Virus record (IMG/VR): IMGVR_UViG_3300037506_000247
Coordinates: 1-60,606 of that record
Direction: 5' to 3' (one strand)
Source of the DNA: a virus
Lineage: Duplodnaviria > Caudoviricetes
Length of the DNA stretch: 60,606 nt
How positions within the stretch are numbered: the stretch's first letter is position 1; each line of letters starts with the position of its first letter. The notes under the pieces are model-generated. The model made no database searches, was not told where the DNA came from, and worked only from the letters and a program-made list of their open reading frames with translations. This document shows, piece by piece, positions 1-60,606 of the stretch. The position numbers and the translations under genes are program-made.

Positions 1-17
1 GGTACGTCCTCGACCCG
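1..17. repeat. Terminal overlap, identical to 60590-60606 (circular assembly)
   Basis: GGTACGTCCTCGACCCG occurs at both ends. Joining them restores the methylase frame (..FGGSRTYHRLACALEDAGFEIRD..). Confidence 0.95.
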
Positions 18-355
18 CCGAACACCAGCGCCCAGGCTCCGGGCTTCAAGACGCGCAGCACCTGCTCGGCCCAGTCCTGGTGCCACTTCTGCATGGCCTG
101 CCCGCCTTCGGCGAAGTTGCCGTAGCACACGCGGCCGCTCGGAATCGAGCGGCCGGTCTTGCCGGTCCAGCGCTCGCGGATGTCGCCGGTCTTCGCGCCG
201 AGCTTGTCCCACTCCTTCCCCATGAACTCCAATCCGTAGGGCGGATCGGTCACGACGGCGTCCACCGAGTCCCCCGGCAGCGCGGACAACAACTCGACGC
301 AATCGCCCACCAGGAGCTTGCAGTCGCTCGCGCCATCATCTTCGATCTCAGGCAT
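1..355 (-). CDS. DNA N6-adenine/N4-cytosine methylase, 5' part (continues at 60589 to 59619)
   Basis: Hand translation from ATG at 355 gives MPEIEDDGASDCKLLVGDCVELLSALPGDSVDAVVTDPPYGLEFMGKEWD, with the DPPY catalytic motif. GGAG RBS upstream. Missing from the ORF track because it crosses the end. Confidence 0.9.
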   Translation of the reverse strand, partial: MPEIEDDGASDCKLLVGDCVELLSALPGDSVDAVVTDPPYGLEFMGKEWDKLGAKTGDIRERWTGKTGRSIPSGRVCYGNFAEGGQAMQKWHQDWAEQVLRVLKPGAWALVFGGSRTY

Positions 356-475
356 GTCGCTCTCCGCCGGTCAATATACTCGGCGCGAAGCGCCCAGGGA
401 AAGCTCAAAAACGATTCCCCCGGATTCCGGAGTTTTTCTCTGGACACACCGCATTCCATCGTTTACTATATAACG

Positions 476-575
476 TGAGAAATTCTTTTTTTATTTTTAT
501 TTATTTTATTTAGGTAAGAAGGTAAGAAGGTAATTCATACCGGCATTTTTTCGGTTTTCATTTTTGGCGCGGACC
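476..575. other. AT-rich non-coding tract with tandem GGTAAGAA repeats; candidate origin or packaging region
   Basis: Poly-T/TTTA run at 481-511, then GGTAAGAA-GGTAAGAA-GGTAA at 513-533, in an otherwise GC-rich genome. Confidence 0.45.
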
Positions 576-578
576 ATC

Positions 579-776
579 TCAAAAAGGCAAGTCGTCTTCC
601 TCGTCGCGGTTCGCCTTGCCTTGGGCCTTCAGCTCCCGGAACGACGGTAAGCGGTGGGCATCTTCGACGCGCGCAAGCGCCTCGCTCCGCGCGAGTCTGA
701 TTTGCCGTTTGAGCGTTGATGCATTCGACCGCCTCGCCCCGGTACTCGGTGGTTCCTCGCCCTCAACCCACGGCAT
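579..776 (-). CDS. Small protein with SSB-like acidic C-terminal tail (DEEDDLPF)
   Basis: GGAGG RBS, ATG at 776 (MPWVE..), just after the upstream stop at 778. Confidence 0.7.
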   Translation of the reverse strand: MPWVEGEEPPSTGARRSNASTLKRQIRLARSEALARVEDAHRLPSFRELKAQGKANRDEEDDLPF

Positions 777-777
777 G

Positions 778-2499
778 TCAACCTCCGGGTGCTCGCATCG
801 GAGCGGAGTTCGCCAACCATACCTTGACGCGCTGGATAGCGTGGTCGCGCAGGTACGCCTTAGAGAGGTCGATGCCCACCGCCCGCCGGCCAAGCGCGAG
901 GCATGCCAGGGCCGTGGTGCCGCTGCCCACGAACGGGTCGAGGACCGTGCAGGGCGCGAGCGGATGGTCATTCAGGGAGATCGACGGAACGTACTCGCGA
1001 ATCATAACCCGCTCGGTTGAGGCGGTCACTTGCTCTTCCTTGACGAATTGCGGGTTCGTCGTGCCGATGCCGTGCCGGTTGCGGGCCAGCGAGTGGTCGC
1101 GCGAATCATCCTTGCCGTCCCTCTCCGCGCTGGGGTGGATCCGCCGCCTGACTTCGATGCTGATCCATCGGTTGCGAAACTTGCCGTGGCACTCGCAAGT
1201 CGGCTCCCAATCCGTCGTGGTCGTCAATGCCTCGCGATAACCGCGCTGGTGTTGGCCGGTCATGCCGTCCTCCCAGCCGTCGGGCGGGTGTTTTCGTCCG
1301 AAGTTACTCCCGCCGCCGCCTTTGCGCGGTCTTCGATGGACCTCCGTCACTCGCCGCCACGGTGCGCCGCAGTTCGCGCAGCAACCCTTCTCCGAAGTCG
1401 TGGCGAGGATCATCGGCGTGATGAGCTTCTCCGGAAACGTGGCGAAGTGCGCCCCGGCGTAACCGCCTCCTGACGACAGTCGCCACACATCAGTCTTGTT
1501 GCCGGACTGGCGCATGAACTCCTCCAGCTCGTCCGGGCAATTTGCGGCCATCCAATCGAAGAGCGCCCGCTCGTCGTCCACGTTCCACACGTCGCGCTTG
1601 TTAGCTCCGACCTGATTCTCAAACGAATGGAACGTGCTGTCAGCGAATCGGGTACGATACCAGTCCTTGTCTTCTGCGGGTATCAACTCGCTCTTCCTGC
1701 TGGGTACTCCGAAGGAACGCCCAGAATTCCACTCGCCCTTTGACTCTTCCCTGATCGCCTCGGCATCCCAGTAGTATCCCGGCGCCTTGGCAAACACAAA
1801 CACGTGCTCGTGTGACTTCGTGCAGCGGTTGCGCACGCTCTCCGGCATCGGCGAAACTTTTGACCATATGACGTCTTGGCGCAGCACCCATCCATCCGCC
1901 TGGAGCGCTAGCGCCACGCGCCACGGAATGCCCGCGAGGTTGCCGGAAGGAAGAATACCCCGGCCTTTCTCAAGGCCCCGGCCTTGAGCATTGTCGCCGT
2001 ACATGCGATCCACGTCATTCCGACCCGGTGTCGTCCTGGCGTAAGAATCCCCCAAGTTCAGCCACAGCACTCCGTCATCCCTCAACACGCGCTTGACCTC
2101 GCGAAACACTGCGACCATCGAACAAACAAAGCAGCGCCCACATTGCCCCCGTCCTTGCGTGCCACAGTCGGGGGATGGTTCTGCGCCGATCTGGGCATTG
2201 CCGTCGAATGTTCTCCCGGTCCCTCCGCAGATCTCGCAACTCGGGTTCGGCTTTTTCTCACCGACATTCCCACCTCCGGCCAAGCTGGAGGCGGGATCGT
2301 CGCGACCCGACAATTGTGTCGCACAGAAGCACCGCGAGTAGTCGCGCAAGCCCCAGTACGGAGGGCTGGTGACACAGCACTGCGCCGAGCGCTCGGGCAT
2401 CAATCGGAGCTGCTTGCGCACGTCGCCCAGCCACAATTCGACGCGGCCGCAGTCGGTGCGCCAAAACGATCCCACGGCTTCCGTTTCAATCGACGGCAT
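778..2499 (-). CDS. DNA methylase (N6/N4 family, SPPY, probably N4-cytosine)
   Basis: VTSPPYWGLRDY, WLNLGDSY, HFATFP and LDPFVGSGTT motifs. Start MPSIE. Confidence 0.92.
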   Translation of the reverse strand: MPSIETEAVGSFWRTDCGRVELWLGDVRKQLRLMPERSAQCCVTSPPYWGLRDYSRCFCATQLSGRDDPASSLAGGGNVGEKKPNPSCEICGGTGRTFDGNAQIGAEPSPDCGTQGRGQCGRCFVCSMVAVFREVKRVLRDDGVLWLNLGDSYARTTPGRNDVDRMYGDNAQGRGLEKGRGILPSGNLAGIPWRVALALQADGWVLRQDVIWSKVSPMPESVRNRCTKSHEHVFVFAKAPGYYWDAEAIREESKGEWNSGRSFGVPSRKSELIPAEDKDWYRTRFADSTFHSFENQVGANKRDVWNVDDERALFDWMAANCPDELEEFMRQSGNKTDVWRLSSGGGYAGAHFATFPEKLITPMILATTSEKGCCANCGAPWRRVTEVHRRPRKGGGGSNFGRKHPPDGWEDGMTGQHQRGYREALTTTTDWEPTCECHGKFRNRWISIEVRRRIHPSAERDGKDDSRDHSLARNRHGIGTTNPQFVKEEQVTASTERVMIREYVPSISLNDHPLAPCTVLDPFVGSGTTALACLALGRRAVGIDLSKAYLRDHAIQRVKVWLANSAPMRAPGG

Positions 2500-2854
2500 G
2501 CTTTCCCTTTCTGTACCTATGGTTGGTCGAGGCGGCGCGATCACGCATCGACGCTGGCACTCGCGCTCCCTCGAACTCAGCCAAACCATTCTCGGTGATC
2601 CGGTAGACCATTTCAATTCGGCCCGACACGTCCACTCTCACAGCGTCGACCAGGCCCAGAGCGATCAGTCCGGGGTGCGCCGCTCCCGACGACGACCCCT
2701 CGCGCAGGCCGTTCAAGACGCGCGTCAGAGTGCCCGACACGCCCGTGAACCCGGCCTGCTCGTTCAAGTCTTTTCGGCTCAAAGACTCGCGCCCGTCGAG
2801 CAGGGCGTCCACAAGCGCTTGCAGGACGCGGACTTGCGGCGTGCGCAACTTCAC
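2486..2854 (-). CDS. Winged-helix DNA-binding protein (paralog A)
   Basis: GTG start with GGAG RBS. The LGLV..YRITENG wing pattern is present. Aligns with 2974-3438. Confidence 0.7.
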   Translation of the reverse strand: MKLRTPQVRVLQALVDALLDGRESLSRKDLNEQAGFTGVSGTLTRVLNGLREGSSSGAAHPGLIALGLVDAVRVDVSGRIEMVYRITENGLAEFEGARVPASMRDRAASTNHRYRKGKHAVD

Positions 2855-2887
2855 GGGAAAAATCTCCAGAAAAAGCGCTGATCGTGC

Positions 2888-2917
2888 TTGACAACCCCCC
2901 GCGCTCATTATTATAAT
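2888..2917 (+). promoter_or_regulatory. Sigma70-type promoter TTGACA-N18-TATAAT
   Basis: TTGACA at 2888-2893 and TATAAT at 2912-2917. Confidence 0.8.
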
Positions 2918-2938
2918 AGTTGCGTCAGCGCGACGCAA
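2910..2938 (-). promoter_or_regulatory. Overlapping divergent promoter TTGCGT-N17-TATAAT
   Basis: Minus strand reads TTGCGT (2938-2933), 17 nt, TATAAT (2915-2910). Confidence 0.6.
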
Positions 2939-2939
2939 C
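2919..2939. promoter_or_regulatory. Inverted repeat GTTGCGTC-N5-GACGCAAC, candidate operator
   Basis: Perfect 8-bp arms overlapping the plus-strand start site and the minus-strand -35. Confidence 0.5.
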
Positions 2940-2973
2940 ACCGCGGCGCGGGACGAAAACAGGAGCAAATGTA

Positions 2974-3438
2974 ATGAACGAAACCGATGTCGTCACCACC
3001 GTCGAGGCCCCAGCCGTCAAGCCGGTCAAGACGAGGAAGCCCAAAAAGACGAAATCCAAGCCGGTGGTTGAGCTGCGACTGCCCCAGGTCCGCATCCTGC
3101 GGGCCATTGCCTCGGAGCCGCTGACCCGCGCCGACACTGCCAGGAAAGCCGGGTTCTCCGAGGGATCAGGTACCATGCCGAGGTTCTTGAACGGCTCGAA
3201 GGCCAACGGCGTCAAGAGCATGTTCTCGCTCGGGCTTGTTGAGGACGTGACCGTGGACGTGGCCGGCAAAGAGGAGAGACTGCTCAGAATCACTCCGGCC
3301 GGCAAACGCGCGCTCAGGGCCGAACTCAACGGCTCAACCCGCTTGCCCAAGATGCGCGACCACGACGCCTGTGTCAATCGTCGCTACGGCAAACCCTTGC
3401 GGAAACCTGCCAGTGGGAAGGCCCGCAAGAGCAAGTAG
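2974..3438 (+). CDS. Winged-helix DNA-binding protein (paralog B) with Lys-rich termini
   Basis: AGGAG RBS. LGLVE..LRITPAG wing pattern. Homologous to 2486-2854. Confidence 0.75.
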   Translation: MNETDVVTTVEAPAVKPVKTRKPKKTKSKPVVELRLPQVRILRAIASEPLTRADTARKAGFSEGSGTMPRFLNGSKANGVKSMFSLGLVEDVTVDVAGKEERLLRITPAGKRALRAELNGSTRLPKMRDHDACVNRRYGKPLRKPASGKARKSK

Positions 3439-3463
3439 TACTTGGCTGTCAGAGCAACCCAGC

Positions 3464-3496
3464 GACCCCGGCCTCACCCGCCGGGGTCTTTTGTTT
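3464..3496 (+). terminator. Intrinsic terminator
   Basis: GACCCCGGC-N7-GCCGGGGTC followed by TTTTGTTT. Confidence 0.75.
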
Positions 3497-5468
3497 CCGC
3501 GGTCGCCTCATCCCATAAGGCGCGGAACTTCCTGGTCAAGCGCTGCCGCCGCCCGACCGCCAGCCCACCGACCTTCGGCGGGTCGAACTGCTCGACCACG
3601 CCGATCCGCCGCATGAAGCGGATCAACCGCCCGAACTTTTCCTTGTCCTCGTTGCACCAGATCGCCAGCGTATCGGCCTCCTCCGAGCCGTGAGGCGACC
3701 GCACCAGGAACCGCACCACGTTCATCGTCCGGCCTCGGGCCGTGTCGAGCGCGACCTTTCGGACGATCCTGAGCACCTCGTCGTCAATGGTCCAGCGGTT
3801 CAACACCACTGCCAGGCACGAGGCCAGGCGCGTGAACTGGGCCGCCAACCGAGTAGGGAGCTCGACGGTCTCGTGCTTCTCCTCGCCCCACTTGCCGGGG
3901 TCGGGACGAGCGCGGAGCTTGGCGACCACCTCACCCAGGACCGACATCATCCGCGCCAATGCCAGCCGCTCGTCCACTGACACCTTGCACCGCGCCAACA
4001 GCTCCTCGGCGTTGCGGCGCAGCCAATCGACGTAACCGCCCGTCGCTCGGTAGGCTTTGTCCATCTTCGGACTGACGATCGACTGCGGCGAACAGTTGAC
4101 TTTCTGAGTCACGTTGTCCAACTCGCCCAGGACCACGCGGCGCAGGATGGCTTCGCGCTGGTCTTCAACCGGCTGGTCCACGTAAACCCGCAAGAATCGA
4201 TCTCCCACGCGGCTGTGGTCGTGGTTGAGCATCGCCGGCGTTCCGGCCAGGATCATCGGCATCCGCAGACCGTCATAGCGGTTGTCGGTGTCCTGGTTCT
4301 TGTACGTCGTGACCATGGTGCCGTCGAACATCCGGCGTTGCTGGCTCATCAGCTCCTGAAACTGAGGTAGCGCGGTCAACACGTCTCCCTCCGGGCCGAT
4401 CAATGTCTTGTGGTTGCAGCGCGATATTTTCGAGTAGTCCTTGCCTTCCTCGTTCTTCCAGCCGCTGAAAAACCCTGTTATGATGCCCAGCTCGTCGCAG
4501 GTGTCCGAGCGCAACATGCCCTCACAAAAGCGGGTTTTGCCGCTCCCGGCATCGCCGAGGACGTGGAGGCAAAGCTGTGATTCACCCACCTGATCCGTTG
4601 ACAGCGCCACCGCGAGCATCACCGCCAACACGTCCCCCATCGACTGCCGCCACTCCATCGCTTCCCGCCACCAGTCGATCAACTCCTCCCACGACTCGCA
4701 GCGTTCGGTCTTGGACGACGACCGCTGGCCGTCTCGAATGCGCTCGATCGAAGCCACGATGCCGCCGATCTCCGAATCCGGCAGGGGATTGCTCAACCTG
4801 GCGTTGCGGCCGATCACCGCGTTGCGCAGATCGTCGGGCTTGTAGTTGTCGCGCAGCAATCGGGAGCCGTAGAGAAACAGTTCGTCGTTGCGCCTGCCTT
4901 CCGGGATGTCGTCCACCTCCATCGTTTCACCCGCCTTGCCGATCCGCCGCGCGTCGGGCGACCTCAAGATCAGCTGTCGAAGCGCTTCGGGAAGAGGCGC
5001 CGGCGTGATGTCCCAGATCGACAGGCCATCGAGCCACTCGTACACGTTCCCTTCGGGGTGAACCGATGGCGGCACCGTGGACAACGCGCCTCGGTTGCCG
5101 ATGCGGAACTCGATGCCGGCCGCTTCCACCTTGGATTTGTCCGGCAGCCCGGTGGGGCGCTTGAAAAGCCGGTGCAACCCGCGCCGCGACCGCCACGTGG
5201 GGGTCTGCAGCTCCCCCGGAAGACAGAGAGACCGGATCAGCGCCTCACCTTCCGAGTTGTCGCACTCCACGTCCATCACGTCCGATTGGTTCAAGACCAG
5301 CGCCAGGTTCGCGCTGCCGTTGCTCAAGTAAGAGCGCAGGTCGTCCTCACCCACGCGGTGATCGGGCCAGCCCAACGGCGCGGCCCGGCCCCACTGGGGC
5401 ACCACCCACCAACCGGCGGCGTGGAGCTTCAGCGCTTCGTCAAGGACGCTCTCTTCAATTCTTGGCAT
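3474..5468 (-). CDS. Bifunctional primase-polymerase (Prim-Pol + PriCT) fused to P-loop helicase
   Basis: DVECD, RRGLHRLF, VPPSVHPEGNVYEW, IPEGRRNDELF (PriCT) and Walker A GDAGSGKT. Start MPRIE is coupled to the upstream stop. Confidence 0.88.
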   Translation of the reverse strand: MPRIEESVLDEALKLHAAGWWVVPQWGRAAPLGWPDHRVGEDDLRSYLSNGSANLALVLNQSDVMDVECDNSEGEALIRSLCLPGELQTPTWRSRRGLHRLFKRPTGLPDKSKVEAAGIEFRIGNRGALSTVPPSVHPEGNVYEWLDGLSIWDITPAPLPEALRQLILRSPDARRIGKAGETMEVDDIPEGRRNDELFLYGSRLLRDNYKPDDLRNAVIGRNARLSNPLPDSEIGGIVASIERIRDGQRSSSKTERCESWEELIDWWREAMEWRQSMGDVLAVMLAVALSTDQVGESQLCLHVLGDAGSGKTRFCEGMLRSDTCDELGIITGFFSGWKNEEGKDYSKISRCNHKTLIGPEGDVLTALPQFQELMSQQRRMFDGTMVTTYKNQDTDNRYDGLRMPMILAGTPAMLNHDHSRVGDRFLRVYVDQPVEDQREAILRRVVLGELDNVTQKVNCSPQSIVSPKMDKAYRATGGYVDWLRRNAEELLARCKVSVDERLALARMMSVLGEVVAKLRARPDPGKWGEEKHETVELPTRLAAQFTRLASCLAVVLNRWTIDDEVLRIVRKVALDTARGRTMNVVRFLVRSPHGSEEADTLAIWCNEDKEKFGRLIRFMRRIGVVEQFDPPKVGGLAVGRRQRLTRKFRALWDEATAETKDPGG

Positions 5469-6202
5469 CACCTGTCCTTTCGCGTTGGCGGGCGCATGGG
5501 CAGATCGATCTTGACCTTGCCCGCGCGCCGCAATTTGCTCCTGGCGCTCGCGACTTTTCGCGTCGATTCGGCAAACGACGGTCCCTCGGTCGTGTTGTAC
5601 ACACACGCGCGGAAATTCCCCTTCTCGTCATACCATCCGTCCTTTCCCCACGCTCCCTGGCCATCCGAGTACTTGCTGAAAACATCCGGATACAAACCGA
5701 TGCACAGCTGCTGCGCCTCGTCGGCCGTGGCAGCGTTGATGCCGAACTCCTCGCGAACGCAGCGCTTGACGAACTGATCCCACAAGATAGTCGTGATCTC
5801 CAACTTGCCCGGCGGCGGAAACCGAAAGCCGTCATCGACGACCAGGCGCGCCTTCCCGCCGGACTTCTTGCTCGCCTTGGCGTTCTCGCGGATGCACTCG
5901 GCGATGAACTGTGACCACGTCCTTGGCCGCTTGAGGTGGTTGTGTTTGGATTTCTCCCAGTTGCGGCGCAGCTCGCTCACGAGGGCGGCAAACCGTCTGG
6001 AGGTCTCGGCGATTCCCTTCGGTTGCTCGACTCTCGCCCAACCCTGCTTCGTCCGCGCTTCCTTGCTAAAGACGATGGTGATTGACTCCAACTCCTCGTT
6101 GAACGGCCAGCCCATGAACTCAGCCAACTTGCGCGGGTCTTGGTGCATGTCGCGCAGGGTCACGCGCACGGCGACTGGTTGATCCTTTTCGATGACCGGC
6201 AT
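5468..6202 (-). CDS. Hypothetical protein
   Basis: Translationally coupled at both ends. Start MPVIE. Confidence 0.7.
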   Translation of the reverse strand: MPVIEKDQPVAVRVTLRDMHQDPRKLAEFMGWPFNEELESITIVFSKEARTKQGWARVEQPKGIAETSRRFAALVSELRRNWEKSKHNHLKRPRTWSQFIAECIRENAKASKKSGGKARLVVDDGFRFPPPGKLEITTILWDQFVKRCVREEFGINAATADEAQQLCIGLYPDVFSKYSDGQGAWGKDGWYDEKGNFRACVYNTTEGPSFAESTRKVASARSKLRRAGKVKIDLPMRPPTRKDR

Positions 6203-8283
6203 CACGGTCCTCCCAGAACGACAGGCTCACCCCAATTGTTCGGGTGATAAGACACGGAGACCTTCAGCGGCACGCCGATGTCATCTCCGCTTTGCTCCAT
6301 CAGCGCCTTGAGCCGCCGCACCTTGGGCAGGTTCCGCACCCCACCCTTGGGGAAGTCGAAGACAATCTCGTCGTGAACCTGCAGCGTGATGAAGGCATCG
6401 AACGTCGAGGAGCGCCACTCGTTGAGTTGGCGGTTGCACCTGACCATCGCTTTGTTCGTGCACTGCATGGCGGTCCCGCTGACATGGTAATTAAGTGGGA
6501 TCGTCGGGCTGATCCTGCCCCACTCCGAGCGGGAGCATTCTATTCGATATCCACGCCCGAGCTCGCGGTCGGGCATTGTTTCGACGCAGCCGTGCCGCTC
6601 CGCAAACGCGATCCACCGGTCGGCCAACTTGAACAAGTTGGGCAGATTCTCGCGGAGGAGTGCGTAAGCTCCGCGCTTCCTCGCGGTGCGGTCGAAGGTC
6701 TCCTCCTGACAGCCGTAGATCAGTGCGAACCCGGCGTTCTTGCACCACTGATACCACGTGTCCTTGTACTGCTCGGCGAACAGCGGCTTGGCCTTGCCCA
6801 TCTTGCCGGCCAACGGCGCGAACAGGTCAGGGTAGATGATCGAGGCGTTGAGGAGGTGATAGCTGCCGAAAAAAGGCGGGTCGTTCGGCCGCTCAAACAG
6901 TTCGATCATCGCTGGCTCCGGCGCTTCATAGCCGGGGATGCGCAGCTCCAGGTTCTGGTAGTCGATGGCCCACCACTCGCGGGCCGGGGCGGGACCGAAC
7001 AAATAGCGCAGGGTCCCAGATTTGCGCTCCGCTCCCTCGGCTTCTTGCACTTCCTGTTTCGAGACGTTGGCCATGTTGGGATTGGAGAACGACCAACGCA
7101 GATGGTCAGTGCCCGTGGGGTTGGCCGATTGGTGGAGCACACGGCAGCCGCTTCGGCCGGGCAGCGAGTGGCGTCGATAGTTTTCCATGTAAGCCAACTG
7201 CGTACCGAGCTTGCGGCCAGCCAAGAGCGCGGTCACGAACTGAAAGGCGTCGCCGTCGAGCGTGGTTCGGTAGTGTTCCATGGCGTCCTTGTTTAAGGTC
7301 GGTGCAGAGGTCTTGGCCTTGCCGTTGAACACCGGCTCGACCTTCAGACTCTCGAACATGAATCGGCGCAGCGAGTCGTTGGGCGACGCCCCCGCGGGCA
7401 GCACCAAGTCGAACCCCCTCGACTTGGCGATCTTCAGGCACTCCTCGCGGCGGGCGTCGCGCCTGACGCTGAAGTCCCGCGTCAACTCGGCCATGCGCTC
7501 GTCGGAGTAAGTCACGCCGCAGCGCTCAAGCTCGGCCGCGGACTGGGCCACTTCCATGCGGTGCCGGTAAACAGCCCACATGCCTGCCTTGACCTCCCCG
7601 CGCATCGCCTTCCACACCTGTATTGTCACCCCCGAATCGCCGTTGGCGTAGTCGCGCAGGGCCGTCCGCCAAAGGTGGTCTGGGGGGTATCCCAGCTTCT
7701 TGGCCAGCGCTAGAGGCAGCCACGAGTCGAATCTCCAGGGAGATTCGGACTCGACCCCGCGCTCGCTCTTCTTCGAGCCGCCTCTGGCCGAGGGCATGTC
7801 GGGCAGCCCTTCTCTGGCCAGCCGCCACTGGAGCCAGTGCTGGTCTTTCTTCGCCAACGACCGAACCAGCCTTCGAGCCTCGTTGCAGGCCTTCTCGAGC
7901 GCGTCCTCGAGCGGTTGGATGTCAACACCCAAGTACATCAGCGCCGCGGTTGTCAGGTCATGTCGCTGCGCCGAGTGGAGGAGATGCCCGGCGATCAACG
8001 TGTCCTGGCATTTCTCCCACGGCCAGCGATCGACGATGCCGGCCTCGCGCAGCATGGCGGCGTCGAACTTGAGGTTCTGGCCGACGACCTCGTCGGCGGA
8101 CAGGATCGCTTCCCTGACCTCCGCCGCGTCCTCCGGGGGCATCAGCACCCGGCGCGTCAAGGGATCGACCGGCCACTCCCAGAAGCGGATGTCGCCACCT
8201 TCGTCACATATCGTCACGAAGAACGGGCGGGCGCCGTGGTACACATCTACGCCCGTCGTTTCTGTATCCACGCAGATCATCAT
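6202..8283 (-). CDS. polA: Family A DNA polymerase with 3'-5' exonuclease domain
   Basis: ExoI VDTETTG, ExoII QNLKFD, motif A IDYQNLELRI, motif B KNAGFALIYG, motif C LQVHDEIVF. Confidence 0.93.
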   Translation of the reverse strand: MMICVDTETTGVDVYHGARPFFVTICDEGGDIRFWEWPVDPLTRRVLMPPEDAAEVREAILSADEVVGQNLKFDAAMLREAGIVDRWPWEKCQDTLIAGHLLHSAQRHDLTTAALMYLGVDIQPLEDALEKACNEARRLVRSLAKKDQHWLQWRLAREGLPDMPSARGGSKKSERGVESESPWRFDSWLPLALAKKLGYPPDHLWRTALRDYANGDSGVTIQVWKAMRGEVKAGMWAVYRHRMEVAQSAAELERCGVTYSDERMAELTRDFSVRRDARREECLKIAKSRGFDLVLPAGASPNDSLRRFMFESLKVEPVFNGKAKTSAPTLNKDAMEHYRTTLDGDAFQFVTALLAGRKLGTQLAYMENYRRHSLPGRSGCRVLHQSANPTGTDHLRWSFSNPNMANVSKQEVQEAEGAERKSGTLRYLFGPAPAREWWAIDYQNLELRIPGYEAPEPAMIELFERPNDPPFFGSYHLLNASIIYPDLFAPLAGKMGKAKPLFAEQYKDTWYQWCKNAGFALIYGCQEETFDRTARKRGAYALLRENLPNLFKLADRWIAFAERHGCVETMPDRELGRGYRIECSRSEWGRISPTIPLNYHVSGTAMQCTNKAMVRCNRQLNEWRSSTFDAFITLQVHDEIVFDFPKGGVRNLPKVRRLKALMEQSGDDIGVPLKVSVSYHPNNWGEPVVLGGP

Positions 8284-8555
8284 GGATTGGCCTTGATCCA
8301 TTCCTGGACTTCCAACGCGACCTTGAGGTACTCCCGCGACGGATTCATGTTGACTTCCTGCCCCGGTCTGTAGGTTGCCCATATTGCGTTACGCAGGCGC
8401 TTGGGCAGTTTGAACCAGTGCTCCTTACAGCCCCACATCGCCGGAGGCACTTGTCTACCGCAGCCCGGCCAGTGGCAGTGGTGGTCCCTCGTCTGGCCCT
8501 GGCGCTTGACGTAGGCGACCTTGTCAGCCTTGCTCGTCTCCTCGATCTACGGCAT
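8280..8555 (-). pseudogene. Small Cys/His phage protein with in-frame TAG at codon 3
   Basis: Reads MP*IEETSKADKVAYVKRQGQTRDHHCHWPGCGRQVPPAMWGCKEHWFKLP.. to a TGA overlapping the polymerase ATG. GGGGGAG RBS. TAG at 8549-8547. Confidence 0.7.
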
Positions 8556-8566
8556 CGCAGCTCCCC

Positions 8567-9130
8567 CTACTCGTCAAGGTACCCGTGGTGCTTCGCCCAG
8601 GCGTTGAAGTCTTTGTAAATAGGCTTGTGCTTCTTGCCGCCCACCACCATGCGCCACTTGCCCCACGGCGCTATCAGGCCCGGCCTGAGGTTGGGCAGCG
8701 GGCGCTTGTTGAGGCCGGCGGCCCGCAGCACGGACCTGCCGTGGGCCATCACGGTCCGGTACTTGTCGAGGCTAACCTCGCCCTTCTCCAGTAACGCCTT
8801 GAGCCTGCCGTCGTGGATGAAGCAGTGGCAGGCGTGGCAGAGAGGCACGGTCTCGACGTAGACAGCCAGGCCTTTGCGGTAGTCGATCCGGTAGACCTCG
8901 TGGCCTTCCAGCCAACGGTGAAACAGCGCCGAGTTCTTGTGGACGCCGCACACTAGGCAACGCTGGCCCGTGGAAGCGTAGGCCTCGCGCCGGGTCCGGT
9001 CCCACCACTCCTTGCCGAAGATGACCCTAGGCGCGACCCCGTGCAGCGGCTTGGGTACGTTGGGCTGGAGCAGAACCTCCGGCCGCGTCTTGAATGCGAC
9101 CAGGTCCCTCACAGCCTGTAATAATGACAT
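8567..9130 (-). CDS. HNH endonuclease-like protein
   Basis: CLVCG..LEGHE..LCHACHCFIH. Confidence 0.8.
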   Translation of the reverse strand: MSLLQAVRDLVAFKTRPEVLLQPNVPKPLHGVAPRVIFGKEWWDRTRREAYASTGQRCLVCGVHKNSALFHRWLEGHEVYRIDYRKGLAVYVETVPLCHACHCFIHDGRLKALLEKGEVSLDKYRTVMAHGRSVLRAAGLNKRPLPNLRPGLIAPWGKWRMVVGGKKHKPIYKDFNAWAKHHGYLDE

Positions 9131-9142
9131 GATGCTCCCAGG

Positions 9143-9206
9143 AAAAAAGTCCGGGCCGCCCGCTCGCGGAGGGCAACCCAAGCCCCCGCCGCGCTCCGGC
9201 CCGGAC
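9143..9206 (-). terminator. Long hairpin plus U-tract (terminator or attenuator)
   Basis: GTCCGGGCCG..CGGCCCGGAC arms followed by TTTTTT on the minus strand. Confidence 0.5.
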
Positions 9207-9244
9207 GACCTGTCGGCCGTCAGGCCAGACCGGACGCTGCTCCA

Positions 9245-10474
9245 CTACTCCGCCGCGGCCTCCTCTAGCTTCGGCTCGATCTTGTCCCAGGGCACGGCCT
9301 TGCGCACGTTCTTGAAGCCCTTGACCGCAGCTAGGTCGACGGTGCGCTTCTCGGCGTCCACGGCCTTGACCTCGTGGTCGGTCTCGGCCCTACCGGGCAC
9401 GAGCTTGCCGGCCTTGTTCTTCACGAGCGCCGGGTAGGGATAAATCTCGCCGACAGCGGGAGTCCACTCCACGGCCTCTTCCTCGGCGGTCTCCGCCTCT
9501 CCGCTGCGGGCAGACTCGATCATTTCAACCACGGCGATCCAGTCCTTGGCGTTTCTGACATCGTCCTCGGCGCAGCCGGCTTCCTTGGCCAGGCGAATCA
9601 ACTCAGTCTGCGCTCTCTTGCGGACGTCCAGGGTCACAGCCTTGTCAACCGCTCGAGCTGCCAGCTCCCGGAGGTCGGAACCTTCTTCGACCGAGGCCGG
9701 TTCACGGGTTGCACCTTCCTCGATCGGTCCTTCCTCGGCCGAAGATTCATCGGGCGAATCGGCCACGGCCGGCCCTTCGAGAACCGTCTCGGCGACGGCT
9801 GAAACGTCCGGCCCGTCCTCCCAGGGCTGGCCGTTGGCGGACGGAACGCCGGAAAACCAGTCATGAGGCCACGTTCCAGCGCTGTTGGGATACGCCTCGG
9901 TCGGGTCGCGCCAGCGCGTGTTGAAGCGAAAGCGCGGCTTGGCTTTGCGGATCGCGGCCAGGATCGAATCGAGGATTTTCCAACTCTGCTCCTCGGTGGT
10001 CGCCGAGGCCAGCGGGTGCGTCACTTCGTCGCCGGCCACGAGGCGTAGCACGTTGAGAGCATCCGCGATGTTCTCGTCACCGGGCACGACCTCCGACTGA
10101 CCGTCCCTGCCCCTGATCCGCTCAGCGCAGAGAGGCAGAGTCTTGTTGGTGCGCAACCCCTCAACCGGCACAGTCTGCGGCTCGCCCGCGATCCGCACCG
10201 ACTTGGTTGCCGGGTCCCAGACCTTCCTGACGTCCACGGCCGTCTTGGGGCTGAGGACCACACCGCCCAAGTACAGGAAATTCTGGCCGGTGCGCCCGGC
10301 CGCGTCGTTGGCCTTGGTCGGCTTGTAAACGCCGATCTTGGCTTCGCGCAGCTCGGCCACGCCGTTGACAATGCCGCCCGGCAACTCGGTGAAGTCCTGA
10401 GGCTGTCGGGTCTCGTCCCTGGCGTGAGCCTTGGCTGCGGCCAAGAATCCACTCTTTGCGGTCTGCGATGCCAT
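9245..10474 (-). CDS. Putative ssDNA-binding protein with acidic C-terminal half
   Basis: Strong GGAGGAG RBS. Lies directly downstream of the Sak4-like ATPase. Function inferred from synteny only. Confidence 0.5.
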   Translation of the reverse strand: MASQTAKSGFLAAAKAHARDETRQPQDFTELPGGIVNGVAELREAKIGVYKPTKANDAAGRTGQNFLYLGGVVLSPKTAVDVRKVWDPATKSVRIAGEPQTVPVEGLRTNKTLPLCAERIRGRDGQSEVVPGDENIADALNVLRLVAGDEVTHPLASATTEEQSWKILDSILAAIRKAKPRFRFNTRWRDPTEAYPNSAGTWPHDWFSGVPSANGQPWEDGPDVSAVAETVLEGPAVADSPDESSAEEGPIEEGATREPASVEEGSDLRELAARAVDKAVTLDVRKRAQTELIRLAKEAGCAEDDVRNAKDWIAVVEMIESARSGEAETAEEEAVEWTPAVGEIYPYPALVKNKAGKLVPGRAETDHEVKAVDAEKRTVDLAAVKGFKNVRKAVPWDKIEPKLEEAAAE

Positions 10475-10551
10475 TTGTGCACTCCTCCTACGTTGGATTG
10501 AGAAACGGAAACGGGTCAAACGAGAAACGAAAGGCGACATCATAACTCAAA

Positions 10552-11568
10552 TCACGTGACCTTTTCGCCTCGCAGGACTTGCATCAGCCGCCGATGCAAT
10601 TCCTGCGGCGTGCGGCCTTCAACAAACTCTGGCACGTTGTCGGGACTGGCGCTGCGCACACCCGCAGCGAAGTTGGTGTGCAGCTGAGTCAACAGGCGCC
10701 GGACCATCTTGCCCGTGCCGACCTCTTGCATGGTCTTGACGCCGGCCACTAGGTATTCCTCGGTCTTGATCTCCTCGGCCAAGTAAAGCCGGCAAACGCA
10801 GTCGCAGGCGTCCATCAACCAGCCGGCCGTGGCCTGCCCCAAGTCGGCGGCGACGAACGACTCCAGAGTCAGACCCCGCGTCAGCTTGTCGCGGCGCACG
10901 TTGCCCTTCTCGTCTCGCGGCGGATTGTGGTCGCGTTCTTTGCAGAGGATCACCCGATGTTTGCGGAGGTTCAAGAACTTTCGCAGCACTTCCTTGGCCT
11001 TGGCGCTCCGGTCCATGTAGTTGTCCGAAGTCGCCACGCCCCACGAGCGGTCGTCCTTGCTCCTGGCGACCTTCATCTGCGCTGGCAGCTCTGGCAGGTC
11101 CATTAGCTCGCAGAGCGCCACGTCTTGAAGGCTGGTGCCCCCGTCGAGGACAACGGTCTTGTAACGCTCGTCCTCCATCAGTTCCTCAGCAAGTTGGACC
11201 GCGCCCATCGTGCCGACCACGGGCAGCTGCCGGCCCTTGGGCCAGCGCTCTTCGGCCGTCGAGGGGATCACGAGGAAGTGGTCCACACCGGCCATCTTCT
11301 TGACCGAGACCGCGCCACCGGTAAACGGTGAAGGCTCGAACGACACTAGCGCCACTGGCTTCTCGAATTGGCAGGCCAGCGTAGTTTTTCCAACGCGGTT
11401 AGTCCCGTAGATCAAGACCGAGTACCACTCACTCCAGTCCAGCTCCGCCACGGGTACGGCCCGCGCGAGCATGGAGCCATTGGCGCTGGGCTTCCGTACC
11501 TGGTCCTTGGGTAACTGCTTTGTGACAGACACGGCTGTCTGCCGTACAGCAACTTCGATCTTCGGCAT
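10552..11568 (-). CDS. AAA_24/Sak4-like recombination ATPase
   Basis: LIYGTNRVGKTTLA, YKTVVLDGGT. Start MPKIE. Confidence 0.85.
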   Translation of the reverse strand: MPKIEVAVRQTAVSVTKQLPKDQVRKPSANGSMLARAVPVAELDWSEWYSVLIYGTNRVGKTTLACQFEKPVALVSFEPSPFTGGAVSVKKMAGVDHFLVIPSTAEERWPKGRQLPVVGTMGAVQLAEELMEDERYKTVVLDGGTSLQDVALCELMDLPELPAQMKVARSKDDRSWGVATSDNYMDRSAKAKEVLRKFLNLRKHRVILCKERDHNPPRDEKGNVRRDKLTRGLTLESFVAADLGQATAGWLMDACDCVCRLYLAEEIKTEEYLVAGVKTMQEVGTGKMVRRLLTQLHTNFAAGVRSASPDNVPEFVEGRTPQELHRRLMQVLRGEKVT

Positions 11569-11580
11569 GGGTTGCTCCTT

Positions 11581-11835
11581 TTACTTTCTTACTTCGGCTT
11601 CTCTGAAATTGATTCTGCTTCCCGTACCACTTCCGTTCGGCGTTGGAAGATTCGCATTCCAATAGGCCAGCGCCAATTCCACATCCTTGTCTAACAAAAT
11701 CCGCGCTGATTCGTACTTCACCCTATCTCCCTTGAAGTGGTTCTCGATTCCGTCGGATATCAAGCGCTCAACCATTCTAAGCGCCGAGTCCTTGGAGCCA
11801 TAAACCTCGCAGTCACAAACGATCCAGACTGTCAA
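11581..11835 (-). CDS. Hypothetical protein
   Basis: AGGAG RBS with TTG start. Fills the operon gap. Confidence 0.5.
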   Translation of the reverse strand: MTVWIVCDCEVYGSKDSALRMVERLISDGIENHFKGDRVKYESARILLDKDVELALAYWNANLPTPNGSGTGSRINFREAEVRK

Positions 11836-11849
11836 GATGTGTTGTGCTC

Positions 11850-12113
11850 CTACGTCCGGCGGCAACTGTCAACGCCGGCCACGAGGCCGGCCACGAACGC
11901 ATCGCCGCGATTAGTCAATGCCTCTCGGTAGACCGCAGCGAAGATTCGCCGCGCTGTCTCGGCTCCCTCGATCACGGCCAAAGGCTTCGCGCCGCCTGAC
12001 CCGTTCGTCTCATCATAGATGAATCGGACCTCCAGCCAGTCCGGCCGCAGCACGAGACGGTACATCCTCGTCCGCAACTCCCTCACCGAGTGGAGTTTGG
12101 CATCAGCGATCAT
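11850..12113 (-). CDS. Hypothetical protein
   Basis: ATGA overlap with the upstream gene. Confidence 0.6.
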   Translation of the reverse strand: MIADAKLHSVRELRTRMYRLVLRPDWLEVRFIYDETNGSGGAKPLAVIEGAETARRIFAAVYREALTNRGDAFVAGLVAGVDSCRRT

Positions 12114-13249
12114 GGCAACTCCGGGAAGAGATTCTTAACACGCCGCAGCCCGACGGTGGAACCAGTTGCCAAGTGCTCATCGAGGTCGGTGACGCCCACG
12201 CGCGCGTCCATCAACCCGCTGTAGACACCGAAGGGCATGCGGAAGTGGAGGCACGAAGGTCCGGCCCAGTGCTTGCACTTGCTGTCGTTCGTCACCACCT
12301 GCCACCAGTCACACAACTGCTCCAAGATCGGGTCAAGGCATTCGCGCTTGAATCGCTCCACATCTTCGGGCGCGATCTCGACTCTCCAACGCATGAAATA
12401 GTCTTGCGGACTTTCACGGATGTAGCTTGCAACCCGGTCCCAGTATTCATCCTCGGACTCACCGGCCGGGTTTGACTTGCTGGGTTCCCTGCGCTTGATC
12501 GTGCCTTTGCCGCCAGACAGCGGCCGGCGCACCACATTGTAACGCACACCGCCCACCGGGCTCTTGACGCTCGCCTTGAAATCGAAGTCGGACTCCAACA
12601 GCGCTACAACGTACATCATGGTCTGAAGGTCGAACGTCAATTGGCGCTTGATCTGCTGCTCGTCGGGATCGCCCTTGGACTTGTTTTCCTGAAGGTAAAT
12701 TGCGGCTTGCCGCCCCTTGCCGACCAGGTCCACCGAGTCAAACTTGCCGCGCAGTCTGACCGTCCTCCCCGACCGCAGAACGTGAGGTACGGAGAAAGAG
12801 CATTCCTGCAGCAACGGCGTTCGCGCCGTCACGTCAGGGTGCTTCGCCCAGTGGTCAACGTAGAGCGGGAATTGCAGGAGACAGACTCGATACCACTTGT
12901 CGATTTCTTCTCGCTGCATGGGATACTTGGCGCAGAGGGAACGACAATAACTCGTCAGCGCCGACTCCCAGGGCAACGTGGAACTCGCCGGCACAATGAC
13001 TTTCTCCGTGCCTGCCAGCGCTTCTTCGCAGACGTGCCACATGTTCCCGTATTCAATTCGGTGGTTGAACTTCTCGGCCGCTTGAAGGCCGTCTACTACC
13101 AACAGGCGAAAGCGTTCTCGGCAGACCAGGAACTTGCTCAAAAGCGAGAACGTGATGCCATCCTCCTCCGGACCTTTCCAGACGGGGACCTTGGACTTCT
13201 TGACAGACTTGGCGGCGCGGGCGAGCGGCGGGGTTTCGATGACAGGCAT
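12110..13249 (-). CDS. PD-(D/E)XK (Cas4/RecB-like) exonuclease
   Basis: TFSLLSKFLVCRERF, YGNMWH, LRGKFD..ENKS..QTMMY. Start MPVIE. Confidence 0.85.
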   Translation of the reverse strand: MPVIETPPLARAAKSVKKSKVPVWKGPEEDGITFSLLSKFLVCRERFRLLVVDGLQAAEKFNHRIEYGNMWHVCEEALAGTEKVIVPASSTLPWESALTSYCRSLCAKYPMQREEIDKWYRVCLLQFPLYVDHWAKHPDVTARTPLLQECSFSVPHVLRSGRTVRLRGKFDSVDLVGKGRQAAIYLQENKSKGDPDEQQIKRQLTFDLQTMMYVVALLESDFDFKASVKSPVGGVRYNVVRRPLSGGKGTIKRREPSKSNPAGESEDEYWDRVASYIRESPQDYFMRWRVEIAPEDVERFKRECLDPILEQLCDWWQVVTNDSKCKHWAGPSCLHFRMPFGVYSGLMDARVGVTDLDEHLATGSTVGLRRVKNLFPELP

Positions 13250-13273
13250 GGGTTGCTCCTGGGAGACGAGACT

Positions 13274-13827
13274 CTAGAGCTTGGCAAAAGCGCTTGCCAG
13301 CACAACCGTCGCGCACCTGACCATCAAGCGCTGTTGGACGGTGGGGGCGCGGAGGATGGCTGCTGGGTGAACCACGTCGATCACCCGCACGCCGTCGGGG
13401 ACTCGCAAGGACCACCGGTCTTGGGGTTGAGCCAATCCCGCGCCAGCGTGCCGACGCAGACGATCAAGCGCGGATTGGCGATCCGGACGAACTCGGCCAG
13501 GCGCGGCTAGCAGGCGATGATCGCATGACCGGGCGGTTCGACCGTTTTGCCGCCGCCTTCGCGGGGAATGCAGCATACCAAATTCGTGAAGGCCCATGAA
13601 AGTCGAGGCGTCGGCATCGCGTTGTCGATGATCGAGTCCATCAAGTGCCCGGCGGGTCCGCAGAATAGTCGGCCCAGCGCGTCCTCGGACTCTCCGGGCG
13701 ATTCACCCACGAAGAGCGCGTCACAGGGGATCGATCCGCGCGCCAGCATCACGCGCGAGCGATCCTCGCACAGCGGACACTCGCGGCAGTTCCCCCAGCG
13801 CTCGACGTGTTGTTGAAACAGGCTCAT
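13274..13827 (-). pseudogene. Uracil-DNA glycosylase family 4/5, interrupted by a TAG and a frameshift
   Basis: CRECPLC, FVGESPG..EDALGRLFCGPAG, TNLVCCIP, then AC*PRLAEF..PRLIVCVG (TAG 13509-13507). The C-terminal VVHPAAILR motif is in a different frame after about 13420. Confidence 0.85.
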
Positions 13828-14087
13828 CGGCAAGCTTCCTCGATGGCCTCGTCAACCTTCCTGATCAGGTCATCGTCGAGCAGCACGTTGACGGCCGCCC
13901 TGGCGGCCCTGCGCTCGTCCCAATCTAGATGGACTTCCTCAAATTCGACGGCCGCCGGCGGCAATATCTCCATGGCCCAGGCCAAAATCACTACCTGAGC
14001 CATCCCCGGCATCTCGACGATCCTGCCCTCTTTGATGCCGCGGCGAATGGCGCGCATCATATTCCGCAGTTACTCTTCGGTTTTCAT
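13824..14087 (-). CDS. Hypothetical protein; in-frame TAA at codon 6 unless it starts at 14060
   Basis: AAAGGGG RBS then MKTEE*LRNMMRAIR. Confidence 0.55.
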
Positions 14088-14108
14088 CGCATCAACCCCT
14101 TTCATCTT

Positions 14109-14603
14109 TCAAGTCCGATCTAGCCCGCGAACGGTCGCGTGCTTGCGCCGGCAATGCTCCGCGATGAGGATCGCGTCGGCGACCGCCAGCGTGATCGCCT
14201 CGCCTGGAAACAGCTTTTGCGCGTGAGCCTTGAGCCGATTTTTGAACTCCCCTTTCTTCTCACCCTTCTTGCGCGGCGCGATGCCCAGCGCCTTCTGCCA
14301 AGTCCTCGGCGTGACCTCTTCAAACGGCACGCCCAACGATACTAAGAACCCCTTCAACAGTCCGGTGTTGACGCCGAACTTGAACATAGTGCTGCCTGGA
14401 TTGCCCCTGTCGCCCACGTAACCGGTGTTGCGCTCGATCACCGCAAAGAAAAGCGGCTCGGCCGACAGCCAGCGCCAAATGTCACTCTCGGTCGGTGGCA
14501 TCGCCACGAAATCCAGCTCGTCGCCGGCGATCACGGCCAGTCCTCCCGACGCGCCCGGGTCGATGCCCAAGCACACACGCGCTTCGTTCTCAAGCATTGG
14601 CAT
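14109..14603 (-). CDS. RuvC-like Holliday junction resolvase
   Basis: LGIDPGASGGLA, AVIE, MFKFG, VTPRTWQK, ADAILIA. Start MPMLE. Confidence 0.88.
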   Translation of the reverse strand: MPMLENEARVCLGIDPGASGGLAVIAGDELDFVAMPPTESDIWRWLSAEPLFFAVIERNTGYVGDRGNPGSTMFKFGVNTGLLKGFLVSLGVPFEEVTPRTWQKALGIAPRKKGEKKGEFKNRLKAHAQKLFPGEAITLAVADAILIAEHCRRKHATVRGLDRT

Positions 14604-14805
14604 AGCGCCGCTCCTTTCTCTTGACGTTGATGACCACCGACTCGCCGCGGTCCTCGATTTCCAGGCGGACCGGTTTGCCGGTTGCAGCATTCCGCGCTTG
14701 CTGAATGATCGAGCTGGTCGGGCAACCGTAGTCACGCCCGCGGCGCAAGTGCAATCGGGCGCCAACCTTCAACCGCTTCCGCCAGTGGTAGATGTTGGGA
14801 TTCAT
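14590..14805 (-). CDS. Small basic hypothetical protein
   Basis: First gene of the leftward operon. Overlaps the resolvase start. Confidence 0.6.
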   Translation of the reverse strand: MNPNIYHWRKRLKVGARLHLRRGRDYGCPTSSIIQQARNAATGKPVRLEIEDRGESVVINVKRKERRYANA

Positions 14806-14905
14806 ACTCACCCCTGTCCCGAGCCGCGACAACAATTATAACGGTTGCCGGCGATCCTCGGCGGGCCGACACGGCGTCGATCCGTCTTTCCTGCGGATTT
14901 CGTCG

Positions 14906-14930
14906 TAAGTCCTTTACTGACAGCGACTTA
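14906..14930. promoter_or_regulatory. Inverted repeat TAAGTC-N13-GACTTA
   Basis: 6-bp arms in the divergent intergenic region. Confidence 0.35.
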
Positions 14931-14959
14931 AAAAATCCGAGAAAATCCGGGTTTCGGGC

Positions 14960-14989
14960 TTTACGCGGCCTCGTGAACTATTATAATAG
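14960..14989 (+). promoter_or_regulatory. Promoter with palindromic -10 (CTATTATAATAG)
   Basis: TTTACG-N16-TATAAT. Shares TATTATAATAG with 2909-2919. Confidence 0.6.
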
Positions 14990-15085
14990 ATAGCGTAAGC
15001 AAGTGATTTGGCAGCGAGAAACAACCTAGAGGCCAGTCCAGGCGAGTGACCTAGCGGCCGACGGGGACTAGATGAGGAAATAACC

Positions 15086-15295
15086 ATGTCAGAGACAATT
15101 TTCATTTACAACGAAAACTGCGTCATGGCCGGCCGCGCCGTCCCACGGCGCGAATTGGACCGGTACGAAGACCCTCGCGACGGCGGCGACTGGTCGGCTT
15201 ATGAGCTGTCCGAGGAGTCGGCACACGAATGGGAGCAGCGTTCCAGCCCGTTCGCCGTCCGTATCGCCAAGACAATCCGCGAAGCCTTGGCCTAA
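15086..15295 (+). CDS. Hypothetical early protein
   Basis: GAGGA RBS. First gene after the promoter. Confidence 0.7.
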   Translation: MSETIFIYNENCVMAGRAVPRRELDRYEDPRDGGDWSAYELSEESAHEWEQRSSPFAVRIAKTIREALA

Positions 15296-15373
15296 CTATA
15301 CCCCCACCAGCCAATGTACCCCCATCCGCCGCCCGGTGAGTGACCGGGACGGCGGACGGGGCTAAATGAGGAG

Positions 15374-15643
15374 ATGGACATGTGGACATCAGCTGAATTC
15401 CCGCACGAATGCAGGCGCCTGGCGTCAATAGCCTTCGACCGCTATGGGCGGGACATTGCACCTCTATATCTCGTCGGCATCAAACGTGACGGCCGCTGGA
15501 TTACGGCCATTGTTTCCTACGAGCTCGCCGATGGCGAGAGCTACATAATTGCGACCCATATTCCGCGCAATCTTGCCCTGGCACGTTTGACGGACTGGTT
15601 TGAAACTCATCTGCGGAGCGAGCCGGTTCTGAGTCCAGAGTGA
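15374..15643 (+). CDS. Hypothetical early protein
   Basis: GAGGAG RBS. Confidence 0.7.
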   Translation: MDMWTSAEFPHECRRLASIAFDRYGRDIAPLYLVGIKRDGRWITAIVSYELADGESYIIATHIPRNLALARLTDWFETHLRSEPVLSPE

Positions 15644-15700
15644 GCCCACGGGCCGCAGCGCACCGCGGGGAGTCGCGCTAATCAGCGGCGTCGAACGGAA

Positions 15701-15754
15701 CCTGTCCGCGGCTTCTTGGCCGCGCCGACGAGGCCCCGGAAGGGCCGAAACAGG
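15701..15754 (+). ncRNA. Type III hammerhead-like ribozyme (U4C core variant)
   Basis: CCTG-TC / stem I CGCGGC-TTCTTG-GCCGCG / core CCGACGA / stem II GGCCC-CGGAA-GGGCC / GAAA / CAGG. All three stems pair perfectly, with a GUC cleavage triplet. Confidence 0.75.
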
Positions 15755-15763
15755 AGCAACCCG

Positions 15764-16036
15764 ATGCTAGTAGGTTCACCCAAGCGAACGATCCAGTGCT
15801 GCTCGCAGGTCAACAGCGGCCGATGGTGCCAAGAGACTTACGAGACGGCCAGCCGGTTCGCCGGTCGCCGCGCCAAGTACCTGCGAGAGCGCGGGTATCA
15901 AGTCACGGTCAGCACGATGGGATCGCAAGTCACCCCACTCGGATTGATCAAGCTGACGCTCGTGGACATCCGCCCCGGAGTTCACGAAGGCACCTTTGAC
16001 CTTCCCGAAGTCATGAAGGTCGAATGGCCGCGCTAA
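15764..16036 (+). CDS. Hypothetical early protein
   Basis: AGGAG RBS then MLVGSPKRTIQ. Confidence 0.7.
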   Translation: MLVGSPKRTIQCCSQVNSGRWCQETYETASRFAGRRAKYLRERGYQVTVSTMGSQVTPLGLIKLTLVDIRPGVHEGTFDLPEVMKVEWPR

Positions 16037-16121
16037 GGACTCCCGGTGACGCCCCACTCATCCGAGGAGGGGCGACTCCGGCAGCCCTGCACAACGCAGG
16101 AGCCGAAAACAGGAGCAACCC

Positions 16122-16709
16122 ATGCCTGTCATCGAGGGGCGAGCCGCCAAGCCCTCGGTCGCTGATCGCCTGGCTGCGGTCGCCCGCCGGGAGGGCGTCC
16201 TCGCCTGCGATCTGCCCGGCCTCCACGACTGGCCCTGCAAGGCTGTCGTAGCCGCACTGCGGAAGGCCGGCATCGAGCGGTCCGACATGACAACAGGCAT
16301 CTGCCGCCAGGCAGACCGGATCAACCAGGAACGGACGGCAGCCATGATCGACCGGTTCAACACCCAATTCGAGTGGGACACACGTGGCGGGTTCTGGGTT
16401 GTGCCGGGCGACCCCGCCCGTGACCCAGCGCTGAATCGCGAGCTCGCGGAACGCCTGGTCGCCGACAAGCGGTTGAGCAGGTCCGCCCGCGAGCGGCTTG
16501 CCCCGATCCTGACCCCAGCGCCGAGCGCGGAACCATCCGCGCCGACGCAACCCGGCAAACCCCGAAAGTCCGACGAGCAACGGCTGCTCGAAGCGCAAAG
16601 GCGCGACGAGCGCCGCACCAGCGTTCTCAACCGCCGTGAAAAAAAGGCCCTCGTGGCCAAGATCAAGGCCCTACCCATGCGGCCTCCATCACAAAGGGGC
16701 GCTCCGTGA
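16122..16709 (+). CDS. Hypothetical protein
   Basis: AGGAGCAACCCATG leader. Start MPVIE. Confidence 0.7.
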   Translation: MPVIEGRAAKPSVADRLAAVARREGVLACDLPGLHDWPCKAVVAALRKAGIERSDMTTGICRQADRINQERTAAMIDRFNTQFEWDTRGGFWVVPGDPARDPALNRELAERLVADKRLSRSARERLAPILTPAPSAEPSAPTQPGKPRKSDEQRLLEAQRRDERRTSVLNRREKKALVAKIKALPMRPPSQRGAP

Positions 16710-16918
16710 GCTACCGTTGCGACATCTGCGTTCGGCACGTGAGACATTGCCAGCCTCGGCTCCTGCACGTTGTCAAACGCGACGACGGGCGGATCGAGCG
16801 TGAGCTGGCCGTTTGCCCTGAGTGCCAGGGCGAACTCGCTCGCGGCGTTCACCACCAAACCCTCATGAGCCTGGCGCGTCGCCGGGTTCAAAACCTCAAC
16901 CTGCAACCAGGGAGTTGA
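16706..16918 (+). CDS. Small zinc-ribbon-like protein
   Basis: CDIC..CPEC. GTGA overlap with the upstream gene. Confidence 0.55.
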   Translation: MSYRCDICVRHVRHCQPRLLHVVKRDDGRIERELAVCPECQGELARGVHHQTLMSLARRRVQNLNLQPGS

Positions 16919-16920
16919 CA

Positions 16921-18543
16921 ATGCCTGCGCTTGAGAACGTCCCCCGCGTCACCGAGTCCAAGGCCTCCGCGCCGAAACCGCAACCGCAGAAGCCCGCCAT
17001 CAAGTACCCCGACCTCGTGGTTGGGATCGACGACGGCAACGGCGGCGTCGAACTGCTCCCCCTGGCCACGGTCCGGATCACCGGACCGATGGCCGCCAAA
17101 CTGCTCGAACTCGAAACTGAATCCGAATACGCCCTGCGCTGCGCCAGGGAGTACGGACTGGCGTCGACCGAGAACGAAGTGCGTGAGTTGGGCATCAAGC
17201 TCCAGTTCCATACCTTCGTCGAGCCGATCACCGGCGAGAAAGTGATTTGCTGGAACAACCTCCACAATCGACCGTTCAAAATGCCGGCCGCGCTGGCGTA
17301 CAAGCAGGAAATCCTGACGTTCAACTGGGCTGGCCCCACGACTTGCCCCGGCGAAACCGTCAATGCGGAACCCATTACGATTTCACGCACGGAGCAGATC
17401 GTGTCTGGCCAGAACCGCCTCGGCGCGGCGTGGATGGCCTGGATTGAGTGGAAGGAAAAGTACGATGACCACAAGCGCGTGTGGCCCAGAGAGAAGTTTC
17501 CGGAAGGACCGTACCTCGAGACACTGGTCATCTACGGTGTGTCCGACGCGCAGAAGGTCATTCAGACGGTGGACACCGGGGAGAAGCGGAGCGAGTCCGA
17601 CGCCTTCTTCACCGGCAACACGGTCGAGCGCGTCTTCGGTAAAGACAAGGCGGACACTCTCACGCGCAAGGCCAAGGAAGAAGTTGCGCGAATGCTGGGG
17701 CACGCCGTGGATTTTTGCTGGGTCAGAATGGGCTGGAACGACCGGCTCATCAAGACCAACAGGACCGCGCAAGAGTTCCTCGACAACTTCCCGACGATTC
17801 ACAAGGCCGTCAGGACGATCTTCGACGTGAACCAGTCCCGACAGCTCTCGCTCATGTACGTCAACGCCGGCACCTGCGCTGGCGCGCTGTTTCTCATGGC
17901 CCAGGGCAAAACCAACCCACAGAAGCGCGTGGACTCGGAGAAGGGCCTCGACATGACCTTGCTCGCCAAGGCTGAGGAATTCTGGCGGCTGTTGTCGAAG
18001 AAAGAGGGGTTTTTCAACTTGGTCAAGAACACGCTGGGTAAAATCACTTCGGTCGAGGGCGAGGAGCTCAACGGCCGCGCCGTCGAGAAGTTCTGCGTCA
18101 TTGCCAAGGCCTGGCGCATCTGGCTCGACGGCGGCAAGCTCACACCTGCCGACAAGGACAACCCGGCTGCGCGGGAACTGGCGCTCCAGACCTACGAGGA
18201 CGAGGACGGCAACCGACACCTCGTGGACCCACCCGATTTTGGCGGCATCGACCGCGGCCCCAAGGTCCGCGAGCCGGAGGTCGACGATGCTCCCGACGAG
18301 CAGGAAGTCGAGGAGGAGAAGCGGAAGGCCGAGACCCGGCGCTCCGAGGAGCTGAGGCAGATCGTCGAAGAGTCCCCGGCCCAGGAGTTAGCGCGGCGGC
18401 AGCAGGCCGACATCAAAGCCCAGAATGCGGCGCTCTTGAGGCAGAAGGCCGAGGCCAAGAAGAACGGTCAGCTCAAACCCAGGACCCCGGCACTCGCGAC
18501 CGACAAGCAGCCGCGGCCGGCGAAAGCGCCGGTCAAGAAGTAG
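16921..18543 (+). CDS. ParB/Srx-like domain protein
   Basis: NNLHNRPF..Y..W..NAEPITIS..SGQNRL resembles the phage ParB-like N..NR..W..GEPI..DGQHRL pattern. Start MPALE. Confidence 0.65.
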   Translation: MPALENVPRVTESKASAPKPQPQKPAIKYPDLVVGIDDGNGGVELLPLATVRITGPMAAKLLELETESEYALRCAREYGLASTENEVRELGIKLQFHTFVEPITGEKVICWNNLHNRPFKMPAALAYKQEILTFNWAGPTTCPGETVNAEPITISRTEQIVSGQNRLGAAWMAWIEWKEKYDDHKRVWPREKFPEGPYLETLVIYGVSDAQKVIQTVDTGEKRSESDAFFTGNTVERVFGKDKADTLTRKAKEEVARMLGHAVDFCWVRMGWNDRLIKTNRTAQEFLDNFPTIHKAVRTIFDVNQSRQLSLMYVNAGTCAGALFLMAQGKTNPQKRVDSEKGLDMTLLAKAEEFWRLLSKKEGFFNLVKNTLGKITSVEGEELNGRAVEKFCVIAKAWRIWLDGGKLTPADKDNPAARELALQTYEDEDGNRHLVDPPDFGGIDRGPKVREPEVDDAPDEQEVEEEKRKAETRRSEELRQIVEESPAQELARRQQADIKAQNAALLRQKAEAKKNGQLKPRTPALATDKQPRPAKAPVKK

Positions 18544-18606
18544 TAGCGCAGCAAACCAGGAACGAAGAAGAGTTTCATCAGAACTCACAACAGACAGGAG
18601 CAATCC

Positions 18607-20913
18607 ATGAAGAAGAAGACCCTCAAGCAGCAGGCTCTGGAGTTCCTCCAGGCACACGGTTGGGCCGTCGACACGACCACGCGCGTCAGCAGGTACGTGG
18701 TCCTGTCTAAGCCCGGATGCGACCACCACTACTATCTCGGCAACGCCGGCGCGGTTCGCCGCGGTCGCACTGTGACAAGCAGCATTCCGGTCAGGCTGAA
18801 AACCGACAAGCCGATCACGGAAAAGCCAGGTTCCGGCGATCGGTGCAAGCACGGAGTAAGGCTAGAAGACAAATGCAACAGGTGCCTGACCGGAATCGCC
18901 GAACCTCGACGGGAGACTGAGCAACGCCCGGACCCTTCGTTTGCTGTTGGCAATGTGGAACCGTCATCAATGACGACGACCGGTGCCCCGTCTGCGACCA
19001 TTGCTGACAATCCGGCGACTTCGGCCGAGGCACCAACCACCGGCCTGCTCCGCGCCGCGGCAAAACAGGTTGCCAGTGCCAGCGCCGAAGACGAAGAAGT
19101 CGCGGGCTACAGACCGACCGACGAGCAGCGCGCGGTCCTGCGCGAGGCGACTCGCGATGGTCTGCGCTGCCTGGTCCTGCCGGCCGGGGCCGGCGCCGGC
19201 AAAACCTCGACGCTCAAGATGCTGGAAGAAACGCTGCCAGGTCGCGGACAGTACACGGCCTTCAACCGTTCGCTGGTCAACGAGAGCAAGGCCAAGTTCC
19301 GGAAGGCGCGTTGCTCAACCACGCACAGCCTGGCGTTCGGCACCGTGGGCAAGGCGTTCGCGCATCGACTCAACGGACCGCGCGTCCGCTCCGAGCAAGT
19401 CGCCTCGATGCTGGGGATCAGCGACCTCGAAGTGACTGTGGGGGCCGACCCCGACGGCCAACCCACGCTGCGCAAGCTGACTGCGGCCTGGCTCGCCGGG
19501 CAGGTGATGGTCGCGGTCCGTCGCTTCTGCCAGAGCGCGGACAAGCGCATCAGCCGCGAGCACATTAAGCACGTGGACGGCATCGATCCGCCGGACAGTC
19601 GCGCCAATAGCGAGATCGTCAAGAGCTACCTCCTGCCGTTCGCGGAGAAAGCCTGGACCGACTTGTCGTCGACGACCGGCCGGCTACCGTTCTCCCACGA
19701 CGTGTACGTCAAGCTCTGGCAACTCGGCGAGGGTCCGAATAAGCCGATGATTCCGAGCGACTACATCCTGCTCGACGAGGCTCAAGACACTGCACCCGTG
19801 TTTCTCGACGTACTTCGGCAACAGACGCACGCCTTTCTGATTTTTGTGGGCGACAGCAACCAGGCCATCTACGAATGGCGCGGAGCGGTTGACGCCATGA
19901 AGGCGTTCCCCGACGCGCCGCGACGGATACTCAGTCAGTCCTTCCGGTTCGGCCAGCGGATCGCCGATGTGGCCAACTCGATTTTGGCAGGCTTAGAAGA
20001 ACCGACTGACCTAATCCTCAAGGGTCTGAAGGCGATTCCGTCATGCGTGTTTCAGCGCGAGCAGCTACCGAACCCCAAGTGCGTCTTGACGCGCACAAAC
20101 GCCGCCGCGGTCGCCGCGGTCATGGACGCCCAGAATCGAGGCAAGCGCACGCACTTGATCGCCTCGGTGGACGAAGTGCTGTCCTTCGTCCGCGCAGCCC
20201 GCGACCTCCAGCGCGGCAAGCCCACCGCCCACCCCGACCTGGGCTGCTTCAACCGGTGGTCCGACGTGGTGGAGTACAGCAAGACCGACGAGGGGCAGGA
20301 GCTGCGCCTCTGGGTCAAGCTGATCGATGAGCTCGGTGTCGAGCGGATCATCTCAGCGCTGGAAAACCAAGTGCCCGAGGAGTCGGCCGACCTCGTGGTT
20401 TGCACGGCACACAAGAGCAAGGGGCGCGAGTGGACCAGCGTCAAGCTTGCTGGTGACTTCCCGCCGGCTTCCAAAATGTCCGATTCCGATCGCCGGCTGC
20501 TCTACGTCGCGGCCACGCGCGCCAAGCGCGTGCTCGACATCAGTGACTGTCCACCCTTCCACCCGTTCCGCGACCGCGAGACGGGCGAGGAGACCGAAGG
20601 CATCAGCATCGCCTTCACCGGCGAGATGCCGACCCTCAACGAGGCGCTGGGCGGCATCGGGGAAGAGAAGAAGGAACCCTCGGTCGAACAGCCGAAATCG
20701 GTCGCCAATGTCGACGGATCGACGAATGGCCGCGCGAAATCTCAAGAGTTCTCGTGGACCAATTACAACGGCAAATGGCATGTGAGTGGTCCGCCGGGCC
20801 ACGTGGACGAGACCGTCCGGGTGCGGCGCAAGAACGGCTCGACTTCGACCGAGCGCTTGGGGAAGCTCGTCAAAGAGTTCGCGGAGCGGTGCATCTACGA
20901 TGTCGGGCGCTGA
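18607..20913 (+). CDS. UvrD/Rep-like superfamily 1 helicase with N- and C-terminal extensions
   Basis: AGAGAGKTST, LLDEAQD, GDSNQAIYEWRGA, LSQSFRF, TAHKSKGREW, LYVAATRAK. Confidence 0.92.
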   Translation: MKKKTLKQQALEFLQAHGWAVDTTTRVSRYVVLSKPGCDHHYYLGNAGAVRRGRTVTSSIPVRLKTDKPITEKPGSGDRCKHGVRLEDKCNRCLTGIAEPRRETEQRPDPSFAVGNVEPSSMTTTGAPSATIADNPATSAEAPTTGLLRAAAKQVASASAEDEEVAGYRPTDEQRAVLREATRDGLRCLVLPAGAGAGKTSTLKMLEETLPGRGQYTAFNRSLVNESKAKFRKARCSTTHSLAFGTVGKAFAHRLNGPRVRSEQVASMLGISDLEVTVGADPDGQPTLRKLTAAWLAGQVMVAVRRFCQSADKRISREHIKHVDGIDPPDSRANSEIVKSYLLPFAEKAWTDLSSTTGRLPFSHDVYVKLWQLGEGPNKPMIPSDYILLDEAQDTAPVFLDVLRQQTHAFLIFVGDSNQAIYEWRGAVDAMKAFPDAPRRILSQSFRFGQRIADVANSILAGLEEPTDLILKGLKAIPSCVFQREQLPNPKCVLTRTNAAAVAAVMDAQNRGKRTHLIASVDEVLSFVRAARDLQRGKPTAHPDLGCFNRWSDVVEYSKTDEGQELRLWVKLIDELGVERIISALENQVPEESADLVVCTAHKSKGREWTSVKLAGDFPPASKMSDSDRRLLYVAATRAKRVLDISDCPPFHPFRDRETGEETEGISIAFTGEMPTLNEALGGIGEEKKEPSVEQPKSVANVDGSTNGRAKSQEFSWTNYNGKWHVSGPPGHVDETVRVRRKNGSTSTERLGKLVKEFAERCIYDVGR

Positions 20914-20974
20914 AAGTGATCGAGCGGGGCCGCGCATCATTCACGCGGATTTCATTCAACTTGAGGAGTGACCC

Positions 20975-21256
20975 ATGCCCAGAACGACTTGGCAAGAGCA
21001 AGATTCCTTCGACCGTCACGAATGGGCGAGGGCGGCGGAGTGCGAAGGCGACACACCCGCGTCACGATTTTCCGCCAGGACTGCCGCTCTCCGGCAGAAG
21101 CCCCTGGCAGACAAGATCAACGAGCTGCGCCGGCTCGGCATCAACATCGCCGAACAGGGCGTTCATTCTTCCCCGTGCCGAGTCTGCGCATTTGCGTGGC
21201 GCTATTCGGCTTTCCCCGACCGCTGCCTCTACTGCGAGGCGATGAACGAAGAGTGA
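20975..21256 (+). CDS. Hypothetical protein with C-terminal Cys cluster
   Basis: GAGGAG RBS. CRVC..CLYC. Confidence 0.65.
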   Translation: MPRTTWQEQDSFDRHEWARAAECEGDTPASRFSARTAALRQKPLADKINELRRLGINIAEQGVHSSPCRVCAFAWRYSAFPDRCLYCEAMNEE

Positions 21257-21264
21257 CTCGCCAA

Positions 21265-21302
21265 CCCCGCTTCGGTCCTTCGGGATTAGGGCGGGGCTTT
21301 TT
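21265..21302 (+). terminator. Intrinsic terminator between convergent operons
   Basis: CCCCGC..TCC-TTCG-GGA..GCGGGG followed by CTTTTT. Confidence 0.65.
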
Positions 21303-22096
21303 CATTTCAACTTCTCTGCGTCGAACCTGTTCATCCCTGCCGCCTCTCTGCGCCGCCGTTCCTCCCAGATCGTCTGACCACTCATTTTCCGTCGAGCCGC
21401 CGCCTCCGGGTGGGTCGTGCCGTCCAGCCGCGGCGTTGCCCGGCCGAACCAATTCTGCCCGGCCGGGCCGAGATGCAAAACCTCGAACGGAGGGCGCACC
21501 TTGCGCTCGCGCGGCCACTTCGCTTGGAAGAAACTGTCCGCGCCGCCGGCGTGCGTCCAATTGACGTCGTGCCAGGGCGGATCGCCGAGGACTGGGTCCG
21601 AGGCGTGGAAGATCTGCGAGTAGCCGGCCCACTCGTTGACGTTGCGGTGGATCGGGTAATGACTCCACTCGTTTTCTAGTGGCGGCAGTTGTTGCGGCAT
21701 CGTCAAGTCAACCATCATCCGGCGCAGCGGCGTGCAAAGCTGGCCCCGATGCACGAGGCACTGCCGGCTCTCCGCGCCGATCCAGAGGCTCTCGCCGAAC
21801 GGCCGGATGTTGACCGACTTCGGCCAGAGCACGTCGGCATCCATCAGGCACAGCCACCCCTCGCGCCCGAACCAGTCCAGCCCGTCCTCCAGCGCGGCCC
21901 ACTTGTTGAACTTCGCCCCGCGAGCATAGAACAAGTCGGTCATGTGAATCGAGCAGCCGTGGGCGCGGGCAACATCCTCGGTCGCCTGGTCCGCCGTTGA
22001 GGTCACCACGCAAACCTCAGAGAAGTGGTGCCGATTGTATGGCATTGTGACGCTCAAGATGTCCGAATAATCGACACAGACCATCATGGCGCGCAT
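21302..22096 (-). CDS. Glycosyltransferase (GT-A fold)
   Basis: VCVDYSDIL, FNKWAAL..WLCLMDADVLWP (DxD), GYSQIFH, GGADSFF. Confidence 0.8.
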   Translation of the reverse strand: MRAMMVCVDYSDILSVTMPYNRHHFSEVCVVTSTADQATEDVARAHGCSIHMTDLFYARGAKFNKWAALEDGLDWFGREGWLCLMDADVLWPKSVNIRPFGESLWIGAESRQCLVHRGQLCTPLRRMMVDLTMPQQLPPLENEWSHYPIHRNVNEWAGYSQIFHASDPVLGDPPWHDVNWTHAGGADSFFQAKWPRERKVRPPFEVLHLGPAGQNWFGRATPRLDGTTHPEAAARRKMSGQTIWEERRRREAAGMNRFDAEKLK

Positions 22097-22097
22097 G

Positions 22098-22316
22098 TCA
22101 ATCCTCATCTTCGGGCCAGCCTGGCCAAGACTCGCCGCATGTCGGGTGAAACAGAGACAGGGCGTCAAGAACTTTGACTGCCTTCCTGACTTGCGCTTCA
22201 CTGCCGCACAAGACTGGATCGAGGATGCGCCGCAACCTAGTGATGGCCTCTTCGTGCTTGCGCAAGATAGAATCGCGGTCGCAACAATACGTTGAGGTCT
22301 TGACTGGCTTCGTCAT
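22098..22316 (-). CDS. Hypothetical protein
   Basis: GGGAG RBS. ATGA overlap. Confidence 0.55.
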   Translation of the reverse strand: MTKPVKTSTYCCDRDSILRKHEEAITRLRRILDPVLCGSEAQVRKAVKVLDALSLFHPTCGESWPGWPEDED

Positions 22317-23113
22317 TTGTTGCTCCCTTCCAGCCATACAACTCCGACCCCGCAGCTCCGCTCGCGCCAGTGACGCAGCCAACCCTCGTGAGCGTTTGCG
22401 GGCGGGATGCCGCGCGCCTCGCGTTTCAGCGCGGCTTCGGCGTCCGAAGTATCCACGATCAGCTTCGAGCATCGGCCCGCGGCGACCGCGGACCAGGCTT
22501 GCTGCATCGGTGAGCCGGCCTCGTTCACGTCGTGAAAGAACTCAACGCCGTTTGGAGCCATCAGCGGCAGGTACGCCAGGTGGTCGGCGAAGAATGCGCT
22601 CTTGTCGCCGTCGACGAACAACACGTCGATCCGGTCTTCACCCAGGAAGTTCCAGACCATCGTCCGCGCTACTTGGTCGCGACTGGACCGGTCGAGCCAG
22701 AGGAATTCGATCCGGGGGAAAGCGCGCTCAAACAGTTCGGCGTAAGGCAGGCCGCGCACTTCGCAGGCGATCACCTTTTCGACGGTCGGCAGGCACATGC
22801 ACCAGTGGTATAACCCGCCGCCTTTATCCGCGCCAATTTCCATGACCACCTTTGGGCCGCCAGCTTTTCCGGAACCGGCGCACTCCGGGCAATCCCCACG
22901 CCATGGCGGGCCGCACGAACATGATTCCTTGTCGACGTTCCTGGCGACCTCGATCATCCGGCGCATCTCGGCCTGGCGCTGAAGTGGGAAGAACAGATCG
23001 GTCTCAAACACCTCCGGATACAAGTCCTGCCCCGGATTCAATTGCGGATGGACCTCGGCGAAGAATCGCTCGACGCAAGGCATCATCTCCGCTGGAAACG
23101 GTGCGTCCATCAT
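22313..23113 (-). CDS. Class I SAM-dependent methyltransferase (Methyltransf_24-like)
   Basis: VMEIGADKGG, IDVLFVDGDK, FFHDV. Confidence 0.8.
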   Translation of the reverse strand: MMDAPFPAEMMPCVERFFAEVHPQLNPGQDLYPEVFETDLFFPLQRQAEMRRMIEVARNVDKESCSCGPPWRGDCPECAGSGKAGGPKVVMEIGADKGGGLYHWCMCLPTVEKVIACEVRGLPYAELFERAFPRIEFLWLDRSSRDQVARTMVWNFLGEDRIDVLFVDGDKSAFFADHLAYLPLMAPNGVEFFHDVNEAGSPMQQAWSAVAAGRCSKLIVDTSDAEAALKREARGIPPANAHEGWLRHWRERSCGVGVVWLEGSNK

Positions 23114-23163
23114 CTTTTCCTTGTGACCGGTCTCTTGGCGCTCGTGATTGAGTCGATGGTGAC

Positions 23164-24219
23164 TCACTTCAAGGCGTTTTGCAGGTACCGGGTCGTCCTC
23201 TGGAGTCGGCCGACCTCCAACTGCTCCAGGCGCTTGACGACTTGCACCAGCCTGTCTCGACGCTTCGGGAAGGCGACGGCGGCATGGGTCGCGCTCGTCT
23301 GTTCGCTGCCCTTCTCGGACTGGGCCAGTTCGCCGTACCCTCTCAACGGCACACCGCAGTCGAAGCAGTGTTTGCGAACCTGCTCGACGAACGACTGCAT
23401 CGGCAACTCCCACCATTTCCGGCCCGTGAAATGTTCGACGGTTGGATCGATTCCGGTGTCGAGATAGCCCGGTTCGTCCTGGTGGAGCATCGACTGCGCC
23501 CCGGCAACCTCGCAAAACCAAGCGCGGAGCTGGCCGCGGAAAACACCGATCATGGCACTCCAGTGCTGGTTGATGTCGCAGCCGGAGATCAGCTCCCAAA
23601 TTCGAGATTCGTCAACAACCCGACCGACTCCGTCGCAACGAGGGCATGTCAGAGCACCCAACCGCTCGGCAATCTTACCGCCACCCCCGCACGCGTCGCA
23701 AATCCTCCTCAACACGTCTTTCATCGCCACGAACACCGGCGAGTGGCGCGAATCCGTCGTCAACCCGACCGGTCCGCACTCCGGCCAACCTTCCTTGAAC
23801 ATGTCATGGGCTTTGCGGTCGAGGTGGACGTTGAGGTTCGAGACGAACGGGTTGAAGGTCTCGCGCATTATCCGCGCCTTTTCGATGGTCATCGGGTTGT
23901 TGGACCAAATGCCGCGCTGCTCGATCGGCACTTCCTCGCGCATGACGGCGCACAACTCTTCAAACCGCGGATGAACCGCCGGATTGCCGCCGAACATGCC
24001 CACGACTCCGAAGTAACCCCGGAGCGAGCGGCAGGCGTTGCGAAATTGCGCGACCGAGATCATGCCGGGATTGCCGGCGTAGTTCGATGCCTGAGTGCAG
24101 TTGAAGCAAGCCTTGTCGCAAGCGCGGGTGACCCATATCTGGATCACGCCTTCACGGTACTTGCCCGGCCGCCGCGTCCCCGGCGCAACCATCTCGGCAA
24201 GGCATTCTTGTTCGGTCAT
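23164..24219 (-). CDS. Radical SAM protein
   Basis: VTRACDKACFNC (CxxxCxxC), FGGNPAVHP, C-terminal Cys residues. Confidence 0.88.
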   Translation of the reverse strand: MTEQECLAEMVAPGTRRPGKYREGVIQIWVTRACDKACFNCTQASNYAGNPGMISVAQFRNACRSLRGYFGVVGMFGGNPAVHPRFEELCAVMREEVPIEQRGIWSNNPMTIEKARIMRETFNPFVSNLNVHLDRKAHDMFKEGWPECGPVGLTTDSRHSPVFVAMKDVLRRICDACGGGGKIAERLGALTCPRCDGVGRVVDESRIWELISGCDINQHWSAMIGVFRGQLRAWFCEVAGAQSMLHQDEPGYLDTGIDPTVEHFTGRKWWELPMQSFVEQVRKHCFDCGVPLRGYGELAQSEKGSEQTSATHAAVAFPKRRDRLVQVVKRLEQLEVGRLQRTTRYLQNALK

Positions 24220-24803
24220 GGGTCGATCCTCGATGTCTTTTCCATCCAGTAGGACCACGGAAGCCCGCCCTCTTCGATGATCAACTGTACGTCAACCCTC
24301 TCCCGCGCAGCGAACTCCAACACCGCGGCCTGGACTTCGCCGGCCCAGGAATGCGACTCGCCCGGCTGCACGAAGTCGTGACCGGCGAGCAACCCCCCCG
24401 GCCTGACCTTCTCCCACCAGCCGGCCAGGTCGTGCGCGACGTGCTCACGACGGTGGTCGCCGTCGATGAACACGAAGTCGAGCGATCCGTTGATGAAATT
24501 CTTCAGCGCGTTCTCCGACGTGATCCTCAAGAGCCTGGCGCGGTCTCCGTGTCTCCGCAGCCGAGTCCTGGCCTCGAAGAAATGGTCGCCTTCACCCCAG
24601 AGCAGCCGCTGTTGCTCCTCGTAGCCTGGCAGACACTCCCAGGGATCAACGCAGTGGAGCGCCCGCCCTTTCCAAGTTGACAGCAGAGCGTTGGCGAATT
24701 CTCCTCGGTGAGTGCCGACCTCGACAGCCTCGCCGATCAACCCAAGCGAGTTGAGGTAATCGCCGAACTGCCCGCGCGTTGACAAAGGAGCGCACCTAAG
24801 CAC
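24216..24803 (-). CDS. Class I SAM-dependent methyltransferase (Methyltransf_24-like)
   Basis: VEVGTHRGE, CVDPW, LDFVFIDGDH, GGLLAGHDF. Confidence 0.88.
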   Translation of the reverse strand: MLRCAPLSTRGQFGDYLNSLGLIGEAVEVGTHRGEFANALLSTWKGRALHCVDPWECLPGYEEQQRLLWGEGDHFFEARTRLRRHGDRARLLRITSENALKNFINGSLDFVFIDGDHRREHVAHDLAGWWEKVRPGGLLAGHDFVQPGESHSWAGEVQAAVLEFAARERVDVQLIIEEGGLPWSYWMEKTSRIDP

Positions 24804-25830
24804 CGTAGAATCTCCTCACGTTCTCGATCTCCCTGGCGAGCAGCCTGCCTTGCTCACGGAATTCGTAGCGCTCCCTGGCCAGGAACGCCATCTGCTCCTG
24901 AAAGTTTGCGTCCCAACTCGCATCCAGCGAGGACAGCAGATCGCAGAGCTGCGGAAAGCCGATGTCGTCGGCGACTCGGACTAGGTTGGCGTCGATCAGC
25001 GGCACGTGCTCGCGCAAGTTCGTGACCACCCGGCAGCCGCAGGCTGTTGCCTCCATGATCTTGCGCAGCGCATAGCCGTGGATGGATGCCGTGCAGATTG
25101 CCACCTTGTAGCGGCTCAACGTCTGCAGATAATCCGGCGTCCAGCACCTGGTCCGGCCGTAGCCGGGATGGGGCAACACATCAACCAGTTTCGAGATCGG
25201 CGTGTTGGGCCGCTTGGCCTCCATGGCGACTCGTGTCCGCAGCGGGTAGGCGCCCCCCAGCGCGCCGGAGACGATGCACCCCTTCCGCCCCCGGACCGAG
25301 AACTCCGGCACTGCCGCCTTGTCTGTTGTGTGCCAGGTCCGGACCAGGTGCTGCCGCCGGACGAACGGCGCGAGCGCGGCCACCACGTCGGGATCGTAGT
25401 AGACAATCCAAGCGTGGAGACCGGTTTCTTCGGCGAACTCGCGATGCAGATCGCGGTCGCTCTGCGCGTCCTTGAGCACGCCGATCTTGAACACGTCGTC
25501 CCGGTCCCTCAGCGCCCCCATGTTCCGAAAGCGCTCGCGCTGATCGAAGGTCCGTGGTCCGCCCGCCGTCTTGCCGATCCACTCGCGCTTGTCCTGAATA
25601 ACCACGACGGACGGATCGAACTTGAGCAACTCAGTGACGTCGGTGATGCTCGTGGCAGATTGCGCGCCGAGCCGTGTCGTCAGTCCGTGCCCGGCCAATC
25701 CGTACCCGGCGCTCTCCAGCCCTCGGAACAATTGCCAGCCTTCGTCGGTCGTGTGCCGGCTCATCGACTCGACGGCCAGCCCGACTTTGGAGCCGTCGGC
25801 GCGGAACTCGTAGAGAGGCGCTGAGATCAT
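24796..25830 (-). CDS. Glycosyltransferase (GT-B, CgeB-like)
   Basis: YPLR, YLQTLSRYKVAI..LRKIMEATACGC. Confidence 0.78.
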   Translation of the reverse strand: MISAPLYEFRADGSKVGLAVESMSRHTTDEGWQLFRGLESAGYGLAGHGLTTRLGAQSATSITDVTELLKFDPSVVVIQDKREWIGKTAGGPRTFDQRERFRNMGALRDRDDVFKIGVLKDAQSDRDLHREFAEETGLHAWIVYYDPDVVAALAPFVRRQHLVRTWHTTDKAAVPEFSVRGRKGCIVSGALGGAYPLRTRVAMEAKRPNTPISKLVDVLPHPGYGRTRCWTPDYLQTLSRYKVAICTASIHGYALRKIMEATACGCRVVTNLREHVPLIDANLVRVADDIGFPQLCDLLSSLDASWDANFQEQMAFLARERYEFREQGRLLAREIENVRRFYGA

Positions 25831-26672
25831 GACTTGTTCCTGTCCCAATCCCTGTTCCGCCTGTAGGCCGCCTCGATCACCGGACAGTTCGTCAGGAACG
25901 CCCCGTCTGTGAGGCATGAGGCCAATCGCCTCTTGTCGAAGCATCCCATCAGCGTCATCAAGTCCTTCGGCAAGCACCGGCCGCCGAACCCGCGCTTGCC
26001 GTCAGGCCCCGGCACCTTGGTCCAGCTCGTCCCGATCCGGCCGTCGGACAAGATGCCTTCGAGCACGCGCTGCCAATCCAACTCCAGCACGTCGGCCAGG
26101 GACCGGAACTCGTTGAACAGCGACACCTTGACCGCAGCGAAGGCATTGGTCATCAGCTTGACGGCCTCGGACTCGTCGGAAGTCATGCACAGAATCGGGA
26201 CACCCGGAAACCTTTCGGAGCAAGCATGTCTGACGTCCTTGCCGCACCCGCTCAGACCCAACAATGGATCATCCATGTTCGCTTTCCACTTGAACAACGG
26301 ATCGCCGATGATATTCCGCGCTGGAAACTGGACGTCGGTGAAAGCGCAGCGCTCGGTCAGAAACTCCGGCGAGTGGACGAGATTGGTCAAACCGTGCTCC
26401 TTCGCAAGCCGTCGCGTGGTACCGACGGCACACGTGGACTTGACGACGAAATTGACCTCGCGCTTGTCAATCGGAACCAGCGACCCGAAGAAGCCATCCA
26501 GAGAAGCCTCCGGCAGGCACACGAACACGAGGTCGCAGGCCAGCGCTTCGCCGAGAAAGTGGGTCCGGCGTTCTGGCTTCTCGTCATAAACCCGCACTTC
26601 ATCCGTGTGCTCCAACCAACAGCGGGTCACGGCCTGACCAACAACGCCCGCACCGATGACGCCGATTTTCAT
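25827..26672 (-). CDS. UDP-glucose/GDP-mannose dehydrogenase family protein
   Basis: MKIGVIGAGVVG, VKST..GTT, SPEFL, EAVKL..N, GFGGRCLPKD. Confidence 0.92.
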   Translation of the reverse strand: MKIGVIGAGVVGQAVTRCWLEHTDEVRVYDEKPERRTHFLGEALACDLVFVCLPEASLDGFFGSLVPIDKREVNFVVKSTCAVGTTRRLAKEHGLTNLVHSPEFLTERCAFTDVQFPARNIIGDPLFKWKANMDDPLLGLSGCGKDVRHACSERFPGVPILCMTSDESEAVKLMTNAFAAVKVSLFNEFRSLADVLELDWQRVLEGILSDGRIGTSWTKVPGPDGKRGFGGRCLPKDLMTLMGCFDKRRLASCLTDGAFLTNCPVIEAAYRRNRDWDRNKS

Positions 26673-26863
26673 GTCTGCTCCTGAAAGCGCCTCCGGCAGG
26701 CGCGGTCCCGAGACCTGGTGGATGCTGAGGTGCCTCGCCGCCGGAGGATCGAAGTCATCGATTTGCGCAACCCACCAGGCCGACGACCCCATCATAACCG
26801 ATTTGCCGCCGAGCCTCTTCGAGTTGAAACGAAAAAAGCAGAAAAACTCAAGGCCGCCCCCCT

Positions 26864-26885
26864 CCCCACCCCTTCAGGGGTGGGG
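26864..26885. repeat. Perfect hairpin CCCCACCCCT-TC-AGGGGTGGGG in non-coding gap
   Basis: 10-bp inverted repeat. Confidence 0.6.
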
Positions 26886-27121
26886 TAAAGAGGCCATGGC
26901 GGGACAACCGTTTTGGCGCTTTCGCGCTTACTGACCGGTCATCTTTGGTGGTGCGGCAATCGTTGCCTGGGACCCGGACGCGGGGGAATTGGCAGGATCA
27001 ACCTTCCGTGCCCACTACCTGCTCGTTGCCGGGAAGACCACCAGGTCTCTCTGCTTCTCGTGTTCACCAATCGACAACCCCGATAACCGGATAAACCCAG
27101 TTATCGGGTTTTCAGACGGGA

Positions 27122-28291
27122 TCATCTTAACCGGTTTCTGACCAAAAGCTCCAAGGCGTCGAACCCCTCCCCCCGGAACGTAGCAGCCGCTCGGTAGCGC
27201 CTGGCCCCCATCGACGAGTCATGGCCCGTGTGCTCGACCAGCGAGGGTTGATGGACGAACTCGGACCAACCGGCCAAGTTCATTGCCGTGACGATGGCTC
27301 CGTCGATCCGCACGTTGCCCAACAAGCGCGGACCACCGTCGGCATAGGTCCGGGGCTTGCCGTCCGTGCTGCCTTTATGGTCGGGCCGCACGTCCGACAC
27401 TTTCTTAAGCATGTGGAACGACGACAGGCAGGCGCTCAGACCCTCGCGGGTGAAGCAGAGGGCGGCCGCTCCGTAGCCGATTTGAAGCGTCGGATCGTTG
27501 TTGTTGGGGTGGCCGCGGTGCCAACCGTCGGGCTTGCCCTTGACTGCCAGCTCGTTCGGGCCGTGCGTGTGGAGATTGAGGTAGCCGCGCTCCGGCCAAG
27601 GAACCGTGTCGAGATAAACCCGGAGGTTGCGGCAGGCCGCGATGTCATCCTGGAAGACGGCGAACCGGCCGGCCATGGGGTTGCGGATCAACAGTTCCCA
27701 GGCAGACAAGAGCCAATTGCCGACCGTCCTGATGCGCGGCCAACGAGCGGTGACTTCCAGCCCGTCGAAAGCGTCGATCCAGCCAGGCACGAACTCGGCT
27801 TTCAGACCATCCACGAACAAGCGCGGCCGGTCGAAGCCGGCGGCCCGGAGGGAGGCGAGTGAGGCCAGGAGCAGACCGCTCGTCCTCCGCTCCGGCACCG
27901 TGGTCACGCCGACGGCCCACGAGCGCGGGTCGGGCTTCGACGGCCGAGCTTGAGCTGCCGAAGCCAGCGCCGCGCGAGGGTCGGCCGTCGCTTGCTTGGG
28001 CACTTTGAGCCGCACGTTGCCCTTGCAGCCGGTGCAAGGTACAAGGTCCACGCCAGCGCGCTGCTGGCGTCCGCCGCGCGTGACCGCAGATCGCATCAGA
28101 TCGCTCTTGGTCGACGCCCCGGCGTAACCGGGGTGGCCTCTGGCCCACTGGTTCCGCGCCAGCCAATCCTCAACCGCGCCCTCGGTGATCCCCCACGCAG
28201 CCTGGTGCTCCGGCGAGCGCACGGCCAACAGACAGAGCACGCAGCCTTCGCCGAGGCAGAACGGGGTTCGGTGGAGGAAGTCTTGGATCAT
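27122..28291 (-). CDS. Glycosyltransferase (GT-A) with Cys-containing N-terminal extension
   Basis: WAVGVTTVPERR, AVFQDDI, GAAALCF, PSLVEHTG. Confidence 0.72.
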   Translation of the reverse strand: MIQDFLHRTPFCLGEGCVLCLLAVRSPEHQAAWGITEGAVEDWLARNQWARGHPGYAGASTKSDLMRSAVTRGGRQQRAGVDLVPCTGCKGNVRLKVPKQATADPRAALASAAQARPSKPDPRSWAVGVTTVPERRTSGLLLASLASLRAAGFDRPRLFVDGLKAEFVPGWIDAFDGLEVTARWPRIRTVGNWLLSAWELLIRNPMAGRFAVFQDDIAACRNLRVYLDTVPWPERGYLNLHTHGPNELAVKGKPDGWHRGHPNNNDPTLQIGYGAAALCFTREGLSACLSSFHMLKKVSDVRPDHKGSTDGKPRTYADGGPRLLGNVRIDGAIVTAMNLAGWSEFVHQPSLVEHTGHDSSMGARRYRAAATFRGEGFDALELLVRNRLR

Positions 28292-28292
28292 G

Positions 28293-29792
28293 TCAGTTCG
28301 TGATGGTCACCGAGATGCCGCCGGTGGCAGCAGTCTCGTCGCACTTGAAATTGCCTATCAAGTCGCTGCTGCCGATCAGAACCGGCGGCGGACACGAGTC
28401 TCTGAGCACCGTGAACCCCTGGATGATGGCCCCGCCAGCGGGCTTGCTCACTCTGAATATCATGTTCCCGGCCGTGCAGCCGAAGACGAGCTCAATCTCG
28501 CAGCCGAACCCGGAGGGCGTGCCGGTCCAAGACCATTCATACCCGCCGTCGTAGGACAGCACGTAGTTGCCAGTCAGATTGACGAAGTCGCCGGTCCCTT
28601 GAACTGCGACGTTCAAGCTGGTTTTCAAGCAACAGTCTTCACCACCGCCACAGTTCGGCGCGAACGGAACTTCGTCGCCGGCGCAGCCGCCCCCGCCGGT
28701 ACCAGTCCCGGTGTCCTCCGGGCAAGCCCCGGCAGTCAGCGTGAAGTCGCCGGCAAACTCGAACGCGGATGTTGTTGTGAGTTCCCCAGACAGCGGGAAA
28801 GAACATGGATCACTGATGAATCCCGAACCAGCCTCCGGCGGCAACCGCGGGATGCACCCATCAAACGTTAAGGTGCCAGTGCAGGGTGAGGTGGTGGTGG
28901 CGGTATAAGTGGCCCGGTCCCCGGGCTGCCCTCCCCACAAATGGAAAGGCCCGCCGAACCCGTCAGTCTGAAGGCCGCGCCACGGCAAATTGAAACTCCC
29001 GTTGCACGCTGGCCACGGCGAGTTGGTCACGGTCAGGCACAGGTCGGGTTGAGGCGACTCGTCGCAATCGTGACAGGCTCCGCCCGAGCCTGTCCCGGTG
29101 CCCGTCTCATCACAGGGCACGCACAATTCGATGGTCTTGACGCCGATGCTTGCCAGAGACACCACCGGGCAACAATCAGCGTCGGCGCTGACCTTGAAGA
29201 GGCCATGGCTGACCGCCAAGTAGTGCCCGTAAACCACGTCCACGTCGAGCACCATCGGTAGTTGAAACACCTCGCAGTCACACGGCGACGGTGAGAACGT
29301 GTCGACGATCCAATCACCCATCTTGTCGCGGTAGACCGGGACGAACTTGTCTCCGGGGATTGGGGACGTGGAAATGTTGAACACCGTTTTGACGAGGCCA
29401 TCGACCAGGTCCAGAATCTTGTCCTTCGGCCCCAACTCACCACGGTCTGGAGCGCCGACCAGACGGTAAATGAAGCAATCGGCGCGGCCGGGCACCCAAG
29501 AGTCATCCCAGGAATCCTGCCCTGGGGCCATGCCGGATCCGGTCCCCGTGCCTGTGCCGGTGTTGTCCCCCAGGTCGTGCCAGAGCGCCGGAATGCCGGT
29601 CGCCGGCGCGCGAGCAATGTGCACTTCCGGGGCGGGGTGCTCCTCGTGCTCGACCGCGCCGGGGTCGGAGTGCATGCTCAGGCGGTTTTTCGACCACCAG
29701 CCGAGCAGCTCCTCGAACAACACGGCCTCGGCCTCCGAGAGCGCGAAGCCCCGGCCGCGACCGTGCGATTGCGTGATGGGGTGCGGCATCAA
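28293..29792 (-). CDS. Cys-rich tail/receptor-binding protein with TGTGTG linkers
   Basis: End of the tail module. Three (TG)n linkers separate Cys-rich domains. Confidence 0.6.
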   Translation of the reverse strand: MMPHPITQSHGRGRGFALSEAEAVLFEELLGWWSKNRLSMHSDPGAVEHEEHPAPEVHIARAPATGIPALWHDLGDNTGTGTGTGSGMAPGQDSWDDSWVPGRADCFIYRLVGAPDRGELGPKDKILDLVDGLVKTVFNISTSPIPGDKFVPVYRDKMGDWIVDTFSPSPCDCEVFQLPMVLDVDVVYGHYLAVSHGLFKVSADADCCPVVSLASIGVKTIELCVPCDETGTGTGSGGACHDCDESPQPDLCLTVTNSPWPACNGSFNLPWRGLQTDGFGGPFHLWGGQPGDRATYTATTTSPCTGTLTFDGCIPRLPPEAGSGFISDPCSFPLSGELTTTSAFEFAGDFTLTAGACPEDTGTGTGGGGCAGDEVPFAPNCGGGEDCCLKTSLNVAVQGTGDFVNLTGNYVLSYDGGYEWSWTGTPSGFGCEIELVFGCTAGNMIFRVSKPAGGAIIQGFTVLRDSCPPPVLIGSSDLIGNFKCDETAATGGISVTITN

Positions 29793-29793
29793 C

Positions 29794-30219
29794 TCACCCT
29801 GGGACAGCGACGAGACGGAACCGAGCCTTGCGGTCAGCGGCAGCGCGAACCCTGATCGAGCAGCGCGGCTCGAAACAAGCGTCGCGGTTCGGGCCGAGAA
29901 CGATCAACCCGTTCGCGCCGAGCGTCACTTCGATGCCGGCGTCTCTCGACAAGTTCTTGATCCAAAGCAAGCCGGGTCGCGCGACCCAGCCGAAATCCAA
30001 CTCCTGCCAGTCGTCGTCGATGTCGAGTGTCCGTTCGTACGCTTGCTCGCGCGAGCGCAGCGGCACCGAGTAAGGATCGCCCCAACACCGAACCGGTAGG
30101 TTCTCCGGGCAATGGACGATGGATGTTCGCACCACCACGCGGTTGGTCGGCGGCGGACCGTCGCTCTCGAAGTTGCGTCGCCCATCCGGTGCGGCGGTCA
30201 AGTCGATTGGGTCAGGCAT
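29794..30219 (-). CDS. Putative minor tail protein
   Basis: GGGAG RBS. Position in the tail module. Confidence 0.55.
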   Translation of the reverse strand: MPDPIDLTAAPDGRRNFESDGPPPTNRVVVRTSIVHCPENLPVRCWGDPYSVPLRSREQAYERTLDIDDDWQELDFGWVARPGLLWIKNLSRDAGIEVTLGANGLIVLGPNRDACFEPRCSIRVRAAADRKARFRLVAVPG

Positions 30220-30241
30220 GGTTTTGCTCCCGTAGATCAGG

Positions 30242-30718
30242 TCAGCGCTCGTATGCCTCGATGGACACGTTGCAGGCGGCGATGTGCGAGATCAGCCACA
30301 GCCGGTTGTTGGCCGGTCCGGTTCCCGTCCCGGTCTGGTTGTAGGCTTCCAGCAAATTGCGCGACAAGTAGATCGGAATCTCCCACCCCGGCTGCAACTC
30401 GCCCAAGATCAACTTGCGGCCGGAGATCAAGTCCTCGATTCCGTAATCCACGTAGTAAATCGACGGGTCATCGCCGGGGTCTTCGCCGCTGGTCAATCCG
30501 TTGTGTTTGAAGACGCACCAACCCGGCGCGGTTAGCTCGGCCAGATCCACGAACAGGCCGGTAAGGGGCACATCGTAAGCGCCCGGCGCTGGCCCTTTGT
30601 TGCCGGCCACGTTCACGCGGAAGCTGCCGGAATGCCGGACGTTCATGAGCTGGACTTTTCCATCCGCGCTGCGCTTTCGGATGTTCAACTGGTACGTGAA
30701 CACGGATTCGTCGGCCAT
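30242..30718 (-). CDS. Putative minor tail protein
   Basis: Position. Contains QTGTGTG. Confidence 0.55.
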   Translation of the reverse strand: MADESVFTYQLNIRKRSADGKVQLMNVRHSGSFRVNVAGNKGPAPGAYDVPLTGLFVDLAELTAPGWCVFKHNGLTSGEDPGDDPSIYYVDYGIEDLISGRKLILGELQPGWEIPIYLSRNLLEAYNQTGTGTGPANNRLWLISHIAACNVSIEAYER

Positions 30719-30730
30719 GGCGCGCCCCTT

Positions 30731-32170
30731 TCATTCCAGCGTTGCCGGGATTCTCAGCTGCGCGATGAAGTCAACTTGCGGGTACTTCTCGATGCGCCTC
30801 GTGCCCGGCGAGCTGGCCACGGCCGGACTGACCGTTGCCGTCGCCGGGCAGAAGATGCTGTTGGCCTCGACTCCCGTCAGGTCGTTGGCACCCAGACAAT
30901 TCCAGGAGCCGGCGGGTTTCTCCCAAACCTGATTGCCCAAATCCACGCCAGCCGCTGATCTCAAGCCGATCACGGTCAGCCGCCAGACTGAGGAAGCCGC
31001 GACGTATTCCAGCAGGATGGAAATCAGTCCGCCGTTGATGATGTTCGACGGAGATTGAATGTTTGACTGCAGCCAGGTGCAACTCACGAAGTGCGGGATC
31101 AAGTTCCCGGCGACGCCGTCCACGACCCAACTGATCGACGAGTAGTAGACCGGCCACGCGTTTTGGACGTGCCAGCGCGTCGGCGCTCCGGACGAGCACT
31201 GCGTGCACGCTGTCGTGGTCGCCCCAGCCACGGGAGAGTACGGCCTGCCCGTGCCATCGAGAATCACGCGCGTGATATTGCCGTTCTGATCCTGGAACCG
31301 AATGTAATCGCCGGGGTTGGCCGGGTTCGGATTGCCGACTAGCACCCAGGACCAGATCGGCGTGGCGGCGGTCCCGAAGTTCTGCCAGCGCCCGCGCAGC
31401 ACCTTGGTGCCTTCGTCAAGCACGTCTCGGTCCCAGCCGGACCCAACCAGGCCGGTGGTCGGGTCCTTGCGCGTCCACGACTCGAACGTGAACACACGCC
31501 GGAAGATTGTCTGATGAGCCCAAAACAACTCATCCCAGGTGAAGTCGGACAACTTCCAACAGCGGGCCGGCAAGTTCCACATTTCAGCGCTGTTGACCGC
31601 GTTCTTCGCGCTCTCGACCAGCTCAAGCTCCAGGGTCGGGCTGATCTGCTCGATGCGAACGGTCGAGCGACCCATGTCCCATTCGTTTTGCGGCCCCCTG
31701 ATCTGCTCCAACGAACTGTTGGTGATCCGCTTGCCGTGTCTATCATGAGTCGCCTCTTCGGTGTATTTGACGTTGCCGCCCGAGCGCTTGTCGCGCTCCA
31801 AGTACGGGTCTTCGCGCTCGTCCGAACTGACCGGCCGCTTGACGTACCGGGTTGTGTAAGTCAAATCAACCAGCCAGAACCGGGTCGGGCCGACCACCTT
31901 CGGATCGCGGTAAACACGCGCGTTGGGGAGCAGGTAAGCCCAGGGTTCGGGATTGTTGCTCTCGAAGCCGGTCGAACTGAGCAGCTCACCGGGCGGATGA
32001 GTGTTCCTGACCAACGTCCGGATCGAGTGCGGTGATTCAAAGCCAACCCCCGCCTGCCCAACCTCTGAGGATGTGTCTTCAACGCGCACCGTCACCTTGT
32101 AGGTTTTGTGGCCCTCCTCATCCTCCTCCATGCTGAAATCGACCGGCTCGTTGATCAGCTCAAGGCTCAT
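30731..32170 (-). CDS. Tail tip/distal tail protein with inserted Cys-containing domain
   Basis: Immediately downstream of the tape measure gene. Confidence 0.6.
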   Translation of the reverse strand: MSLELINEPVDFSMEEDEEGHKTYKVTVRVEDTSSEVGQAGVGFESPHSIRTLVRNTHPPGELLSSTGFESNNPEPWAYLLPNARVYRDPKVVGPTRFWLVDLTYTTRYVKRPVSSDEREDPYLERDKRSGGNVKYTEEATHDRHGKRITNSSLEQIRGPQNEWDMGRSTVRIEQISPTLELELVESAKNAVNSAEMWNLPARCWKLSDFTWDELFWAHQTIFRRVFTFESWTRKDPTTGLVGSGWDRDVLDEGTKVLRGRWQNFGTAATPIWSWVLVGNPNPANPGDYIRFQDQNGNITRVILDGTGRPYSPVAGATTTACTQCSSGAPTRWHVQNAWPVYYSSISWVVDGVAGNLIPHFVSCTWLQSNIQSPSNIINGGLISILLEYVAASSVWRLTVIGLRSAAGVDLGNQVWEKPAGSWNCLGANDLTGVEANSIFCPATATVSPAVASSPGTRRIEKYPQVDFIAQLRIPATLE

Positions 32171-34149
32171 CAGCTCACCCCCGCCGGCAAGGGCGCAGTC
32201 TGTTGGCCGCCTTGAGCCGCCTGACCGCCAACGGCCGTTCGGATCGCGGACAGGATGTCGCGGATGTCGCGCAGGATGCCTTCGGAACCGCCGAATCCGA
32301 CAGATTGCACGGTGACTGGAGCCTGAGATTGAGGCGCGGCTTGCGCTGGAGCCGGTTGAGCGGCTGTGAACGGCGCTGGAGCGCTGGCGGCGGCGGGCTG
32401 CGCTTGCTGGACAATCGTCTGGAACGACCCGGCCTGCTGTTGAATCTGTTGAACCGTGAGGGCTTGCTGCGCCGCGGTCTGAGCGGCTGCGCCAACGGAG
32501 AGCTGGGCTTGAGGTTGCGCCGCGGTCTGCACTTGCCGCTGTTGAGCCAAGAGGCCTTCGCGAGTGGACGCGGTCGTCGCGGCCGCCGACAACTGCCGTT
32601 CATACTCGGCAATTCGCGCCACGGCCTCGGCCGAGAATGCCCTGGTCCCTTCGATCCGCTCCAGGGGCTGTTGAAGGGCGCGCAAGGCCTCGAGCTGCCG
32701 AACTTCGGCCGAAGCGGCGTTGAGGTTGGCCTCAGAGACGCCGTCCATGGCCATGCGGAACAACTCAGCCCGCTCCGAGGTCAGGCCCATCGTGTTTGCC
32801 TGGTCCCTCAGACCGCGGCGAAAGTTGCCGAGGTTGATCCGGTTGAGTTGGTCGCGAGTCTGGGTCAGGATCGGGTTCAACTGCTCGAAGGCGCTCTGGA
32901 GGGTGCCCACCGCCGGATTGGCCCGCAGGAACTCCTGGGCCATCGAAGTGACGCGCTGCTGTACGTCGGTTTGACCGGCACGGTCGGCCTCGTCGGTCAG
33001 CTCGCGCAGCTGGAGGCTCATCCGGCCGATGTCGGCGGTTGCCTCGGCAGTTCGCTGCCGCTCATGGGAGGCCGCCAACATGTTCAGGGCTTCGGTTAGC
33101 GGGATCGTGGCCTGCCTGGCAAGTTGTTGGGCTTCGGCGTACCTTTTGGCCTCTCGTTCGGCCATCCCGGTCCGCGCCGCCTCCTCCTCCAGGGCCTGAG
33201 CCGCGTCGCGGCTGGCTTGCGTGCCTCTCTCGACGGCGGCCTCCCGCTGCAGCCGCTGGACCCTGGGATCGCTTTGAAGCCTGGCCAGGCTGGCGCGGGA
33301 CTCCTCGACCCTGTCAACCACGCGCCCCAGAGCCGCTTCGACAGGACCGGTGCCGGTGAACAGGCTGGACCACCAATCCCAGCGCATCCGCCAGAATCCC
33401 GGATTCATGGCCCCGGCCACGTCCTCCAGACCACTCGTGATCGCTTCGACGCTCACGTCGGACATGGCCTGGGAGGCGGTCCTGGCTCCCTGCACCGTCT
33501 GCATGAAAGCGCCCTTGGCCTTCTCGCGGGCTTTGTCTAAGTTTTCGGACCACTTGGAGAGCATGTCAACGCCGATGCCGATGGCCGTGGCCGCCGCGCC
33601 GACACCGACGCCCATGAACGCCCCTTTGAGCAGGCTGCCACTCGACGCCAGACCGCCGACGGCCCGCTTGGCTGTCTCCATCGCCTCAACGGCCATCCAA
33701 ACCCCGTGCGCGGCGGACGGCGGCAGGATCGCGGTCGAGCCGAGCAACGACAGTCCCTTGCGAAGGTCTCGGCCCTTCAGCCCGGCCGTCTCGAACCCGG
33801 AAGCCAACTTGTCCTGAGCCGCCTTCATGCGCTCCAACTGAGGAGCCAGCTTGGCCAAGGCCTGCTGGAGAGACACGTTGTTGTCCGCCGCGAACCTCTC
33901 GGCCACCGCCAAGCGCTGAGACTCGCCGGCCGACAGCTTCGAGGCCGCCGCCTGCCTCTCCAAGCCGGCGACCATCTCCTCGATGGAACCAAGACCTCGC
34001 TCCGCGCTGCCCGGTGCGAACTGGACGGCCGCGATCTGGTCCGCCGTCTTGACTGTGGCCTGCTGCGCCTGGGCGAGCGAAGCTTCGTAGCCGCGCACGT
34101 CGCCCACCAGTCGGACCACCAGGCGCTCAAGTTCTGTTTCGGCCGCCAT
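32170..34149 (-). CDS. Tape measure protein
   Basis: MAAETELERLVVRLVGD N-terminus, Ala-rich helical composition, follows the chaperone pair. Confidence 0.85.
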   Translation of the reverse strand: MAAETELERLVVRLVGDVRGYEASLAQAQQATVKTADQIAAVQFAPGSAERGLGSIEEMVAGLERQAAASKLSAGESQRLAVAERFAADNNVSLQQALAKLAPQLERMKAAQDKLASGFETAGLKGRDLRKGLSLLGSTAILPPSAAHGVWMAVEAMETAKRAVGGLASSGSLLKGAFMGVGVGAAATAIGIGVDMLSKWSENLDKAREKAKGAFMQTVQGARTASQAMSDVSVEAITSGLEDVAGAMNPGFWRMRWDWWSSLFTGTGPVEAALGRVVDRVEESRASLARLQSDPRVQRLQREAAVERGTQASRDAAQALEEEAARTGMAEREAKRYAEAQQLARQATIPLTEALNMLAASHERQRTAEATADIGRMSLQLRELTDEADRAGQTDVQQRVTSMAQEFLRANPAVGTLQSAFEQLNPILTQTRDQLNRINLGNFRRGLRDQANTMGLTSERAELFRMAMDGVSEANLNAASAEVRQLEALRALQQPLERIEGTRAFSAEAVARIAEYERQLSAAATTASTREGLLAQQRQVQTAAQPQAQLSVGAAAQTAAQQALTVQQIQQQAGSFQTIVQQAQPAAASAPAPFTAAQPAPAQAAPQSQAPVTVQSVGFGGSEGILRDIRDILSAIRTAVGGQAAQGGQQTAPLPAGVS

Positions 34150-34173
34150 GTTCGTCTCGCGAGTCTAGGATCG

Positions 34174-34500
34174 TTACTTGCTCTTGTTTTTGCGGCTAAC
34201 TCCGGACAAGAGCAGCTCGCGCGCCTTGAACTTGCCGGCTTCCGAGCGCTTGATGGTTACCACCGTCGCGCCCGTCAGCTCACCCAGCTTCATGGCCGCG
34301 CGCTTCGGAGACTCGGCCACCTGCCGGTCCCACTCCTCGAACGGAATCTCCGGCTTCGGCGGAAGCAACCCCAGCCAATCCAGCCAGGCCAGGAACTGAA
34401 GGTGGGTCAGCGGGCCGGACCAGCCCATCAGCTCGTTCAAGGATACGCCGCGCTCGTGCGCCAGGCGGAGGTGCCCCGCCCAGCGCGCGCTCAGTTTTTT
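34174..34500 (-). CDS. Tail assembly chaperone, -1 frameshift extension (gpGT-like)
   Basis: The -1 frame after the slippery site reads KLSARWAGHLRLAHERGVSLNELMGW..FLAW. Confidence 0.75.
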   Translation of the reverse strand, partial: KKLSARWAGHLRLAHERGVSLNELMGWSGPLTHLQFLAWLDWLGLLPPKPEIPFEEWDRQVAESPKRAAMKLGELTGATVVTIKRSEAGKFKARELLLSGVSRKNKSK

Positions 34501-34838
34501 GCGTCTTCCGCCGTCGCTCCGAATCCGCCGGCCTGGAAGCACCAATCGTACATCACAGTGATCGAAGCCGGTTGAAACCTCTGGCGCACGAAGTCCGCGC
34601 CGACCGGCTTGCCGTCGCTGTTGTGAAGGCAAAGTCCGACCAGGAGGGCGCGGGTCGAGGCGTGCAGTTTCTCGAAGCGCACCTGTTTGCCGGTCTCGGC
34701 GTCGAAGGTCGCGCCGGCCAACTTGGCGTCGTTCCAGTCGCAGTACTCGGCCTCGCCGGGTGAGCGCAGGACGTACTTGCCACCTTCGTCGTCCTCGACC
34801 TCCACCTGCTGCGGCTTGAGGGTCTTGACTTTCAGCAT
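34491..34838 (-). CDS. Tail assembly chaperone (gpG-like)
   Basis: Between tail tube and tape measure genes. Ends EDAKN. Confidence 0.8.
   Translation of the reverse strand: MLKVKTLKPQQVEVEDDEGGKYVLRSPGEAEYCDWNDAKLAGATFDAETGKQVRFEKLHASTRALLVGLCLHNSDGKPVGADFVRQRFQPASITVMYDWCFQAGGFGATAEDAKN
34494..34500 (-). other. Programmed -1 frameshift slippery heptamer A AAA AAC
   Basis: GCA AAA AAC TGA at the end of the chaperone gene. Confidence 0.8.
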
Positions 34839-34891
34839 AACCTTTGCTCCTGTGGTTGGCTGCCTTCGGCGCGGGCGAAGGGTTCGCCCGC

Positions 34892-35386
34892 CTAGCTGCC
34901 GGACACGTTGACGAACACCGGGCCGGCCTCGACGCGGTTGACCGGGTCCCAGTTGGTCGGCTGGTTCGTCAGCGTGGCCCGCCCCTTCTGGCCCCGCACC
35001 AGGTTGTCAAACTCGACCTGAAGCAGAAAGCCGTAGTAAGCCTGAGTCGAACCATCGTAGAACGTCTCGGTGATGACCTGCGCGGTCGAGCCGGATTTCT
35101 CGACGTTGACCAGGCCGATCAACGTGTTCTTGAACTGCGGGTCGTACTTAACGATCTGCGATGACGCCGTGGCTTCGAGGATTTGTTGAGCGCGGAAGAT
35201 GCGCCAGCGAACGAGCCACATCGAATCCTGCTCGATGGGTTCCATGCCGTTGACGCCGAACGGCTTGACCTCGACTTCCTCGACCTCGAGGTCAGGGTCA
35301 AGCGCGTAGGTCATCTTGGTGCGGAACCCGTCGTGGACCATGATCCCGGTTGGGGTTTGCCTGGCGGTTGCGGCTGGTGCTGCCAT
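34892..35386 (-). CDS. Major tail tube protein
   Basis: Position, AAGGAG RBS, TFYDGST..YGFL pattern. Confidence 0.75.
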   Translation of the reverse strand: MAAPAATARQTPTGIMVHDGFRTKMTYALDPDLEVEEVEVKPFGVNGMEPIEQDSMWLVRWRIFRAQQILEATASSQIVKYDPQFKNTLIGLVNVEKSGSTAQVITETFYDGSTQAYYGFLLQVEFDNLVRGQKGRATLTNQPTNWDPVNRVEAGPVFVNVSGS

Positions 35387-35418
35387 CTCTGACTCTCCTT
35401 TCGTTCATGGGGTCGCGC

Positions 35419-35889
35419 TCAGCTCAGTTGCTTGAGCACGACCGTGCCGTTGACGGAGTGGAAGAAACGGTTCGACCCCTCCTCTAGTCCCAGCGGCAGC
35501 ACGTCGCCGACGCTGTCAAAATCGTTGATCCGGTAAGTGCCGGCCGGCACACCGTCTGCCGCTGGCACGGTCACGTCCATGCCGTAAACCCGCGTCTCCA
35601 TCGCGTCGCGGATCGACTCGGCCTTCTGCGCTCCGACGTTGGAAAGCCGCGAGCGGATCAGCACTTGCACCCCGAAGCTGCGCTCGATGATTCCGGTGAT
35701 CATCGAACTGCCCTGAGTCCTTCCGGTGGTCGTCTTGACCACCAGCACCTCGTCGGGCGAGTCGGGTTCGATGTCCACCGAGACTTGCCAAGCCGTCGAG
35801 GAACCGTCCACTTCGACACCCAGGCCGAGGTCGATCAAGGCCTGCGCGGCGACGTCCGCGGCCGAGTGAGTCAGGAGTCCGGCGCTCAT
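35419..35889 (-). CDS. Tail terminator/completion protein
   Basis: EPDSPD..VQVLIRS..LGLEEGSNRFFHSVN. Position. Confidence 0.7.
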   Translation of the reverse strand: MSAGLLTHSAADVAAQALIDLGLGVEVDGSSTAWQVSVDIEPDSPDEVLVVKTTTGRTQGSSMITGIIERSFGVQVLIRSRLSNVGAQKAESIRDAMETRVYGMDVTVPAADGVPAGTYRINDFDSVGDVLPLGLEEGSNRFFHSVNGTVVLKQLS

Positions 35890-36122
35890 CCTCCTGCCTC
35901 CTGTTCGGCGACCGCAGTGATGATCCGGAACCGCGCCAACTCGATCAGGCCGAGGGCCTGAGACGCCGCGCCGCGCCAGCGCAGCAAGTTCTCGCTGCGC
36001 CCCTCCCCCTCCTCGGCCGCGCGTTCGGCAGTGAACAGCATCGCTCCGAACCGCGAAGCCAACTCAGACACCAGCTCCTCAGTGTCGAACAGCTCCAGGT
36101 CAGGCCGGCAATTGTCTTCCAT
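35886..36122 (-). CDS. Hypothetical protein
   Basis: GAGG RBS. ATGA overlap downstream. Confidence 0.6.
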   Translation of the reverse strand: MEDNCRPDLELFDTEELVSELASRFGAMLFTAERAAEEGEGRSENLLRWRGAASQALGLIELARFRIITAVAEQEAGG

Positions 36123-36187
36123 TTTGTTTCCCACCTCGCCGCTCCCCCAACCCCGAACTCGACTCGAACGGCATCACGGCTGGCCCC

Positions 36188-36613
36188 TCATGTGCTGATC
36201 CGCGGCTTGGTTTTGACGCGCAACTCCAGTCCGACGCTGCCGCCGGCCGCCAGCACGATCTTGTACTCGAGCAGCCGCCACTCGCCGGGGTCAGCCAAGT
36301 AAAGCGCGTCCACGTCGTGGCGGAAGTTGTAGCCGTAAAGGTCCTCGGCCCAGCCGGCGGTTTGCAGCGCGTCGAAGATGTTGGCCGAGGCTGTCAACGT
36401 CGGTGCGGGCGTCACCTCCACGCCCGCCTCCGCATCGCGGTCAGTGCCGATGTCATACACCCTGCATGTGATCGAGGAAACGTCCGCCTGCTTGACGACC
36501 GGCCCCTCGCCTTGAACCACCTCGCTGCCGGTCCCGGCCAGGGCCGTCACCCGGCGCAGGTGGGACACCGGTATGTCCTCGAAGGTTTCGGCGTAGAGGA
36601 TTGGAGCACTCAT
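36188..36613 (-). CDS. Putative structural protein
   Basis: GGAGG RBS, start MSAPIL. ATGA overlap with the upstream fibre gene. Confidence 0.65.
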   Translation of the reverse strand: MSAPILYAETFEDIPVSHLRRVTALAGTGSEVVQGEGPVVKQADVSSITCRVYDIGTDRDAEAGVEVTPAPTLTASANIFDALQTAGWAEDLYGYNFRHDVDALYLADPGEWRLLEYKIVLAAGGSVGLELRVKTKPRIST

Positions 36614-39600
36614 CCCGCGCCTCCCCCGGAAAATGCGGTGCCGTCGCTCGACGACTCGGCCCCGATGCCACCCGTCGAAGGCTGCGCGAAGGCCGCGCCC
36701 AAGAACCCGGAGGCGACCACCGCGCCTGCTTGTCCGCCGCCAAAGAACACCGCCCCGGCCGGAGCGCTTCCGCCGGGAGTCGTCGCCGAAATCGTCGCCG
36801 CCGTCACGACCGGCACGGAAGCAACAACCACCGTTGGGCCGAGCAGCATCGTCAAAACCGGAGCGGCCGCGGCCGCCGAAGTTGCGGCGAACGCCTGCTC
36901 GGCCGCGAACGCCAGCGCCGGGATCGGCGCGGCGACCGAGGAAGACGCCGAAGACGACGACTCCGTGGACAGCGCCGGAGACGGCGAAGCAACCGGCACG
37001 GACCCCGATGCCGGAAGTGGAGAAGATGACCCCGACGCCTCCGGTTGAGTCGCCAACGCGAATGACGACGCCAAACCGGCTTGGTGAGCCAAGTCGAGTG
37101 TTGCTGATGCAACCGACGCCACGACCACGACCGGAGTCAGCGAAGCGGTTGCGACCCAAGACGGTGCGGACGCCGACACAGCGGCTGTGACCGCGCTTTG
37201 CTCGATCGTCAAAAGCTGTGTCGGGGCCGCCGCCGATGATACTGCGCCCGTGTGCGTCGACGGGTTGGCCAGTTCTTGATCCGCGGCCGCCGTTGATGAC
37301 GCCGATCCGACCGGCTCCGCCGCAACCCCCAGGAACTGGGAAACCGCGGCGGCCAGGGCTTGCGCGGCAACCGGCGACCCCTGATGCGCCAACTCCGCGC
37401 TCGGAGCGGCAATCGACGCTGCGGCCTGGATGATTGAAGGTTCGCCCGTCAGCGCAGTTGCTGCCGGCGACACCGACGAGGCGGCGGTCACAACTCCCAC
37501 TTCCTCGACCCTGCCGGCTTGCGCCACCGGCACCGACAAAACGACCGAAGTCGGGTCCGGCAAGAGGGTCAAGGTCTGAGTCGATGCGGCGGCTCCGGAG
37601 ACCGAAGCGGCCGCCCCAGGCTCGGACACGCCCGCGGTCGCCGGCGCGGCAACCGAATGGGTGGAAACGACGACCGTGGCTTCCTGCGCCAGCGCTTGAT
37701 CTGAGGTAGTGGTCGAAGATGCTGCGACGGCGTGGGCCGGTTCGGCGATGAGCGCCTGGGTTGGCCCCGCGACCGAGGACGTCGAAGCGACCGGATCGGT
37801 GATGACGCCGATGGTCGGCTCCGGAACGGAAGACGCTGCCAGGACGGGGTCGGACAACAGCGCCAGCAAGTTGGTCGGAACAGTCACGCCTCCGACCATG
37901 GCCAGCGCGTTCGCCGCGACCGTCAACAGGGCTGTGGCGGCAACGACCGAAGAGACGGCGCTGACCGGGTTCGGAGTTTCCGTGGCGCCTGCCGGCGTAT
38001 AGTACACGATCACGCAGCCGCACTCGTAGAGGAACTTGTCAACCCGGCCCGTGCCGGACGCCATGCCGATGCCGGCTGCGTTCGATGGGTAGCTGGCCGA
38101 CGTGACCACATTCGAGTAGAAGGCCGACGTTGAGGACAGCACGACCGCGGTCTCGGTGCCGTTGAGCATGATCTTCGGCGTGCCGAGCGTGTCCTCCGGC
38201 TCCAGCGCCAGGATGATCGAGGCCCACGGATCGGTCGCCGCCGTGGTTGCCGTCAACGTGCCGGTCGCGGTCGCCGTCGTCTGAATCTGAAAATACATCC
38301 CCATCGAACCGTCCGGCGTGCCGGCGCTCGACTGGTAGTTGTTCTGCGTGCCGCCCGCCGTGTCCTCGAAAGCCACGGTGTAGCCGGTGATCGCGCTGTA
38401 ATTGTCGTCGTCGCCGCGCCCGGTGCAGAACAGCACCGCGCAGCCGTCAACCGACGGCGTGATGCCTGAGCCTGTCTGCGTGCCGGTACCGGTCGTCTCC
38501 GAGCCGAGCGTGTTCACCGGGTCGCCGGACGCTTTGACTCCCCTGAACTCTTTGATCCCGCCGACGATGGTTCCGCCGGACGTGTGCCCGACCACCAGAT
38601 TGGGAGTGTTCCCGGCGTAGCGGAAGTACCACACCGACAATCGGCTGCCGGTGCCGCCGCCGTTGAATTGCGCGATCTGCGTCCAGTCCGTCAGCGTGTG
38701 GGCCGCGTTGTCCGCCGAGTGGATGACCGCGATCCACAGACTGGGGTTTTGCGGAGACGACGGCGCATTCAGCGTGATGTCGCCGCTGGCAGCGCTCGCC
38801 TCGGTCCCACTGTTGCCGGCCGTGATGTTCGTCACCGAGCTGCGCTTGGCCCAGAGCCAGCCGACATGACCAACGTAGGTCTTGCCGGTCAGGACCGGCG
38901 TCGTCTCGCTGGCGGTCTGGAGCGTGTAGTTCTGCTGCACGTCGGTCGCGGCGGCGTGCTGCTTGTAGTTCGTCTCGCTGATCGGCACTTCGTTGACAGC
39001 GCCGGTGCCGCCCGTCGTGTCGAAGTTGCCGGCGTTGGTCTCGTCCGGCTTGGCCGCGGTAACTCCGCAGCCGGTCGTGGTGTCGCCCGCGAAGATGTCG
39101 GCGAGGTCCGCGCCGTTGTCGATGGCCAGCTCGTCGGAGTAGGAGATGAAGTTGTCGCCGGCGGCGCTGTTCATAGTCATGCGGAACGAGTCAGAGCCCG
39201 TGTTGGTCAGCGTGCCGTTGCTGCTGATCGTGATCTCCAGCACTCCGTTTAAGTAGACCCTGATCTCGAAGTTCGTAGTGCTGGTGATGACGTAACTCAA
39301 GCCGATTCTATACCACGTATCAACCGAGAGGACCGTGTTGCCAACCACAGCCGGAGCACCAACGCCGTTGGCCTGGAGCTTGCCGTCTGTTCTAAGATGC
39401 ATCAGCCAGACGTTGGCCAACGACGTATTTTGCGAGGCGGCGATGATTGCATCGGCGGCAGGCGACACGCTGGCGAACCTGCGCCAAAAACTTATGCGCC
39501 TGCCTGCGTCGGCCATAACATCGTTCTTGATGAGAACGGCGTTCGCCGCTGGGCTGCTGGTGTCGTGCTTCCACGACCGCGCCTGGCCGACGCGCGTGAT

Positions 39601-39693
39601 CGTGGATTCCATGGTCACCGTGCCGGACGTGGACGTGAACGGCTCGAAGCCGCCCGTCTGCGAGGCGTTGCAGGCGTAGACCAGGTCGGCCAT
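36610..39693 (-). CDS. Large fibre/adhesin-like virion protein (LamG/ConA-like N-terminus, Ala/Ser/Thr repeat C-terminus)
   Basis: LSVDTWYRI..VYLNGVL pattern and roughly 22-aa Ala/Ser/Pro repeats. Confidence 0.7.
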   Translation of the reverse strand: MADLVYACNASQTGGFEPFTSTSGTVTMESTITRVGQARSWKHDTSSPAANAVLIKNDVMADAGRRISFWRRFASVSPAADAIIAASQNTSLANVWLMHLRTDGKLQANGVGAPAVVGNTVLSVDTWYRIGLSYVITSTTNFEIRVYLNGVLEITISSNGTLTNTGSDSFRMTMNSAAGDNFISYSDELAIDNGADLADIFAGDTTTGCGVTAAKPDETNAGNFDTTGGTGAVNEVPISETNYKQHAAATDVQQNYTLQTASETTPVLTGKTYVGHVGWLWAKRSSVTNITAGNSGTEASAASGDITLNAPSSPQNPSLWIAVIHSADNAAHTLTDWTQIAQFNGGGTGSRLSVWYFRYAGNTPNLVVGHTSGGTIVGGIKEFRGVKASGDPVNTLGSETTGTGTQTGSGITPSVDGCAVLFCTGRGDDDNYSAITGYTVAFEDTAGGTQNNYQSSAGTPDGSMGMYFQIQTTATATGTLTATTAATDPWASIILALEPEDTLGTPKIMLNGTETAVVLSSTSAFYSNVVTSASYPSNAAGIGMASGTGRVDKFLYECGCVIVYYTPAGATETPNPVSAVSSVVAATALLTVAANALAMVGGVTVPTNLLALLSDPVLAASSVPEPTIGVITDPVASTSSVAGPTQALIAEPAHAVAASSTTTSDQALAQEATVVVSTHSVAAPATAGVSEPGAAASVSGAAASTQTLTLLPDPTSVVLSVPVAQAGRVEEVGVVTAASSVSPAATALTGEPSIIQAAASIAAPSAELAHQGSPVAAQALAAAVSQFLGVAAEPVGSASSTAAADQELANPSTHTGAVSSAAAPTQLLTIEQSAVTAAVSASAPSWVATASLTPVVVVASVASATLDLAHQAGLASSFALATQPEASGSSSPLPASGSVPVASPSPALSTESSSSASSSVAAPIPALAFAAEQAFAATSAAAAAPVLTMLLGPTVVVASVPVVTAATISATTPGGSAPAGAVFFGGGQAGAVVASGFLGAAFAQPSTGGIGAESSSDGTAFSGGGAG

Positions 39694-39983
39694 CAGCGCG
39701 CCTCCGCGACTTCGATGCCGCGCTCAGGGTCCAGAGTCACGGCCGGCCAATCGGAGGCGAGCAACCGCACCTTGACAGTGACGTTGCCGCCAACGAGAGA
39801 CTGGAGGGCGGATGACAAGCGAGACTCGCACTGCGTCTGCGTCTCGTTGCCCTGGCGAACCAGGAACGTGGAACCAAACGCGCGGCCGACGAGCGTGCCG
39901 GGCGCGTCCTGGGTGCGCTCAACCCAGAACCCGCGCTCGTTCGTGGTGGGGTGGTTCAAGTGTTGATTGCGGATGGCTGGCAA
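39693..39983 (-). CDS. Hypothetical protein
   Basis: AGGAG RBS, TTG start, TGATG coupling downstream. Confidence 0.55.
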   Translation of the reverse strand: MPAIRNQHLNHPTTNERGFWVERTQDAPGTLVGRAFGSTFLVRQGNETQTQCESRLSSALQSLVGGNVTVKVRLLASDWPAVTLDPERGIEVAEAR

Positions 39984-40011
39984 AGTCGCTGCTCCTGTTG
40001 AGTCCGATCAC

Positions 40012-40641
40012 TCACTTCCCCGGCGCGGCAGGTACGACCAGATCGAACTTGATCGCCCCCTCCACGCCCATCTTCACGGCCCAGATGCCCCCCTTCTCGT
40101 CCTTGGCAACGAACTTGCCCGATAACTCCGGCGCGGTTTGCACCTTGCAATTCAAACCGTGCAGCTCTTTGAAGGCGGCCTCGGCCTCGGCGAGTCGCCT
40201 GCGCTTGCCGCGCGTCATGAAGGCCTCGACAGCGCATGCCGCTTTGGCTTCTGCCTCCGATGTCGTCTTGAATTCCTCGCGGTGCTTGCCGTCCAACTCG
40301 AACGAGAAGGCCGGGCGCTTCTGGCGGGGTTTGACTTTGCCCGACTTGGCCACCACCTCCTCGGTCGTGACCTCTCCAACCTGGATGACCTTGGCCCGCG
40401 CCGGCTTGTCGTGGCCTCGACTCAGCGCGGTCGCCATCTGCGGTCCGGCCGAGGCGACCCCGGCGCCGCCGAAGGCTTCGCCGGATCGCCCCAACCGCAG
40501 GCGGTTGACGATGCGCTCGGCCGCGGCCTTGGTTGGACACCAGGCGAGCGACGGCTCGCCATCCACCGTGAACGTCCACGACTTGCGGCCCCGGCTCCGT
40601 TCAGCCCGCCCCGCATCTTCGACCACCTTGAACTCTGCCAT
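40012..40641 (-). CDS. Hypothetical protein
   Basis: GGAGG RBS, start MAEFKV. Confidence 0.6.
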   Translation of the reverse strand: MAEFKVVEDAGRAERSRGRKSWTFTVDGEPSLAWCPTKAAAERIVNRLRLGRSGEAFGGAGVASAGPQMATALSRGHDKPARAKVIQVGEVTTEEVVAKSGKVKPRQKRPAFSFELDGKHREEFKTTSEAEAKAACAVEAFMTRGKRRRLAEAEAAFKELHGLNCKVQTAPELSGKFVAKDEKGGIWAVKMGVEGAIKFDLVVPAAPGK

Positions 40642-40670
40642 GCCTTGTCCCTCCGTTCGATCGCGGAACC

Positions 40671-41102
40671 TCACGTGATCTGCACGATGCCTTCCGCGTT
40701 CCACTGAATCGTGAAGTTGCTGCCGCCGGGATTGATATTGCCGCTGAATTCGATCCAGCACAACGGAAAGCTGCCGGCGTCGTTGGTGATGAACTCATGA
40801 ATGCCGGCCCCTTGCATCTGCCTGGTGCCGTTGCCGAGCGCGGTCCAGCTCACGTCGTCGGCGTCGAACTCAGCGCGGTCGTTGGCGTCGTCCGTGTTGA
40901 CCGCCTCGTTGGCGAGGTTGACGCGCGCGTAATTGGTGCCGTCCATCTCGTCGAGCGTGTACGAACCGGTGTTGTCGGTGTCCACGTCGGTGTCAAACGT
41001 GGTGTTGGTCATCAAGAGGAACAAGCGCATGTCGTCCGTGTTCAAATCCATGTCGCCGGACATCATGCGGCTCTTGGCAATGTTCTTGACGTTCGACGCC
41101 AT
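40671..41102 (-). CDS. Virion structural protein (fibre-associated)
   Basis: DLNTDDMRLFLL..Y..AEFDADDVSW..NFTIQW..GI pattern, typical of small proteins preceding such fibres. Confidence 0.65.
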   Translation of the reverse strand: MASNVKNIAKSRMMSGDMDLNTDDMRLFLLMTNTTFDTDVDTDNTGSYTLDEMDGTNYARVNLANEAVNTDDANDRAEFDADDVSWTALGNGTRQMQGAGIHEFITNDAGSFPLCWIEFSGNINPGGSNFTIQWNAEGIVQIT

Positions 41103-41326
41103 CTCGATCCTCCCTCGGAAAGCCGCCGGCCCCGGTTCCCGCCTGGACCGGCGGCTCAGCCAACATCTCTTCTCATTTGCGGATCAACCTTGACCTTCGG
41201 ACCGGTCGATCCTTCCCGCTCTCCTGCTGCGCCGAACCGCCGCCGGAATGCGCTTCCGAGAAACCGGCGATCCGACTGCCCACGCTGACCCAAGCGACCA
41301 GCCGGCGATCCGCCCGCCCCTGCGTC

Positions 41327-41698
41327 TCAAACCGGTTTCTTGCCGCTGCCGTCCCACGGCTTCAAATGGCCGGCGGCGAGCATGACACGCGCGAAGTCGC
41401 GGCCGTCCGAGAGGCTGATTTCCGCGAGCCAGCGCCCGTACTTGTCTCCGCCGCCAGCCTCCCCGGATTTGTGTGATTGCACCACAACCGGTGACCCAGG
41501 CGGGGCCAACTCGACTGCCGCTGCCAAGGCCGCGAAACCGCGCCGCTTCTCCTCCGCGTCCTTCGAGTGGATTTCCGGCGCGTTGACTCCGAAAATGCGA
41601 ACGCGCTGAAAGGTCGTCACCCGGAAACCGAGGTCCACGGCAAGGTCCACCGTGTCGCCGTCAACCCAATTCACAATCTTGCAGCGATATCGGTACAA
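41327..41698 (-). CDS. Thermonuclease (SNase-like)
   Basis: VDGDTVDLAVDLGF, RIFGVNAPE, DKYGRWLA. Confidence 0.9.
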   Translation of the reverse strand: MYRYRCKIVNWVDGDTVDLAVDLGFRVTTFQRVRIFGVNAPEIHSKDAEEKRRGFAALAAAVELAPPGSPVVVQSHKSGEAGGGDKYGRWLAEISLSDGRDFARVMLAAGHLKPWDGSGKKPV

Positions 41699-41701
41699 TG
41701 A

Positions 41702-41983
41702 TCACTCCAGGAACTTTTCCGCGATGCCGGTGAACAGGTAGCCGCTGTCCATCCGCACATCATACTTGAAGAACACCCAACTTTCCGGATCCGCAATGGC
41801 GACGCCCTCGGCCACGTAATCCGGGACCATCAGCGGGTGAACCCGCCGCACGATTCCCCACTCACCGTTGCAACCGAGCGCGGCGACGGGCCATTCATCG
41901 GGCTTGAGACCGACCACCCGGACGCGCTGCGCAGGCCGATGACGCGCTTGCAGAAGCATGAGCCACCCCGCCGGGATCGTCAT
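41702..41983 (-). CDS. Hypothetical protein
   Basis: ATGA overlap. Confidence 0.55.
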   Translation of the reverse strand: MTIPAGWLMLLQARHRPAQRVRVVGLKPDEWPVAALGCNGEWGIVRRVHPLMVPDYVAEGVAIADPESWVFFKYDVRMDSGYLFTGIAEKFLE

Positions 41984-42342
41984 TTTGGCGGCTGAAGGTC
42001 GATCAAGAAGCCGCTCGTCTTCGTGACGTTCGTGTTGATCGGCACCGGAGTGTTAGGCTGCCTGAGCGCCAGCCACGCGGCGAGCGCGGAAGGTATTGCA
42101 GCGGCCGCCACGGCAATGCCGATCGCGCCAAGAGCGCCGATGCCGCTTGCCGTCTGCGTCACGGTCTTCGCGCCGGACTCATCTAGCAACAAGCTGACCG
42201 GCACGCCCCAGTCCCGCGCCAACTTATAGCGGCGCGCCGCCAGAACGGCTTTCTGATCGCGCAGCCAGTTCGCCGAGAGAACCGACTGCGGCGGGACCAA
42301 TTCATCAACCGTTTGGGGCAGGCTGACTTGTTGCTCCGCCAC
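41980..42342 (-). CDS. Membrane protein
   Basis: GAGGAG RBS, GTG start, one hydrophobic segment. Confidence 0.6.
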   Translation of the reverse strand: MAEQQVSLPQTVDELVPPQSVLSANWLRDQKAVLAARRYKLARDWGVPVSLLLDESGAKTVTQTASGIGALGAIGIAVAAAAIPSALAAWLALRQPNTPVPINTNVTKTSGFLIDLQPPK

Positions 42343-42667
42343 TGGTAGACTCCTCAACGATTTGCACCTTGGCTGGCTCCACCGCCTTCGGCGCGCGTGC
42401 TTCGATGTCGGAACGGATCAACCGGATGAGCTGCACGAGCAGTATCGTCTGGTCGCCCGCCCCGGCCTTGAGCGCCGCCGCCAGGTCGGGGTCCAGCTTC
42501 ACCGGGATCGTGATTGGAGGCGCTGGCATGCCAATCAACCCCCTTTCGAGGTTGGAGTTCTCTTCCCAGCCTTGCAGAACCTTGGCCCGGCCCTCGAACG
42601 CCAGCTTGTCGCTGTTGTCCTCAAGCATCTTGGCCAAGGCCGCAAGCTCCACGATGTTCAAGGCCAT
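42305..42667 (-). CDS. Hypothetical protein
   Basis: Operon position. Confidence 0.6.
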   Translation of the reverse strand: MALNIVELAALAKMLEDNSDKLAFEGRAKVLQGWEENSNLERGLIGMPAPPITIPVKLDPDLAAALKAGAGDQTILLVQLIRLIRSDIEARAPKAVEPAKVQIVEESTSGGATSQPAPNG

Positions 42668-42668
42668 G

Positions 42669-42932
42669 TTACTTGTCCGGCTCGGGCACGATGCGAACCG
42701 TCCGCAGGCCCATCGCGTACTGGGCGTCCGGGTTGGCCTTCGCTTCCTTCATCGCCGCCGCCTCCACGAACGACGGCTCGGTGTATTCGCGCAACATCAC
42801 GCGGTCGATGATGTTGAGGAACGTTGCCGCGCCCTGCGACATCGTTTGCGTCACCGCCGCTGCCGAGTCGCCGCGCAGCGCAAACGATTTCGCGAGCTGG
42901 CCAGAAATCACGTCGTCAAGATTCACTGCCAT
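42669..42932 (-). CDS. Hypothetical protein
   Basis: GGGAG RBS, start MAVNLDD. Confidence 0.6.
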   Translation of the reverse strand: MAVNLDDVISGQLAKSFALRGDSAAAVTQTMSQGAATFLNIIDRVMLREYTEPSFVEAAAMKEAKANPDAQYAMGLRTVRIVPEPDK

Positions 42933-42988
42933 GGAACTGACTCCCAGAAAAAGAGAGACTGAAAAACCGGCCACGCGGCCGGCACGAT

Positions 42989-43663
42989 TCATTTGACTGG
43001 CAACAGGAAAATCTTCAATGGTTCGTCCCTGCCGAACTGCACCCGGCGGAGCAACGCGCCGGACGTGTCATACAACTCGGCCGTGAACTTTTGCGCCCGC
43101 AGCGCGGCGATCTCGGCTTGCAGCGCCGCAACATCTGCGTCCTTGCCGTCTTTGCCGTTGGCCCCGTCCTTGCCGTCGCGGCCGGGCTTGCCGTCAAGCC
43201 CCGGCTTCCCGTCCTTGCCGTCGGCTCCGTCGCGGCCGTCCTTGCCGTTGACGACCTTGATTTTGGCAAAGCCGGCGTCGATCATCTTCTGGATCGCCGC
43301 CATGTCTGCGTCCTTGCCGTCGCGCCCGTCTTTGCCTGGCTGGCCGTCCTTGCCGGCCGGACCCGGCGATGCCTTGTGCTTCGCCATCTCGTCGATCTTG
43401 GCCTGCACTTCGGCCAGCTTCTTCAGAGCGTTTTCCAGCTGCGGCTCGATCTTCTGCTCAAGCCGCTTCGCCGGAATGATCGGGAACACGTTGGGCGCGA
43501 GTTTCCTCAAGCAGTCGGCGCACGGCTGTCCCTTCGCGCCGCTGACGATTGGCGGTCCACCCTGGACCGGCGAGCGCGCCGGGCGTCAGGTCGGACACGG
43601 CTGTTGAGCCTGAATCGGCCACGTGAGGATGAACGAGAGCAACGCGAGTGCAAAACGGCTCAT
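42989..43663 (-). CDS. Exported collagen-like protein with in-frame UGA (CxxU); candidate selenoprotein
   Basis: GGAGG RBS and ATGA overlap at 43663. Reads MSRFALALLSFILTWPIQAQQPCPT*RPARSP..CADCLRKLAP.. then GKD/GRD Gly-X-Y repeats. TGA at 43588-43586. Confidence 0.7.
43542..43589 (-). promoter_or_regulatory. Bacterial SECIS-like stem-loop
   Basis: Upper stem CGGTCCA/TGGACCG with a GGG loop 23 nt after UGA. Lower stem CTGACG/CGTCAG includes the UGA. Confidence 0.5.
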
Positions 43664-44685
43664 CTTCCACCTCCAATGATCGAAACCCGCGACGACGACC
43701 CCTGGCCCGTAGCCTCAACCGCTCCGGTGGGCAGGCTGGCCTTGGGGTCGATCACGTCCTCTCGAAAGCTGACCCGGCGATTGATCCCGTTTGGCGAGAT
43801 GCTGGTCGGCTCGAACGGATGGAATGACAGAATCGTGTCATCGCCGCGGATCACCGAAGCATAACCAGGGGATTTGCCGGCGTGCTGGTGACACTTCGCG
43901 CACGCGACGACGTTGCCGGCATAGAGCGGCGGAATGGCAGCGTCGTCGGACTGGGTCGTAGCCACGATCCGCGACGGCTTGAAAGCCGGCCAAATAGTTT
44001 TGTCGGTCGTCTCAGGCAGCAACCAGGCAGTGGCTTTGAGACGGTCAACCCCCAACAAACTCAACTTTTCACCTGGCTGCGTAGGCAGCTCCCAGGTTCG
44101 CTTGATAGCGCCCTTAGGCAGGTCCTCGGCAGATGCGTAAGGCCGATAGGCGATGCCGTCATCCCATTTGCCATCGCGCTTTTCGCGCAGGCGCAGCTCG
44201 AACGGCCACTCCTGGCCGTCATGTTTGCGTATCAGCATGTCGGCGAAAATCGTTCCGTCCGGGTACTCCCAGCGCCAAATCGGTAGCGAGCCGGCCCCGC
44301 GCATCTCAATCATTCCCTTCCAGACCTTGAGCGGGCCGGGCAGGTGGACGGCCGTCGCGTTCCGCCAGTGCTTGCGGTCGGTTCCCTGAAGGCCGCCAGG
44401 ACGGCGCCAGAGCCGCAACAGATTGACGTTGTGGTCGTTGGCCACGAGAGCGTAGTCGGCGCTGCTGAGCAGATACGTCGGCCGCAGCGCGCCGTCCCTG
44501 GCCACATGCTGGAACGCCGGCTTGCAGTCGTAGAACCTCATCCCGGCCGGGAACTCAACCCCGGTCCATTTCCACAGCGATTCTTCGTGGGCCTGCCTGT
44601 CGGCCGAAACCCATTGGGCCGATCCAACGGCGCTTGAGGCCAGCAACAAAACCAGCGGCAGAAAGTGCTTCGACGCCTTGAGCAT
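43660..44685 (-). CDS. Exported protein with CxxCH heme-binding motif
   Basis: Signal-peptide-like N-terminus, YPDGTIF, CAKCH at 43902-43888. Confidence 0.65.
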   Translation of the reverse strand: MLKASKHFLPLVLLLASSAVGSAQWVSADRQAHEESLWKWTGVEFPAGMRFYDCKPAFQHVARDGALRPTYLLSSADYALVANDHNVNLLRLWRRPGGLQGTDRKHWRNATAVHLPGPLKVWKGMIEMRGAGSLPIWRWEYPDGTIFADMLIRKHDGQEWPFELRLREKRDGKWDDGIAYRPYASAEDLPKGAIKRTWELPTQPGEKLSLLGVDRLKATAWLLPETTDKTIWPAFKPSRIVATTQSDDAAIPPLYAGNVVACAKCHQHAGKSPGYASVIRGDDTILSFHPFEPTSISPNGINRRVSFREDVIDPKASLPTGAVEATGQGSSSRVSIIGGGR

Positions 44686-44756
44686 GTCCTCACCTCAACC
44701 ACGCGGTCATTTGAGATCAAGCGCGATCACGTCCATCGTCGCTCCGTGACTCACGA

Positions 44757-45212
44757 TCATCTTAGTTCCTTCGGCAACGGCTCGCGGACGGCCGCGCTCG
44801 TGTTCTTAGCGACCCACTCCATGAACAGCTCAATCCTGCCGAGCCTGGCGAGGTAGTCGCCGTGCCTCTTGTCGCTCCTGTCGCGGCTCAGCCTGCGGTC
44901 TTCATCGTAGCGAGCCAGCAGCTCGCGGCGCTCAGCAGCAGCCTCCACGCGCGCTTCCTTCAGCTCCAACCGCAGCCCGTCCAGCTCCGAGGCCGTGCGG
45001 TCAAGCACCCACCAGATCACGCCGATGAACGTCAGCGCCAAGACCGCCAACATGCCCAGCTGCGACCAAATCTTCGCGGCGATCCCGCCTGGCGTCAACG
45101 GGAAGTCGGCTTCGACCCTCAGCGTCCGCCCGGACTTCGGGTCCTTCGTCTCGGCAGACAGCATCTGCCCCGGAAGACTCCCTGGCTTCGACTGTTGCGG
45201 ATCGCCGTTCAC
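44757..45212 (-). CDS. Single-pass membrane protein with coiled coil (holin/spanin-like position)
   Basis: GTGA overlap. LGMLAVLALTFIGVIWWVL. Confidence 0.55.
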   Translation of the reverse strand: MNGDPQQSKPGSLPGQMLSAETKDPKSGRTLRVEADFPLTPGGIAAKIWSQLGMLAVLALTFIGVIWWVLDRTASELDGLRLELKEARVEAAAERRELLARYDEDRRLSRDRSDKRHGDYLARLGRIELFMEWVAKNTSAAVREPLPKELR

Positions 45213-45694
45213 AACTTCTCCCTGGATCGCTCGTCGATCTGTTGGCTCACCCTGGCCACGGCTTGCTCTGCCCACCGGTGATGGTCGGCAACCGCAGACC
45301 CTTGTTGCCTGAGCAACTCCACCTGCTCTTTGCCGAACGCCTTGATCTCTTCCAGGTGGACCATCTCTGTCCTCTGCAAGCCGAGGTGCTCGAAGCTGGT
45401 CGCGGCGATGTCCTTGATGTTCATCTCGATCCCGGTCAAGCTCAGCGTTTGCTTGTCGATTTGGGCTTTCGACGAGGTGACTGCCTCGGTCTGCTCCGGA
45501 ATGGCATTGCGAAGCACCTGAAGCAACTCCAGGTGAGAAGCGATGATTGGGGTGGCCACGTTGTCCCTCGTCCAGCGGACCACCTGCCAGACCCCCCAGC
45601 CGAACCCAAGCAGGATGACGGCTAGGACGCCGTTGTCCCAAGCCTTGGACCAGAAATCCATCCCAGGCGACTGAGCGAATAGTCCCCACATCAT
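45209..45694 (-). CDS. Single-pass membrane protein (holin-like)
   Basis: GVLAVILLGFGWGVW followed by an amphipathic helix. Confidence 0.55.
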   Translation of the reverse strand: MMWGLFAQSPGMDFWSKAWDNGVLAVILLGFGWGVWQVVRWTRDNVATPIIASHLELLQVLRNAIPEQTEAVTSSKAQIDKQTLSLTGIEMNIKDIAATSFEHLGLQRTEMVHLEEIKAFGKEQVELLRQQGSAVADHHRWAEQAVARVSQQIDERSREKL

Positions 45695-46083
45695 TGCCTC
45701 TCTCGTTCTGCGAAAGCGCTTCGTTTCAAGTCGCCGTGTTCAACCGGCACTCGCAACTGACTCTCGCGCTGAATCACCAGGCCGCCGACAAACAGCGACT
45801 GAAGCATGCTCGCCCCGGCCCGCAACTCGTCCTTGATCGTCTGGCCAACCTCGGCCGCGAACTGCCGCGCCGGTCCTTCGAGAAACTTGCTGCCGTAAAG
45901 CGACGGCCCCCAGCGCACGCCCAAGCCCGACGGCCGGGCCTCGCCCGCGTGCTTGGGCGTCATCTCGTGCAAGGCCAGCGCGTGCGCGGCGTTGTAGCCG
46001 ACCGCGACCGAGCCGGTCTCCTCGGCGATCCGCCGCTTGATCGCGTCGAGCTTGCGCACCAGCTTCAAGTGATCGACTTTCAT
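45691..46083 (-). CDS. Neck/tail completion protein (HK97 gp10-like)
   Basis: VGYNAAHALALHE, KFLEGPA, SQLRVPVEHGDLKRSA. Confidence 0.75.
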   Translation of the reverse strand: MKVDHLKLVRKLDAIKRRIAEETGSVAVGYNAAHALALHEMTPKHAGEARPSGLGVRWGPSLYGSKFLEGPARQFAAEVGQTIKDELRAGASMLQSLFVGGLVIQRESQLRVPVEHGDLKRSAFAERERQ

Positions 46084-46086
46084 CCC

Positions 46087-46467
46087 TCACTCCGCCACGC
46101 CCGGCAGCGCGTCGCGCAGACGAGTCACGTCGCACCAGCGGCGGAACTCGCGGCCGTCGAGGTCGGGCACCTTGTGGAAGTTCGAGACCTCAACCAGCTC
46201 GGCCGGCGCATCCTCGGCCCAGTCCTTGGGGAAGTCGGCCAGCGGTCCGTGCCAGAGCACGCTTGACAGGCCGAGGTCTTCGGCGACGTAAACCTGGGCC
46301 ACAACCGCGGCGGTGTCACCCTGGCCGGTCGAAGTCACGTCTTCGACCCAGCGGCAAGCGATCTCGCGCGGCACGTCGGTCGTCCTGATCCGCCCGTAAC
46401 GGTCATACCGCACCGCGTCGAGAACGACGCAGGAGTCAACCAAGTCGCACTCTTCGACTGGGGGCAT
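46087..46467 (-). CDS. Head-closure (stopper) protein
   Basis: DRYG..EIACRW pattern and position. Start MPPVE. Confidence 0.65.
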   Translation of the reverse strand: MPPVEECDLVDSCVVLDAVRYDRYGRIRTTDVPREIACRWVEDVTSTGQGDTAAVVAQVYVAEDLGLSSVLWHGPLADFPKDWAEDAPAELVEVSNFHKVPDLDGREFRRWCDVTRLRDALPGVAE

Positions 46468-46470
46468 CCG

Positions 46471-46920
46471 TCAATCCCTGTCTCTGTAGGCCGTTTGCTC
46501 GGAAGGCCGGCGGCCCAGCCAGCGCGCCGAGGCGCGGGGCCGCTTGCCGTCAGGTCCGGGCACGAGCGTGATCAGGCAACCGCTGGTGTCCAGCGTCAGC
46601 GCCTCCTGACCGTAGTGGTTCGAGGTCAGGTACATCCCGGCTTGACCCTTGAAGCTGCCCGAAGCGCCGCCCGTGGACTTCGATGCGTACTGTTGATCGG
46701 AGTTCTTGTAGGACCAACAGGCCAGAGCGCGCTCGATCAGCTCCAGCGTGAATCCCTCGCCCGACGGCCACGTGTACCCCTTGTCGGCCGCGCACGAGGC
46801 CACGGCGTCGGTCAGGACCACCGCGGCGTCGATGTACGGTTGAAGGTCCTTGCTGATCCGATAGTCGTTGCCGGCATCGAGCTTCTTCTTGACCAACAAG
46901 CTCGTGGTGCGTTGCGACAT
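46471..46920 (-). CDS. Head-tail adaptor protein
   Basis: LELIERALAC..S..GGAS..YGQEALTLDTSGCL. Confidence 0.7.
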   Translation of the reverse strand: MSQRTTSLLVKKKLDAGNDYRISKDLQPYIDAAVVLTDAVASCAADKGYTWPSGEGFTLELIERALACWSYKNSDQQYASKSTGGASGSFKGQAGMYLTSNHYGQEALTLDTSGCLITLVPGPDGKRPRASARWLGRRPSEQTAYRDRD

Positions 46921-46964
46921 CGAGGAGCCCCCAAGGGTGAGACCGGAAGCGCGGACTTGAACAA

Positions 46965-47522
46965 TCAGGGGACCAACTGCTTTTCGCGCTGCCCACCCTT
47001 GACCGATTCGGTCTTGGGCTGGGCGACGAACTTGCCGCCCTGGACTTGAGCCAGCTTGTCGAGCAGCTCGGCGTTCTGGCGGCGCAGCTCAGCGACTTCG
47101 TCGCTCAGGGCCTTCTCGTTGGCGCGGAAGAACTTGACGGCGTTCGGCCGGTTGTGGTTGAGCTTGCCCGGTCCGACGCCGTCCAGCTCTTGGTGGGACT
47201 TGAACGGTTCGTAGAGAACGCCGGACTTCCTGTGCCGTTCCGGCGTGTCGGGCGCGCCGTAAGTCACACGACGACAGAGCGTAACTTCGTCGTCGGGGGT
47301 CAGAGCCGCCGGCACGGCACGGCGGCCGTCCACGTAGGGATGGAGGGGCGAGCCGTCGAAGATGATGCAGACGCCGCGCGCATCGATCTTCAACTCTTTG
47401 CCGGTTTCGGTCAGGATCGAACCGGCGCGAAGCTCTTTCACCTTGAAAGATGCGCCCTCAACCGGCTCGTCTTGCTCGTGCTGACCGGCCGAGAGAAAAT
47501 AGGGACCGTGGACCAGCCTCAT
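46965..47522 (-). CDS. Hypothetical protein downstream of capsid
   Basis: AGGAG RBS. Confidence 0.6.
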   Translation of the reverse strand: MRLVHGPYFLSAGQHEQDEPVEGASFKVKELRAGSILTETGKELKIDARGVCIIFDGSPLHPYVDGRRAVPAALTPDDEVTLCRRVTYGAPDTPERHRKSGVLYEPFKSHQELDGVGPGKLNHNRPNAVKFFRANEKALSDEVAELRRQNAELLDKLAQVQGGKFVAQPKTESVKGGQREKQLVP

Positions 47523-47556
47523 GATGTTGCTCCTGTGAAAGATGAATCAAACCCGA

Positions 47557-47805
47557 TCAACTCGACTCGATGCAGACCGAATGCAGCTCGCCCTCGGTCG
47601 CGCCAGCTTCAACGCCGCAGCAGCGCACGGTCATGCCGTTCTTGAGGTCCGAAAGGCGAGCCGGCTGCCAGTCCGGCCACTTGCTTCTGAGCACCTTGCC
47701 GGAATTGGCCAGGCGGAACTCGCGCTCGTACCTGCCCTTGTCATCCTTCGCACCGAAGAACAACTTTCGGCCGGACACACCCGCCAGTTTTCCCTTGAAC
47801 GCCAT
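47557..47805 (-). CDS. Hypothetical protein
   Basis: GGGGG RBS, start MAFKGK. Confidence 0.55.
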   Translation of the reverse strand: MAFKGKLAGVSGRKLFFGAKDDKGRYEREFRLANSGKVLRSKWPDWQPARLSDLKNGMTVRCCGVEAGATEGELHSVCIESS

Positions 47806-47820
47806 CGTGGGTTCCCCCAG

Positions 47821-47859
47821 AAAAAAGGAACTGGCGGGCATGCCCGGCCGAGGCTAGTT
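47821..47859 (-). terminator. Probable terminator after the capsid gene
   Basis: Hairpin containing CGGGCATGCCCG followed by TTTTTT on the minus strand. Confidence 0.5.
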
Positions 47860-47900
47860 GCGAACCCGCCTCGACGCTTGAACGCGGCCCCGCCGATCCA

Positions 47901-49109
47901 TCAACTCGTGGTTCCGTGAACGATGGCGCTGTTGGTGCTGTACTCGGCCAACATCTGCGGCACCTGGATCGCCCACACCTTGAAGTTGTGCCGCATGCCG
48001 CCCATCGAATCCCACTGAAGGACCGTCGGCGCTTGACCGTCGATGGCTCGCCCGGCCTTGGACCAATCGACCAGGATGATGACGAAGCTGCCGCTGAGAC
48101 GCGGCAGCACCTTGGCCGACTTGATGTTGTCCATCTTCTTCACGCGGTCGGCCAGGGTCAGCGCGGGACTGGCGGCCCAGTTCGAGCCGTTCGTGAAGGC
48201 ATAATCCTGGACCAGGAATTCGTTCCAGTCGCGCGAGAAGTAACAGTCGAATGGCCCATAGAAAGCATTGCCGTTCAAAGTCTGGATCATGTCGGCGATG
48301 TCGGCAATCGTCGCCTGCGGGTTGGAGCCGGTCGGCACGGTCACGTTGGTCTTGGTGGACCGATACGTGAAGTTGGTCATGCCGTAGACGGTCGAAGTGC
48401 CCTGGTGCGCATGCGAGCCGGCCGATTGCGTACCGTAGGTCGGCCCGGTGACGGTGCCGATGGTCGTGTCTTCGATGGTTTCCGAGACGCGCTGGGTCAT
48501 CGCTTCGGCGGTCAACGAATCCACCGGCTCCGAGCTATTGCCGCTGATCGCCATGAAGCGGTCGGAGAAATGAAAGTCGGCATGCGTGCAGAGCAACGGG
48601 GTAGCGCGGCTCAGGAACAGGGGCTGATCGTGCCGGCCCTGGGCCATCAGGTCGAGGTCCACCACGGCCTCGCCGGGGTCGCTCATGGCCTGATACTCCA
48701 GGTATATCCGGCCGTAAGCGTCGAAGCCGCCGTACGAGTTGGCGCTGCGCAGATCCTCCCAGGCGACTAGCGGCTGGCGCGACGCCTTGACGACTGCCTT
48801 GTCGATCTCGGCCCATTGCTCCGGGCGGAGCGTGGCGGCGTTGAGCGTCCAGACCGGCACGTCGCGCCGACCCTGGTTGAGCAGGTCCATGATCCGGTAG
48901 CTGCGCCGGATGGGAGTCCTGACGCCCTTCTCGCGCGTCCACTGTCCGGTGTTGAGCAGCACGCGCTGGTGCCCGTCGCGGCCGATGAACGGCCGACGCA
49001 CGTCGCGGAAGGACGAGCTCAGGATGCGGGTGTTCGCCGAAAGGCCGCCCTCGCGGACCATCGGTCCGCTGTTGAGCCTCGGATCGCCGACGTTCTGATC
49101 GACCAACAT
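47901..49109 (-). CDS. Major capsid protein (HK97 fold, Linocin-M18-like)
   Basis: LRPEQWAEIDKAV..LVAWEDL, TPL..HADF, FYGPF, FKVWAIQVP. Confidence 0.85.
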   Translation of the reverse strand: MLVDQNVGDPRLNSGPMVREGGLSANTRILSSSFRDVRRPFIGRDGHQRVLLNTGQWTREKGVRTPIRRSYRIMDLLNQGRRDVPVWTLNAATLRPEQWAEIDKAVVKASRQPLVAWEDLRSANSYGGFDAYGRIYLEYQAMSDPGEAVVDLDLMAQGRHDQPLFLSRATPLLCTHADFHFSDRFMAISGNSSEPVDSLTAEAMTQRVSETIEDTTIGTVTGPTYGTQSAGSHAHQGTSTVYGMTNFTYRSTKTNVTVPTGSNPQATIADIADMIQTLNGNAFYGPFDCYFSRDWNEFLVQDYAFTNGSNWAASPALTLADRVKKMDNIKSAKVLPRLSGSFVIILVDWSKAGRAIDGQAPTVLQWDSMGGMRHNFKVWAIQVPQMLAEYSTNSAIVHGTTS

Positions 49110-49202
49110 GGTTGAATCTCCCTTGTGAATGCCTGTGGCTCTTGCCGCTCCGCGCCGCCTTACTCCTGAAAAATCGAAAGCCCTCGCGCTTCTCCCAGCC
49201 GA

Positions 49203-49697
49203 CTAACCCTTGCCCTGCCAGACGCACCAGGCCAACGTGTCGGCCGTGGGGTCGGTGATCGTTTCCAGGAGCTGCGCTACCTCGTCCTCCGGCGAGCCGG
49301 CCGTGGCGATGAATTTGCCGGTGGTGTCGTCGATGATGAGAATCTCACCCTTGGTGTGGTCGTCGCCAGTGCCGGCGAGGTTGAGGATCAAGAGGTTGTA
49401 CTCATCCCCGTGGCGCGGCACGACCATGAAGCAGCGCTCACCGGCCGCATAGGCGTCCGAAACAGTCCTGCCCTGGTACTTGTCTTCAACCAGGAGATAA
49501 TACGGCCCCTTGGGATTCGCGCCGTCGGCGTCGGCGTTGTAGATCTCAACCGTGTGCCGGCCTCCCTGGAGCGCGGTCGCCGACTGCTTCTGGACGATGG
49601 TCCCCGGCTTTGGGGTCTCGCCGGAGGCGATGATCCCCTCGATCAAGGACTCGTTGTCGTAGTTTTGAGTCACCAGGATGCTGTTGCCCTTGGCCAT
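49203..49697 (-). CDS. Capsid decoration/cement protein
   Basis: Between protease and capsid genes. QGRTVSDAYAAGE pattern. Confidence 0.7.
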   Translation of the reverse strand: MAKGNSILVTQNYDNESLIEGIIASGETPKPGTIVQKQSATALQGGRHTVEIYNADADGANPKGPYYLLVEDKYQGRTVSDAYAAGERCFMVVPRHGDEYNLLILNLAGTGDDHTKGEILIIDDTTGKFIATAGSPEDEVAQLLETITDPTADTLAWCVWQGKG

Positions 49698-49835
49698 GGC
49701 CTGCTCTCCAATCGTGCTTGAGTTCGTGGTCCGTTGCGCGCTTCGTCAATGTTGATCGCGCGCGTCTGTCATCATCAAAAATCGGGGAGGCGGGAGGAGT
49801 GCCGTCTGCCCGCCTCCCCCGGCGCTGCGGTGATC

Positions 49836-51614
49836 TCACATCTTGCCGTCCATGAAGGCGATGTCCTCGGCGTCAGCCGCGGCGTCGTCGGCGTTGACCG
49901 TCGGTCCGGACGCCAGCGAGAAGTCGAAACCGCGCGCCGACTCGTTCACAACCGGCGGCAGGTCGGCCGCGCGGTCGCGCAGCTCATCGAGCGTCATCCG
50001 GAACAGGCGCTCGCCGCGCTCTTTCCGCTTGGCCGGTGCGACGTTGGCGATCAGCCGGCCGATCAACTCATACCTCTCCATAAGGCAGTTGCGAACGGAC
50101 GCCGGCGCGTTGGCCAGCCACTGAGCCTCGGTCACCTTCTTGCTGTTGCCGTTCGCGTTGGTCGCCATCTCTTCCTCATCCTCGTCTTCCATATTGGCCG
50201 CGCCAGCCGACATCTCCTCCGAGGGTGGAGGCGGCGGGGCCGAGGGTGTGCCCCCCAGCTTGCTGCTGATGTCGTCGAGCGCGCTCTTGAGCGCCGCCGC
50301 GAACCCGACCGGGTCTGAGCGCGGATCGATGTCGATCTGCAAGAGCTGCGCGAGCTTGGTCCAGGGCACGCCAGGCACCGCCTCGCCTTCGCCCTCAGCG
50401 TTCGTAGTTGTCCCCAGCTTCCTGCCCGACTTCAAGCTGTTGACCACCAGCGTGATTTGATGAGCGTTGTGGATGGACTCGAGCTGCTCGTCGTCGAGCG
50501 CGTTCAACGCCTTGTCCTTGCCCTTGTGGCAGTCGCAGTTGGTCGTGAGATCGCGGACGATGAAGGCCCGCTGGTTTGCCGTGAGTGTCATCTTGCTTCT
50601 CCGCTTGTTGGAGGTTGATCGATTCCTCTTGGCGTTCCGAGCGTTCAAAATCGCCTCGAAGTCGACATCGGCCCAGGCGTTCGCCGTTTTCCCACAGGCA
50701 GCACCGAACATGCCGCGCTGCTCGTCGGTCAAGGCCCGGCCATTGGCCTCGCCGTCTTCGAGGATTTCGCAGGCCTTGCCAGGGTCGATGTTCGAGGATG
50801 GCAGCGCCGACTCGTTTGAGGTGACGCCGAGGAGCTGGCCGAGCCGCTGCCAGATGGTGCGCTTGTCGTTAGTGGTTTTAACAACCCTCATAGACCCCTC
50901 ACCGAACCCACTGGATGAAGACACGGCTTCGATGAATGACTCAGACGAACCTTCTTTGCCGCTAGAACCTTCCCCGCACGGTCTGCCCCAACACATTCGC
51001 GCGTTGACGTTGACTCCGCAACCGTCCTCGACCGAGCACGCGCCTTTCTCGTCGGGCAACACAGCCACGTGGTCGGGGCGGTAGGGCTGACGCGCGATCC
51101 AGGCATGGTGATCACCGTTGGCGGCGCGGCCTGCAGTCTTCTCTTTCACGGGGTCAAGGCCGGTCGAGAGGTCGATGGGTTGGGCGTTCAAGAGCTTGGG
51201 CAAAAGCGGCGCGACGCCCTGAGACTTGAGCTTCAAGTCGGAGTTCTTGACACGCTCCACATCGAACCACAGCTCGGCTAAGAGCTTGCCGTCCTTGGCC
51301 TCGGCGTGCCAGACGTTGCCGATCCCCCACTCTTGGATGATCTCCGGACTGCGCGCCGAGACGTGAACCCACTCGTCGCGGCCGGTCTGTTCGTGCCGGA
51401 CCTTGGTGCGGGGATGGCGGACAACGATGGGCATGCCGTTCCACTCATCTACGTGCGCCCGGTTCTCGACCTCCTCGGCCGGGTAGAAACCCGGACCCTG
51501 GGAGCCGTCGAGCACCAAGTCGGAGCGCAAAAGCACGGCCGGGGCAACGATGAAGTCCCTCCCGTGGAGAGTCTCGCGCCGGGCCGCGCCGGCATTGCTG
51601 ATGATGGTTTCCAT
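49836..51614 (-). CDS. Head maturation protease/scaffold (DUF2213-like)
   Basis: WNGMPIVVRHP, LSTG, PDHVAVLPDEKGACSVEDGCG. Confidence 0.85.
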   Translation of the reverse strand: METIISNAGAARRETLHGRDFIVAPAVLLRSDLVLDGSQGPGFYPAEEVENRAHVDEWNGMPIVVRHPRTKVRHEQTGRDEWVHVSARSPEIIQEWGIGNVWHAEAKDGKLLAELWFDVERVKNSDLKLKSQGVAPLLPKLLNAQPIDLSTGLDPVKEKTAGRAANGDHHAWIARQPYRPDHVAVLPDEKGACSVEDGCGVNVNARMCWGRPCGEGSSGKEGSSESFIEAVSSSSGFGEGSMRVVKTTNDKRTIWQRLGQLLGVTSNESALPSSNIDPGKACEILEDGEANGRALTDEQRGMFGAACGKTANAWADVDFEAILNARNAKRNRSTSNKRRSKMTLTANQRAFIVRDLTTNCDCHKGKDKALNALDDEQLESIHNAHQITLVVNSLKSGRKLGTTTNAEGEGEAVPGVPWTKLAQLLQIDIDPRSDPVGFAAALKSALDDISSKLGGTPSAPPPPPSEEMSAGAANMEDEDEEEMATNANGNSKKVTEAQWLANAPASVRNCLMERYELIGRLIANVAPAKRKERGERLFRMTLDELRDRAADLPPVVNESARGFDFSLASGPTVNADDAAADAEDIAFMDGKM

Positions 51615-51677
51615 CTGCCACTAAATTAAGCGGCGCGTGGAAATGTGAAAAGGTCGATTTGGAGCGCTTAAAGGGGC

Positions 51678-51962
51678 TTAACTACGGCCGTCACAGGGGT
51701 CGGCCACGAGGCGGACTTTCTGGTAGTAGCGCTTGCCGGCCACGACGCGGAGCATGATCTCCTGGCCGGCCGGCAGCTTCTTGCGCAGGTTGGAGATGTG
51801 CGCCTGCACTGCCGAGCCGTTGCCGGAGCTGTTCTGCACGCTCTGCTCGTCCCAGAGCAGCGCGTGCAGTTCGGCCGGCGTGTGTCCGTGCCAGTCGTCG
51901 AGCAGGTCGTTGAACCGCCGCTCGGTCGGAGTCAAGTTGGCTCGCACGGCAACGCCCTCCAA
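51678..51962 (-). CDS. OmpR/PhoB-type winged-helix DNA-binding protein
   Basis: LTPTE..LL..EL..LW..VQAHISNLRKKL. Confidence 0.75.
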   Translation of the reverse strand: MEGVAVRANLTPTERRFNDLLDDWHGHTPAELHALLWDEQSVQNSSGNGSAVQAHISNLRKKLPAGQEIMLRVVAGKRYYQKVRLVADPCDGRS

Positions 51963-51969
51963 CCAAGTC

Positions 51970-52971
51970 TCACAGACCGGACCTCCCCAAAGCGGCGTCG
52001 GCCCGCGCGCCGCGCTTCTGCCCGCGCTTGTCCTCGCCGACGTTCGCAGGCACGTAAGCGCAGCGGCAGTTCGGATGGCGAGGAAGCAGGCCTCTCGCTT
52101 CCTCGATGGACAAGACCACGCCCTCGAGCGGGCGGCAGAGCGGACACACGGCCGAGTCGCCGGCCGTGCTCCATTCGACCATCACACCCAGCGCGTCCAC
52201 GCCCATTTCCTCCAGTGCATCGAGTTGGCCCTCGGTGTAAGCGCGGCTGATCTCGGTGCGCGAGATGGCTTCGGCGCGGCCCAAGCCAATGTCCACGTCC
52301 TCGGCCAGAGCGCGGGCGATCTCGACTGAGTGCTCACCCCGTGCCATGCCGTCAGTCAGCGTGCGGCGGATGCGCGCGGCCATCTGCTCGGTAACGCCCT
52401 TCAAGTCCTCGAAGGTCCGCGAGGCGAGCAACTTCAGCTTTTCGACTGCCACGGGACGGTTGAACGCGCTTCGCAGAAACTCCTCGCGCGACCCCTCGTA
52501 AAAGTCGCGCAGGCTTTCCTGCCGCTCCGGGAGAAACAACTCCGGTCTCTCTTTGCGCAACTGAGACTGACGCACGTCGGTCCACGACCGTCCCGCGCCT
52601 TGCCGCCAGGCTTCCTCGGAGAACTTCCGCCACAGGTCGTCCTCGCTCCTGCCGATCAGCTCGCTCCGCAAGCGGCGCGCGAGCCAGGTCTGGAACTGCT
52701 TGAGCGCGTCGGCGGTCGAGAGGAACGACCAGCGACCGGCGTTGCGGATTCCCCGCCCGGCGTTCGCCAGCGCGATTCGCCCGGCCGCGTTTGCGGCCAA
52801 CCCGAACGCATCTTCCACTCTGACCAACTCCACCAACTCGGTCTTGATCCGCCGAAAGCGGCGGCGCAGCTCGCGCAGGAACTCGCGGCGCAGTGGTCCG
52901 GTCCGCGTCGGGTCCGAGCGGTCGGGGTTCCACGAAGAGGAACGCCTGGCGTTGAGCGTCGCGACGGTCAT
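51970..52971 (-). CDS. Head morphogenesis protein (Mu gpF/SPP1 gp7 family)
   Basis: DPTRT, RAEAISRTE, WSTAGD..VCPLC, PRHPNCRC. Confidence 0.9.
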   Translation of the reverse strand: MTVATLNARRSSSWNPDRSDPTRTGPLRREFLRELRRRFRRIKTELVELVRVEDAFGLAANAAGRIALANAGRGIRNAGRWSFLSTADALKQFQTWLARRLRSELIGRSEDDLWRKFSEEAWRQGAGRSWTDVRQSQLRKERPELFLPERQESLRDFYEGSREEFLRSAFNRPVAVEKLKLLASRTFEDLKGVTEQMAARIRRTLTDGMARGEHSVEIARALAEDVDIGLGRAEAISRTEISRAYTEGQLDALEEMGVDALGVMVEWSTAGDSAVCPLCRPLEGVVLSIEEARGLLPRHPNCRCAYVPANVGEDKRGQKRGARADAALGRSGL

Positions 52972-55148
52972 GGTTTGACCAAGGTCCTCTGCTGAGTTTC
53001 TTCCACGTCTCTGCGCTCCGGCTTGACGCGCGTCGGTGTGTCCACGACCGCCGCCGACCGCGACCTGTGAGCCTCGGCGCGCTTGCCATGCCAGCGCGCC
53101 GTTGCCAGCGCGGTTTCGTCGCCGGTGTCGAGGAACTTGTCGAAGTGCTCTTTGGCAGCAGTCTTGTGCGCGTCGGCGGCCTCGGCGTGGTGTTCCGGCC
53201 GGCCCGAAGCCTCGGCCCGCTTGGAGTGGACTTCGGCGCGGGTGGACGACACGTTGCTGCGGCCCGACCCAGCCGCGCCTTCCGGGCAGGGCTTGCCCCA
53301 GCAAAGACGATCGTTGTCAAGCGGCTCGTCCGTCGATGAGACGTTCAAGGCGCTCGACTCGACGACGCTGCTTGCGGTGTCATCACTCAATGCGTCCGAG
53401 GTGTGTTCCATCTCAACCACCTCACCGTCGTCCCGCGGCACGGCGATCGGCGGTTCTCCGTGCGTGTCTTGCTCCGCCCCCATCGCGTTGCTCACGATCC
53501 GCAGCGCCTCTTCATCCTTGTAGCCCAGCTCGCGCGTCAAGTAGTCGAACCAAGTCATACCCTGCGCTACCGACCCCTGCCAGTACTGAGCCATGGCCGA
53601 GGTTCGCGACTGGGCCACGCGCGAACGCTGCTCGGCCGACATCGAAGTAATGTCGGGCCAGAACACGCGCAGGCCCTTCGGCTCTTCCGGCGGCCGCAGA
53701 ACGCCGTACCAACACAGGCGGTTGACCATGGGCCGCAGCAAGCCCGGTGTCACATACCCCTTTTCATAGTGGATCACCTGGTCATTCCACGAGTCGTCAT
53801 CCTGCGCCGAGGATAACTCGCCGCGCTCGCTGCCCTTGAGGATTCGCACCGGCATGCGTTTCTTCATGGCGATGGCCTCGAGGTGAAGGTTGACCTGCGC
53901 GGTCGGATCAGCAACCGCGCCGCCGACGGTTCTGGCTGTCATGCCGGTCATGACTCCGGCCTTCTGAAGGCCGTTCATCATTTCCTCGATCATGTCACGC
54001 AGCGCTTCGTCGTCCACGTCCACGTCGCCGCCCAGTTGCGGGTGCGTCTCCAAGAACAAATAGGGAAAGCAGTGCTTCCAGAATCCCTCCGGCCCGCCGT
54101 GATAGAGTTTCTGCAAGGCCAGCACGTTGTTGAGTACAGTCTGGCAGCGCGGTACACCGAACACCTGGCTGCTGCCGTAGGTGTGCACCGTGTCCACCAC
54201 GTGCTGCACGCGAGTCCAATGAACGCGCTCAGTGGCGACTGGCAAGCCCGTCCCCCAAACCGGATTGCGCGGGTCTTGGAATGTCACATGGTAGGCAGTC
54301 GGCATGCCGAAGCGCGGCGATCGCTTGTTGACCTCGAAACTGGCAATCCTGACCATCGATTCCGGGAAGGCATTCATGTAGCCGAGCTTGCGGCCTTCGG
54401 TCCGCGCCATCAGTCTGGGGTTGTCTGGTGTGGCCAAGTTGAGCGTGTAGCGCGGGTCGGCCGACTTGTTGACCGTGAAGGCCGGCTGACCGCCTTCGTC
54501 CAAGACGGGCTTGCCGTCCTTGTCCACAAGCATCTCGCCCTCGACCGACCCCTGCTCGTCGATCCCCGGCACCGGCTTGTCCCACCCCAGGCCGTCGTCC
54601 AGTCCGTAAACGATCGCGCCGAAGCGGGCGATGCCGCTGAGCGCGTTGGCGCGCTCCAGCACTTCCAACACCGGCGATCCTTCATCCTCGCCGAAGTGAT
54701 CGGGCAGACCGCCGGAGCGCATCGACGCGCCCAGCTCGCGCCAGGCCTTCTCCCAGGCGGTCGTGACCTTGCCGCGCTCGCGCTCGTAGATTTCCGGCGT
54801 TACTTGCCAGGCGTAGCGAACCATGGCCTCGTTGACCGTGGCGGCCACGGCATCACGGTCGTGAAGAATCTGCCAGCGCTGAGGCGACACGAATCTCGTG
54901 GCCGGATAGCCGCACTCGTCCCAGACGCTCCTGCGCGGATCAAGGTCATCCTCGCCGCCTGACTCCAGCCAGGTCGCCCGCGCCGTGAACGGCCCCGCGT
55001 TGGCGACCGGTCCGCGGGATGCCAAGCCGGCAAGCGGGTTTCGGTTGGCGACCACCTCGGCCACGAGGCGCTGCACGCGCTTGGCCATGATGAGATCGCT
55101 GTGAACCCGCTGCGCACGGTGATCGTGCCGCCCGTTGCTCGCATTCAC
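52968..55148 (-). CDS. Portal protein (DUF1073-like) with C-terminal extension
   Basis: SPRFGMPTAY, RVHWTRVQH, MPVRILKGSERGELSSAQD. Confidence 0.88.
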   Translation of the reverse strand: MNASNGRHDHRAQRVHSDLIMAKRVQRLVAEVVANRNPLAGLASRGPVANAGPFTARATWLESGGEDDLDPRRSVWDECGYPATRFVSPQRWQILHDRDAVAATVNEAMVRYAWQVTPEIYERERGKVTTAWEKAWRELGASMRSGGLPDHFGEDEGSPVLEVLERANALSGIARFGAIVYGLDDGLGWDKPVPGIDEQGSVEGEMLVDKDGKPVLDEGGQPAFTVNKSADPRYTLNLATPDNPRLMARTEGRKLGYMNAFPESMVRIASFEVNKRSPRFGMPTAYHVTFQDPRNPVWGTGLPVATERVHWTRVQHVVDTVHTYGSSQVFGVPRCQTVLNNVLALQKLYHGGPEGFWKHCFPYLFLETHPQLGGDVDVDDEALRDMIEEMMNGLQKAGVMTGMTARTVGGAVADPTAQVNLHLEAIAMKKRMPVRILKGSERGELSSAQDDDSWNDQVIHYEKGYVTPGLLRPMVNRLCWYGVLRPPEEPKGLRVFWPDITSMSAEQRSRVAQSRTSAMAQYWQGSVAQGMTWFDYLTRELGYKDEEALRIVSNAMGAEQDTHGEPPIAVPRDDGEVVEMEHTSDALSDDTASSVVESSALNVSSTDEPLDNDRLCWGKPCPEGAAGSGRSNVSSTRAEVHSKRAEASGRPEHHAEAADAHKTAAKEHFDKFLDTGDETALATARWHGKRAEAHRSRSAAVVDTPTRVKPERRDVEETQQRTLVKP

Positions 55149-55176
55149 CGAATCACCCCTTCCCGCTCCTGACTCA

Positions 55177-55590
55177 TCACACTCCCCCGATCATCTTGAG
55201 TCGGTTGCCGGTGACCAGCCCGCGCCCGCCCAGCCCCAGGTCCTTGCCCAGCCAAGTTGCGTAGACGTTCATCGCCTTCAGCGCGTTGGTCAAGCGCCGA
55301 TAGCCGGGGTCGATCCGCAGCACGGCGTCGTGCCGGCGCTGGAGCGCGTCGGCGAAGCGGCGCAGCTCGTCGGTCAACCGCCGCGGCGCAAACCCCAGCG
55401 CCGCAACGTCGCCGGGCCGCAGTTGCCGCAAATCCACGCCCGCTTGAGTCGCGTACTTACCCAGCGCGTCGAGCATCCGAGCCAGCTTGAGCCGCGCCGG
55501 ATCGACGGCCGTCAGCGCGTCGCGGCACTCCTCGGAGTCGAGCATGTCCGCGAAGTCGCGGATGATGTCAGCCACGGGTCGCTGCCGCAT
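55177..55590 (-). CDS. Hypothetical protein
   Basis: GGAGG RBS. Confidence 0.6.
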   Translation of the reverse strand: MRQRPVADIIRDFADMLDSEECRDALTAVDPARLKLARMLDALGKYATQAGVDLRQLRPGDVAALGFAPRRLTDELRRFADALQRRHDAVLRIDPGYRRLTNALKAMNVYATWLGKDLGLGGRGLVTGNRLKMIGGV

Positions 55591-56155
55591 GAGCTTCCTC
55601 CGGTCCGTTCAATCGCAACAACTCTGCTTCGCAGCATGCCACGTCGCTTGCGAGCCAAGCGATCCGCTCATCCATCGCGTTGAGCTTGACCTCCTCGCGC
55701 TCCCAAAACCACTCCCGCTCACCCTCGCCGTCGCGGCGTCTCGACAAACGCTTGCGCATGATGGGTGACGAGCGCTGGACCATGGCTTCCTTCAATCCGC
55801 GCCTCACCGCCTGCAGGTGCCGCAGCTCGTCGGCGACCAGACCGCGCCGTTCGGCCCAGTAGCGGATCATCAGCCGGCGCAGCTCGGCCGGGTCCGGCGG
55901 CGGCGGCCACTCCGGCCCTTCGTAGCGCGACGACGAGTAGCTCCAACCGTCGTCGAAGACGATGCGGTCGCCCAGGTCGATACCGTTGCCGCCGTGATCC
56001 TCGCAAAAGCGCAGGAAGTACTCGCGCCAGTCGAGCCGCCACGAGAGCAGGCCGGCCTCGGCCTCGCGCGAAGTCGCGTGCCGGTTCCGCCGCCCCCTGT
56101 CTTGACTCAGCCGACGCTGCTTGCCTTCTGGGTCAAACGGCGTGCGCTTGCTCAT
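55568..56155 (-). CDS. Hypothetical protein
   Basis: GGAGG RBS, start MSKRTPF. Confidence 0.6.
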   Translation of the reverse strand: MSKRTPFDPEGKQRRLSQDRGRRNRHATSREAEAGLLSWRLDWREYFLRFCEDHGGNGIDLGDRIVFDDGWSYSSSRYEGPEWPPPPDPAELRRLMIRYWAERRGLVADELRHLQAVRRGLKEAMVQRSSPIMRKRLSRRRDGEGEREWFWEREEVKLNAMDERIAWLASDVACCEAELLRLNGPEEAHAAATRG

Positions 56156-56366
56156 CAACCGCCCTCCCCAACGCGTCCATCCAAGCGTCTTCCGGCCGGT
56201 CGTAAAACCCCGACAGTTGCCGCGCATCGTCGCCGGAGACGGCAGCGCCGCCGATCTTGAATTCGGACCGGACGATGCGCCAGCCTTTCCCCGGCTTCCA
56301 ACTCAATCACGCCGGTCCGCAGGCAGAGCGAACCCGGCCGATCAACCACTCACGATCTCGCTCCAT
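56133..56366 (-). pseudogene. Small protein with in-frame TGA at codon 20
   Basis: TGATG-coupled to groES. Reads MERDREWLIGRVRSACGPA*LSWKPGKGWRIVRS..LSGFYDRPEDAWMDALGR. Confidence 0.5.
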
Positions 56367-56755
56367 CACGGGTCGGTCCTCTCAACCTCGCCGGCGTCCC
56401 AGTCCCTGACCTCGAACTCCGGGATGCGGCGCTCGTTGTTGCATTCGATGCCGACGATTTGATCTTCCTTGATGCACTGAAGACGCAGGCCATTGTGCTT
56501 GAACGTGAACACGTTGCCCTGCACGAGCACGAGATCGCCGCGCCTGACGTAGCGGCATTGCGCTCCGGCCGACACCACCCAGCCCTTGCGCGCCTCCTCG
56601 CCGGCGCGCTCGCCGTCGCGCAGGCTCTCCGGAATCACCACGCCGCCCGGCGACTTGTCCACCGGGATCATCTTGAGGATCACCAGATTGCCCAGCGGCT
56701 CGAAGCTTCGGTCGGGCAGCCCGGTGTCGGCCATTCCCACGTCGTTGGTTCGCAT
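56366..56755 (-). CDS. groES: Co-chaperonin GroES homolog
   Basis: PLGNLVIL..SPGGVVIP..GWVVSAG..VRRGDLVL..IKEDQIVG. Confidence 0.88.
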   Translation of the reverse strand: MRTNDVGMADTGLPDRSFEPLGNLVILKMIPVDKSPGGVVIPESLRDGERAGEEARKGWVVSAGAQCRYVRRGDLVLVQGNVFTFKHNGLRLQCIKEDQIVGIECNNERRIPEFEVRDWDAGEVERTDP

Positions 56756-56781
56756 CGTTCAGCTCCTGTTGAAATCCAAGG

Positions 56782-56979
56782 TCACTTCGTCAGCCGCTCG
56801 AAACCCAGCGCAATCAGTCCGGCGGTCAGCGCGTTGCCGATCCACCAGCTCACCGCCGCCAACTCTCGGCCACGCTCGTCCGCGACGACCCCCGCGTAGA
56901 CCATCGCCACGGCGATCCAGACCAGCGCGGCCAGCCAGACCAACTTCCAGAGCGGCACTTGTCTTCCCGTTCCGTTCAC
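56782..56979 (-). CDS. Small two-helix membrane protein
   Basis: Two hydrophobic segments. GGAGG RBS. Confidence 0.6.
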   Translation of the reverse strand: MNGTGRQVPLWKLVWLAALVWIAVAMVYAGVVADERGRELAAVSWWIGNALTAGLIALGFERLTK

Positions 56980-56995
56980 GCCCGATCACCTCCCC

Positions 56996-57184
56996 TCACC
57001 GGTTCGACTCCCACGCACCGTGGGCCGCGCCGAGCAGGTCGCTCACCTCTGGTCCGTCGATCACACCCGGCGCGTCCTCGGTCACCGGCTCGACTACCGC
57101 GCAACGCACGCACGTGTCGCAGTCCGGCAGCGCCTCGATCCTGCCCTGTGGGATAGCCTGCCCGCACTCGACGCATCTTCGCAT
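56996..57184 (-). CDS. TraR/DksA-type C4 zinc-finger protein
   Basis: CVECGQAIPQGRIEALPDCDTCVRC. AGGAGG RBS. Confidence 0.85.
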   Translation of the reverse strand: MRRCVECGQAIPQGRIEALPDCDTCVRCAVVEPVTEDAPGVIDGPEVSDLLGAAHGAWESNR

Positions 57185-57293
57185 CGGACACCTCCTTTTG
57201 CCTCTCGCGTTTCCGATGGTCAATCGGTACACATACAGGCTTGCTGCTCCTCTTGGTCGTCCGGAGTTTCAAGAGTCTCTAGATCGGAATACT

Positions 57294-57458
57294 TCAGTTT
57301 GCCACGCCCAAATTGGCAAAGCAAGGGATGCACGTAGTAGGGAGATTGCCGTCCCAGGCATCAAGGATCATCTTTAGCATGTACCCGCTGGTCCTCCCAC
57401 CGCTAAAAGCGATGCACGAACAGCGCGGGACTCGGTATGGATTTTCAATGTCGGGCAT
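57294..57458 (-). pseudogene. Truncated PAPS-reductase-like (PP-loop) gene fragment
   Basis: MPDIENPY..IAFSGGRTSGYML..CFAN then stop after 54 aa. Locally lower GC. Confidence 0.7.
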
Positions 57459-57477
57459 AAACAGGTTCCTACTAATT

Positions 57478-58416
57478 CTACACCACTCCCGCGTGGGTCC
57501 GCACGCCGCGGTGAGTCAGTGCGTGGATCATCAACACGAACGCGTCGCTCTCGTCCGGCGAGCGGCCACCGTAAAACTCTTGAGCCATCTGTTCCTTGGA
57601 CGGCAGGTAGATGCGCTCGCGGTCATCATACAACTTCGGGATCGGCCGCAAACACTCGGCCAGCCGCGCCCAAAAGCCGCCGTTGCGCTCCGACGGAACC
57701 CCGTAGCCGGCGGTCGGCTTGCCTTGCTCGTCGTACCGCGGGTTCATCAACTGGCTTGCGCGGTCGTGCATCTCGGCCCGGCGGTTGACGTAGGACTGCC
57801 TCTGCTCTTTGGCGTGCCGCCGGTCTTCAATCAACGTCAATCCGCGCTTGATGTCGAGGCTGACCGTCTCGCCGAATGACACCGCCCGGCAGCGCCAGCC
57901 GAGGTCGGTCCTCAAGCGGTCGCAGTGCTCCAATCCGCCGCCGCCCGCGTCGAACACGATCCGCTCGGTCGGCACTCCCCACCGCCTTTGCAAGTCGACG
58001 GTGATGCGCGGAATGACCGCCGTGTTCGGCGTCCGCTCGGCCACTCCCTCCAGCACTCCCAGCTCGTCGCCCACCACCCAGGCCGTGTTGGCGCTGCCCT
58101 GTCCCGAGTCGATTCCCATCGCCCGCGCCACGCGCTTCTGCCGGCGCTGCTGAAGGTCGAAAGCCGTTTGCCCGGCGTGCTCCAGCCATTCCGGCGGGAA
58201 CATCAAAACCGAGCTGCCTTCGGGAAACTCGGCCCGGAGCTTGATCTTCTGAAGGTCCGCGTCCCAAATCTTGAGGTACGTCTGCAGGCGCTCCCAGGTC
58301 AAGACACCCGGCGTCACGATCCGGCCCGAAGGCACGCGCCCTTCCGCGATCTCGCGCTGCGCCAAGCGCACGTTCGGGGAATCCCAGGCCGTGATTTTGA
58401 TGACCTTGCGGAGCAT
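57478..58416 (-). CDS. terL: Terminase large subunit, C-terminal part (nuclease)
   Basis: ITAWDSPNV, MGIDSG, VFDAGGGG, NRRAEM, SPDESDA. Confidence 0.85.
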   Translation of the reverse strand: MLRKVIKITAWDSPNVRLAQREIAEGRVPSGRIVTPGVLTWERLQTYLKIWDADLQKIKLRAEFPEGSSVLMFPPEWLEHAGQTAFDLQQRRQKRVARAMGIDSGQGSANTAWVVGDELGVLEGVAERTPNTAVIPRITVDLQRRWGVPTERIVFDAGGGGLEHCDRLRTDLGWRCRAVSFGETVSLDIKRGLTLIEDRRHAKEQRQSYVNRRAEMHDRASQLMNPRYDEQGKPTAGYGVPSERNGGFWARLAECLRPIPKLYDDRERIYLPSKEQMAQEFYGGRSPDESDAFVLMIHALTHRGVRTHAGVV

Positions 58417-59007
58417 TCAAGCCAAATTCCCTTCCTTGATCGCGCGTCGGAAGAAGTTTTGGCACGGGTTGGTGTTGCCGATCCACAGGAAGCGCTTCAT
58501 CGGCTGCACTGCCTTCCAAGCCTCGTCGTCGAGCGCGGATGCCTCGTCGCCGATCACGCCGTTGAAATCGGCGTAGTGGCCCTGGAGCTTCTCCGGCCGC
58601 TCGTAGACCATGCCCTGCGCGTAGTTGAACGGGTTCTTGACCTCGGCCTCGGACGCGCGCCGCAGCTCCATGTGGTTGACCACCAGCGGTCCACCCGTCG
58701 ACACCATCAACGGCCGGCGCGACGCGCCGATGAACCGGCCCACCTCACCCCACAAGACCTTCAGATGGCGCTCCTCGACCGAAAGCGTCAAGAGCTTGCA
58801 CGTCAGACCCTTGGCCTCGCAAATCAGGAACGTCGCCAGCGCGACAAACCCGGCCACGTAGTCTTTGCCCATCTCGGTGGCCGCGCCGACCACCGTCTCC
58901 CGGTTGTGGCACCAACTCTCGATGATCTCGACTTGATAATCGGTAAACGTCACCCGTGGCCACAGATGCTCTTTCAGCGCCAACATCTCGTCGAGGGAGA
59001 TCGTCAT
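58417..59007 (-). CDS. terL: Terminase large subunit, N-terminal part (ATPase)
   Basis: YQVEI, Walker A-like AATEMGKD, Walker B VIGDEAS, IGNT. Confidence 0.85.
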   Translation of the reverse strand: MTISLDEMLALKEHLWPRVTFTDYQVEIIESWCHNRETVVGAATEMGKDYVAGFVALATFLICEAKGLTCKLLTLSVEERHLKVLWGEVGRFIGASRRPLMVSTGGPLVVNHMELRRASEAEVKNPFNYAQGMVYERPEKLQGHYADFNGVIGDEASALDDEAWKAVQPMKRFLWIGNTNPCQNFFRRAIKEGNLA

Positions 59008-59570
59008 GAACCGCTCCCGACCTCTTGCCGGCCTGGGGAATCGTCTTCCACCGCTCTCCCCACCTGCTTCTGAGCCTCGACCGCACGCATCAACGCGGCG
59101 ATCTCGGCGCTGACGTTGTTGACTTGCACCCCCACGTTGACCTCGACCCCGCTCCGCGCTTCCGGATGCTCAACTTCGTGCTGGAACTTGTCCGCGGTCA
59201 TCAAAGTCTTCGACGCTTGCGCTTCCGCGGCCCGGTCCGGCGGCAGTTCTTTCTCGTTCCCGTCCACGTCGAAATAAGTCCGGCGCTCGTACAAAACCTC
59301 GGCGGCTTTCTCGATCACTCGGCGCTTGACCGGCTCCGGTACCTGCCAGCCCCGGCCGTCGTTCCTGATCGCCATCCGGTCCAGACCGGGAAAACGCTGC
59401 TCGTCCTGAGCGCGCGGATCGACCGCCTCCCGCCTGACGGCTCCCTCTGGTCTCGTGTCGATCACCCCCAGCAACTGCGCGTCCTCGCGGGCCTTGGAGT
59501 ATCGCTCCCGCACTCCCTGCCGCTGGTTCCTGCGCTTGCCACTGGGCTTCGACTTCCGCTTGCGAGCCAC
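59004..59570 (-). CDS. Putative terminase small subunit
   Basis: Directly upstream of terL with ATGA overlap. Called from position only. Confidence 0.45.
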   Translation of the reverse strand: MARKRKSKPSGKRRNQRQGVRERYSKAREDAQLLGVIDTRPEGAVRREAVDPRAQDEQRFPGLDRMAIRNDGRGWQVPEPVKRRVIEKAAEVLYERRTYFDVDGNEKELPPDRAAEAQASKTLMTADKFQHEVEHPEARSGVEVNVGVQVNNVSAEIAALMRAVEAQKQVGRAVEDDSPGRQEVGSGS

Positions 59571-59618
59571 CGAGCTGCCCTCGACCTTCGTTCGCTGGTT
59601 GCCCAGCTCGAAGCCATT

Positions 59619-60606
59619 CTACGCCGGAGGGAGCATCTTGGCGTTCAATTCCCGAACCTTCAGTCGCTTCTCGGCGATGGCCGCGTAGTCGGGCTCCCGC
59701 TCGCAGCCCACGAACCTACGACCGATGTTCTTACACGCCAGCGCCGTCGTGCCCGATCCGGTGAACGGGTCCAAGACCAGCCCGCCTTTCGGACAAACTA
59801 GTTTAATCAAATACTCTATCAGCGCGATGGGCTTGACCGTGGGGTGGTTGTTGAACTCGCCGCGCTCCCTAGACTGACATTTGGCCGAGTAGAAAAAGCG
59901 CGCCGGCGTACCTTCGTCGTCGTGACCGACCTGTGTCCCACCGTTCCGGCCAAGGCTCCAAGTAGCCTTGGCCGGCCTATCGGGAGTACGCTTACGACTC
60001 GGTGGACTCTTGCTCTCGCCGAACCGCGCGAACGCTTCAAGTACTTCGTCCGAGCCGTCATGAACCATGTTGGCGGGCCAGCGGCCGACCGCCGGTCGGC
60101 CGGCATACCCAGTCACATTTACTGAAGCCACCGAGGCAGCGCTGTTACCGTCGTTACCGGCTGGCTCGTTGAACCTATCCTCCGTCCCCACTCTGCATTC
60201 GCCGATGTTCAATCCGCCCACGCCCCACTTGAGGACGTTCTCAGCCACCGTCCCGTCGAGAAGTTTGCGTGCCACGATGATCGGTTCATACGCGGGCTTC
60301 AGCGCTGTGCCCCAGCCTTGCCAAGCGGCGGAGGCAGCAGTAATTGGAACGGGGCCGGCATGCTCGTGGAATCCGCGCTTGACAGCTTCCTGAATCCACG
60401 GGTGTGTATCCATCTTCCCGAAGAAGGTTCCGTTGTTAACAACTGTCCTTACTTTTTCACGCTCAGCGCCTAAGTGTTTGTCGATTGCCTTTGACACATC
60501 CAGATTTTTCGGGAAGCCCGACCCGTACAACCACATCACGCAGTCCCTGATCTCGAAGCCCGCATCCTCCAGTGCGCAGGCAAGGCGGTGGTACGTCCTC
60601 GACCCG
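59619..60606 (-). CDS. DNA methylase, 3' part (starts at 355 across the junction)
   Basis: WLYGSGFPK, GWGTALKPA, GRWPAN, HPTVKP, LDPFTGSGTT. Confidence 0.92.
   Translation of the reverse strand, partial: GSRTYHRLACALEDAGFEIRDCVMWLYGSGFPKNLDVSKAIDKHLGAEREKVRTVVNNGTFFGKMDTHPWIQEAVKRGFHEHAGPVPITAASAAWQGWGTALKPAYEPIIVARKLLDGTVAENVLKWGVGGLNIGECRVGTEDRFNEPAGNDGNSAASVASVNVTGYAGRPAVGRWPANMVHDGSDEVLEAFARFGESKSPPSRKRTPDRPAKATWSLGRNGGTQVGHDDEGTPARFFYSAKCQSRERGEFNNHPTVKPIALIEYLIKLVCPKGGLVLDPFTGSGTTALACKNIGRRFVGCEREPDYAAIAEKRLKVRELNAKMLPPA
60590..60606. repeat. Terminal overlap, identical to 1-17
   Basis: Exact 17-nt match. Confidence 0.95.

Follow-up and report, generated by a model that had tools for sequence, protein, structure and literature searches.

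Lineage-specific versions of a short N-terminal tag on replication and DNA-modification proteins across an uncultivated phage clade

Introduction

Why should a primase, an exonuclease, a RuvC-like resolvase and two DNA methyltransferases of one phage all begin with nearly the same five residues? The question is raised by a 60,606-nucleotide stretch of viral DNA (hereafter the window), in which 13 sites encode Met-Pro-x-[Ile/Val/Leu]-Glu at the start of a gene (Table 1). It divides into several parts. Are the tagged starts real, and more frequent than chance allows? Is it the peptide or the DNA that is selected? Is the tag found in related phages and, if so, on which proteins? What might it do? 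We now consider these issues.

Sequences and gene starts

Five genomes, near-complete or partial, were compared: the window and four IMG/VR relatives, each relative with 12-17 genes that start Met-Pro (MP). Metagenome loci from further relatives were also used. Gene starts throughout are predictions from our own caller or from databases rather than derived from proteins. The start scorer is blind to the motif and combines coding score, Shine-Dalgarno (SD) sequence and start codon.

Results

Tagged starts in the window

On the two strands together, 19 places read as a start codon and then P-x-[IVL]-E. Thirteen are the sites of the original prediction, all present with coordinates exactly as given there. 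Of the six others, five run antisense to late genes (36665, 37008, 47995, 51888 and 55330) and the sixth, at 23083, is internal to an ORF with a better upstream start. Twelve of the tags are intact with well-supported starts and one carries TAG as its third codon. Support from ribosome-binding sites or gene overlaps had been claimed for these starts. The scorer picked the tagged ATG in nine genes and proximity to the upstream stop supports 46467; the starts at 776 and 57458 have SD-like sequences with weak coding scores. At the interrupted site, 8555, the reading frame past the TAG matches phrog_18063 from its residue 17, the match begins upstream of any canonical start, and the orthologue in relative G004 starts MPRIG. 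This tag was therefore once real and is now interrupted. TAG is the stop codon of 11 of the 76 called genes.

Table 1. Tagged starts in the window
Tag	Position	Strand	Gene or product	Start and remarks
MPEIE	341..355	-	N6/N4 DNA methyltransferase, N-terminal part	Picked by scorer; gene exits window start
	59622-60536		C-terminal part of the 355 methyltransferase gene	
MPWVE	762..776	-	65-aa ORF (776-581)	SD-like sequence; coding score weak (6.1)
MPSIE	2485..2499	-	DNA methyltransferase, 573 aa	Picked by scorer
MPRIE	5454..5468	-	Prim-Pol primase, 664 aa	Picked by scorer; ATG overlaps upstream TGA
MPVIE	6188..6202	-	244 aa, without family match	Picked by scorer; ATG overlaps PolA gene stop
ATG CCG TAG ATC GAG	8541..8555	-	phrog_18063 gene, to 8283	Interrupted tag
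MPKIE	11554..11568	-	Sak4-like AAA_24 annealing protein	Picked by scorer
MPVIE	13235..13249	-	PD-(D/E)XK exonuclease	Picked by scorer
MPMLE	14589..14603	-	RuvC-like resolvase	Picked by scorer; first strand 8 residues on
MPVIE	16122..16136	+	195 aa, without family match	Picked by scorer
MPALE	16921..16935	+	540 aa, phrog_5931 (function unknown)	Picked by scorer
MPPVE	46453..46467	-	126 aa, structural region	3 nt past upstream stop
MPDIE	57444..57458	-	54-aa ORF, weak PAPS-reductase match	SD-like sequence; coding score weak (4.2)

Amino-acid frequencies predict 0.057 MPx[IVL]E starts among the 78 starts, as against the 12 intact and one interrupted that are seen; on this expectation the probability of at least 12 is approximately 1e-24. 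Internally the motif occurs once in 18,040 residues. The enrichment at the starts of the window is real.

Which genes carry the tag

Eleven of the 13 tags belong to genes for replication, recombination and modification, a module in which they mark 11 of 27 genes against two of 52 elsewhere, and the claimed bias towards DNA metabolism is thus borne out. The tagged families include primase, exonuclease, Sak4, RuvC and methylases, with uracil-DNA glycosylase (UDG) added in relatives. PolA, a helicase and an SSB-like protein encoded in the same operons of the window are untagged. The tags at 46467 and 57458 lie in the late region; among late genes with called starts the tag in its lineage version is absent, 46467 being the sole exception. 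The tagged set totals more than 3,000 residues and includes large enzymes.

The tagged proteins had been described as unrelated. This holds for most, but the methylases at 355 and 2499 are paralogues. A ParB-like label for the 16921 protein finds no Pfam or PHROG support; in a clustering of its family eight of ten members, this protein among them, start with MP. The ‘PAPS-reductase remnant’ at 57458 has a PHROG match only, and a weak one (E 9e-5). Terminal peptides of another kind occur in this module too, and we count them in favour of the docking reading discussed below: the 65-aa tagged ORF terminates in DEEDDLPF, a look-alike of the SSB C-terminal tail, and the UDG orthologues of relatives G003 and G004 terminate in DDIPF.

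Selection on the peptide

The codons of the 13 tags are varied, as had been claimed: CCT (4), CCG (5), CCA (2) and CCC (2) for proline; ATC (6), ATT (3), GTT (1), GTC (1) and CTT (2) at position 4; GAA (8) and GAG (5) for glutamate. Across seven genomes the entropy of tag codons is 1.26 bits at the wobble position compared with 0.79 and 0.62 at the first and second positions. Conserved residues also change codon family. Leucine is written CTN and TTR in the tags of locus L048, serine TCN and AGC in L045, and arginine AGG and CGG in G004, while proline at tag positions 2 and 5 uses all four codons. Selection acts on the tag peptide and not on a DNA repeat, as first proposed.

The tag is a portable N-terminal addition to domains that are otherwise complete, since untagged RuvC orthologues begin at the catalytic strand and PolA homologues are arranged similarly. 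Of 120 PolA homologues, 100 lack an MP start, and among the N-termini listed most begin at or beside the ExoI strand; the other 20 place MPx and a short linker before it. The domain matches likewise agree with the original observation that the tag precedes the recognizable domains. The 11568 protein is 13 residues longer at its N-terminus than the MPx[IV]xKQ start typical of the Sak4-like family, and the tag sits on this extension.

Versions of the tag in relatives

At the second residue, proline outnumbers every other amino acid in all five genomes (16/76, 15/98, 17/106, 12/75 and 12/48) and in seven metagenome loci (L028, L029, L037, L038, L044, L045 and L048). Three unrelated phages treated with the same caller have 4/58, 6/69 and 2/76 MP starts and share no common tag. 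The relatives tag the same genes, and some more distant homologues are without the tag, but its form differs by lineage: MPx[IVL]E in the window, elsewhere MPxIP, MPKP[IV], MP[KR][IV]G or MPxLxxP. Primase orthologues, for example, start MPRIE, MPKIG, MPVIP, MPTIP, MPKLIAP and MPKTP. Mean identity at residues 3-6 of MP proteins is 0.664 within genomes and 0.365 between them, a gap matched by none of 2000 label shuffles, whereas the other proteins display no genome effect (0.247 against 0.243). The version of the tag therefore tracks the genome and not the gene family. In G003 the fit is loose, one pattern covering just four of 12 MP genes.

The tag is thus a clade-wide feature in lineage-specific versions, not a peculiarity of the window. 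It is also dispensable and not universal, as some relatives that share the module have hardly any MP starts or none at all (L024, 0/13; L034, 0/17; L035, 1/32; L039, 1/15). The structural modules of the relatives are non-homologous, and the tag moves with the replication module.

Removal of the initiator methionine had been expected to expose an N-terminal proline. Under the E. coli methionine aminopeptidase rule MPP starts would retain Met, and such starts occur in G001, L045, L037 and L044, so an exposed proline is probably not a universal feature.

Discussion

A proposed docking motif

The explanation we favour, tentatively and at somewhat less than even confidence, is that a partner which co-evolves with the tag, and is probably encoded by the phage, reads it as a short docking motif. 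The original idea of a genome-wide peptide address is partly supported by selection on the peptide, the add-on character and the bias towards DNA metabolism; in place of one genome-wide signal, however, we would now describe a clade-wide one coded by lineage. There are cellular precedents. The PIP-boxes of PCNA clients, bacterial beta-clamp-binding motifs and SSB C-terminal tails dock enzymes to cellular hubs, and the tagged families look like the client lists of such hubs. Like the tag, these are very short terminal peptides shared by a wide range of otherwise unrelated enzymes of replication, recombination and repair; they are selected as peptides and can be parted from the catalytic domain. 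Among PIP-boxes, those of UNG2 and MSH6 lie at the extreme N-terminus. In phage HK620 the SSB tail NDYPPF is needed for Sak4 binding (PMC5928155).

The differences are equally clear. The tag matches none of the hub motifs considered (QL[SD]LF, Qxx[LIM]xxF[FY] and DDDIPF), is fixed at residues 1-5 and varies with phage lineage, whereas cellular hub motifs are nearly universal. Homologues of the beta-clamp, ClpS, ClpP and deformylase were not found in the five genomes. The SSB-like neighbour is without an acidic tip and has a Tudor-like barrel at its end. The tag lies always exactly at the start codon, a placement that a docking motif does not need.

A possible translation or maturation signal

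A nascent M-P-x-hydrophobic peptide might instead act in translation or N-terminal maturation, through early-elongation efficiency, reduced peptidyl-tRNA drop-off, or Met removal and trimming, and so tune early and middle gene output with the lineage-specific residues secondary. We regard this as unlikely, although it has real points in its favour. The tag always occupies codons 1-5, and its core is similar to the way ribosomal proteins L35 and S21 begin. Among MP-starting exonuclease homologues lysine is the commonest third residue (21/60) and isoleucine the commonest fourth (19/60), and the Lys-Ile of the clade-wide core corresponds to the K|N-I class at codons 3-4 that gave top yields in an E. 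coli library (PMC6920384); the early-elongation ramp motif of that work occupies codons 3-5, as the tag does. Synonymous choice in GC-rich genomes favours rare codons or codons ending in A or T (ATA in G002, ATT in L028, GGA and AGG in G004, and the predominance of GAA in the window), and tagged starts in the window fold more weakly (-9.6 against -13.2 kcal/mol, p 0.026).

Across the four relatives, however, no consistent effect on folding was seen, and the tag raises GC where the genome is low in it. Residue 5 is strictly kept inside a genome and differs across genomes (Glu, Pro or Gly), neither Pro nor Gly is favoured among early codons, and C-rich Pro codons are noted for low expression (PMC6920384); the invariant Pro2 and lineage-specific residue 5 fall outside the ramp motif, and in the window just one of the 13 tags has lysine at residue 3. 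Highly expressed late genes go without the tag, with the one exception among called starts noted above. Nor is the initiation region standard: SD spacing varies among tagged genes, and GTG and TTG starts bear the tag too. The ribosome, in its peptidyl-transferase centre and its tunnel, is too constant to account for lineage versions.

A possible signal for turnover

That the tag is a degron, timing the turnover of early enzymes by a host protease perhaps with a phage adaptor, or conversely protects them from it, strikes us as quite improbable. The evidence for docking (a terminal, peptide-selected, lineage-coded motif) would serve equally here and precedents exist, since the O protein of phage lambda has a ClpX signal at its N-terminus and X-Pro N-termini withstand general aminopeptidases. 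Against it, none of the five genomes yielded a ClpS or ClpP homologue, and the tag is unlike either the N-degrons recognized by ClpS (L/F/W/Y) or the N-motifs of ClpX. Methylases and the resolvase would be needed late, so that common early turnover is not obviously useful, and PolA, the helicase and the SSB-like protein of the same operons escape tagging here.

Unlikely readings: a nucleic acid element or a capsid signal

It is very doubtful that the peptide is a passenger of an RNA or DNA element over the start codon, be it an operator for a RegA- or CsrA-like translational repressor, a start-associated sequence or a cassette around the start that recombination has copied. The sequence AGGAGCAACCC-ATGCC recurs at three tagged starts, the G002 tags share ..ATACCG, and CCA is used in 11 of 12 G003 MP genes. 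A phage CsrA homologue, a candidate RNA-binding regulator, adjoins Sak4 in G001 and G004 and is found by N-terminal similarity in six metagenome loci. There is a parallel in the unexplained start-associated sequences (SAS/ESAS) of Cluster K mycobacteriophages; like the tag these are repeated start signatures on a subset of non-structural genes in various families and are conserved across a phage cluster (PMC3203893). There, however, the SAS is described as a 13-bp nucleotide repeat over the ribosome-binding site, 3-7 bp upstream of the start (PMC3203893), whereas the tag lies inside the ORF and is conserved as amino acids, with only an SD at variable spacing conserved upstream. CsrA does not track the tag, being absent from G000, G002 and G003 and present in MP-poor L024, and CAGGAGCAAC also precedes untagged genes (15764, 18607 and 47522). 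Above all, the variation obeys the genetic code, and the codon and wobble analysis largely refutes an element of this kind.

Capsid loading is the least credible reading: T4 capsid targeting sequences are likewise common N-terminal peptides on otherwise unrelated phage proteins and two tags lie in the late region, but in T4 the clients are proteins inside the head that the prohead protease clips, while the tagged set is made up largely of replication, recombination and modification proteins, none of whose 11 genes adjoins head genes, would amount to more than 3,000 residues to pack into a head and inject, follows the replication rather than the head module, and bears a pattern other than the T4 [L/I]-x-E cleavage site, with some versions ending in P or G.

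Implications

Lineage versions of the tag on the same genes of related phages suggest a peptide label not described so far, and our literature searches found no account of one. The tag is a portable short linear motif that these uncultivated phages place at the N-terminus of proteins for replication, recombination, repair and DNA modification. Its core is Met-Pro followed by a residue that varies but is often basic and by Ile, Val or Leu; after this come one to three residues constant inside a lineage and unlike between lineages (Glu at residue 5 in the window). Docking remains our preferred reading of its role. One common partner, probably encoded by the same exchangeable replication module, would read the peptide and co-evolve with it. 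We infer this binding, the nature of the partner and the biological role from the comparisons above; such docking may gather many enzymes to a single hub on the replicating phage DNA.

The N-terminal tag in the window

The pentapeptide MPx[IVL]E had been predicted at the N-terminus of 13 proteins. Scanned for P-x-[IVL]-E directly after a start codon, the window has 19 matches, 13 of which are exactly the proposed sites, and the codon usage claimed for them agrees with our counts. For nine genes the tagged ATG is the start chosen by a self-trained gene caller that scores coding potential, Shine-Dalgarno (SD) match and start codon, and is blind to the motif. The start at 46467 lies 3 nt after an upstream stop, and those at 776 and 57458 open short ORFs with weak coding scores. 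The site at 8555 reads ATG CCG TAG ATC GAG. Homology to phrog_18063 begins upstream of every other start codon of this gene and the orthologue in G004, one of four IMG/VR relatives (G001-G004), begins MPRIG, so this tag is genuine but interrupted.

Composition predicts 0.057 tagged starts in 78, and the probability of at least 12 is near 1e-24. Just one internal copy of the motif occurs in 18,040 residues. Two details of the original prediction did not hold: the tagged proteins are not all unrelated, the methylases starting at 355 and 2499 being paralogues, and the description of the 540-aa protein starting at 16921 as ParB-like is without support in family searches.

The window is the entire record, a viral contig from IMG/VR with a completeness rating of 82%, with a G+C content of about 63% and about 76 genes, predominantly on the minus strand; no tRNA gene was found in it. 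A replication, recombination and modification module occupies positions 1-21,300 and the final kilobase. It encodes two N6/N4 DNA methyltransferases, a Prim-Pol primase, a family A polymerase, an HNH endonuclease, a Sak4-like annealase, a PD-(D/E)XK exonuclease, a family-4 uracil-DNA glycosylase (UDG), a RuvC-like resolvase and a UvrD-like helicase. Outside it lie structural genes and genes for sugar or SAM enzymes. The suggested enrichment of tags on DNA-metabolism proteins is borne out, with 11 of 27 module genes tagged as opposed to 2 of 52 elsewhere (Fisher p 7e-5). The relatives display the same tendency, with module borders set post hoc. These genomes have the tagged replication module in common, tags included, but not the structural modules.

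Features of the window and of related genomes and metagenome loci (L0xx)
Feature	Coordinates	Strand	Observation
Methyltransferase, N-terminal part	2-355	-	
Tagged 65-aa ORF	581-776	-	C-terminus DEEDDLPF; coding score weak
SSB-like 409-aa protein	9245-10474	-	no Pfam or PHROG match
UDG gene, broken	13274-13827	-	Pfam UDG, E 2.8e-7
Sugar/SAM gene run	22316-26672	-	
GroES-like co-chaperonin	56369-56755	-	phrog_3188, E 8e-6
DksA-like zinc-finger protein	56999-57184	-	phrog_54, E 6e-6
ORF pair parted by TGA	59007-58417 and 58416-57478 (together 57478-59007)	-	TGA at 58419-58417
Methyltransferase, C-terminal part	59622-60536	-	
CsrA homologue	G001:C1:29060-29212	-	Pfam CsrA above cut-off
CsrA homologue	G004:C1:26411-26566	-	Pfam CsrA above cut-off
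Family-4 UDG orthologue	L003 8036-8779 = G003 33694-34437	+	ends ...DYDDIPF
Family-4 UDG orthologue	L004 4538-5206 = G004 32707-33375	+	ends ...YEDDIPF

A single methyltransferase is split over the window ends. Since its two parts sit at opposite ends the record is probably circularly permuted, with the caveat that their frames fail to meet precisely. A run of genes situated between the replication module and the tail module encodes two Methyltransf_24 proteins, a radical-SAM-like protein and a UDP-glucose/GDP-mannose dehydrogenase-like protein, which may have a role in a sugar or DNA-modification pathway.

Several reading frames are interrupted. In the UDG gene an in-frame TAG (13509-13507) interrupts the homology, which resumes beyond, and a frameshift follows downstream of the TAG and before the HPAAILR motif; the orthologues are intact, at 167-234 aa. 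The paired ORFs, which are in the same frame and parted only by a TGA, both correspond to a single protein of 529 aa in G001; for the second there is also a match to the terminase large subunit PHROG. This TGA is either a real nonsense lesion, a site of read-through or an assembly error and, taken with the two TAGs in frame, it puts sequence quality or phage viability in question. The TAGs (8549-8547 and 13509-13507) prompted consideration of TAG recoding, which was rejected: TAG is an ordinary stop in the window, terminating 11 of the 76 called genes, and there is no tRNA gene.

Distribution in a clade and lineage-specific versions

An alignment of Sak4 retrieved the four IMG/VR contigs (35-43% identity) and 34 metagenome loci. 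Genes were called in the four whole contigs and in 12 of the loci, chosen at about 6.5 kb or more; L027, L040 and L041 were excluded as apparent duplicates of loci in the set. The clade is large, judging by 2,245 homologues of the exonuclease (E <= 0.001); Sak4 and PolA have 108 and 551 homologues. The phage collection searched contains no cultured member of it. There, 10 kb of the window gave no megablast match and tblastn of Sak4 only three matches, at 24-27% identity. A single-protein scan of viral contigs gave none. Species genomes scanned with the Sak4 alignment also gave none, so that neither a prophage copy nor a host came to light.

In each of the five genomes, residue 2 is most often proline (16/76, 15/98, 17/106, 12/75 and 12/48). 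Three unrelated phages (49-61% G+C), treated with the same caller, have Met-Pro (MP) starts in 4/58, 6/69 and 2/76 proteins, with no pentapeptide in common. Among database homologues, with starts called by other pipelines, 86 of 107 Sak4 proteins, 59 of 119 exonucleases and 20 of 120 PolA proteins begin MP, and residue 4 is hydrophobic in 64, 37 and 18 of these, respectively. Orthologues in relatives are tagged, and some relatives with the same module are almost without MP starts (L024 0/13, L034 0/17, L035 1/32, L039 1/15). The tag is a property of a clade.

It is also an add-on, placed ahead of the recognisable domains as originally described. Untagged RuvC orthologues open at the first strand (M..YLGIDPG) and tagged ones have an additional 5-8 residues. 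In Sak4 of the window, MPKIE is carried on a 13-residue extension upstream of the usual start of the family. For PolA, 100 of 120 homologues lack an MP start and most N-termini printed begin at or beside the ExoI strand; in the other 20, MPx-hydrophobic and a short linker precede that strand.

The tag occurs in versions: MPx[IVL]E in the window, MPKP[IV] in G001, MPxIP in G002 and L028, MP[KR][IV]G in G004, MPxLPS in L045, MPxL..(A)P in L048 and MPxTP in L044. By protein clustering, the version goes with the genome and not with the protein family; the orthologous primases, for example, begin MPRIE, MPKIG, MPVIP, MPTIP, MPKLIAP and MPKTP. Identity over residues 3-6 of 111 MP proteins from ten genomes is 0.664 within and 0.365 between genomes, a difference equalled in 0 of 2000 label shuffles. 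For 409 non-MP proteins the corresponding values are 0.247 and 0.243, so composition is not the cause of the likeness within genomes. Families do retain N-terminal motifs of their own (..KQ in Sak4, M-x-L-x-D-K-L-K in the exonuclease), on account of which orthologue pairs (0.62) are about as alike as unrelated proteins of the same genome (0.66).

Selection had been proposed to act on the peptide, and the codons agree. Averaged over tag codons 2-6 in seven genomes, entropy is 0.79 bits at the first codon position and 0.62 bits at the second, against 1.26 bits at the third. Conserved residues switch codon families (Leu CTN/TTR in L048, Ser TCN/AGC in L045, Arg AGG/CGG in G004) and conserved prolines use all four codons.

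What the tag might do

This evidence fits a peptide signal whose reader, the hypothetical binding partner of the peptide, changes by lineage. Such a reader would evolve fast and is probably encoded by the phage in the common module; the ribosome and conserved hubs of the host are the less likely readers. The reading that we tentatively favour is that the tag may be a docking label for this proposed partner, because the list of clients resembles those of the clamp, PCNA and SSB hubs. In common with the PIP-box, clamp-binding motif and SSB tail, it is a short terminal peptide, under selection at the peptide level and present on many unrelated DNA-metabolism enzymes. The consensuses of these hub motifs are QL[SD]LF, Qxx[LIM]xxF[FY] and an acidic ...IPF. 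MPx[IVL]E fits none of them, and only the separate C-terminal tails DEEDDLPF and DDIPF resemble the SSB tail. Lineage-specific coding over a whole module is unusual compared to known terminal short linear motifs, and a literature search, supplements being outside its scope, found no description of a Met-Pro N-terminal tag on phage proteins.

A signal for translation or N-terminal maturation would explain the fixed position, though we regard it as doubtful. The Lys-Ile core of the tag also lends it some support, as it recalls the early-elongation ramp motif, given in the available text of PMC6920384 as a codon pair (3-4 or 4-5) for Lys or Asn and then Ile or Tyr. Lys3 occurs in 1 of 13 window tags and Ile4 in 9; among 60 MP-starting exonuclease homologues the counts are 21 and 19. 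However, residue 5 is E, P or G according to lineage, there is no consistent structure effect, and late genes, 46467 excepted, are without the tag. An unstructured start as the explanation holds in the window alone and fails in the four relatives. A standardised initiation cassette was also rejected, the uniform 6-nt SD spacing seen by a crude measure not being confirmed by an aligned one.

A degron is an improbable reading, which sequence alone does not separate from docking. The ClpS degron is a free N-terminal L, F, W or Y, and ClpX uses an N-motif, with a cognate adaptor or protease in play. The tag, in contrast, begins Met-Pro, and profile searches of the five genomes found no homologue of ClpS or ClpP.

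A nucleotide-level element over the start codon is very unlikely. The obvious comparison is with the start-associated sequences (SAS) of Cluster K mycobacteriophages, which the available text of PMC3203893 describes as a conserved, asymmetric nucleotide repeat of about 13 bp over the ribosome-binding site, a few bp upstream of the start, confined to non-structural genes of several families and kept across the cluster. The tags are similar in that 11 of the 13 in the window lie in the replication/modification module and that orthologues in relatives are tagged, but tagged genes have no conserved upstream repeat, just an SD with 4-9 nt spacing in the window. Positions -14 to -1 are of high entropy save for that SD. 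AGGAGCAACCC is common to three tagged starts, yet is found upstream of untagged genes too. With conservation at the peptide level, only the SD kept upstream at varying spacing, and AGGAGCAACCC not specific to tags, a DNA repeat, a Cluster K-type SAS and an RNA operator are largely excluded. That includes a CsrA operator, as profile searches of the five genomes place CsrA homologues in G001 and G004 and none in the window, G002 or G003. CsrA homologues also occur at L024, L029, L037, L038, L042 and L048; here, as in G001 and G004, they are positioned between Sak4 and the SSB-like gene. Antisense pairing of late mRNAs with the six non-start motif copies was judged too speculative, conservation being at the peptide level.

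We note an extended ribosome-site motif, CAGGAGCAA(C/T)(C/A)(C/T), upstream of the starts at 11568, 13249, 16122, 15764, 18607 and 47522, tagged and untagged alike. Synonymous choice in the tags leans to A/T-ending or rare codons in GC-rich genomes, a lean that is usual near starts.

Least probable is a capsid-loading signal: T4 head-internal clients are encoded with or loaded into the head and the prohead-protease site is [L/I]-x-E, whereas the clients here are DNA enzymes (primase, exonuclease, Sak4, RuvC, methylases), I and E are adjacent, and other lineages end in P or G.

Candidate readers

For a docking label a reader is required. The beta-clamp N-domain (PF00712) and peptide deformylase have no match in the five genomes by profile search, and PolA as an untagged hub was dropped since 20 of 120 PolA homologues are themselves tagged. 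The SSB-like protein, whose gene adjoins Sak4 in 17 of 17 clustered genomes and loci, is an attractive candidate only. A model (pLDDT 74) presents an OB-like N-domain, an acidic disordered segment (194-265), a helical region and, at the C-terminus, a Tudor-like barrel (334-406). Foldseek gives weak SSB matches (E 5e-3). The VIA comparison gives middling Z scores, 7.5 for Tudor domains (rmsd 2.9 Å over 67 residues) and 6.2 for PrgE (rmsd 5.8 Å over 125 residues). On the basis of the model, the protein is likely a phage SSB of an atypical kind that lacks the customary acidic tip, which in bacterial SSB is DDDIPF. A complex predicted for the full protein with Sak4 residues 1-45, run without controls, has a score of 0.11 and a mark of 0.32. 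There is precedent for a peptide-mediated Sak4-SSB contact in that, according to the available text of PMC5928155, HK620 Sak4 requires the C-terminal hexapeptide of its SSB.

A fuller form of the docking model, which we consider rather unlikely, is a private, lineage-coded 'toolbelt' in which a portable N-terminal pentapeptide would be read by a co-evolving reader from the same replication module. The clients would be primase, exonuclease, annealase, resolvase, glycosylase, methylases and sometimes polymerase, and the candidate reader the Tudor-like barrel of the SSB-like protein beside Sak4. Such an arrangement would reverse the usual SSB polarity, where the peptide is on SSB and the pocket on the clients.

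SSB-type tails occur elsewhere in these modules. The tagged 65-aa ORF ends in a close likeness to the SSB acidic tip and, with a tag at one end and the look-alike at the other, could serve as an adaptor with two ends, or else as a decoy that SSB-binding proteins recognise. Two family-4 UDG orthologues in relatives also end in such a tail.

Implications

Should the tag act in translation or maturation, it would give a regulon with its first five codons standardised, something rarely met in nature. If it is a docking label, it would amount to an address system, simple and able to evolve, by which a viral replication factory is assembled. It would then be the equivalent in phages of the PIP-box and SSB-tail networks, with the difference that its versions vary by lineage. 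It would also offer a natural system for the co-evolution of a hub with dozens of clients and for how an exchangeable replication module takes up new enzymes, a sequence mark for finding further network members in metagenomes, and a five-residue handle to recruit proteins in engineered phages. Were the toolbelt true, the lineage code would separate the replication factory from those of the host and of co-infecting relatives, and the module would gain new enzymes by the mere addition of five residues.

Follow-up and report, generated by a model that had tools for sequence, protein, structure and literature searches.

A type III hammerhead with a U4-to-C core change in the leader of a conserved phage gene

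In a rightward phage operon, the leader of the third small gene contains an element that is, by its architecture and by its descent as read from the sequence, a genuine type III hammerhead, its activity being a separate matter. With moderate confidence, it is interpreted here as a cistron leader that would cleave the phage's polycistronic mRNA immediately ahead of the ribosome-binding site of the gene that follows, which encodes a conserved phage protein of 90 amino acids. For this leader we infer co-transcription, cutting, and effects on stability and translation.

Genomic setting and architecture of the element

The window (the whole 60,606-base stretch of DNA that was analysed) is an IMG/VR record of an uncultured freshwater phage, estimated to be 82% complete and with a G+C content of 63.5%. 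No relatives of the phage were found among cultured phages, by DNA or by protein. Among the sequencing runs listed for this DNA, none is recorded as RNA; X1, probably the source assembly, is identical to the window, X2 supplied short identical pieces outside the element, and the window's hammerhead copy is carried by one genome only. Genes to the left of approximately 14,800 run along the minus strand, and a block of small genes on the plus strand starts at 15086. The genes divergent from the ribozyme operon include a RuvC-like Holliday junction resolvase (14109–14765, minus strand; PHROG 1770, E 4.2e-20) and a short ORF of the UDG superfamily (13507–13833, minus strand; Pfam E 2.9e-7). Searches of IMG/VR returned no relatives of a neighbouring 540-aa protein or of the 89-aa ORF immediately upstream of the element.

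The hammerhead occupies, in the sense orientation, the 120-nt gap between that 89-aa ORF (15374–15643) and the ATG of the 90-aa gene at 15764. A consensus scan detected promoter-like sites ahead of the plus-strand block and none between 15643 and 15764. The sole plus-strand terminator-like site of the terminator scan (15491–15508) lies inside the upstream ORF, and the same scan of the plus strand gave none in the 120-nt gap. A reading of the element's hairpins as a terminator was rejected because a U-run is absent after either hairpin. The end of the upstream ORF is also covered by a weak SECIS_1-like match (15578–15644; 25.2 bits, E 0.43), which is probably due to chance.

Within the gap, positions 15701–15754 of the plus strand present a complete type III layout, with three perfect stems, a GUC, a GAAA and the core strand CCGACGA. 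The preliminary description of this DNA had reported the same three-stem topology, with a cut after 15706, and each of its parts was recovered on re-examination. The features of the locus are as follows.

14917–14987, plus strand: two promoter-like sites ahead of the plus-strand block (consensus matches only)
15086 (start), plus strand: first ORF of the plus-strand block (from the ORF list)
15374–15643, plus strand: upstream ORF of 89 aa, an orphan with no relatives, on the same strand as the 90-aa gene
15701–15705, plus strand: 5' strand of stem III, CCUGU, pairing with 15750–15754; U15705 is U16.1
15706, plus strand: C17, the cleavage-site letter of GUC, with the predicted cut at 15706/15707 (sequence and Rfam alignment)
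15707–15724, plus strand: stem-loop I, CGCGGC (15707–15712) with GCCGCG (15719–15724) (sequence, fold and descriptor)
15725–15731, plus strand: core strand CCGACGA (consensus CUGANGA), with C15726 in place of U4 (sequence, Rfam and descriptor)
15732–15746, plus strand: stem-loop II, GGCCC (15732–15736) with GGGCC (15742–15746), loop CGGAA (sequence and fold)
15747–15749, plus strand: core strand G12 A13 A14 (sequence and Rfam alignment)
15750–15754, plus strand: 3' strand of stem III, ACAGG; A15750 is A15.1 (sequence, fold and descriptor)
15752–15756, plus strand: Shine-Dalgarno AGGAG of the 90-aa gene, its AGG within stem III (sequence)
15764–16036, plus strand: 90-aa gene, a conserved phage protein with no assigned function (homologue clusters, Pfam/PHROG and structure model)

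The stems are 6 (7), 5 and 5 bp long and consist of Watson-Crick pairs throughout, apart from an optional wobble in stem I. That stem has 6 Watson-Crick pairs and, optionally, the wobble U15713–G15718; its loop is UUCUUG, or UCUU when the U-G pair closes it. The G10.1–C11.1 pair at the base of stem II is present (G15732 with C15746), and the innermost pair of stem III is A15.1–U16.1. Twelve of the 13 conserved core positions match the hammerhead consensus, the only departure being C15726 at position 4. In bacterial and phage hammerheads, loops I and II are often in tertiary contact through a pseudoknot; here, four base pairs could form between UUCU of loop I and GGAA of loop II, and 2821 of 5000 loop shuffles did equally well. 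The overlap of stem III with the ribosome-binding site, asserted in the preliminary description, was confirmed: the 3' strand of the stem takes in three of the five Shine-Dalgarno letters (AGG), and AGGAG is separated from the ATG at 15764 by 7 nt.

The search with hammerhead models that the preliminary description had suggested gave a divided answer. A full-length match to Rfam RF00008 (Hammerhead_3) was obtained at 15699–15756, spanning model positions 1–54 of 54, with 33.1 bits and E 1.3e-5 in a scan of 261 bases; the score is below the RF00008 gathering score of 48.5 bits, and the match was absent from larger scans (the window at the gathering threshold, the window at E ≤ 1, and 12000–30000 at E ≤ 5). 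A profile search of the phage's own record with RF00008 scored 10 candidates and returned 0 matches, and the Rfam scans gave no further ribozyme, whatever the class, within the window. When a structural descriptor was applied to both strands of the window, the single site recovered was the element at 15701–15754. A descriptor covering types I, II and III added three weak matches in the window, which were treated as noise because their key stems are 2–4 bp long and the core is mismatched. The window was also simulated 400 times with a first-order Markov model; an equally good motif never arose, and 4 of the 400 contained any motif with at least 4 bp per stem and at most one core mismatch.

On their own, the 56 nt have the hammerhead as their predicted fold of lowest energy (−27.4 kcal/mol). 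When short flanks were included (15695–15770), a competing fold was up to 2.5 kcal/mol better than the hammerhead, and the minimum-energy folds from 15680, 15644 or 15600 to 15800 all contained it. The folding energies themselves are unremarkable, with z-scores of −1.99 for 76 nt and 0.15 for 161 nt.

Ribozymes beside the 90-aa gene family

The 90-aa protein belongs to a family of 33 clusters, the window's own included, and the other 32 are 55–76% identical to the window protein. No Pfam or PHROG family was found for it. Members are so far confined to phage and metagenome contigs, with none found in prokaryote genomes. Q23, E24, Y26 and E27 are invariant, and the family shares a motif resembling WCQETYET. 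A confident AlphaFold model of the protein (pLDDT 91.5) contains two β-hairpins and one helix, and it has no PDB fold match at E ≤ 0.001.

Protein alignment was used to fetch 32 related loci, 7 viral and 25 metagenomic. Rfam scans and the descriptor identified ribozymes flanking the gene in 11 of these loci, which represent about six distinct lineages. They are hammerheads of types I, II or III, or twisters, and the class differs between phages. Hammerhead_II matches of 47.7–58.5 bits (cut-off 37) were obtained in L010–12, L021–23, L024 and L033, twice in the case of L011. L030 and L011/L033 have canonical type III hammerheads, and a canonical type I hammerhead stands right after the gene in L025. 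No ribozyme is found beside the gene in the other 21 loci, so the gene does not need one.

Over the window and the related loci together, the end of the ribozyme lies 7–28 nt 5' of a credible start codon in 16 of 18 instances, and in these 16 the Shine-Dalgarno sequence either falls between ribozyme and start or overlaps the ribozyme. One of the other two instances is cut off by the end of its contig, and the second has a doubtful start call (L025). It is on this placement that the element in the window is read as a cistron-leader processing module. Related phages carry ribozymes of several classes, sense-oriented and near the next start; the window itself has one copy only. The preliminary description is thus borne out in that the element is of hammerhead type and lies, sense-oriented, in a phage intergenic gap, and the placement of a ribozyme directly before a Shine-Dalgarno sequence and start codon recurs in relatives.

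Three of these loci have further features. The type I hammerhead of L025 (986–1071) begins in the last codons of the gene, so that its stem I shares letters with the coding region and with the stop codon. Two Twister-P5 ribozymes stand in the hammerheads' place in L027 (1744–1806 and 2643–2705; 44.8 and 42.6 bits; cut-off 37.6), and the first has a 3' strand that overlaps the GGGAG of the next gene. L001, on a contig shared with L006, is a low-GC relative without ribozymes. It carries a repeat of approximately 45 nt (AACGGCCACAGCGCA..GGGCGCA.AGGC.ATAAG..) at 2780–2822 and 3231–3275, before the ribosome-binding sites of two genes that stand either side of the homologous gene. A weak RsmY-like match (20.4 bits) was its only match, and the repeat may represent another kind of leader element, standing where other relatives have a ribozyme.

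The closest comparison is with L030, where a canonical type III hammerhead (1061–1117, 44.7 bits) ends 21 nt upstream of the start codon of the orthologue (ATG 1138). This canonical copy is also under the RF00008 cut-off, which implies that the cut-off is strict for this lineage. The two hammerheads have 84% of alignment columns in common. All four stem pairs that differ between them are compensatory, with two in stem III, one in stem I and one in stem II. Of the cells in the alignment, 97.2% are paired, the one exception being the pair added at the outer end of stem III. In the control for compensatory change, 40 of 500 shuffles were as good and slid registers gave 0; the shuffle control is weak because only two sequences could be compared. 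The Shine-Dalgarno sequence of L030 lies 4 nt beyond stem III and does not overlap it.

A second comparison is provided by L126, which was retrieved by a pattern scan and has a stem II that is the same as, or near-identical to, that of the window. In its type III copy, the whole GAGGAG is inside an 8-bp stem III. Five canonical hammerheads, one of type III and four of type II, are present at 117–2351 of this IMG/VR locus, each 7–28 nt before a small gene, and the initiation regions of these genes (GAGGAGACAGACATG) are almost identical. The relatives are the strongest support for the element being genuine.

The core change and competing readings

U4 is kept in all 11 credible hammerheads of the fetched loci, and C4 is unique to the window among the 12 compared. 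A canonical-core descriptor match in L035, the twelfth in the loci, looks like chance and was set aside. No C4 hammerhead was found in the 1.09 Mb of fetched loci. The search for others used the pattern GGCCNCGCYGANGAGNCCC in IMG/VR, which matched at least 118 stretches, a sample too small and biased to refute a recurrent C4 variant. Hammerhead folds were absent (0 of 85) from the C4 matches listed. All 85 of these, with 32 of the 33 U4 matches listed, were put down to chance, most plausibly GC-rich coding DNA; the one genuine canonical hammerhead among the matches listed is L126, which has U4.

The original paper on a U4C variant is reportedly that of Ambros and Flores (1998). U4C is described as considerably lowering hammerhead activity in vitro (Perreault et al. 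2011, PMC3088659), and the same article, citing another paper, describes a U4C viroid variant as active enough in vivo for infectivity. For a type III hammerhead, PMC9901934 reports that co-transcriptional activity was low whenever a single letter of the CUGA turn was mutated; the exception was one double mutant with a compensatory exchange of the C:G pair. Given the published reduction of activity in U4C, cutting by the window copy is uncertain. The change from U4 to C would most likely slow the reaction. The window copy may cut slowly or may be a very recent relic, and the perfect stems fit either.

The leading alternative to a working cistron leader is that the element is an inactivated relic, an inherited hammerhead that would have lost a useful rate through the recent change of U4 to C and would persist as GC-rich leader hairpins, either neutral or mRNA-stabilising. 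We consider this possible, although on the unlikely side. It accords with the isolation of C4 among the 12 hammerheads (the window copy and 11 credible canonical ones), with the low activity reported for U-turn single mutants (PMC9901934) and for U4C in vitro (PMC3088659), and with the 21 of 32 relatives that manage without a ribozyme here; the perfection of every stem is consistent with a very recent change. Against it, a natural U4C variant is reported to work in vivo (PMC3088659), and no other part of the element has decayed.

The preliminary description had gone further and proposed a cleavage-gated translation switch or timer, in which the ribosome-binding site would stay masked by stem III until the RNA cut itself, with a slow C4 core providing the delay. 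This proposal fared poorly and appears improbable. Several observations do point towards it. In addition to the enclosure of AGG within stem III, the four distinct type III copies have a Shine-Dalgarno sequence that starts at −5, −2, +1 and +5 from where stem III ends (−5 in L126, +1 in L011/L033, +5 in L030). Synthetic hammerhead and twister designs are reported to work in E. coli, the twister ones with effects of 5-fold to about 100-fold (PMC5052635). In long contexts, the modelled accessibility of the AUG also rises, from 0.05–0.18 in the uncut RNA to about 0.4 in the cut RNA. However, the mask amounts to three Shine-Dalgarno letters in a 5-bp helix, and the modelled accessibility of AGGAG hardly shifts (0.25–0.50 uncut versus 0.29–0.36 cut). 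The copy at the same place in L030 has no stem III overlap at all. In the minimum-energy folds, 15685–15693 pairs with 15762–15771 over the AUG, but this extended helix was rejected as evidence because the flank duplex is no better than shuffles, which matched it in 196 of 1000 cases for the window and 207 of 1000 for L030. A timing role likewise drew no support. A literature search for a natural phage hammerhead that masks a ribosome-binding site found none, which is not proof of absence. The most elaborate version, in which the C4 core would be a selected slow cutter and stem III, perhaps with the AUG helix, would delay translation of the 90-aa protein as a protein-free timer in an early operon, is very doubtful.

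A chance resemblance, in which two GC-rich hairpins of a 63.5% G+C genome happen to have hammerhead-like flanking letters, can be given hardly any weight: the score under the Rfam cut-off, the one core mismatch that had to be tolerated, the very many windows covered by the first-stage scan and the random occurrence in GC-rich coding DNA of a 19-letter core-plus-stem pattern (117 non-hammerheads among the 118 matches listed) are outweighed by the absence of an equally good motif from the 400 simulations, by the intergenic, sense-oriented position directly 5' of a ribosome-binding site, and by the true ribozymes that orthologous genes carry at this position, with stems that differ by compensatory changes.

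Proposed role and relation to known systems

In the preferred reading, as a cistron leader, the operon would be transcribed as a single RNA from a promoter near 14917–14987. Stem-loops I and II would fold on emergence, stem III would then close the three-way junction, and the RNA would cut itself after C15706, so that the conserved 90-aa gene would be parted from the cistrons ahead of it. The downstream mRNA would carry a 5'-OH, followed by the stable hairpin of stem I. Its ribosome-binding site would lie 45 nt downstream of the newly made 5' end and would have lost its pairing with the released 5' strand, and this freeing of the ribosome site would be a modest side effect at most. Such a cistron-leader processing module would be a natural counterpart of the synthetic ribozyme insulator. 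RiboJ, a ribozyme insulator, is likewise placed directly 5' of a ribosome-binding site. Several results count against the cistron-leader reading: U4 is a conserved core letter that all 11 credible hammerheads of the fetched loci keep, published U4C and CUGA-turn mutants have lowered activity, the Rfam score is under the cut-off and the match is lost in larger scans, the competing fold with short flanks is 2.5 kcal/mol better, and 21 of the 32 related loci have no ribozyme.

Prophage hammerheads have been described as flanking single genes, and it was suggested that they may process long transcripts of the phage into mRNAs of gene length (PMC3088659). The element resembles the type III hammerheads of phages and prophages treated there (RF00008; PMC3088659) in its three-way junction, closed stems I and II, GUC, GAAA and G10.1–C11.1 pair, and also in being intergenic, sense-oriented and beside small phage genes, with relatives that have several ribozymes flanking single genes. 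It differs from them in its C4, in its score of 33.1 bits (below 48.5) and in being a single copy in a 60.6-kb record. Closer in kind are the U4C viroid variant and the A6C hammerhead of phage Bcep176 described in PMC3088659, each with one core change in an intact scaffold, and the latter intergenic like the window copy. Activity was measured for these variants and, as that article presents it, was low in vitro with the viroid still infectious, whereas the window copy is known from its sequence.

[quoted passage not shown] In the designs described there, the whole site is held in a long stem, in contrast to three letters in 5 bp in the window, where no ligand control is evident. Cutting by hammerheads in the 5' UTRs of RNA viruses is reported to be needed for translation (PMC13725137), and these elements are similar in that a viral leader ribozyme is linked to the next reading frame. 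According to that source, these are type I hammerheads of RNA genomes in a eukaryotic, cap-independent setting, whereas the window derives from a bacterial DNA phage with a Shine-Dalgarno start.

Taken together, these results describe an ordinary member of a class of element recognised since 2011, in which one core letter is changed in an uncommon way. A 2019 review described most genomically encoded ribozymes as functional orphans and stated that transcript processing needs more work (PMC6765202). The role of many bacterial and phage hammerheads is largely unsettled, and this locus adds a further ribozyme directly before a ribosome-binding site. The 90-aa family, flanked by all three hammerhead types or by twisters, offers a convenient set for testing cistron insulation, and the natural U4C copy, set beside its canonical relatives at the same place, provides a ready comparison of active and weakened forms.

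Follow-up and report, generated by a model that had tools for sequence, protein, structure and literature searches.

A single TGA in the genome of a phage, the 26th codon of a frame on the minus strand, raises the question of whether it is read as selenocysteine or as a stop. An earlier note on this DNA had proposed a phage-encoded selenoprotein at this locus. If the codon were read as selenocysteine, the product would be a selenoprotein, the first from a bacterial virus, and phages would be able to tap the recoding machinery of their hosts; the expression of an exported phage protein would be tied to the selenium supply and to host SelB. If it is a plain stop, the matter is one of ordinary annotation, a collagen-like fibre gene lying behind a relic or leader ORF.

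The window analysed in this study is the whole IMG/VR record, a linear virus of 60,606 bases that is ~82% complete and has a G+C content of 60-68%. Genes for a portal, a capsid-like structural protein, a family A DNA polymerase and a primase-polymerase were recognised; hence, the record belongs to a tailed phage. The capsid-like protein shows 27-28% identity to two Brevundimonas phages. A rough gene map, built on the phage's own codon usage, contained 77 genes, which are densely packed and almost all located on the minus strand. ATG is the start of 61 of the 77 genes, and the majority have an AGGAG-like site 6-9 nt upstream. TGA is the usual terminator; it ends 60 of the 77 genes and 13 of the 15 among the confident genes. 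An alternative genetic code, with TGA as a sense codon, was considered and rejected on account of these 60 genes, the candidate gene included. No tRNA gene and no selA, selB or selD gene was found in the 60.6-kb record, in agreement with the earlier note, which had listed no sel genes in the phage. The stalk gene is positioned between the capsid-like gene (47901-49109) and the gene of a 1027-aa Laminin_G_3 protein (36610-39693). The candidate region is part of the late structural operon.

The features on the two sides of the TGA are as follows.

43670..43674, minus strand: GGAGG ribosome-binding site, with a 6-nt spacer to ATG 43663, matching the phage's usual AGGAG-type sites
43589..43663, minus strand: 25-codon ORF, signal-peptide-like and then QQPCPT (translation and crude signal rule)
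43586..43588, minus strand: in-frame TGA, codon 26, next base C (read directly; identical in the Logan contig of run X1)
43511..43585, minus strand: open stretch of 25 codons behind the TGA that lacks ATG, GTG and TTG, is rich in Pro/Gly/Arg and holds CADC (translation)

The ATG of the short ORF (43663-43661) overlaps the TGA (43662-43660) that ends an upstream 341-codon ORF, in the form ATGA. The short ORF is translated as MSRFALALLSFILTWPIQAQQPCPT and is followed by TGA 43588-43586. It has MSR as n-region, the 12 residues FALALLSFILTW as h-region, and PIQA as c-region. It thus shows the basic n-region, the hydrophobic h-region of 7-15 residues and the small residues at -3/-1 of a cleavage site that mark a signal peptide. 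It passes a crude rule of our own, which is passed by 6 of 899 ATG-started open frames. The strong start, the signal-peptide-like segment and the QQPCPT-TGA junction described in the earlier note were all read in the DNA as claimed. Around the TGA, the frame is open for 42 codons upstream, including the ATG and the GGAGG, and for 198 codons downstream, to TGA 42991-42989. About 200 further open codons with CADC and Gly-X-Y repeats had been claimed for the latter part, and it holds CADC and 18 Gly-X-Y triplets. The best start signal of the region belongs to the short ORF. In 3 of 76 genes, a Cys stands three codons ahead of the upstream stop, and UGA followed by C occurs at 14 of the 60 real TGA terminators of the phage. 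An apparent 'QPC' repeat was discarded because the underlying 9-nt direct repeat is among three repeats in 321 bases, all at chance level. An exact search with the 32 bases 5' of the TGA retrieved 0 other viral records, and no RNA runs carrying the region were listed.

The predicted fold at the UGA consists of two elements.

43553..43569, minus strand: apical hairpin with a 7-bp stem (43569-43563 / 43559-43553) and a GGG loop (fold and inverted repeat I1)
43543..43590, minus strand: lower stem CUGACG (43590-43585) / CGUCAG (43548-43543), which encloses the UGA (81-nt fold and inverted repeat I2)

The GGG loop begins 23 nt past the UGA. When the 59 nt that begin with the UGA are folded, the 7-bp hairpin is dominant, and the MFE structure accounts for 59% of the ensemble. 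The lower stem of 6 bp, which pairs the UGA itself, appears in the 81-nt fold. Both the stem with the G-rich loop and the lower stem had been described in the earlier note, and both were recovered. The energy of the hairpin is ordinary; dinucleotide shuffles fold as well in 150 of 200 cases for the 81 nt and in 22 of 200 cases for the 59 nt. The consensus constraints of bacterial SECIS (bSECIS) elements and their commonest loop pattern were taken from the legend of Fig. 2 of PMC13188914. The candidate meets all the constraints given in that legend, as do 292 of 1752 TGAs and 5 of the 60 real terminators. A stricter test with the commonest loop pattern from the same legend was passed by 41 of the 1752 TGAs, the candidate among them. 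The specificity of the bSECIS match is low to moderate. Eight of the 41 TGAs have open frames on both sides and an upstream start, and three of these eight also have positive codon scores on both sides, namely the candidate itself and two that are antisense shadows of real genes. The in-frame TGA 5630, which lies ahead of the primase gene, is another that passes under the strict loop pattern, although its upstream frame is clearly non-coding. For a phage of this size, about one such combination of frame and hairpin would be expected. If the TGA studied here is a plain stop, the wider point is that GC-rich phages yield an in-frame TGA with a consensus-fitting hairpin about once per genome by chance. 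A search of Rfam gave sub-threshold matches only, to P10 (E 0.052) and RAGATH-28 (E 9.1).

The coding signal around the TGA was then compared with that of the mapped genes. The nearest upstream in-frame stop is TGA for 60 of 76 genes, and in 25 of these 60 cases a start-bearing ORF of at least 20 codons ends there; therefore, the layout of ORF, TGA and gene is by itself not beyond chance. In the gene frame, the codon score is +0.05 bits/codon for the 25 codons before the TGA and +0.06 to +0.10 for the 25-31 codons after it. For reference, the mean for in-frame genes is 0.34, with the 5th percentile at 0.01, and off frame the 95th percentile lies near -0.10. The codon score does not decide the coding status around the TGA. 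The stretch after the TGA has 75% G+C at all three codon positions, with GC1/GC2 values of 0.76/0.72 compared with 0.625/0.49 in genes. With a stop at the TGA, the 75-96 nt up to the stalk starts would be gene-free, which is unusual in a tightly packed operon.

Homologs with Cys or Sec at the position of the TGA were sought. A phmmer search of residues 1-98 (read-through numbering) against 1.84 billion representative proteins retrieved only the phage's own P0002, aligned at residues 59-98. Residues 1-58 have no homolog among these representatives, and hence no Cys- or Sec-aligned homolog. In the 63 viral loci from the whole-protein search, tblastn of the N- and C-terminal parts gave a best match of E 0.011 with 27% identity over 51 residues (L052), which is unconvincing. 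In 80 metagenome loci, tblastn of the terminal parts gave only a 15-residue match with an E of 0.21. Comparison of residues 27-72 with the six stalk homologs described below revealed no similarity (best score -1.0 bits, equalled by 153 of 200 shuffles). A junction motif, AC-x-x-[KR]-L, that would link the post-TGA segment to the stalk family was rejected for having no statistical support. The PPII/PPIV likeness of the segment to the linkers of two proteins of the head family (P0131 and P0132) was also set aside as marginal, being equalled by 44-96 of 1000 shuffles and having its best alignments in Gly/Pro-rich stretches.

The part of the frame that follows has been annotated as a gene in its own right.

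42989..43510, minus strand: stalk gene as annotated, from TTG 43510 (173 aa; JGI, P0122) or from GTG 43489 (166 aa; Logan, P0002)
43310..43363, minus strand: Gly-X-Y run 1, 6 triplets, residues 101-118 in read-through numbering
43139..43246, minus strand: Gly-X-Y run 2, 12 triplets, residues 140-175 in read-through numbering (Pfam PF01391)
42992..43141, minus strand: C-terminal module, a helix and a beta-hairpin, common to the stalk family (alignment A1 and family search)

Both annotated starts are weak and are among the 6 weakest of the 77; TTG 43510 has no SD, and GTG 43489 has GAGG 15 nt upstream. The only Pfam domain in the stalk is Collagen (PF01391, E 8.2e-09). In run X2, which belongs to another study, three differences were found inside the stalk gene. 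All of them are synonymous third-position changes, a variation of the purifying type, which indicates selection on the stalk frame. Collagen dominated the search with the whole protein; of its 1596 matches, 4 also have the non-collagen parts in common with the stalk. When 5.8 billion proteins were searched with a profile of the last 50 residues, six clusters were retrieved. P0003 (134 aa) is a headless, stand-alone stalk that starts at the coiled coil, near residue 73. P0004, P0123 and P0008 carry a Trypsin_2 head (E 2.8e-11 to 3.6e-14), and P0124 and P0125 carry a different head of ~130 aa with no Pfam match. By eye, none of the six has a signal peptide. The conserved core of the stalk family starts near residue 73, downstream of both annotated starts. 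The alignment of the C-terminal module (A1) had no match in viral contigs or genome contigs.

Three copies of the C-terminal 50 residues were modelled with an ipSAE of 0.72, compared with 0.00 for the best of 3 controls; contact agreement was at least 87% and pLDDT at least 84. Of 30 solved pairs, 20 attain the mark used here, as does 1 of 23 single chains; this calibration was made on two copies, not three. The C-terminal module is thus predicted to form a homotrimer. The monomer model of the stalk, which is of poor quality (pLDDT 56), has the order helix-collagen-helix-collagen-helix-beta-hairpin, with H114-131, E135-140 and E146-152. The family relations and the models are together consistent with a trimeric fibre that is built in segments and whose gene is able to stand alone.

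The gene upstream of the short ORF encodes a protein that is referred to here as the head.

43660..44685, minus strand: head gene, 341 aa, with a signal peptide, a beta-rich fold and an invariant CxxCH; its stop overlaps the start of the short ORF (ORF, homologs and model)

Eight relatives of the head protein were found. P0127-P0130 are stand-alone proteins of 330-345 aa that are 54-61% identical and end at ..IGGxR like the phage head. In P0131 (462 aa) and P0132 (501 aa), the head continues via a Pro-rich linker and a coiled coil into a collagen stalk, forming one exported chain with a different C-terminal end. The collagen stalk is thus fused to the head in 2 of 6 homolog clusters. Signal peptides were recognised by eye in 7 of 7 head-family proteins, and C262, C265 and H266 of the CxxCH motif are invariant in 7 of 7. 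Because the fused relatives P0131 and P0132 are exported, the place of action of collagen stalks in the head family would be outside the cytoplasm. If split from an exported head, a stalk would need an export signal of its own, and the 25-codon ORF looks exactly like one. The short ORF and the signal peptide of P0131 share 9 of 21 residues without gaps, which is above most pairs within the head family. This identity was reached by 54 of 20,000 full shuffles and by 473 of 20,000 shuffles that preserve the n/h/c layout (p ~0.02). An extra Cys is found in 4 of 5 stand-alone heads and in 0 of 2 fused forms; under the selenocysteine reading discussed below, it could be the attachment point for the stalk.

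The head model has a pLDDT of 72 and a pTM of 0.74, with the CxxCH in a low-confidence loop. Foldseek with this model gave no match at E ≤0.001, and the head sequence had 0 matches in Pfam and PDB. With a wider structural aligner, 5 of the top 7 rows were cytochrome c'-beta/P460 proteins (105-119 residues, 15-22% identity) at Z 3.3-4.6, which is below the reliable level; a cytochrome c'-beta/P460-like head is a lead only. Neither the head nor the capsid-like gene had relatives when used as query against viral contigs, and the same result was obtained with the head alignment A4. The head also had no match in genome contigs, plasmids, isolated phages and the collected loci.

Taken together, we consider it somewhat better than an even chance that the TGA truly ends translation, preceded by a relic or leader ORF and followed by a separately started or broken stalk gene. 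Ribosomes would then stop at TGA 43588-43586. The 25-codon ORF, with its good ATG and GGAGG and its coupling to the stop of the head gene, is probably translated; it may be a remnant or copy of the export signal of the neighbouring head family that is not joined to the stalk. The stalk would be a separate product of 166-173 aa from the weak internal TTG 43510 or GTG 43489, in line with two annotation pipelines. It would form a trimeric fibre composed of a coiled coil, 6 + 12 Gly-X-Y triplets with a helix between the two runs, and the C-terminal module of helix and beta-hairpin, which would set the trimer. As a sub-variant, a single pre-protein may once have existed and been cut by a nonsense change, in which case the stalk would be poorly made or no longer exported. 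We favour a plain stop because TGA is the terminator of this phage (60/77), because residues 1-58 have neither a homolog nor conservation, and because the stalk family lacks signal peptides and the stand-alone P0003 begins near residue 73. The frame and the hairpin are at chance level, with TGA 5630 passing as well; the composition after the TGA is unlike that of genes, and the codon score lies in the low tail of real genes. Furthermore, CPT-TGA stands 8 residues into a Pro/Gly/Arg-rich stretch with no recognisable redox (thioredoxin-like) fold. Several observations argue against a plain stop, i.e., the strong start of the short ORF as opposed to the weak stalk starts, the gap of 75-96 nt without a gene, the strict bSECIS loop fit (41/1752) together with the Cys three codons before the stop (3/76), and a post-TGA codon score above the off-frame 95th percentile. 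The exported head, the 2 of 6 clusters with a fused collagen stalk and the likeness of the short ORF to the P0131 signal peptide point the same way.

Selenocysteine is not the best explanation of these observations, and we regard it as unlikely. It would require one pre-protein from ATG 43663, in which host SelB and Sec-tRNA read UGA 26 with the hairpin 17-36 nt downstream. After cleavage, the product would be an exported trimeric stalk with CPT-U at its N-terminal tip and CADC 22 residues on, and it would act outside the cytoplasm with the exported CxxCH head, as the fused relatives do in one chain. With selenium absent, only the 25-residue peptide would be made. The hairpin fits every consensus bSECIS constraint and the commonest loop as given in the figure legend of PMC13188914, and it is dominant once a ribosome sits on the UGA. 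CxxU is among the motifs given for Cys-to-Sec conversions in the available text of PMC1794560. Start signals are strong at the short ORF and weak further down, and on either side of the TGA the frame stays open, with a codon score slightly above zero. The head encoded next door is an exported protein, some of whose relatives are fused to collagen, and the short ORF resembles them in its signal peptide. The nearest Atlas cluster of the head is commonest in Planctomycetota, a weak lead as to the host. Some planctomycetes carry Sec genes; the accessible part of PMC4807772 reports full Sec-insertion gene sets in 4 of the 5 planctomycetes that it names. If the short ORF and the stalk are one pre-protein, the coincidence of hairpin and CxxU favours recoding over a random nonsense change. 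These points have to be set against residues 1-58, which lack any homolog with Cys or Sec or otherwise; most selenoprotein families have Cys homologs, according to the available text of PMC1794560. The hairpin is no more stable than shuffles, and TGA 5630 passes the same strict test by chance. The phage has neither sel genes nor a tRNA gene, and six of the six stalk homologs are without a signal peptide. The prior for selenocysteine is low as well, since our literature search for phage selenoproteins found no precedent. The words 'phage' and 'virus' occur 0 times in the accessible portion of a 2026 review of prokaryotic selenoproteomes (PMC13188914), and poxviruses are the only viruses mentioned with selenoproteins in the available text of a review of recoding (PMC8310308). 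The odds of all the readings given here depend strongly on the prior for selenoproteins in phages.

The short ORF may alternatively encode an independent small exported pre-peptide that is unrelated to the stalk, for example a secreted signal or a membrane-active peptide. The arbitrium pre-peptides of phages are a comparison for such a product. The ORF has a good start, a rare signal-peptide-like sequence and the usual stop of this phage. We consider an independent peptide improbable because an h-region of only 12 residues would not suffice as a membrane anchor, its location is the late structural operon, and no receptor-like gene was detected nearby with Pfam and PHROGs on the neighbouring genes. 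The likeness to the signal peptide of the head family points to a relic instead. Near-cognate read-through is very improbable in our view. It would require a leaky UGA-C at which a few ribosomes insert Trp (or Cys/Arg), so that mostly the 25-residue peptide and a minor exported fusion of signal peptide and stalk are made. In its favour, UGA-C terminates weakly in E. coli and is followed here by a stable hairpin, and the arguments from the frame and the start are the same as for selenocysteine. The UGA-C context is not special in this phage, given its occurrence at 14 of 60 real terminators, and the bulk of the stalk would still need a start of its own. We give hardly any credence to an error of assembly or sequencing that hides a sense codon. 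The depth is only ~11 and only contigs were compared, in which rare alleles are invisible. The 16,094-b Logan contig of run X1, which is probably the record's own source sample, has 0 differences from the IMG/VR record over the 5 kb from 41000 to 46000, the TGA included. No variant at 43586-43588 is listed in X1 or X2, the cover of the exact site by X2 not being shown.

Several known systems resemble the locus in part. The A1 protein of phage Q-beta is a UGA read-through protein. As in the candidate, a UGA in a phage stands between a short product and a longer extension in the same frame. In the present case, no more than a signal peptide and 7 residues make up the short product, and what extends it is a complete gene, homologs of which stand alone. 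Compared with bacterial selenoprotein genes of the E. coli fdhF type, as presented in the available text of PMC13188914, the candidate has the same in-frame UGA, 3-nt loop with G first, 7-bp upper stem, 23-nt spacing and CxxU-type motif. It differs from them in being phage-borne, in lacking Cys or Sec homologs and flank conservation, and in having its motif in a low-complexity N-terminal tip, not in a redox fold. The glutathione peroxidases of fowlpox and molluscum contagiosum viruses are selenoproteins, and the SECIS of fowlpox lies inside the coding sequence, according to the accessible part of PMC8310308. The shared idea is a virus that uses the Sec machinery of its host; poxviruses are eukaryotic viruses with a eukaryotic SECIS, and their glutathione peroxidases belong to a well-known family with many homologs.

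The head shares with cytochrome c'-beta/P460 proteins an exported, beta-sheet-rich character and a single CxxCH, and it is ~2x longer. The stalk is best compared with phage collagen-like fibres (PF01391; PHROG 366, tail fiber, and PHROG 1806, collagen-like minor tail). It has the same Gly-X-Y runs with flanking coiled coils and the same location in a structural block, and, as far as the models indicate, the same small C-terminal trimerising module. The PHROG matches cover the collagen repeats only, and the C-terminal module of the candidate is confined to the six protein clusters, with none in the isolated phages, viral contigs and species genomes searched. Whichever way the TGA is read, the analysis brought to light an undescribed small module in which exported CxxCH heads and peptidase heads are found on, or encoded beside, interchangeable collagen stalks.

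Upstream of the collagen-like stalk gene, the phage encodes a protein, here called the head, that is predicted to be exported:

43660-44685, (-), head gene: exported protein (predicted) of beta-rich fold, in which a CxxCH is invariant
44757-45661, (-), two small proteins 5' of the head; in each, a long charged helix comes after a hydrophobic segment

No sequence match to the head protein was found in Pfam, PHROG or PDB, and neither small protein matched a Pfam or PHROG family. Structural modeling suggested a weak likeness of the head protein to cytochrome c'-beta / P460. Relatives of the head occur in two forms, as stand-alone proteins and as fusions to a collagen stalk. In the family P0126-P0132, which includes the window protein, 4 of the 5 stand-alone heads carry an extra Cys within FY.C.PAF, a motif located around residue 54 in the window protein, and Leu takes its place in both collagen-fused heads. 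The extra Cys could be a disulfide (or selenylsulfide) attachment point for a separate stalk.

The stalk and its predicted C-terminal trimer module were found in three settings among the homologs P0003, P0004, P0123, P0008, P0124, and P0125: with a Trypsin_2 peptidase head, with a second, unrelated head of ~130 aa, and headless. These proteins make up a small modular family, for which metagenome proteins are the only source seen.

The strict bSECIS test (published bacterial SECIS hairpin constraints plus the commonest loop pattern) is also passed by the hairpin after an in-frame TGA 5' of the primase-polymerase gene (5628-5630, (-)). This hairpin is a chance match because the frame upstream of the TGA scores -0.71 bits per codon. 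The site is a useful negative control for the test.

For the gene 3' of the stalk (-), the gene map prefers ATG 42932, preceded by GGAG. Another possible start, ATG 42992 (region 42932-42992), overlaps the stalk stop codon (ATGA). Translation from it yields an N-terminus that is signal-peptide-like: a crude signal-peptide rule flagged only 6 of 899 ATG-started open frames, this one among them. Farther downstream, amid small genes without assigned function, lies:

41327-41698, (-), staphylococcal-nuclease-like protein (PF00565, E 2.5e-05)

An extended ribosome-binding motif, CAGGAGCAAC(CC), recurs immediately 5' of many ATG starts on both strands:

11568, 13249, 15764, 16122, 20913-side 18607, 47522, and others: starts preceded by CAGGAGCAAC(CC)
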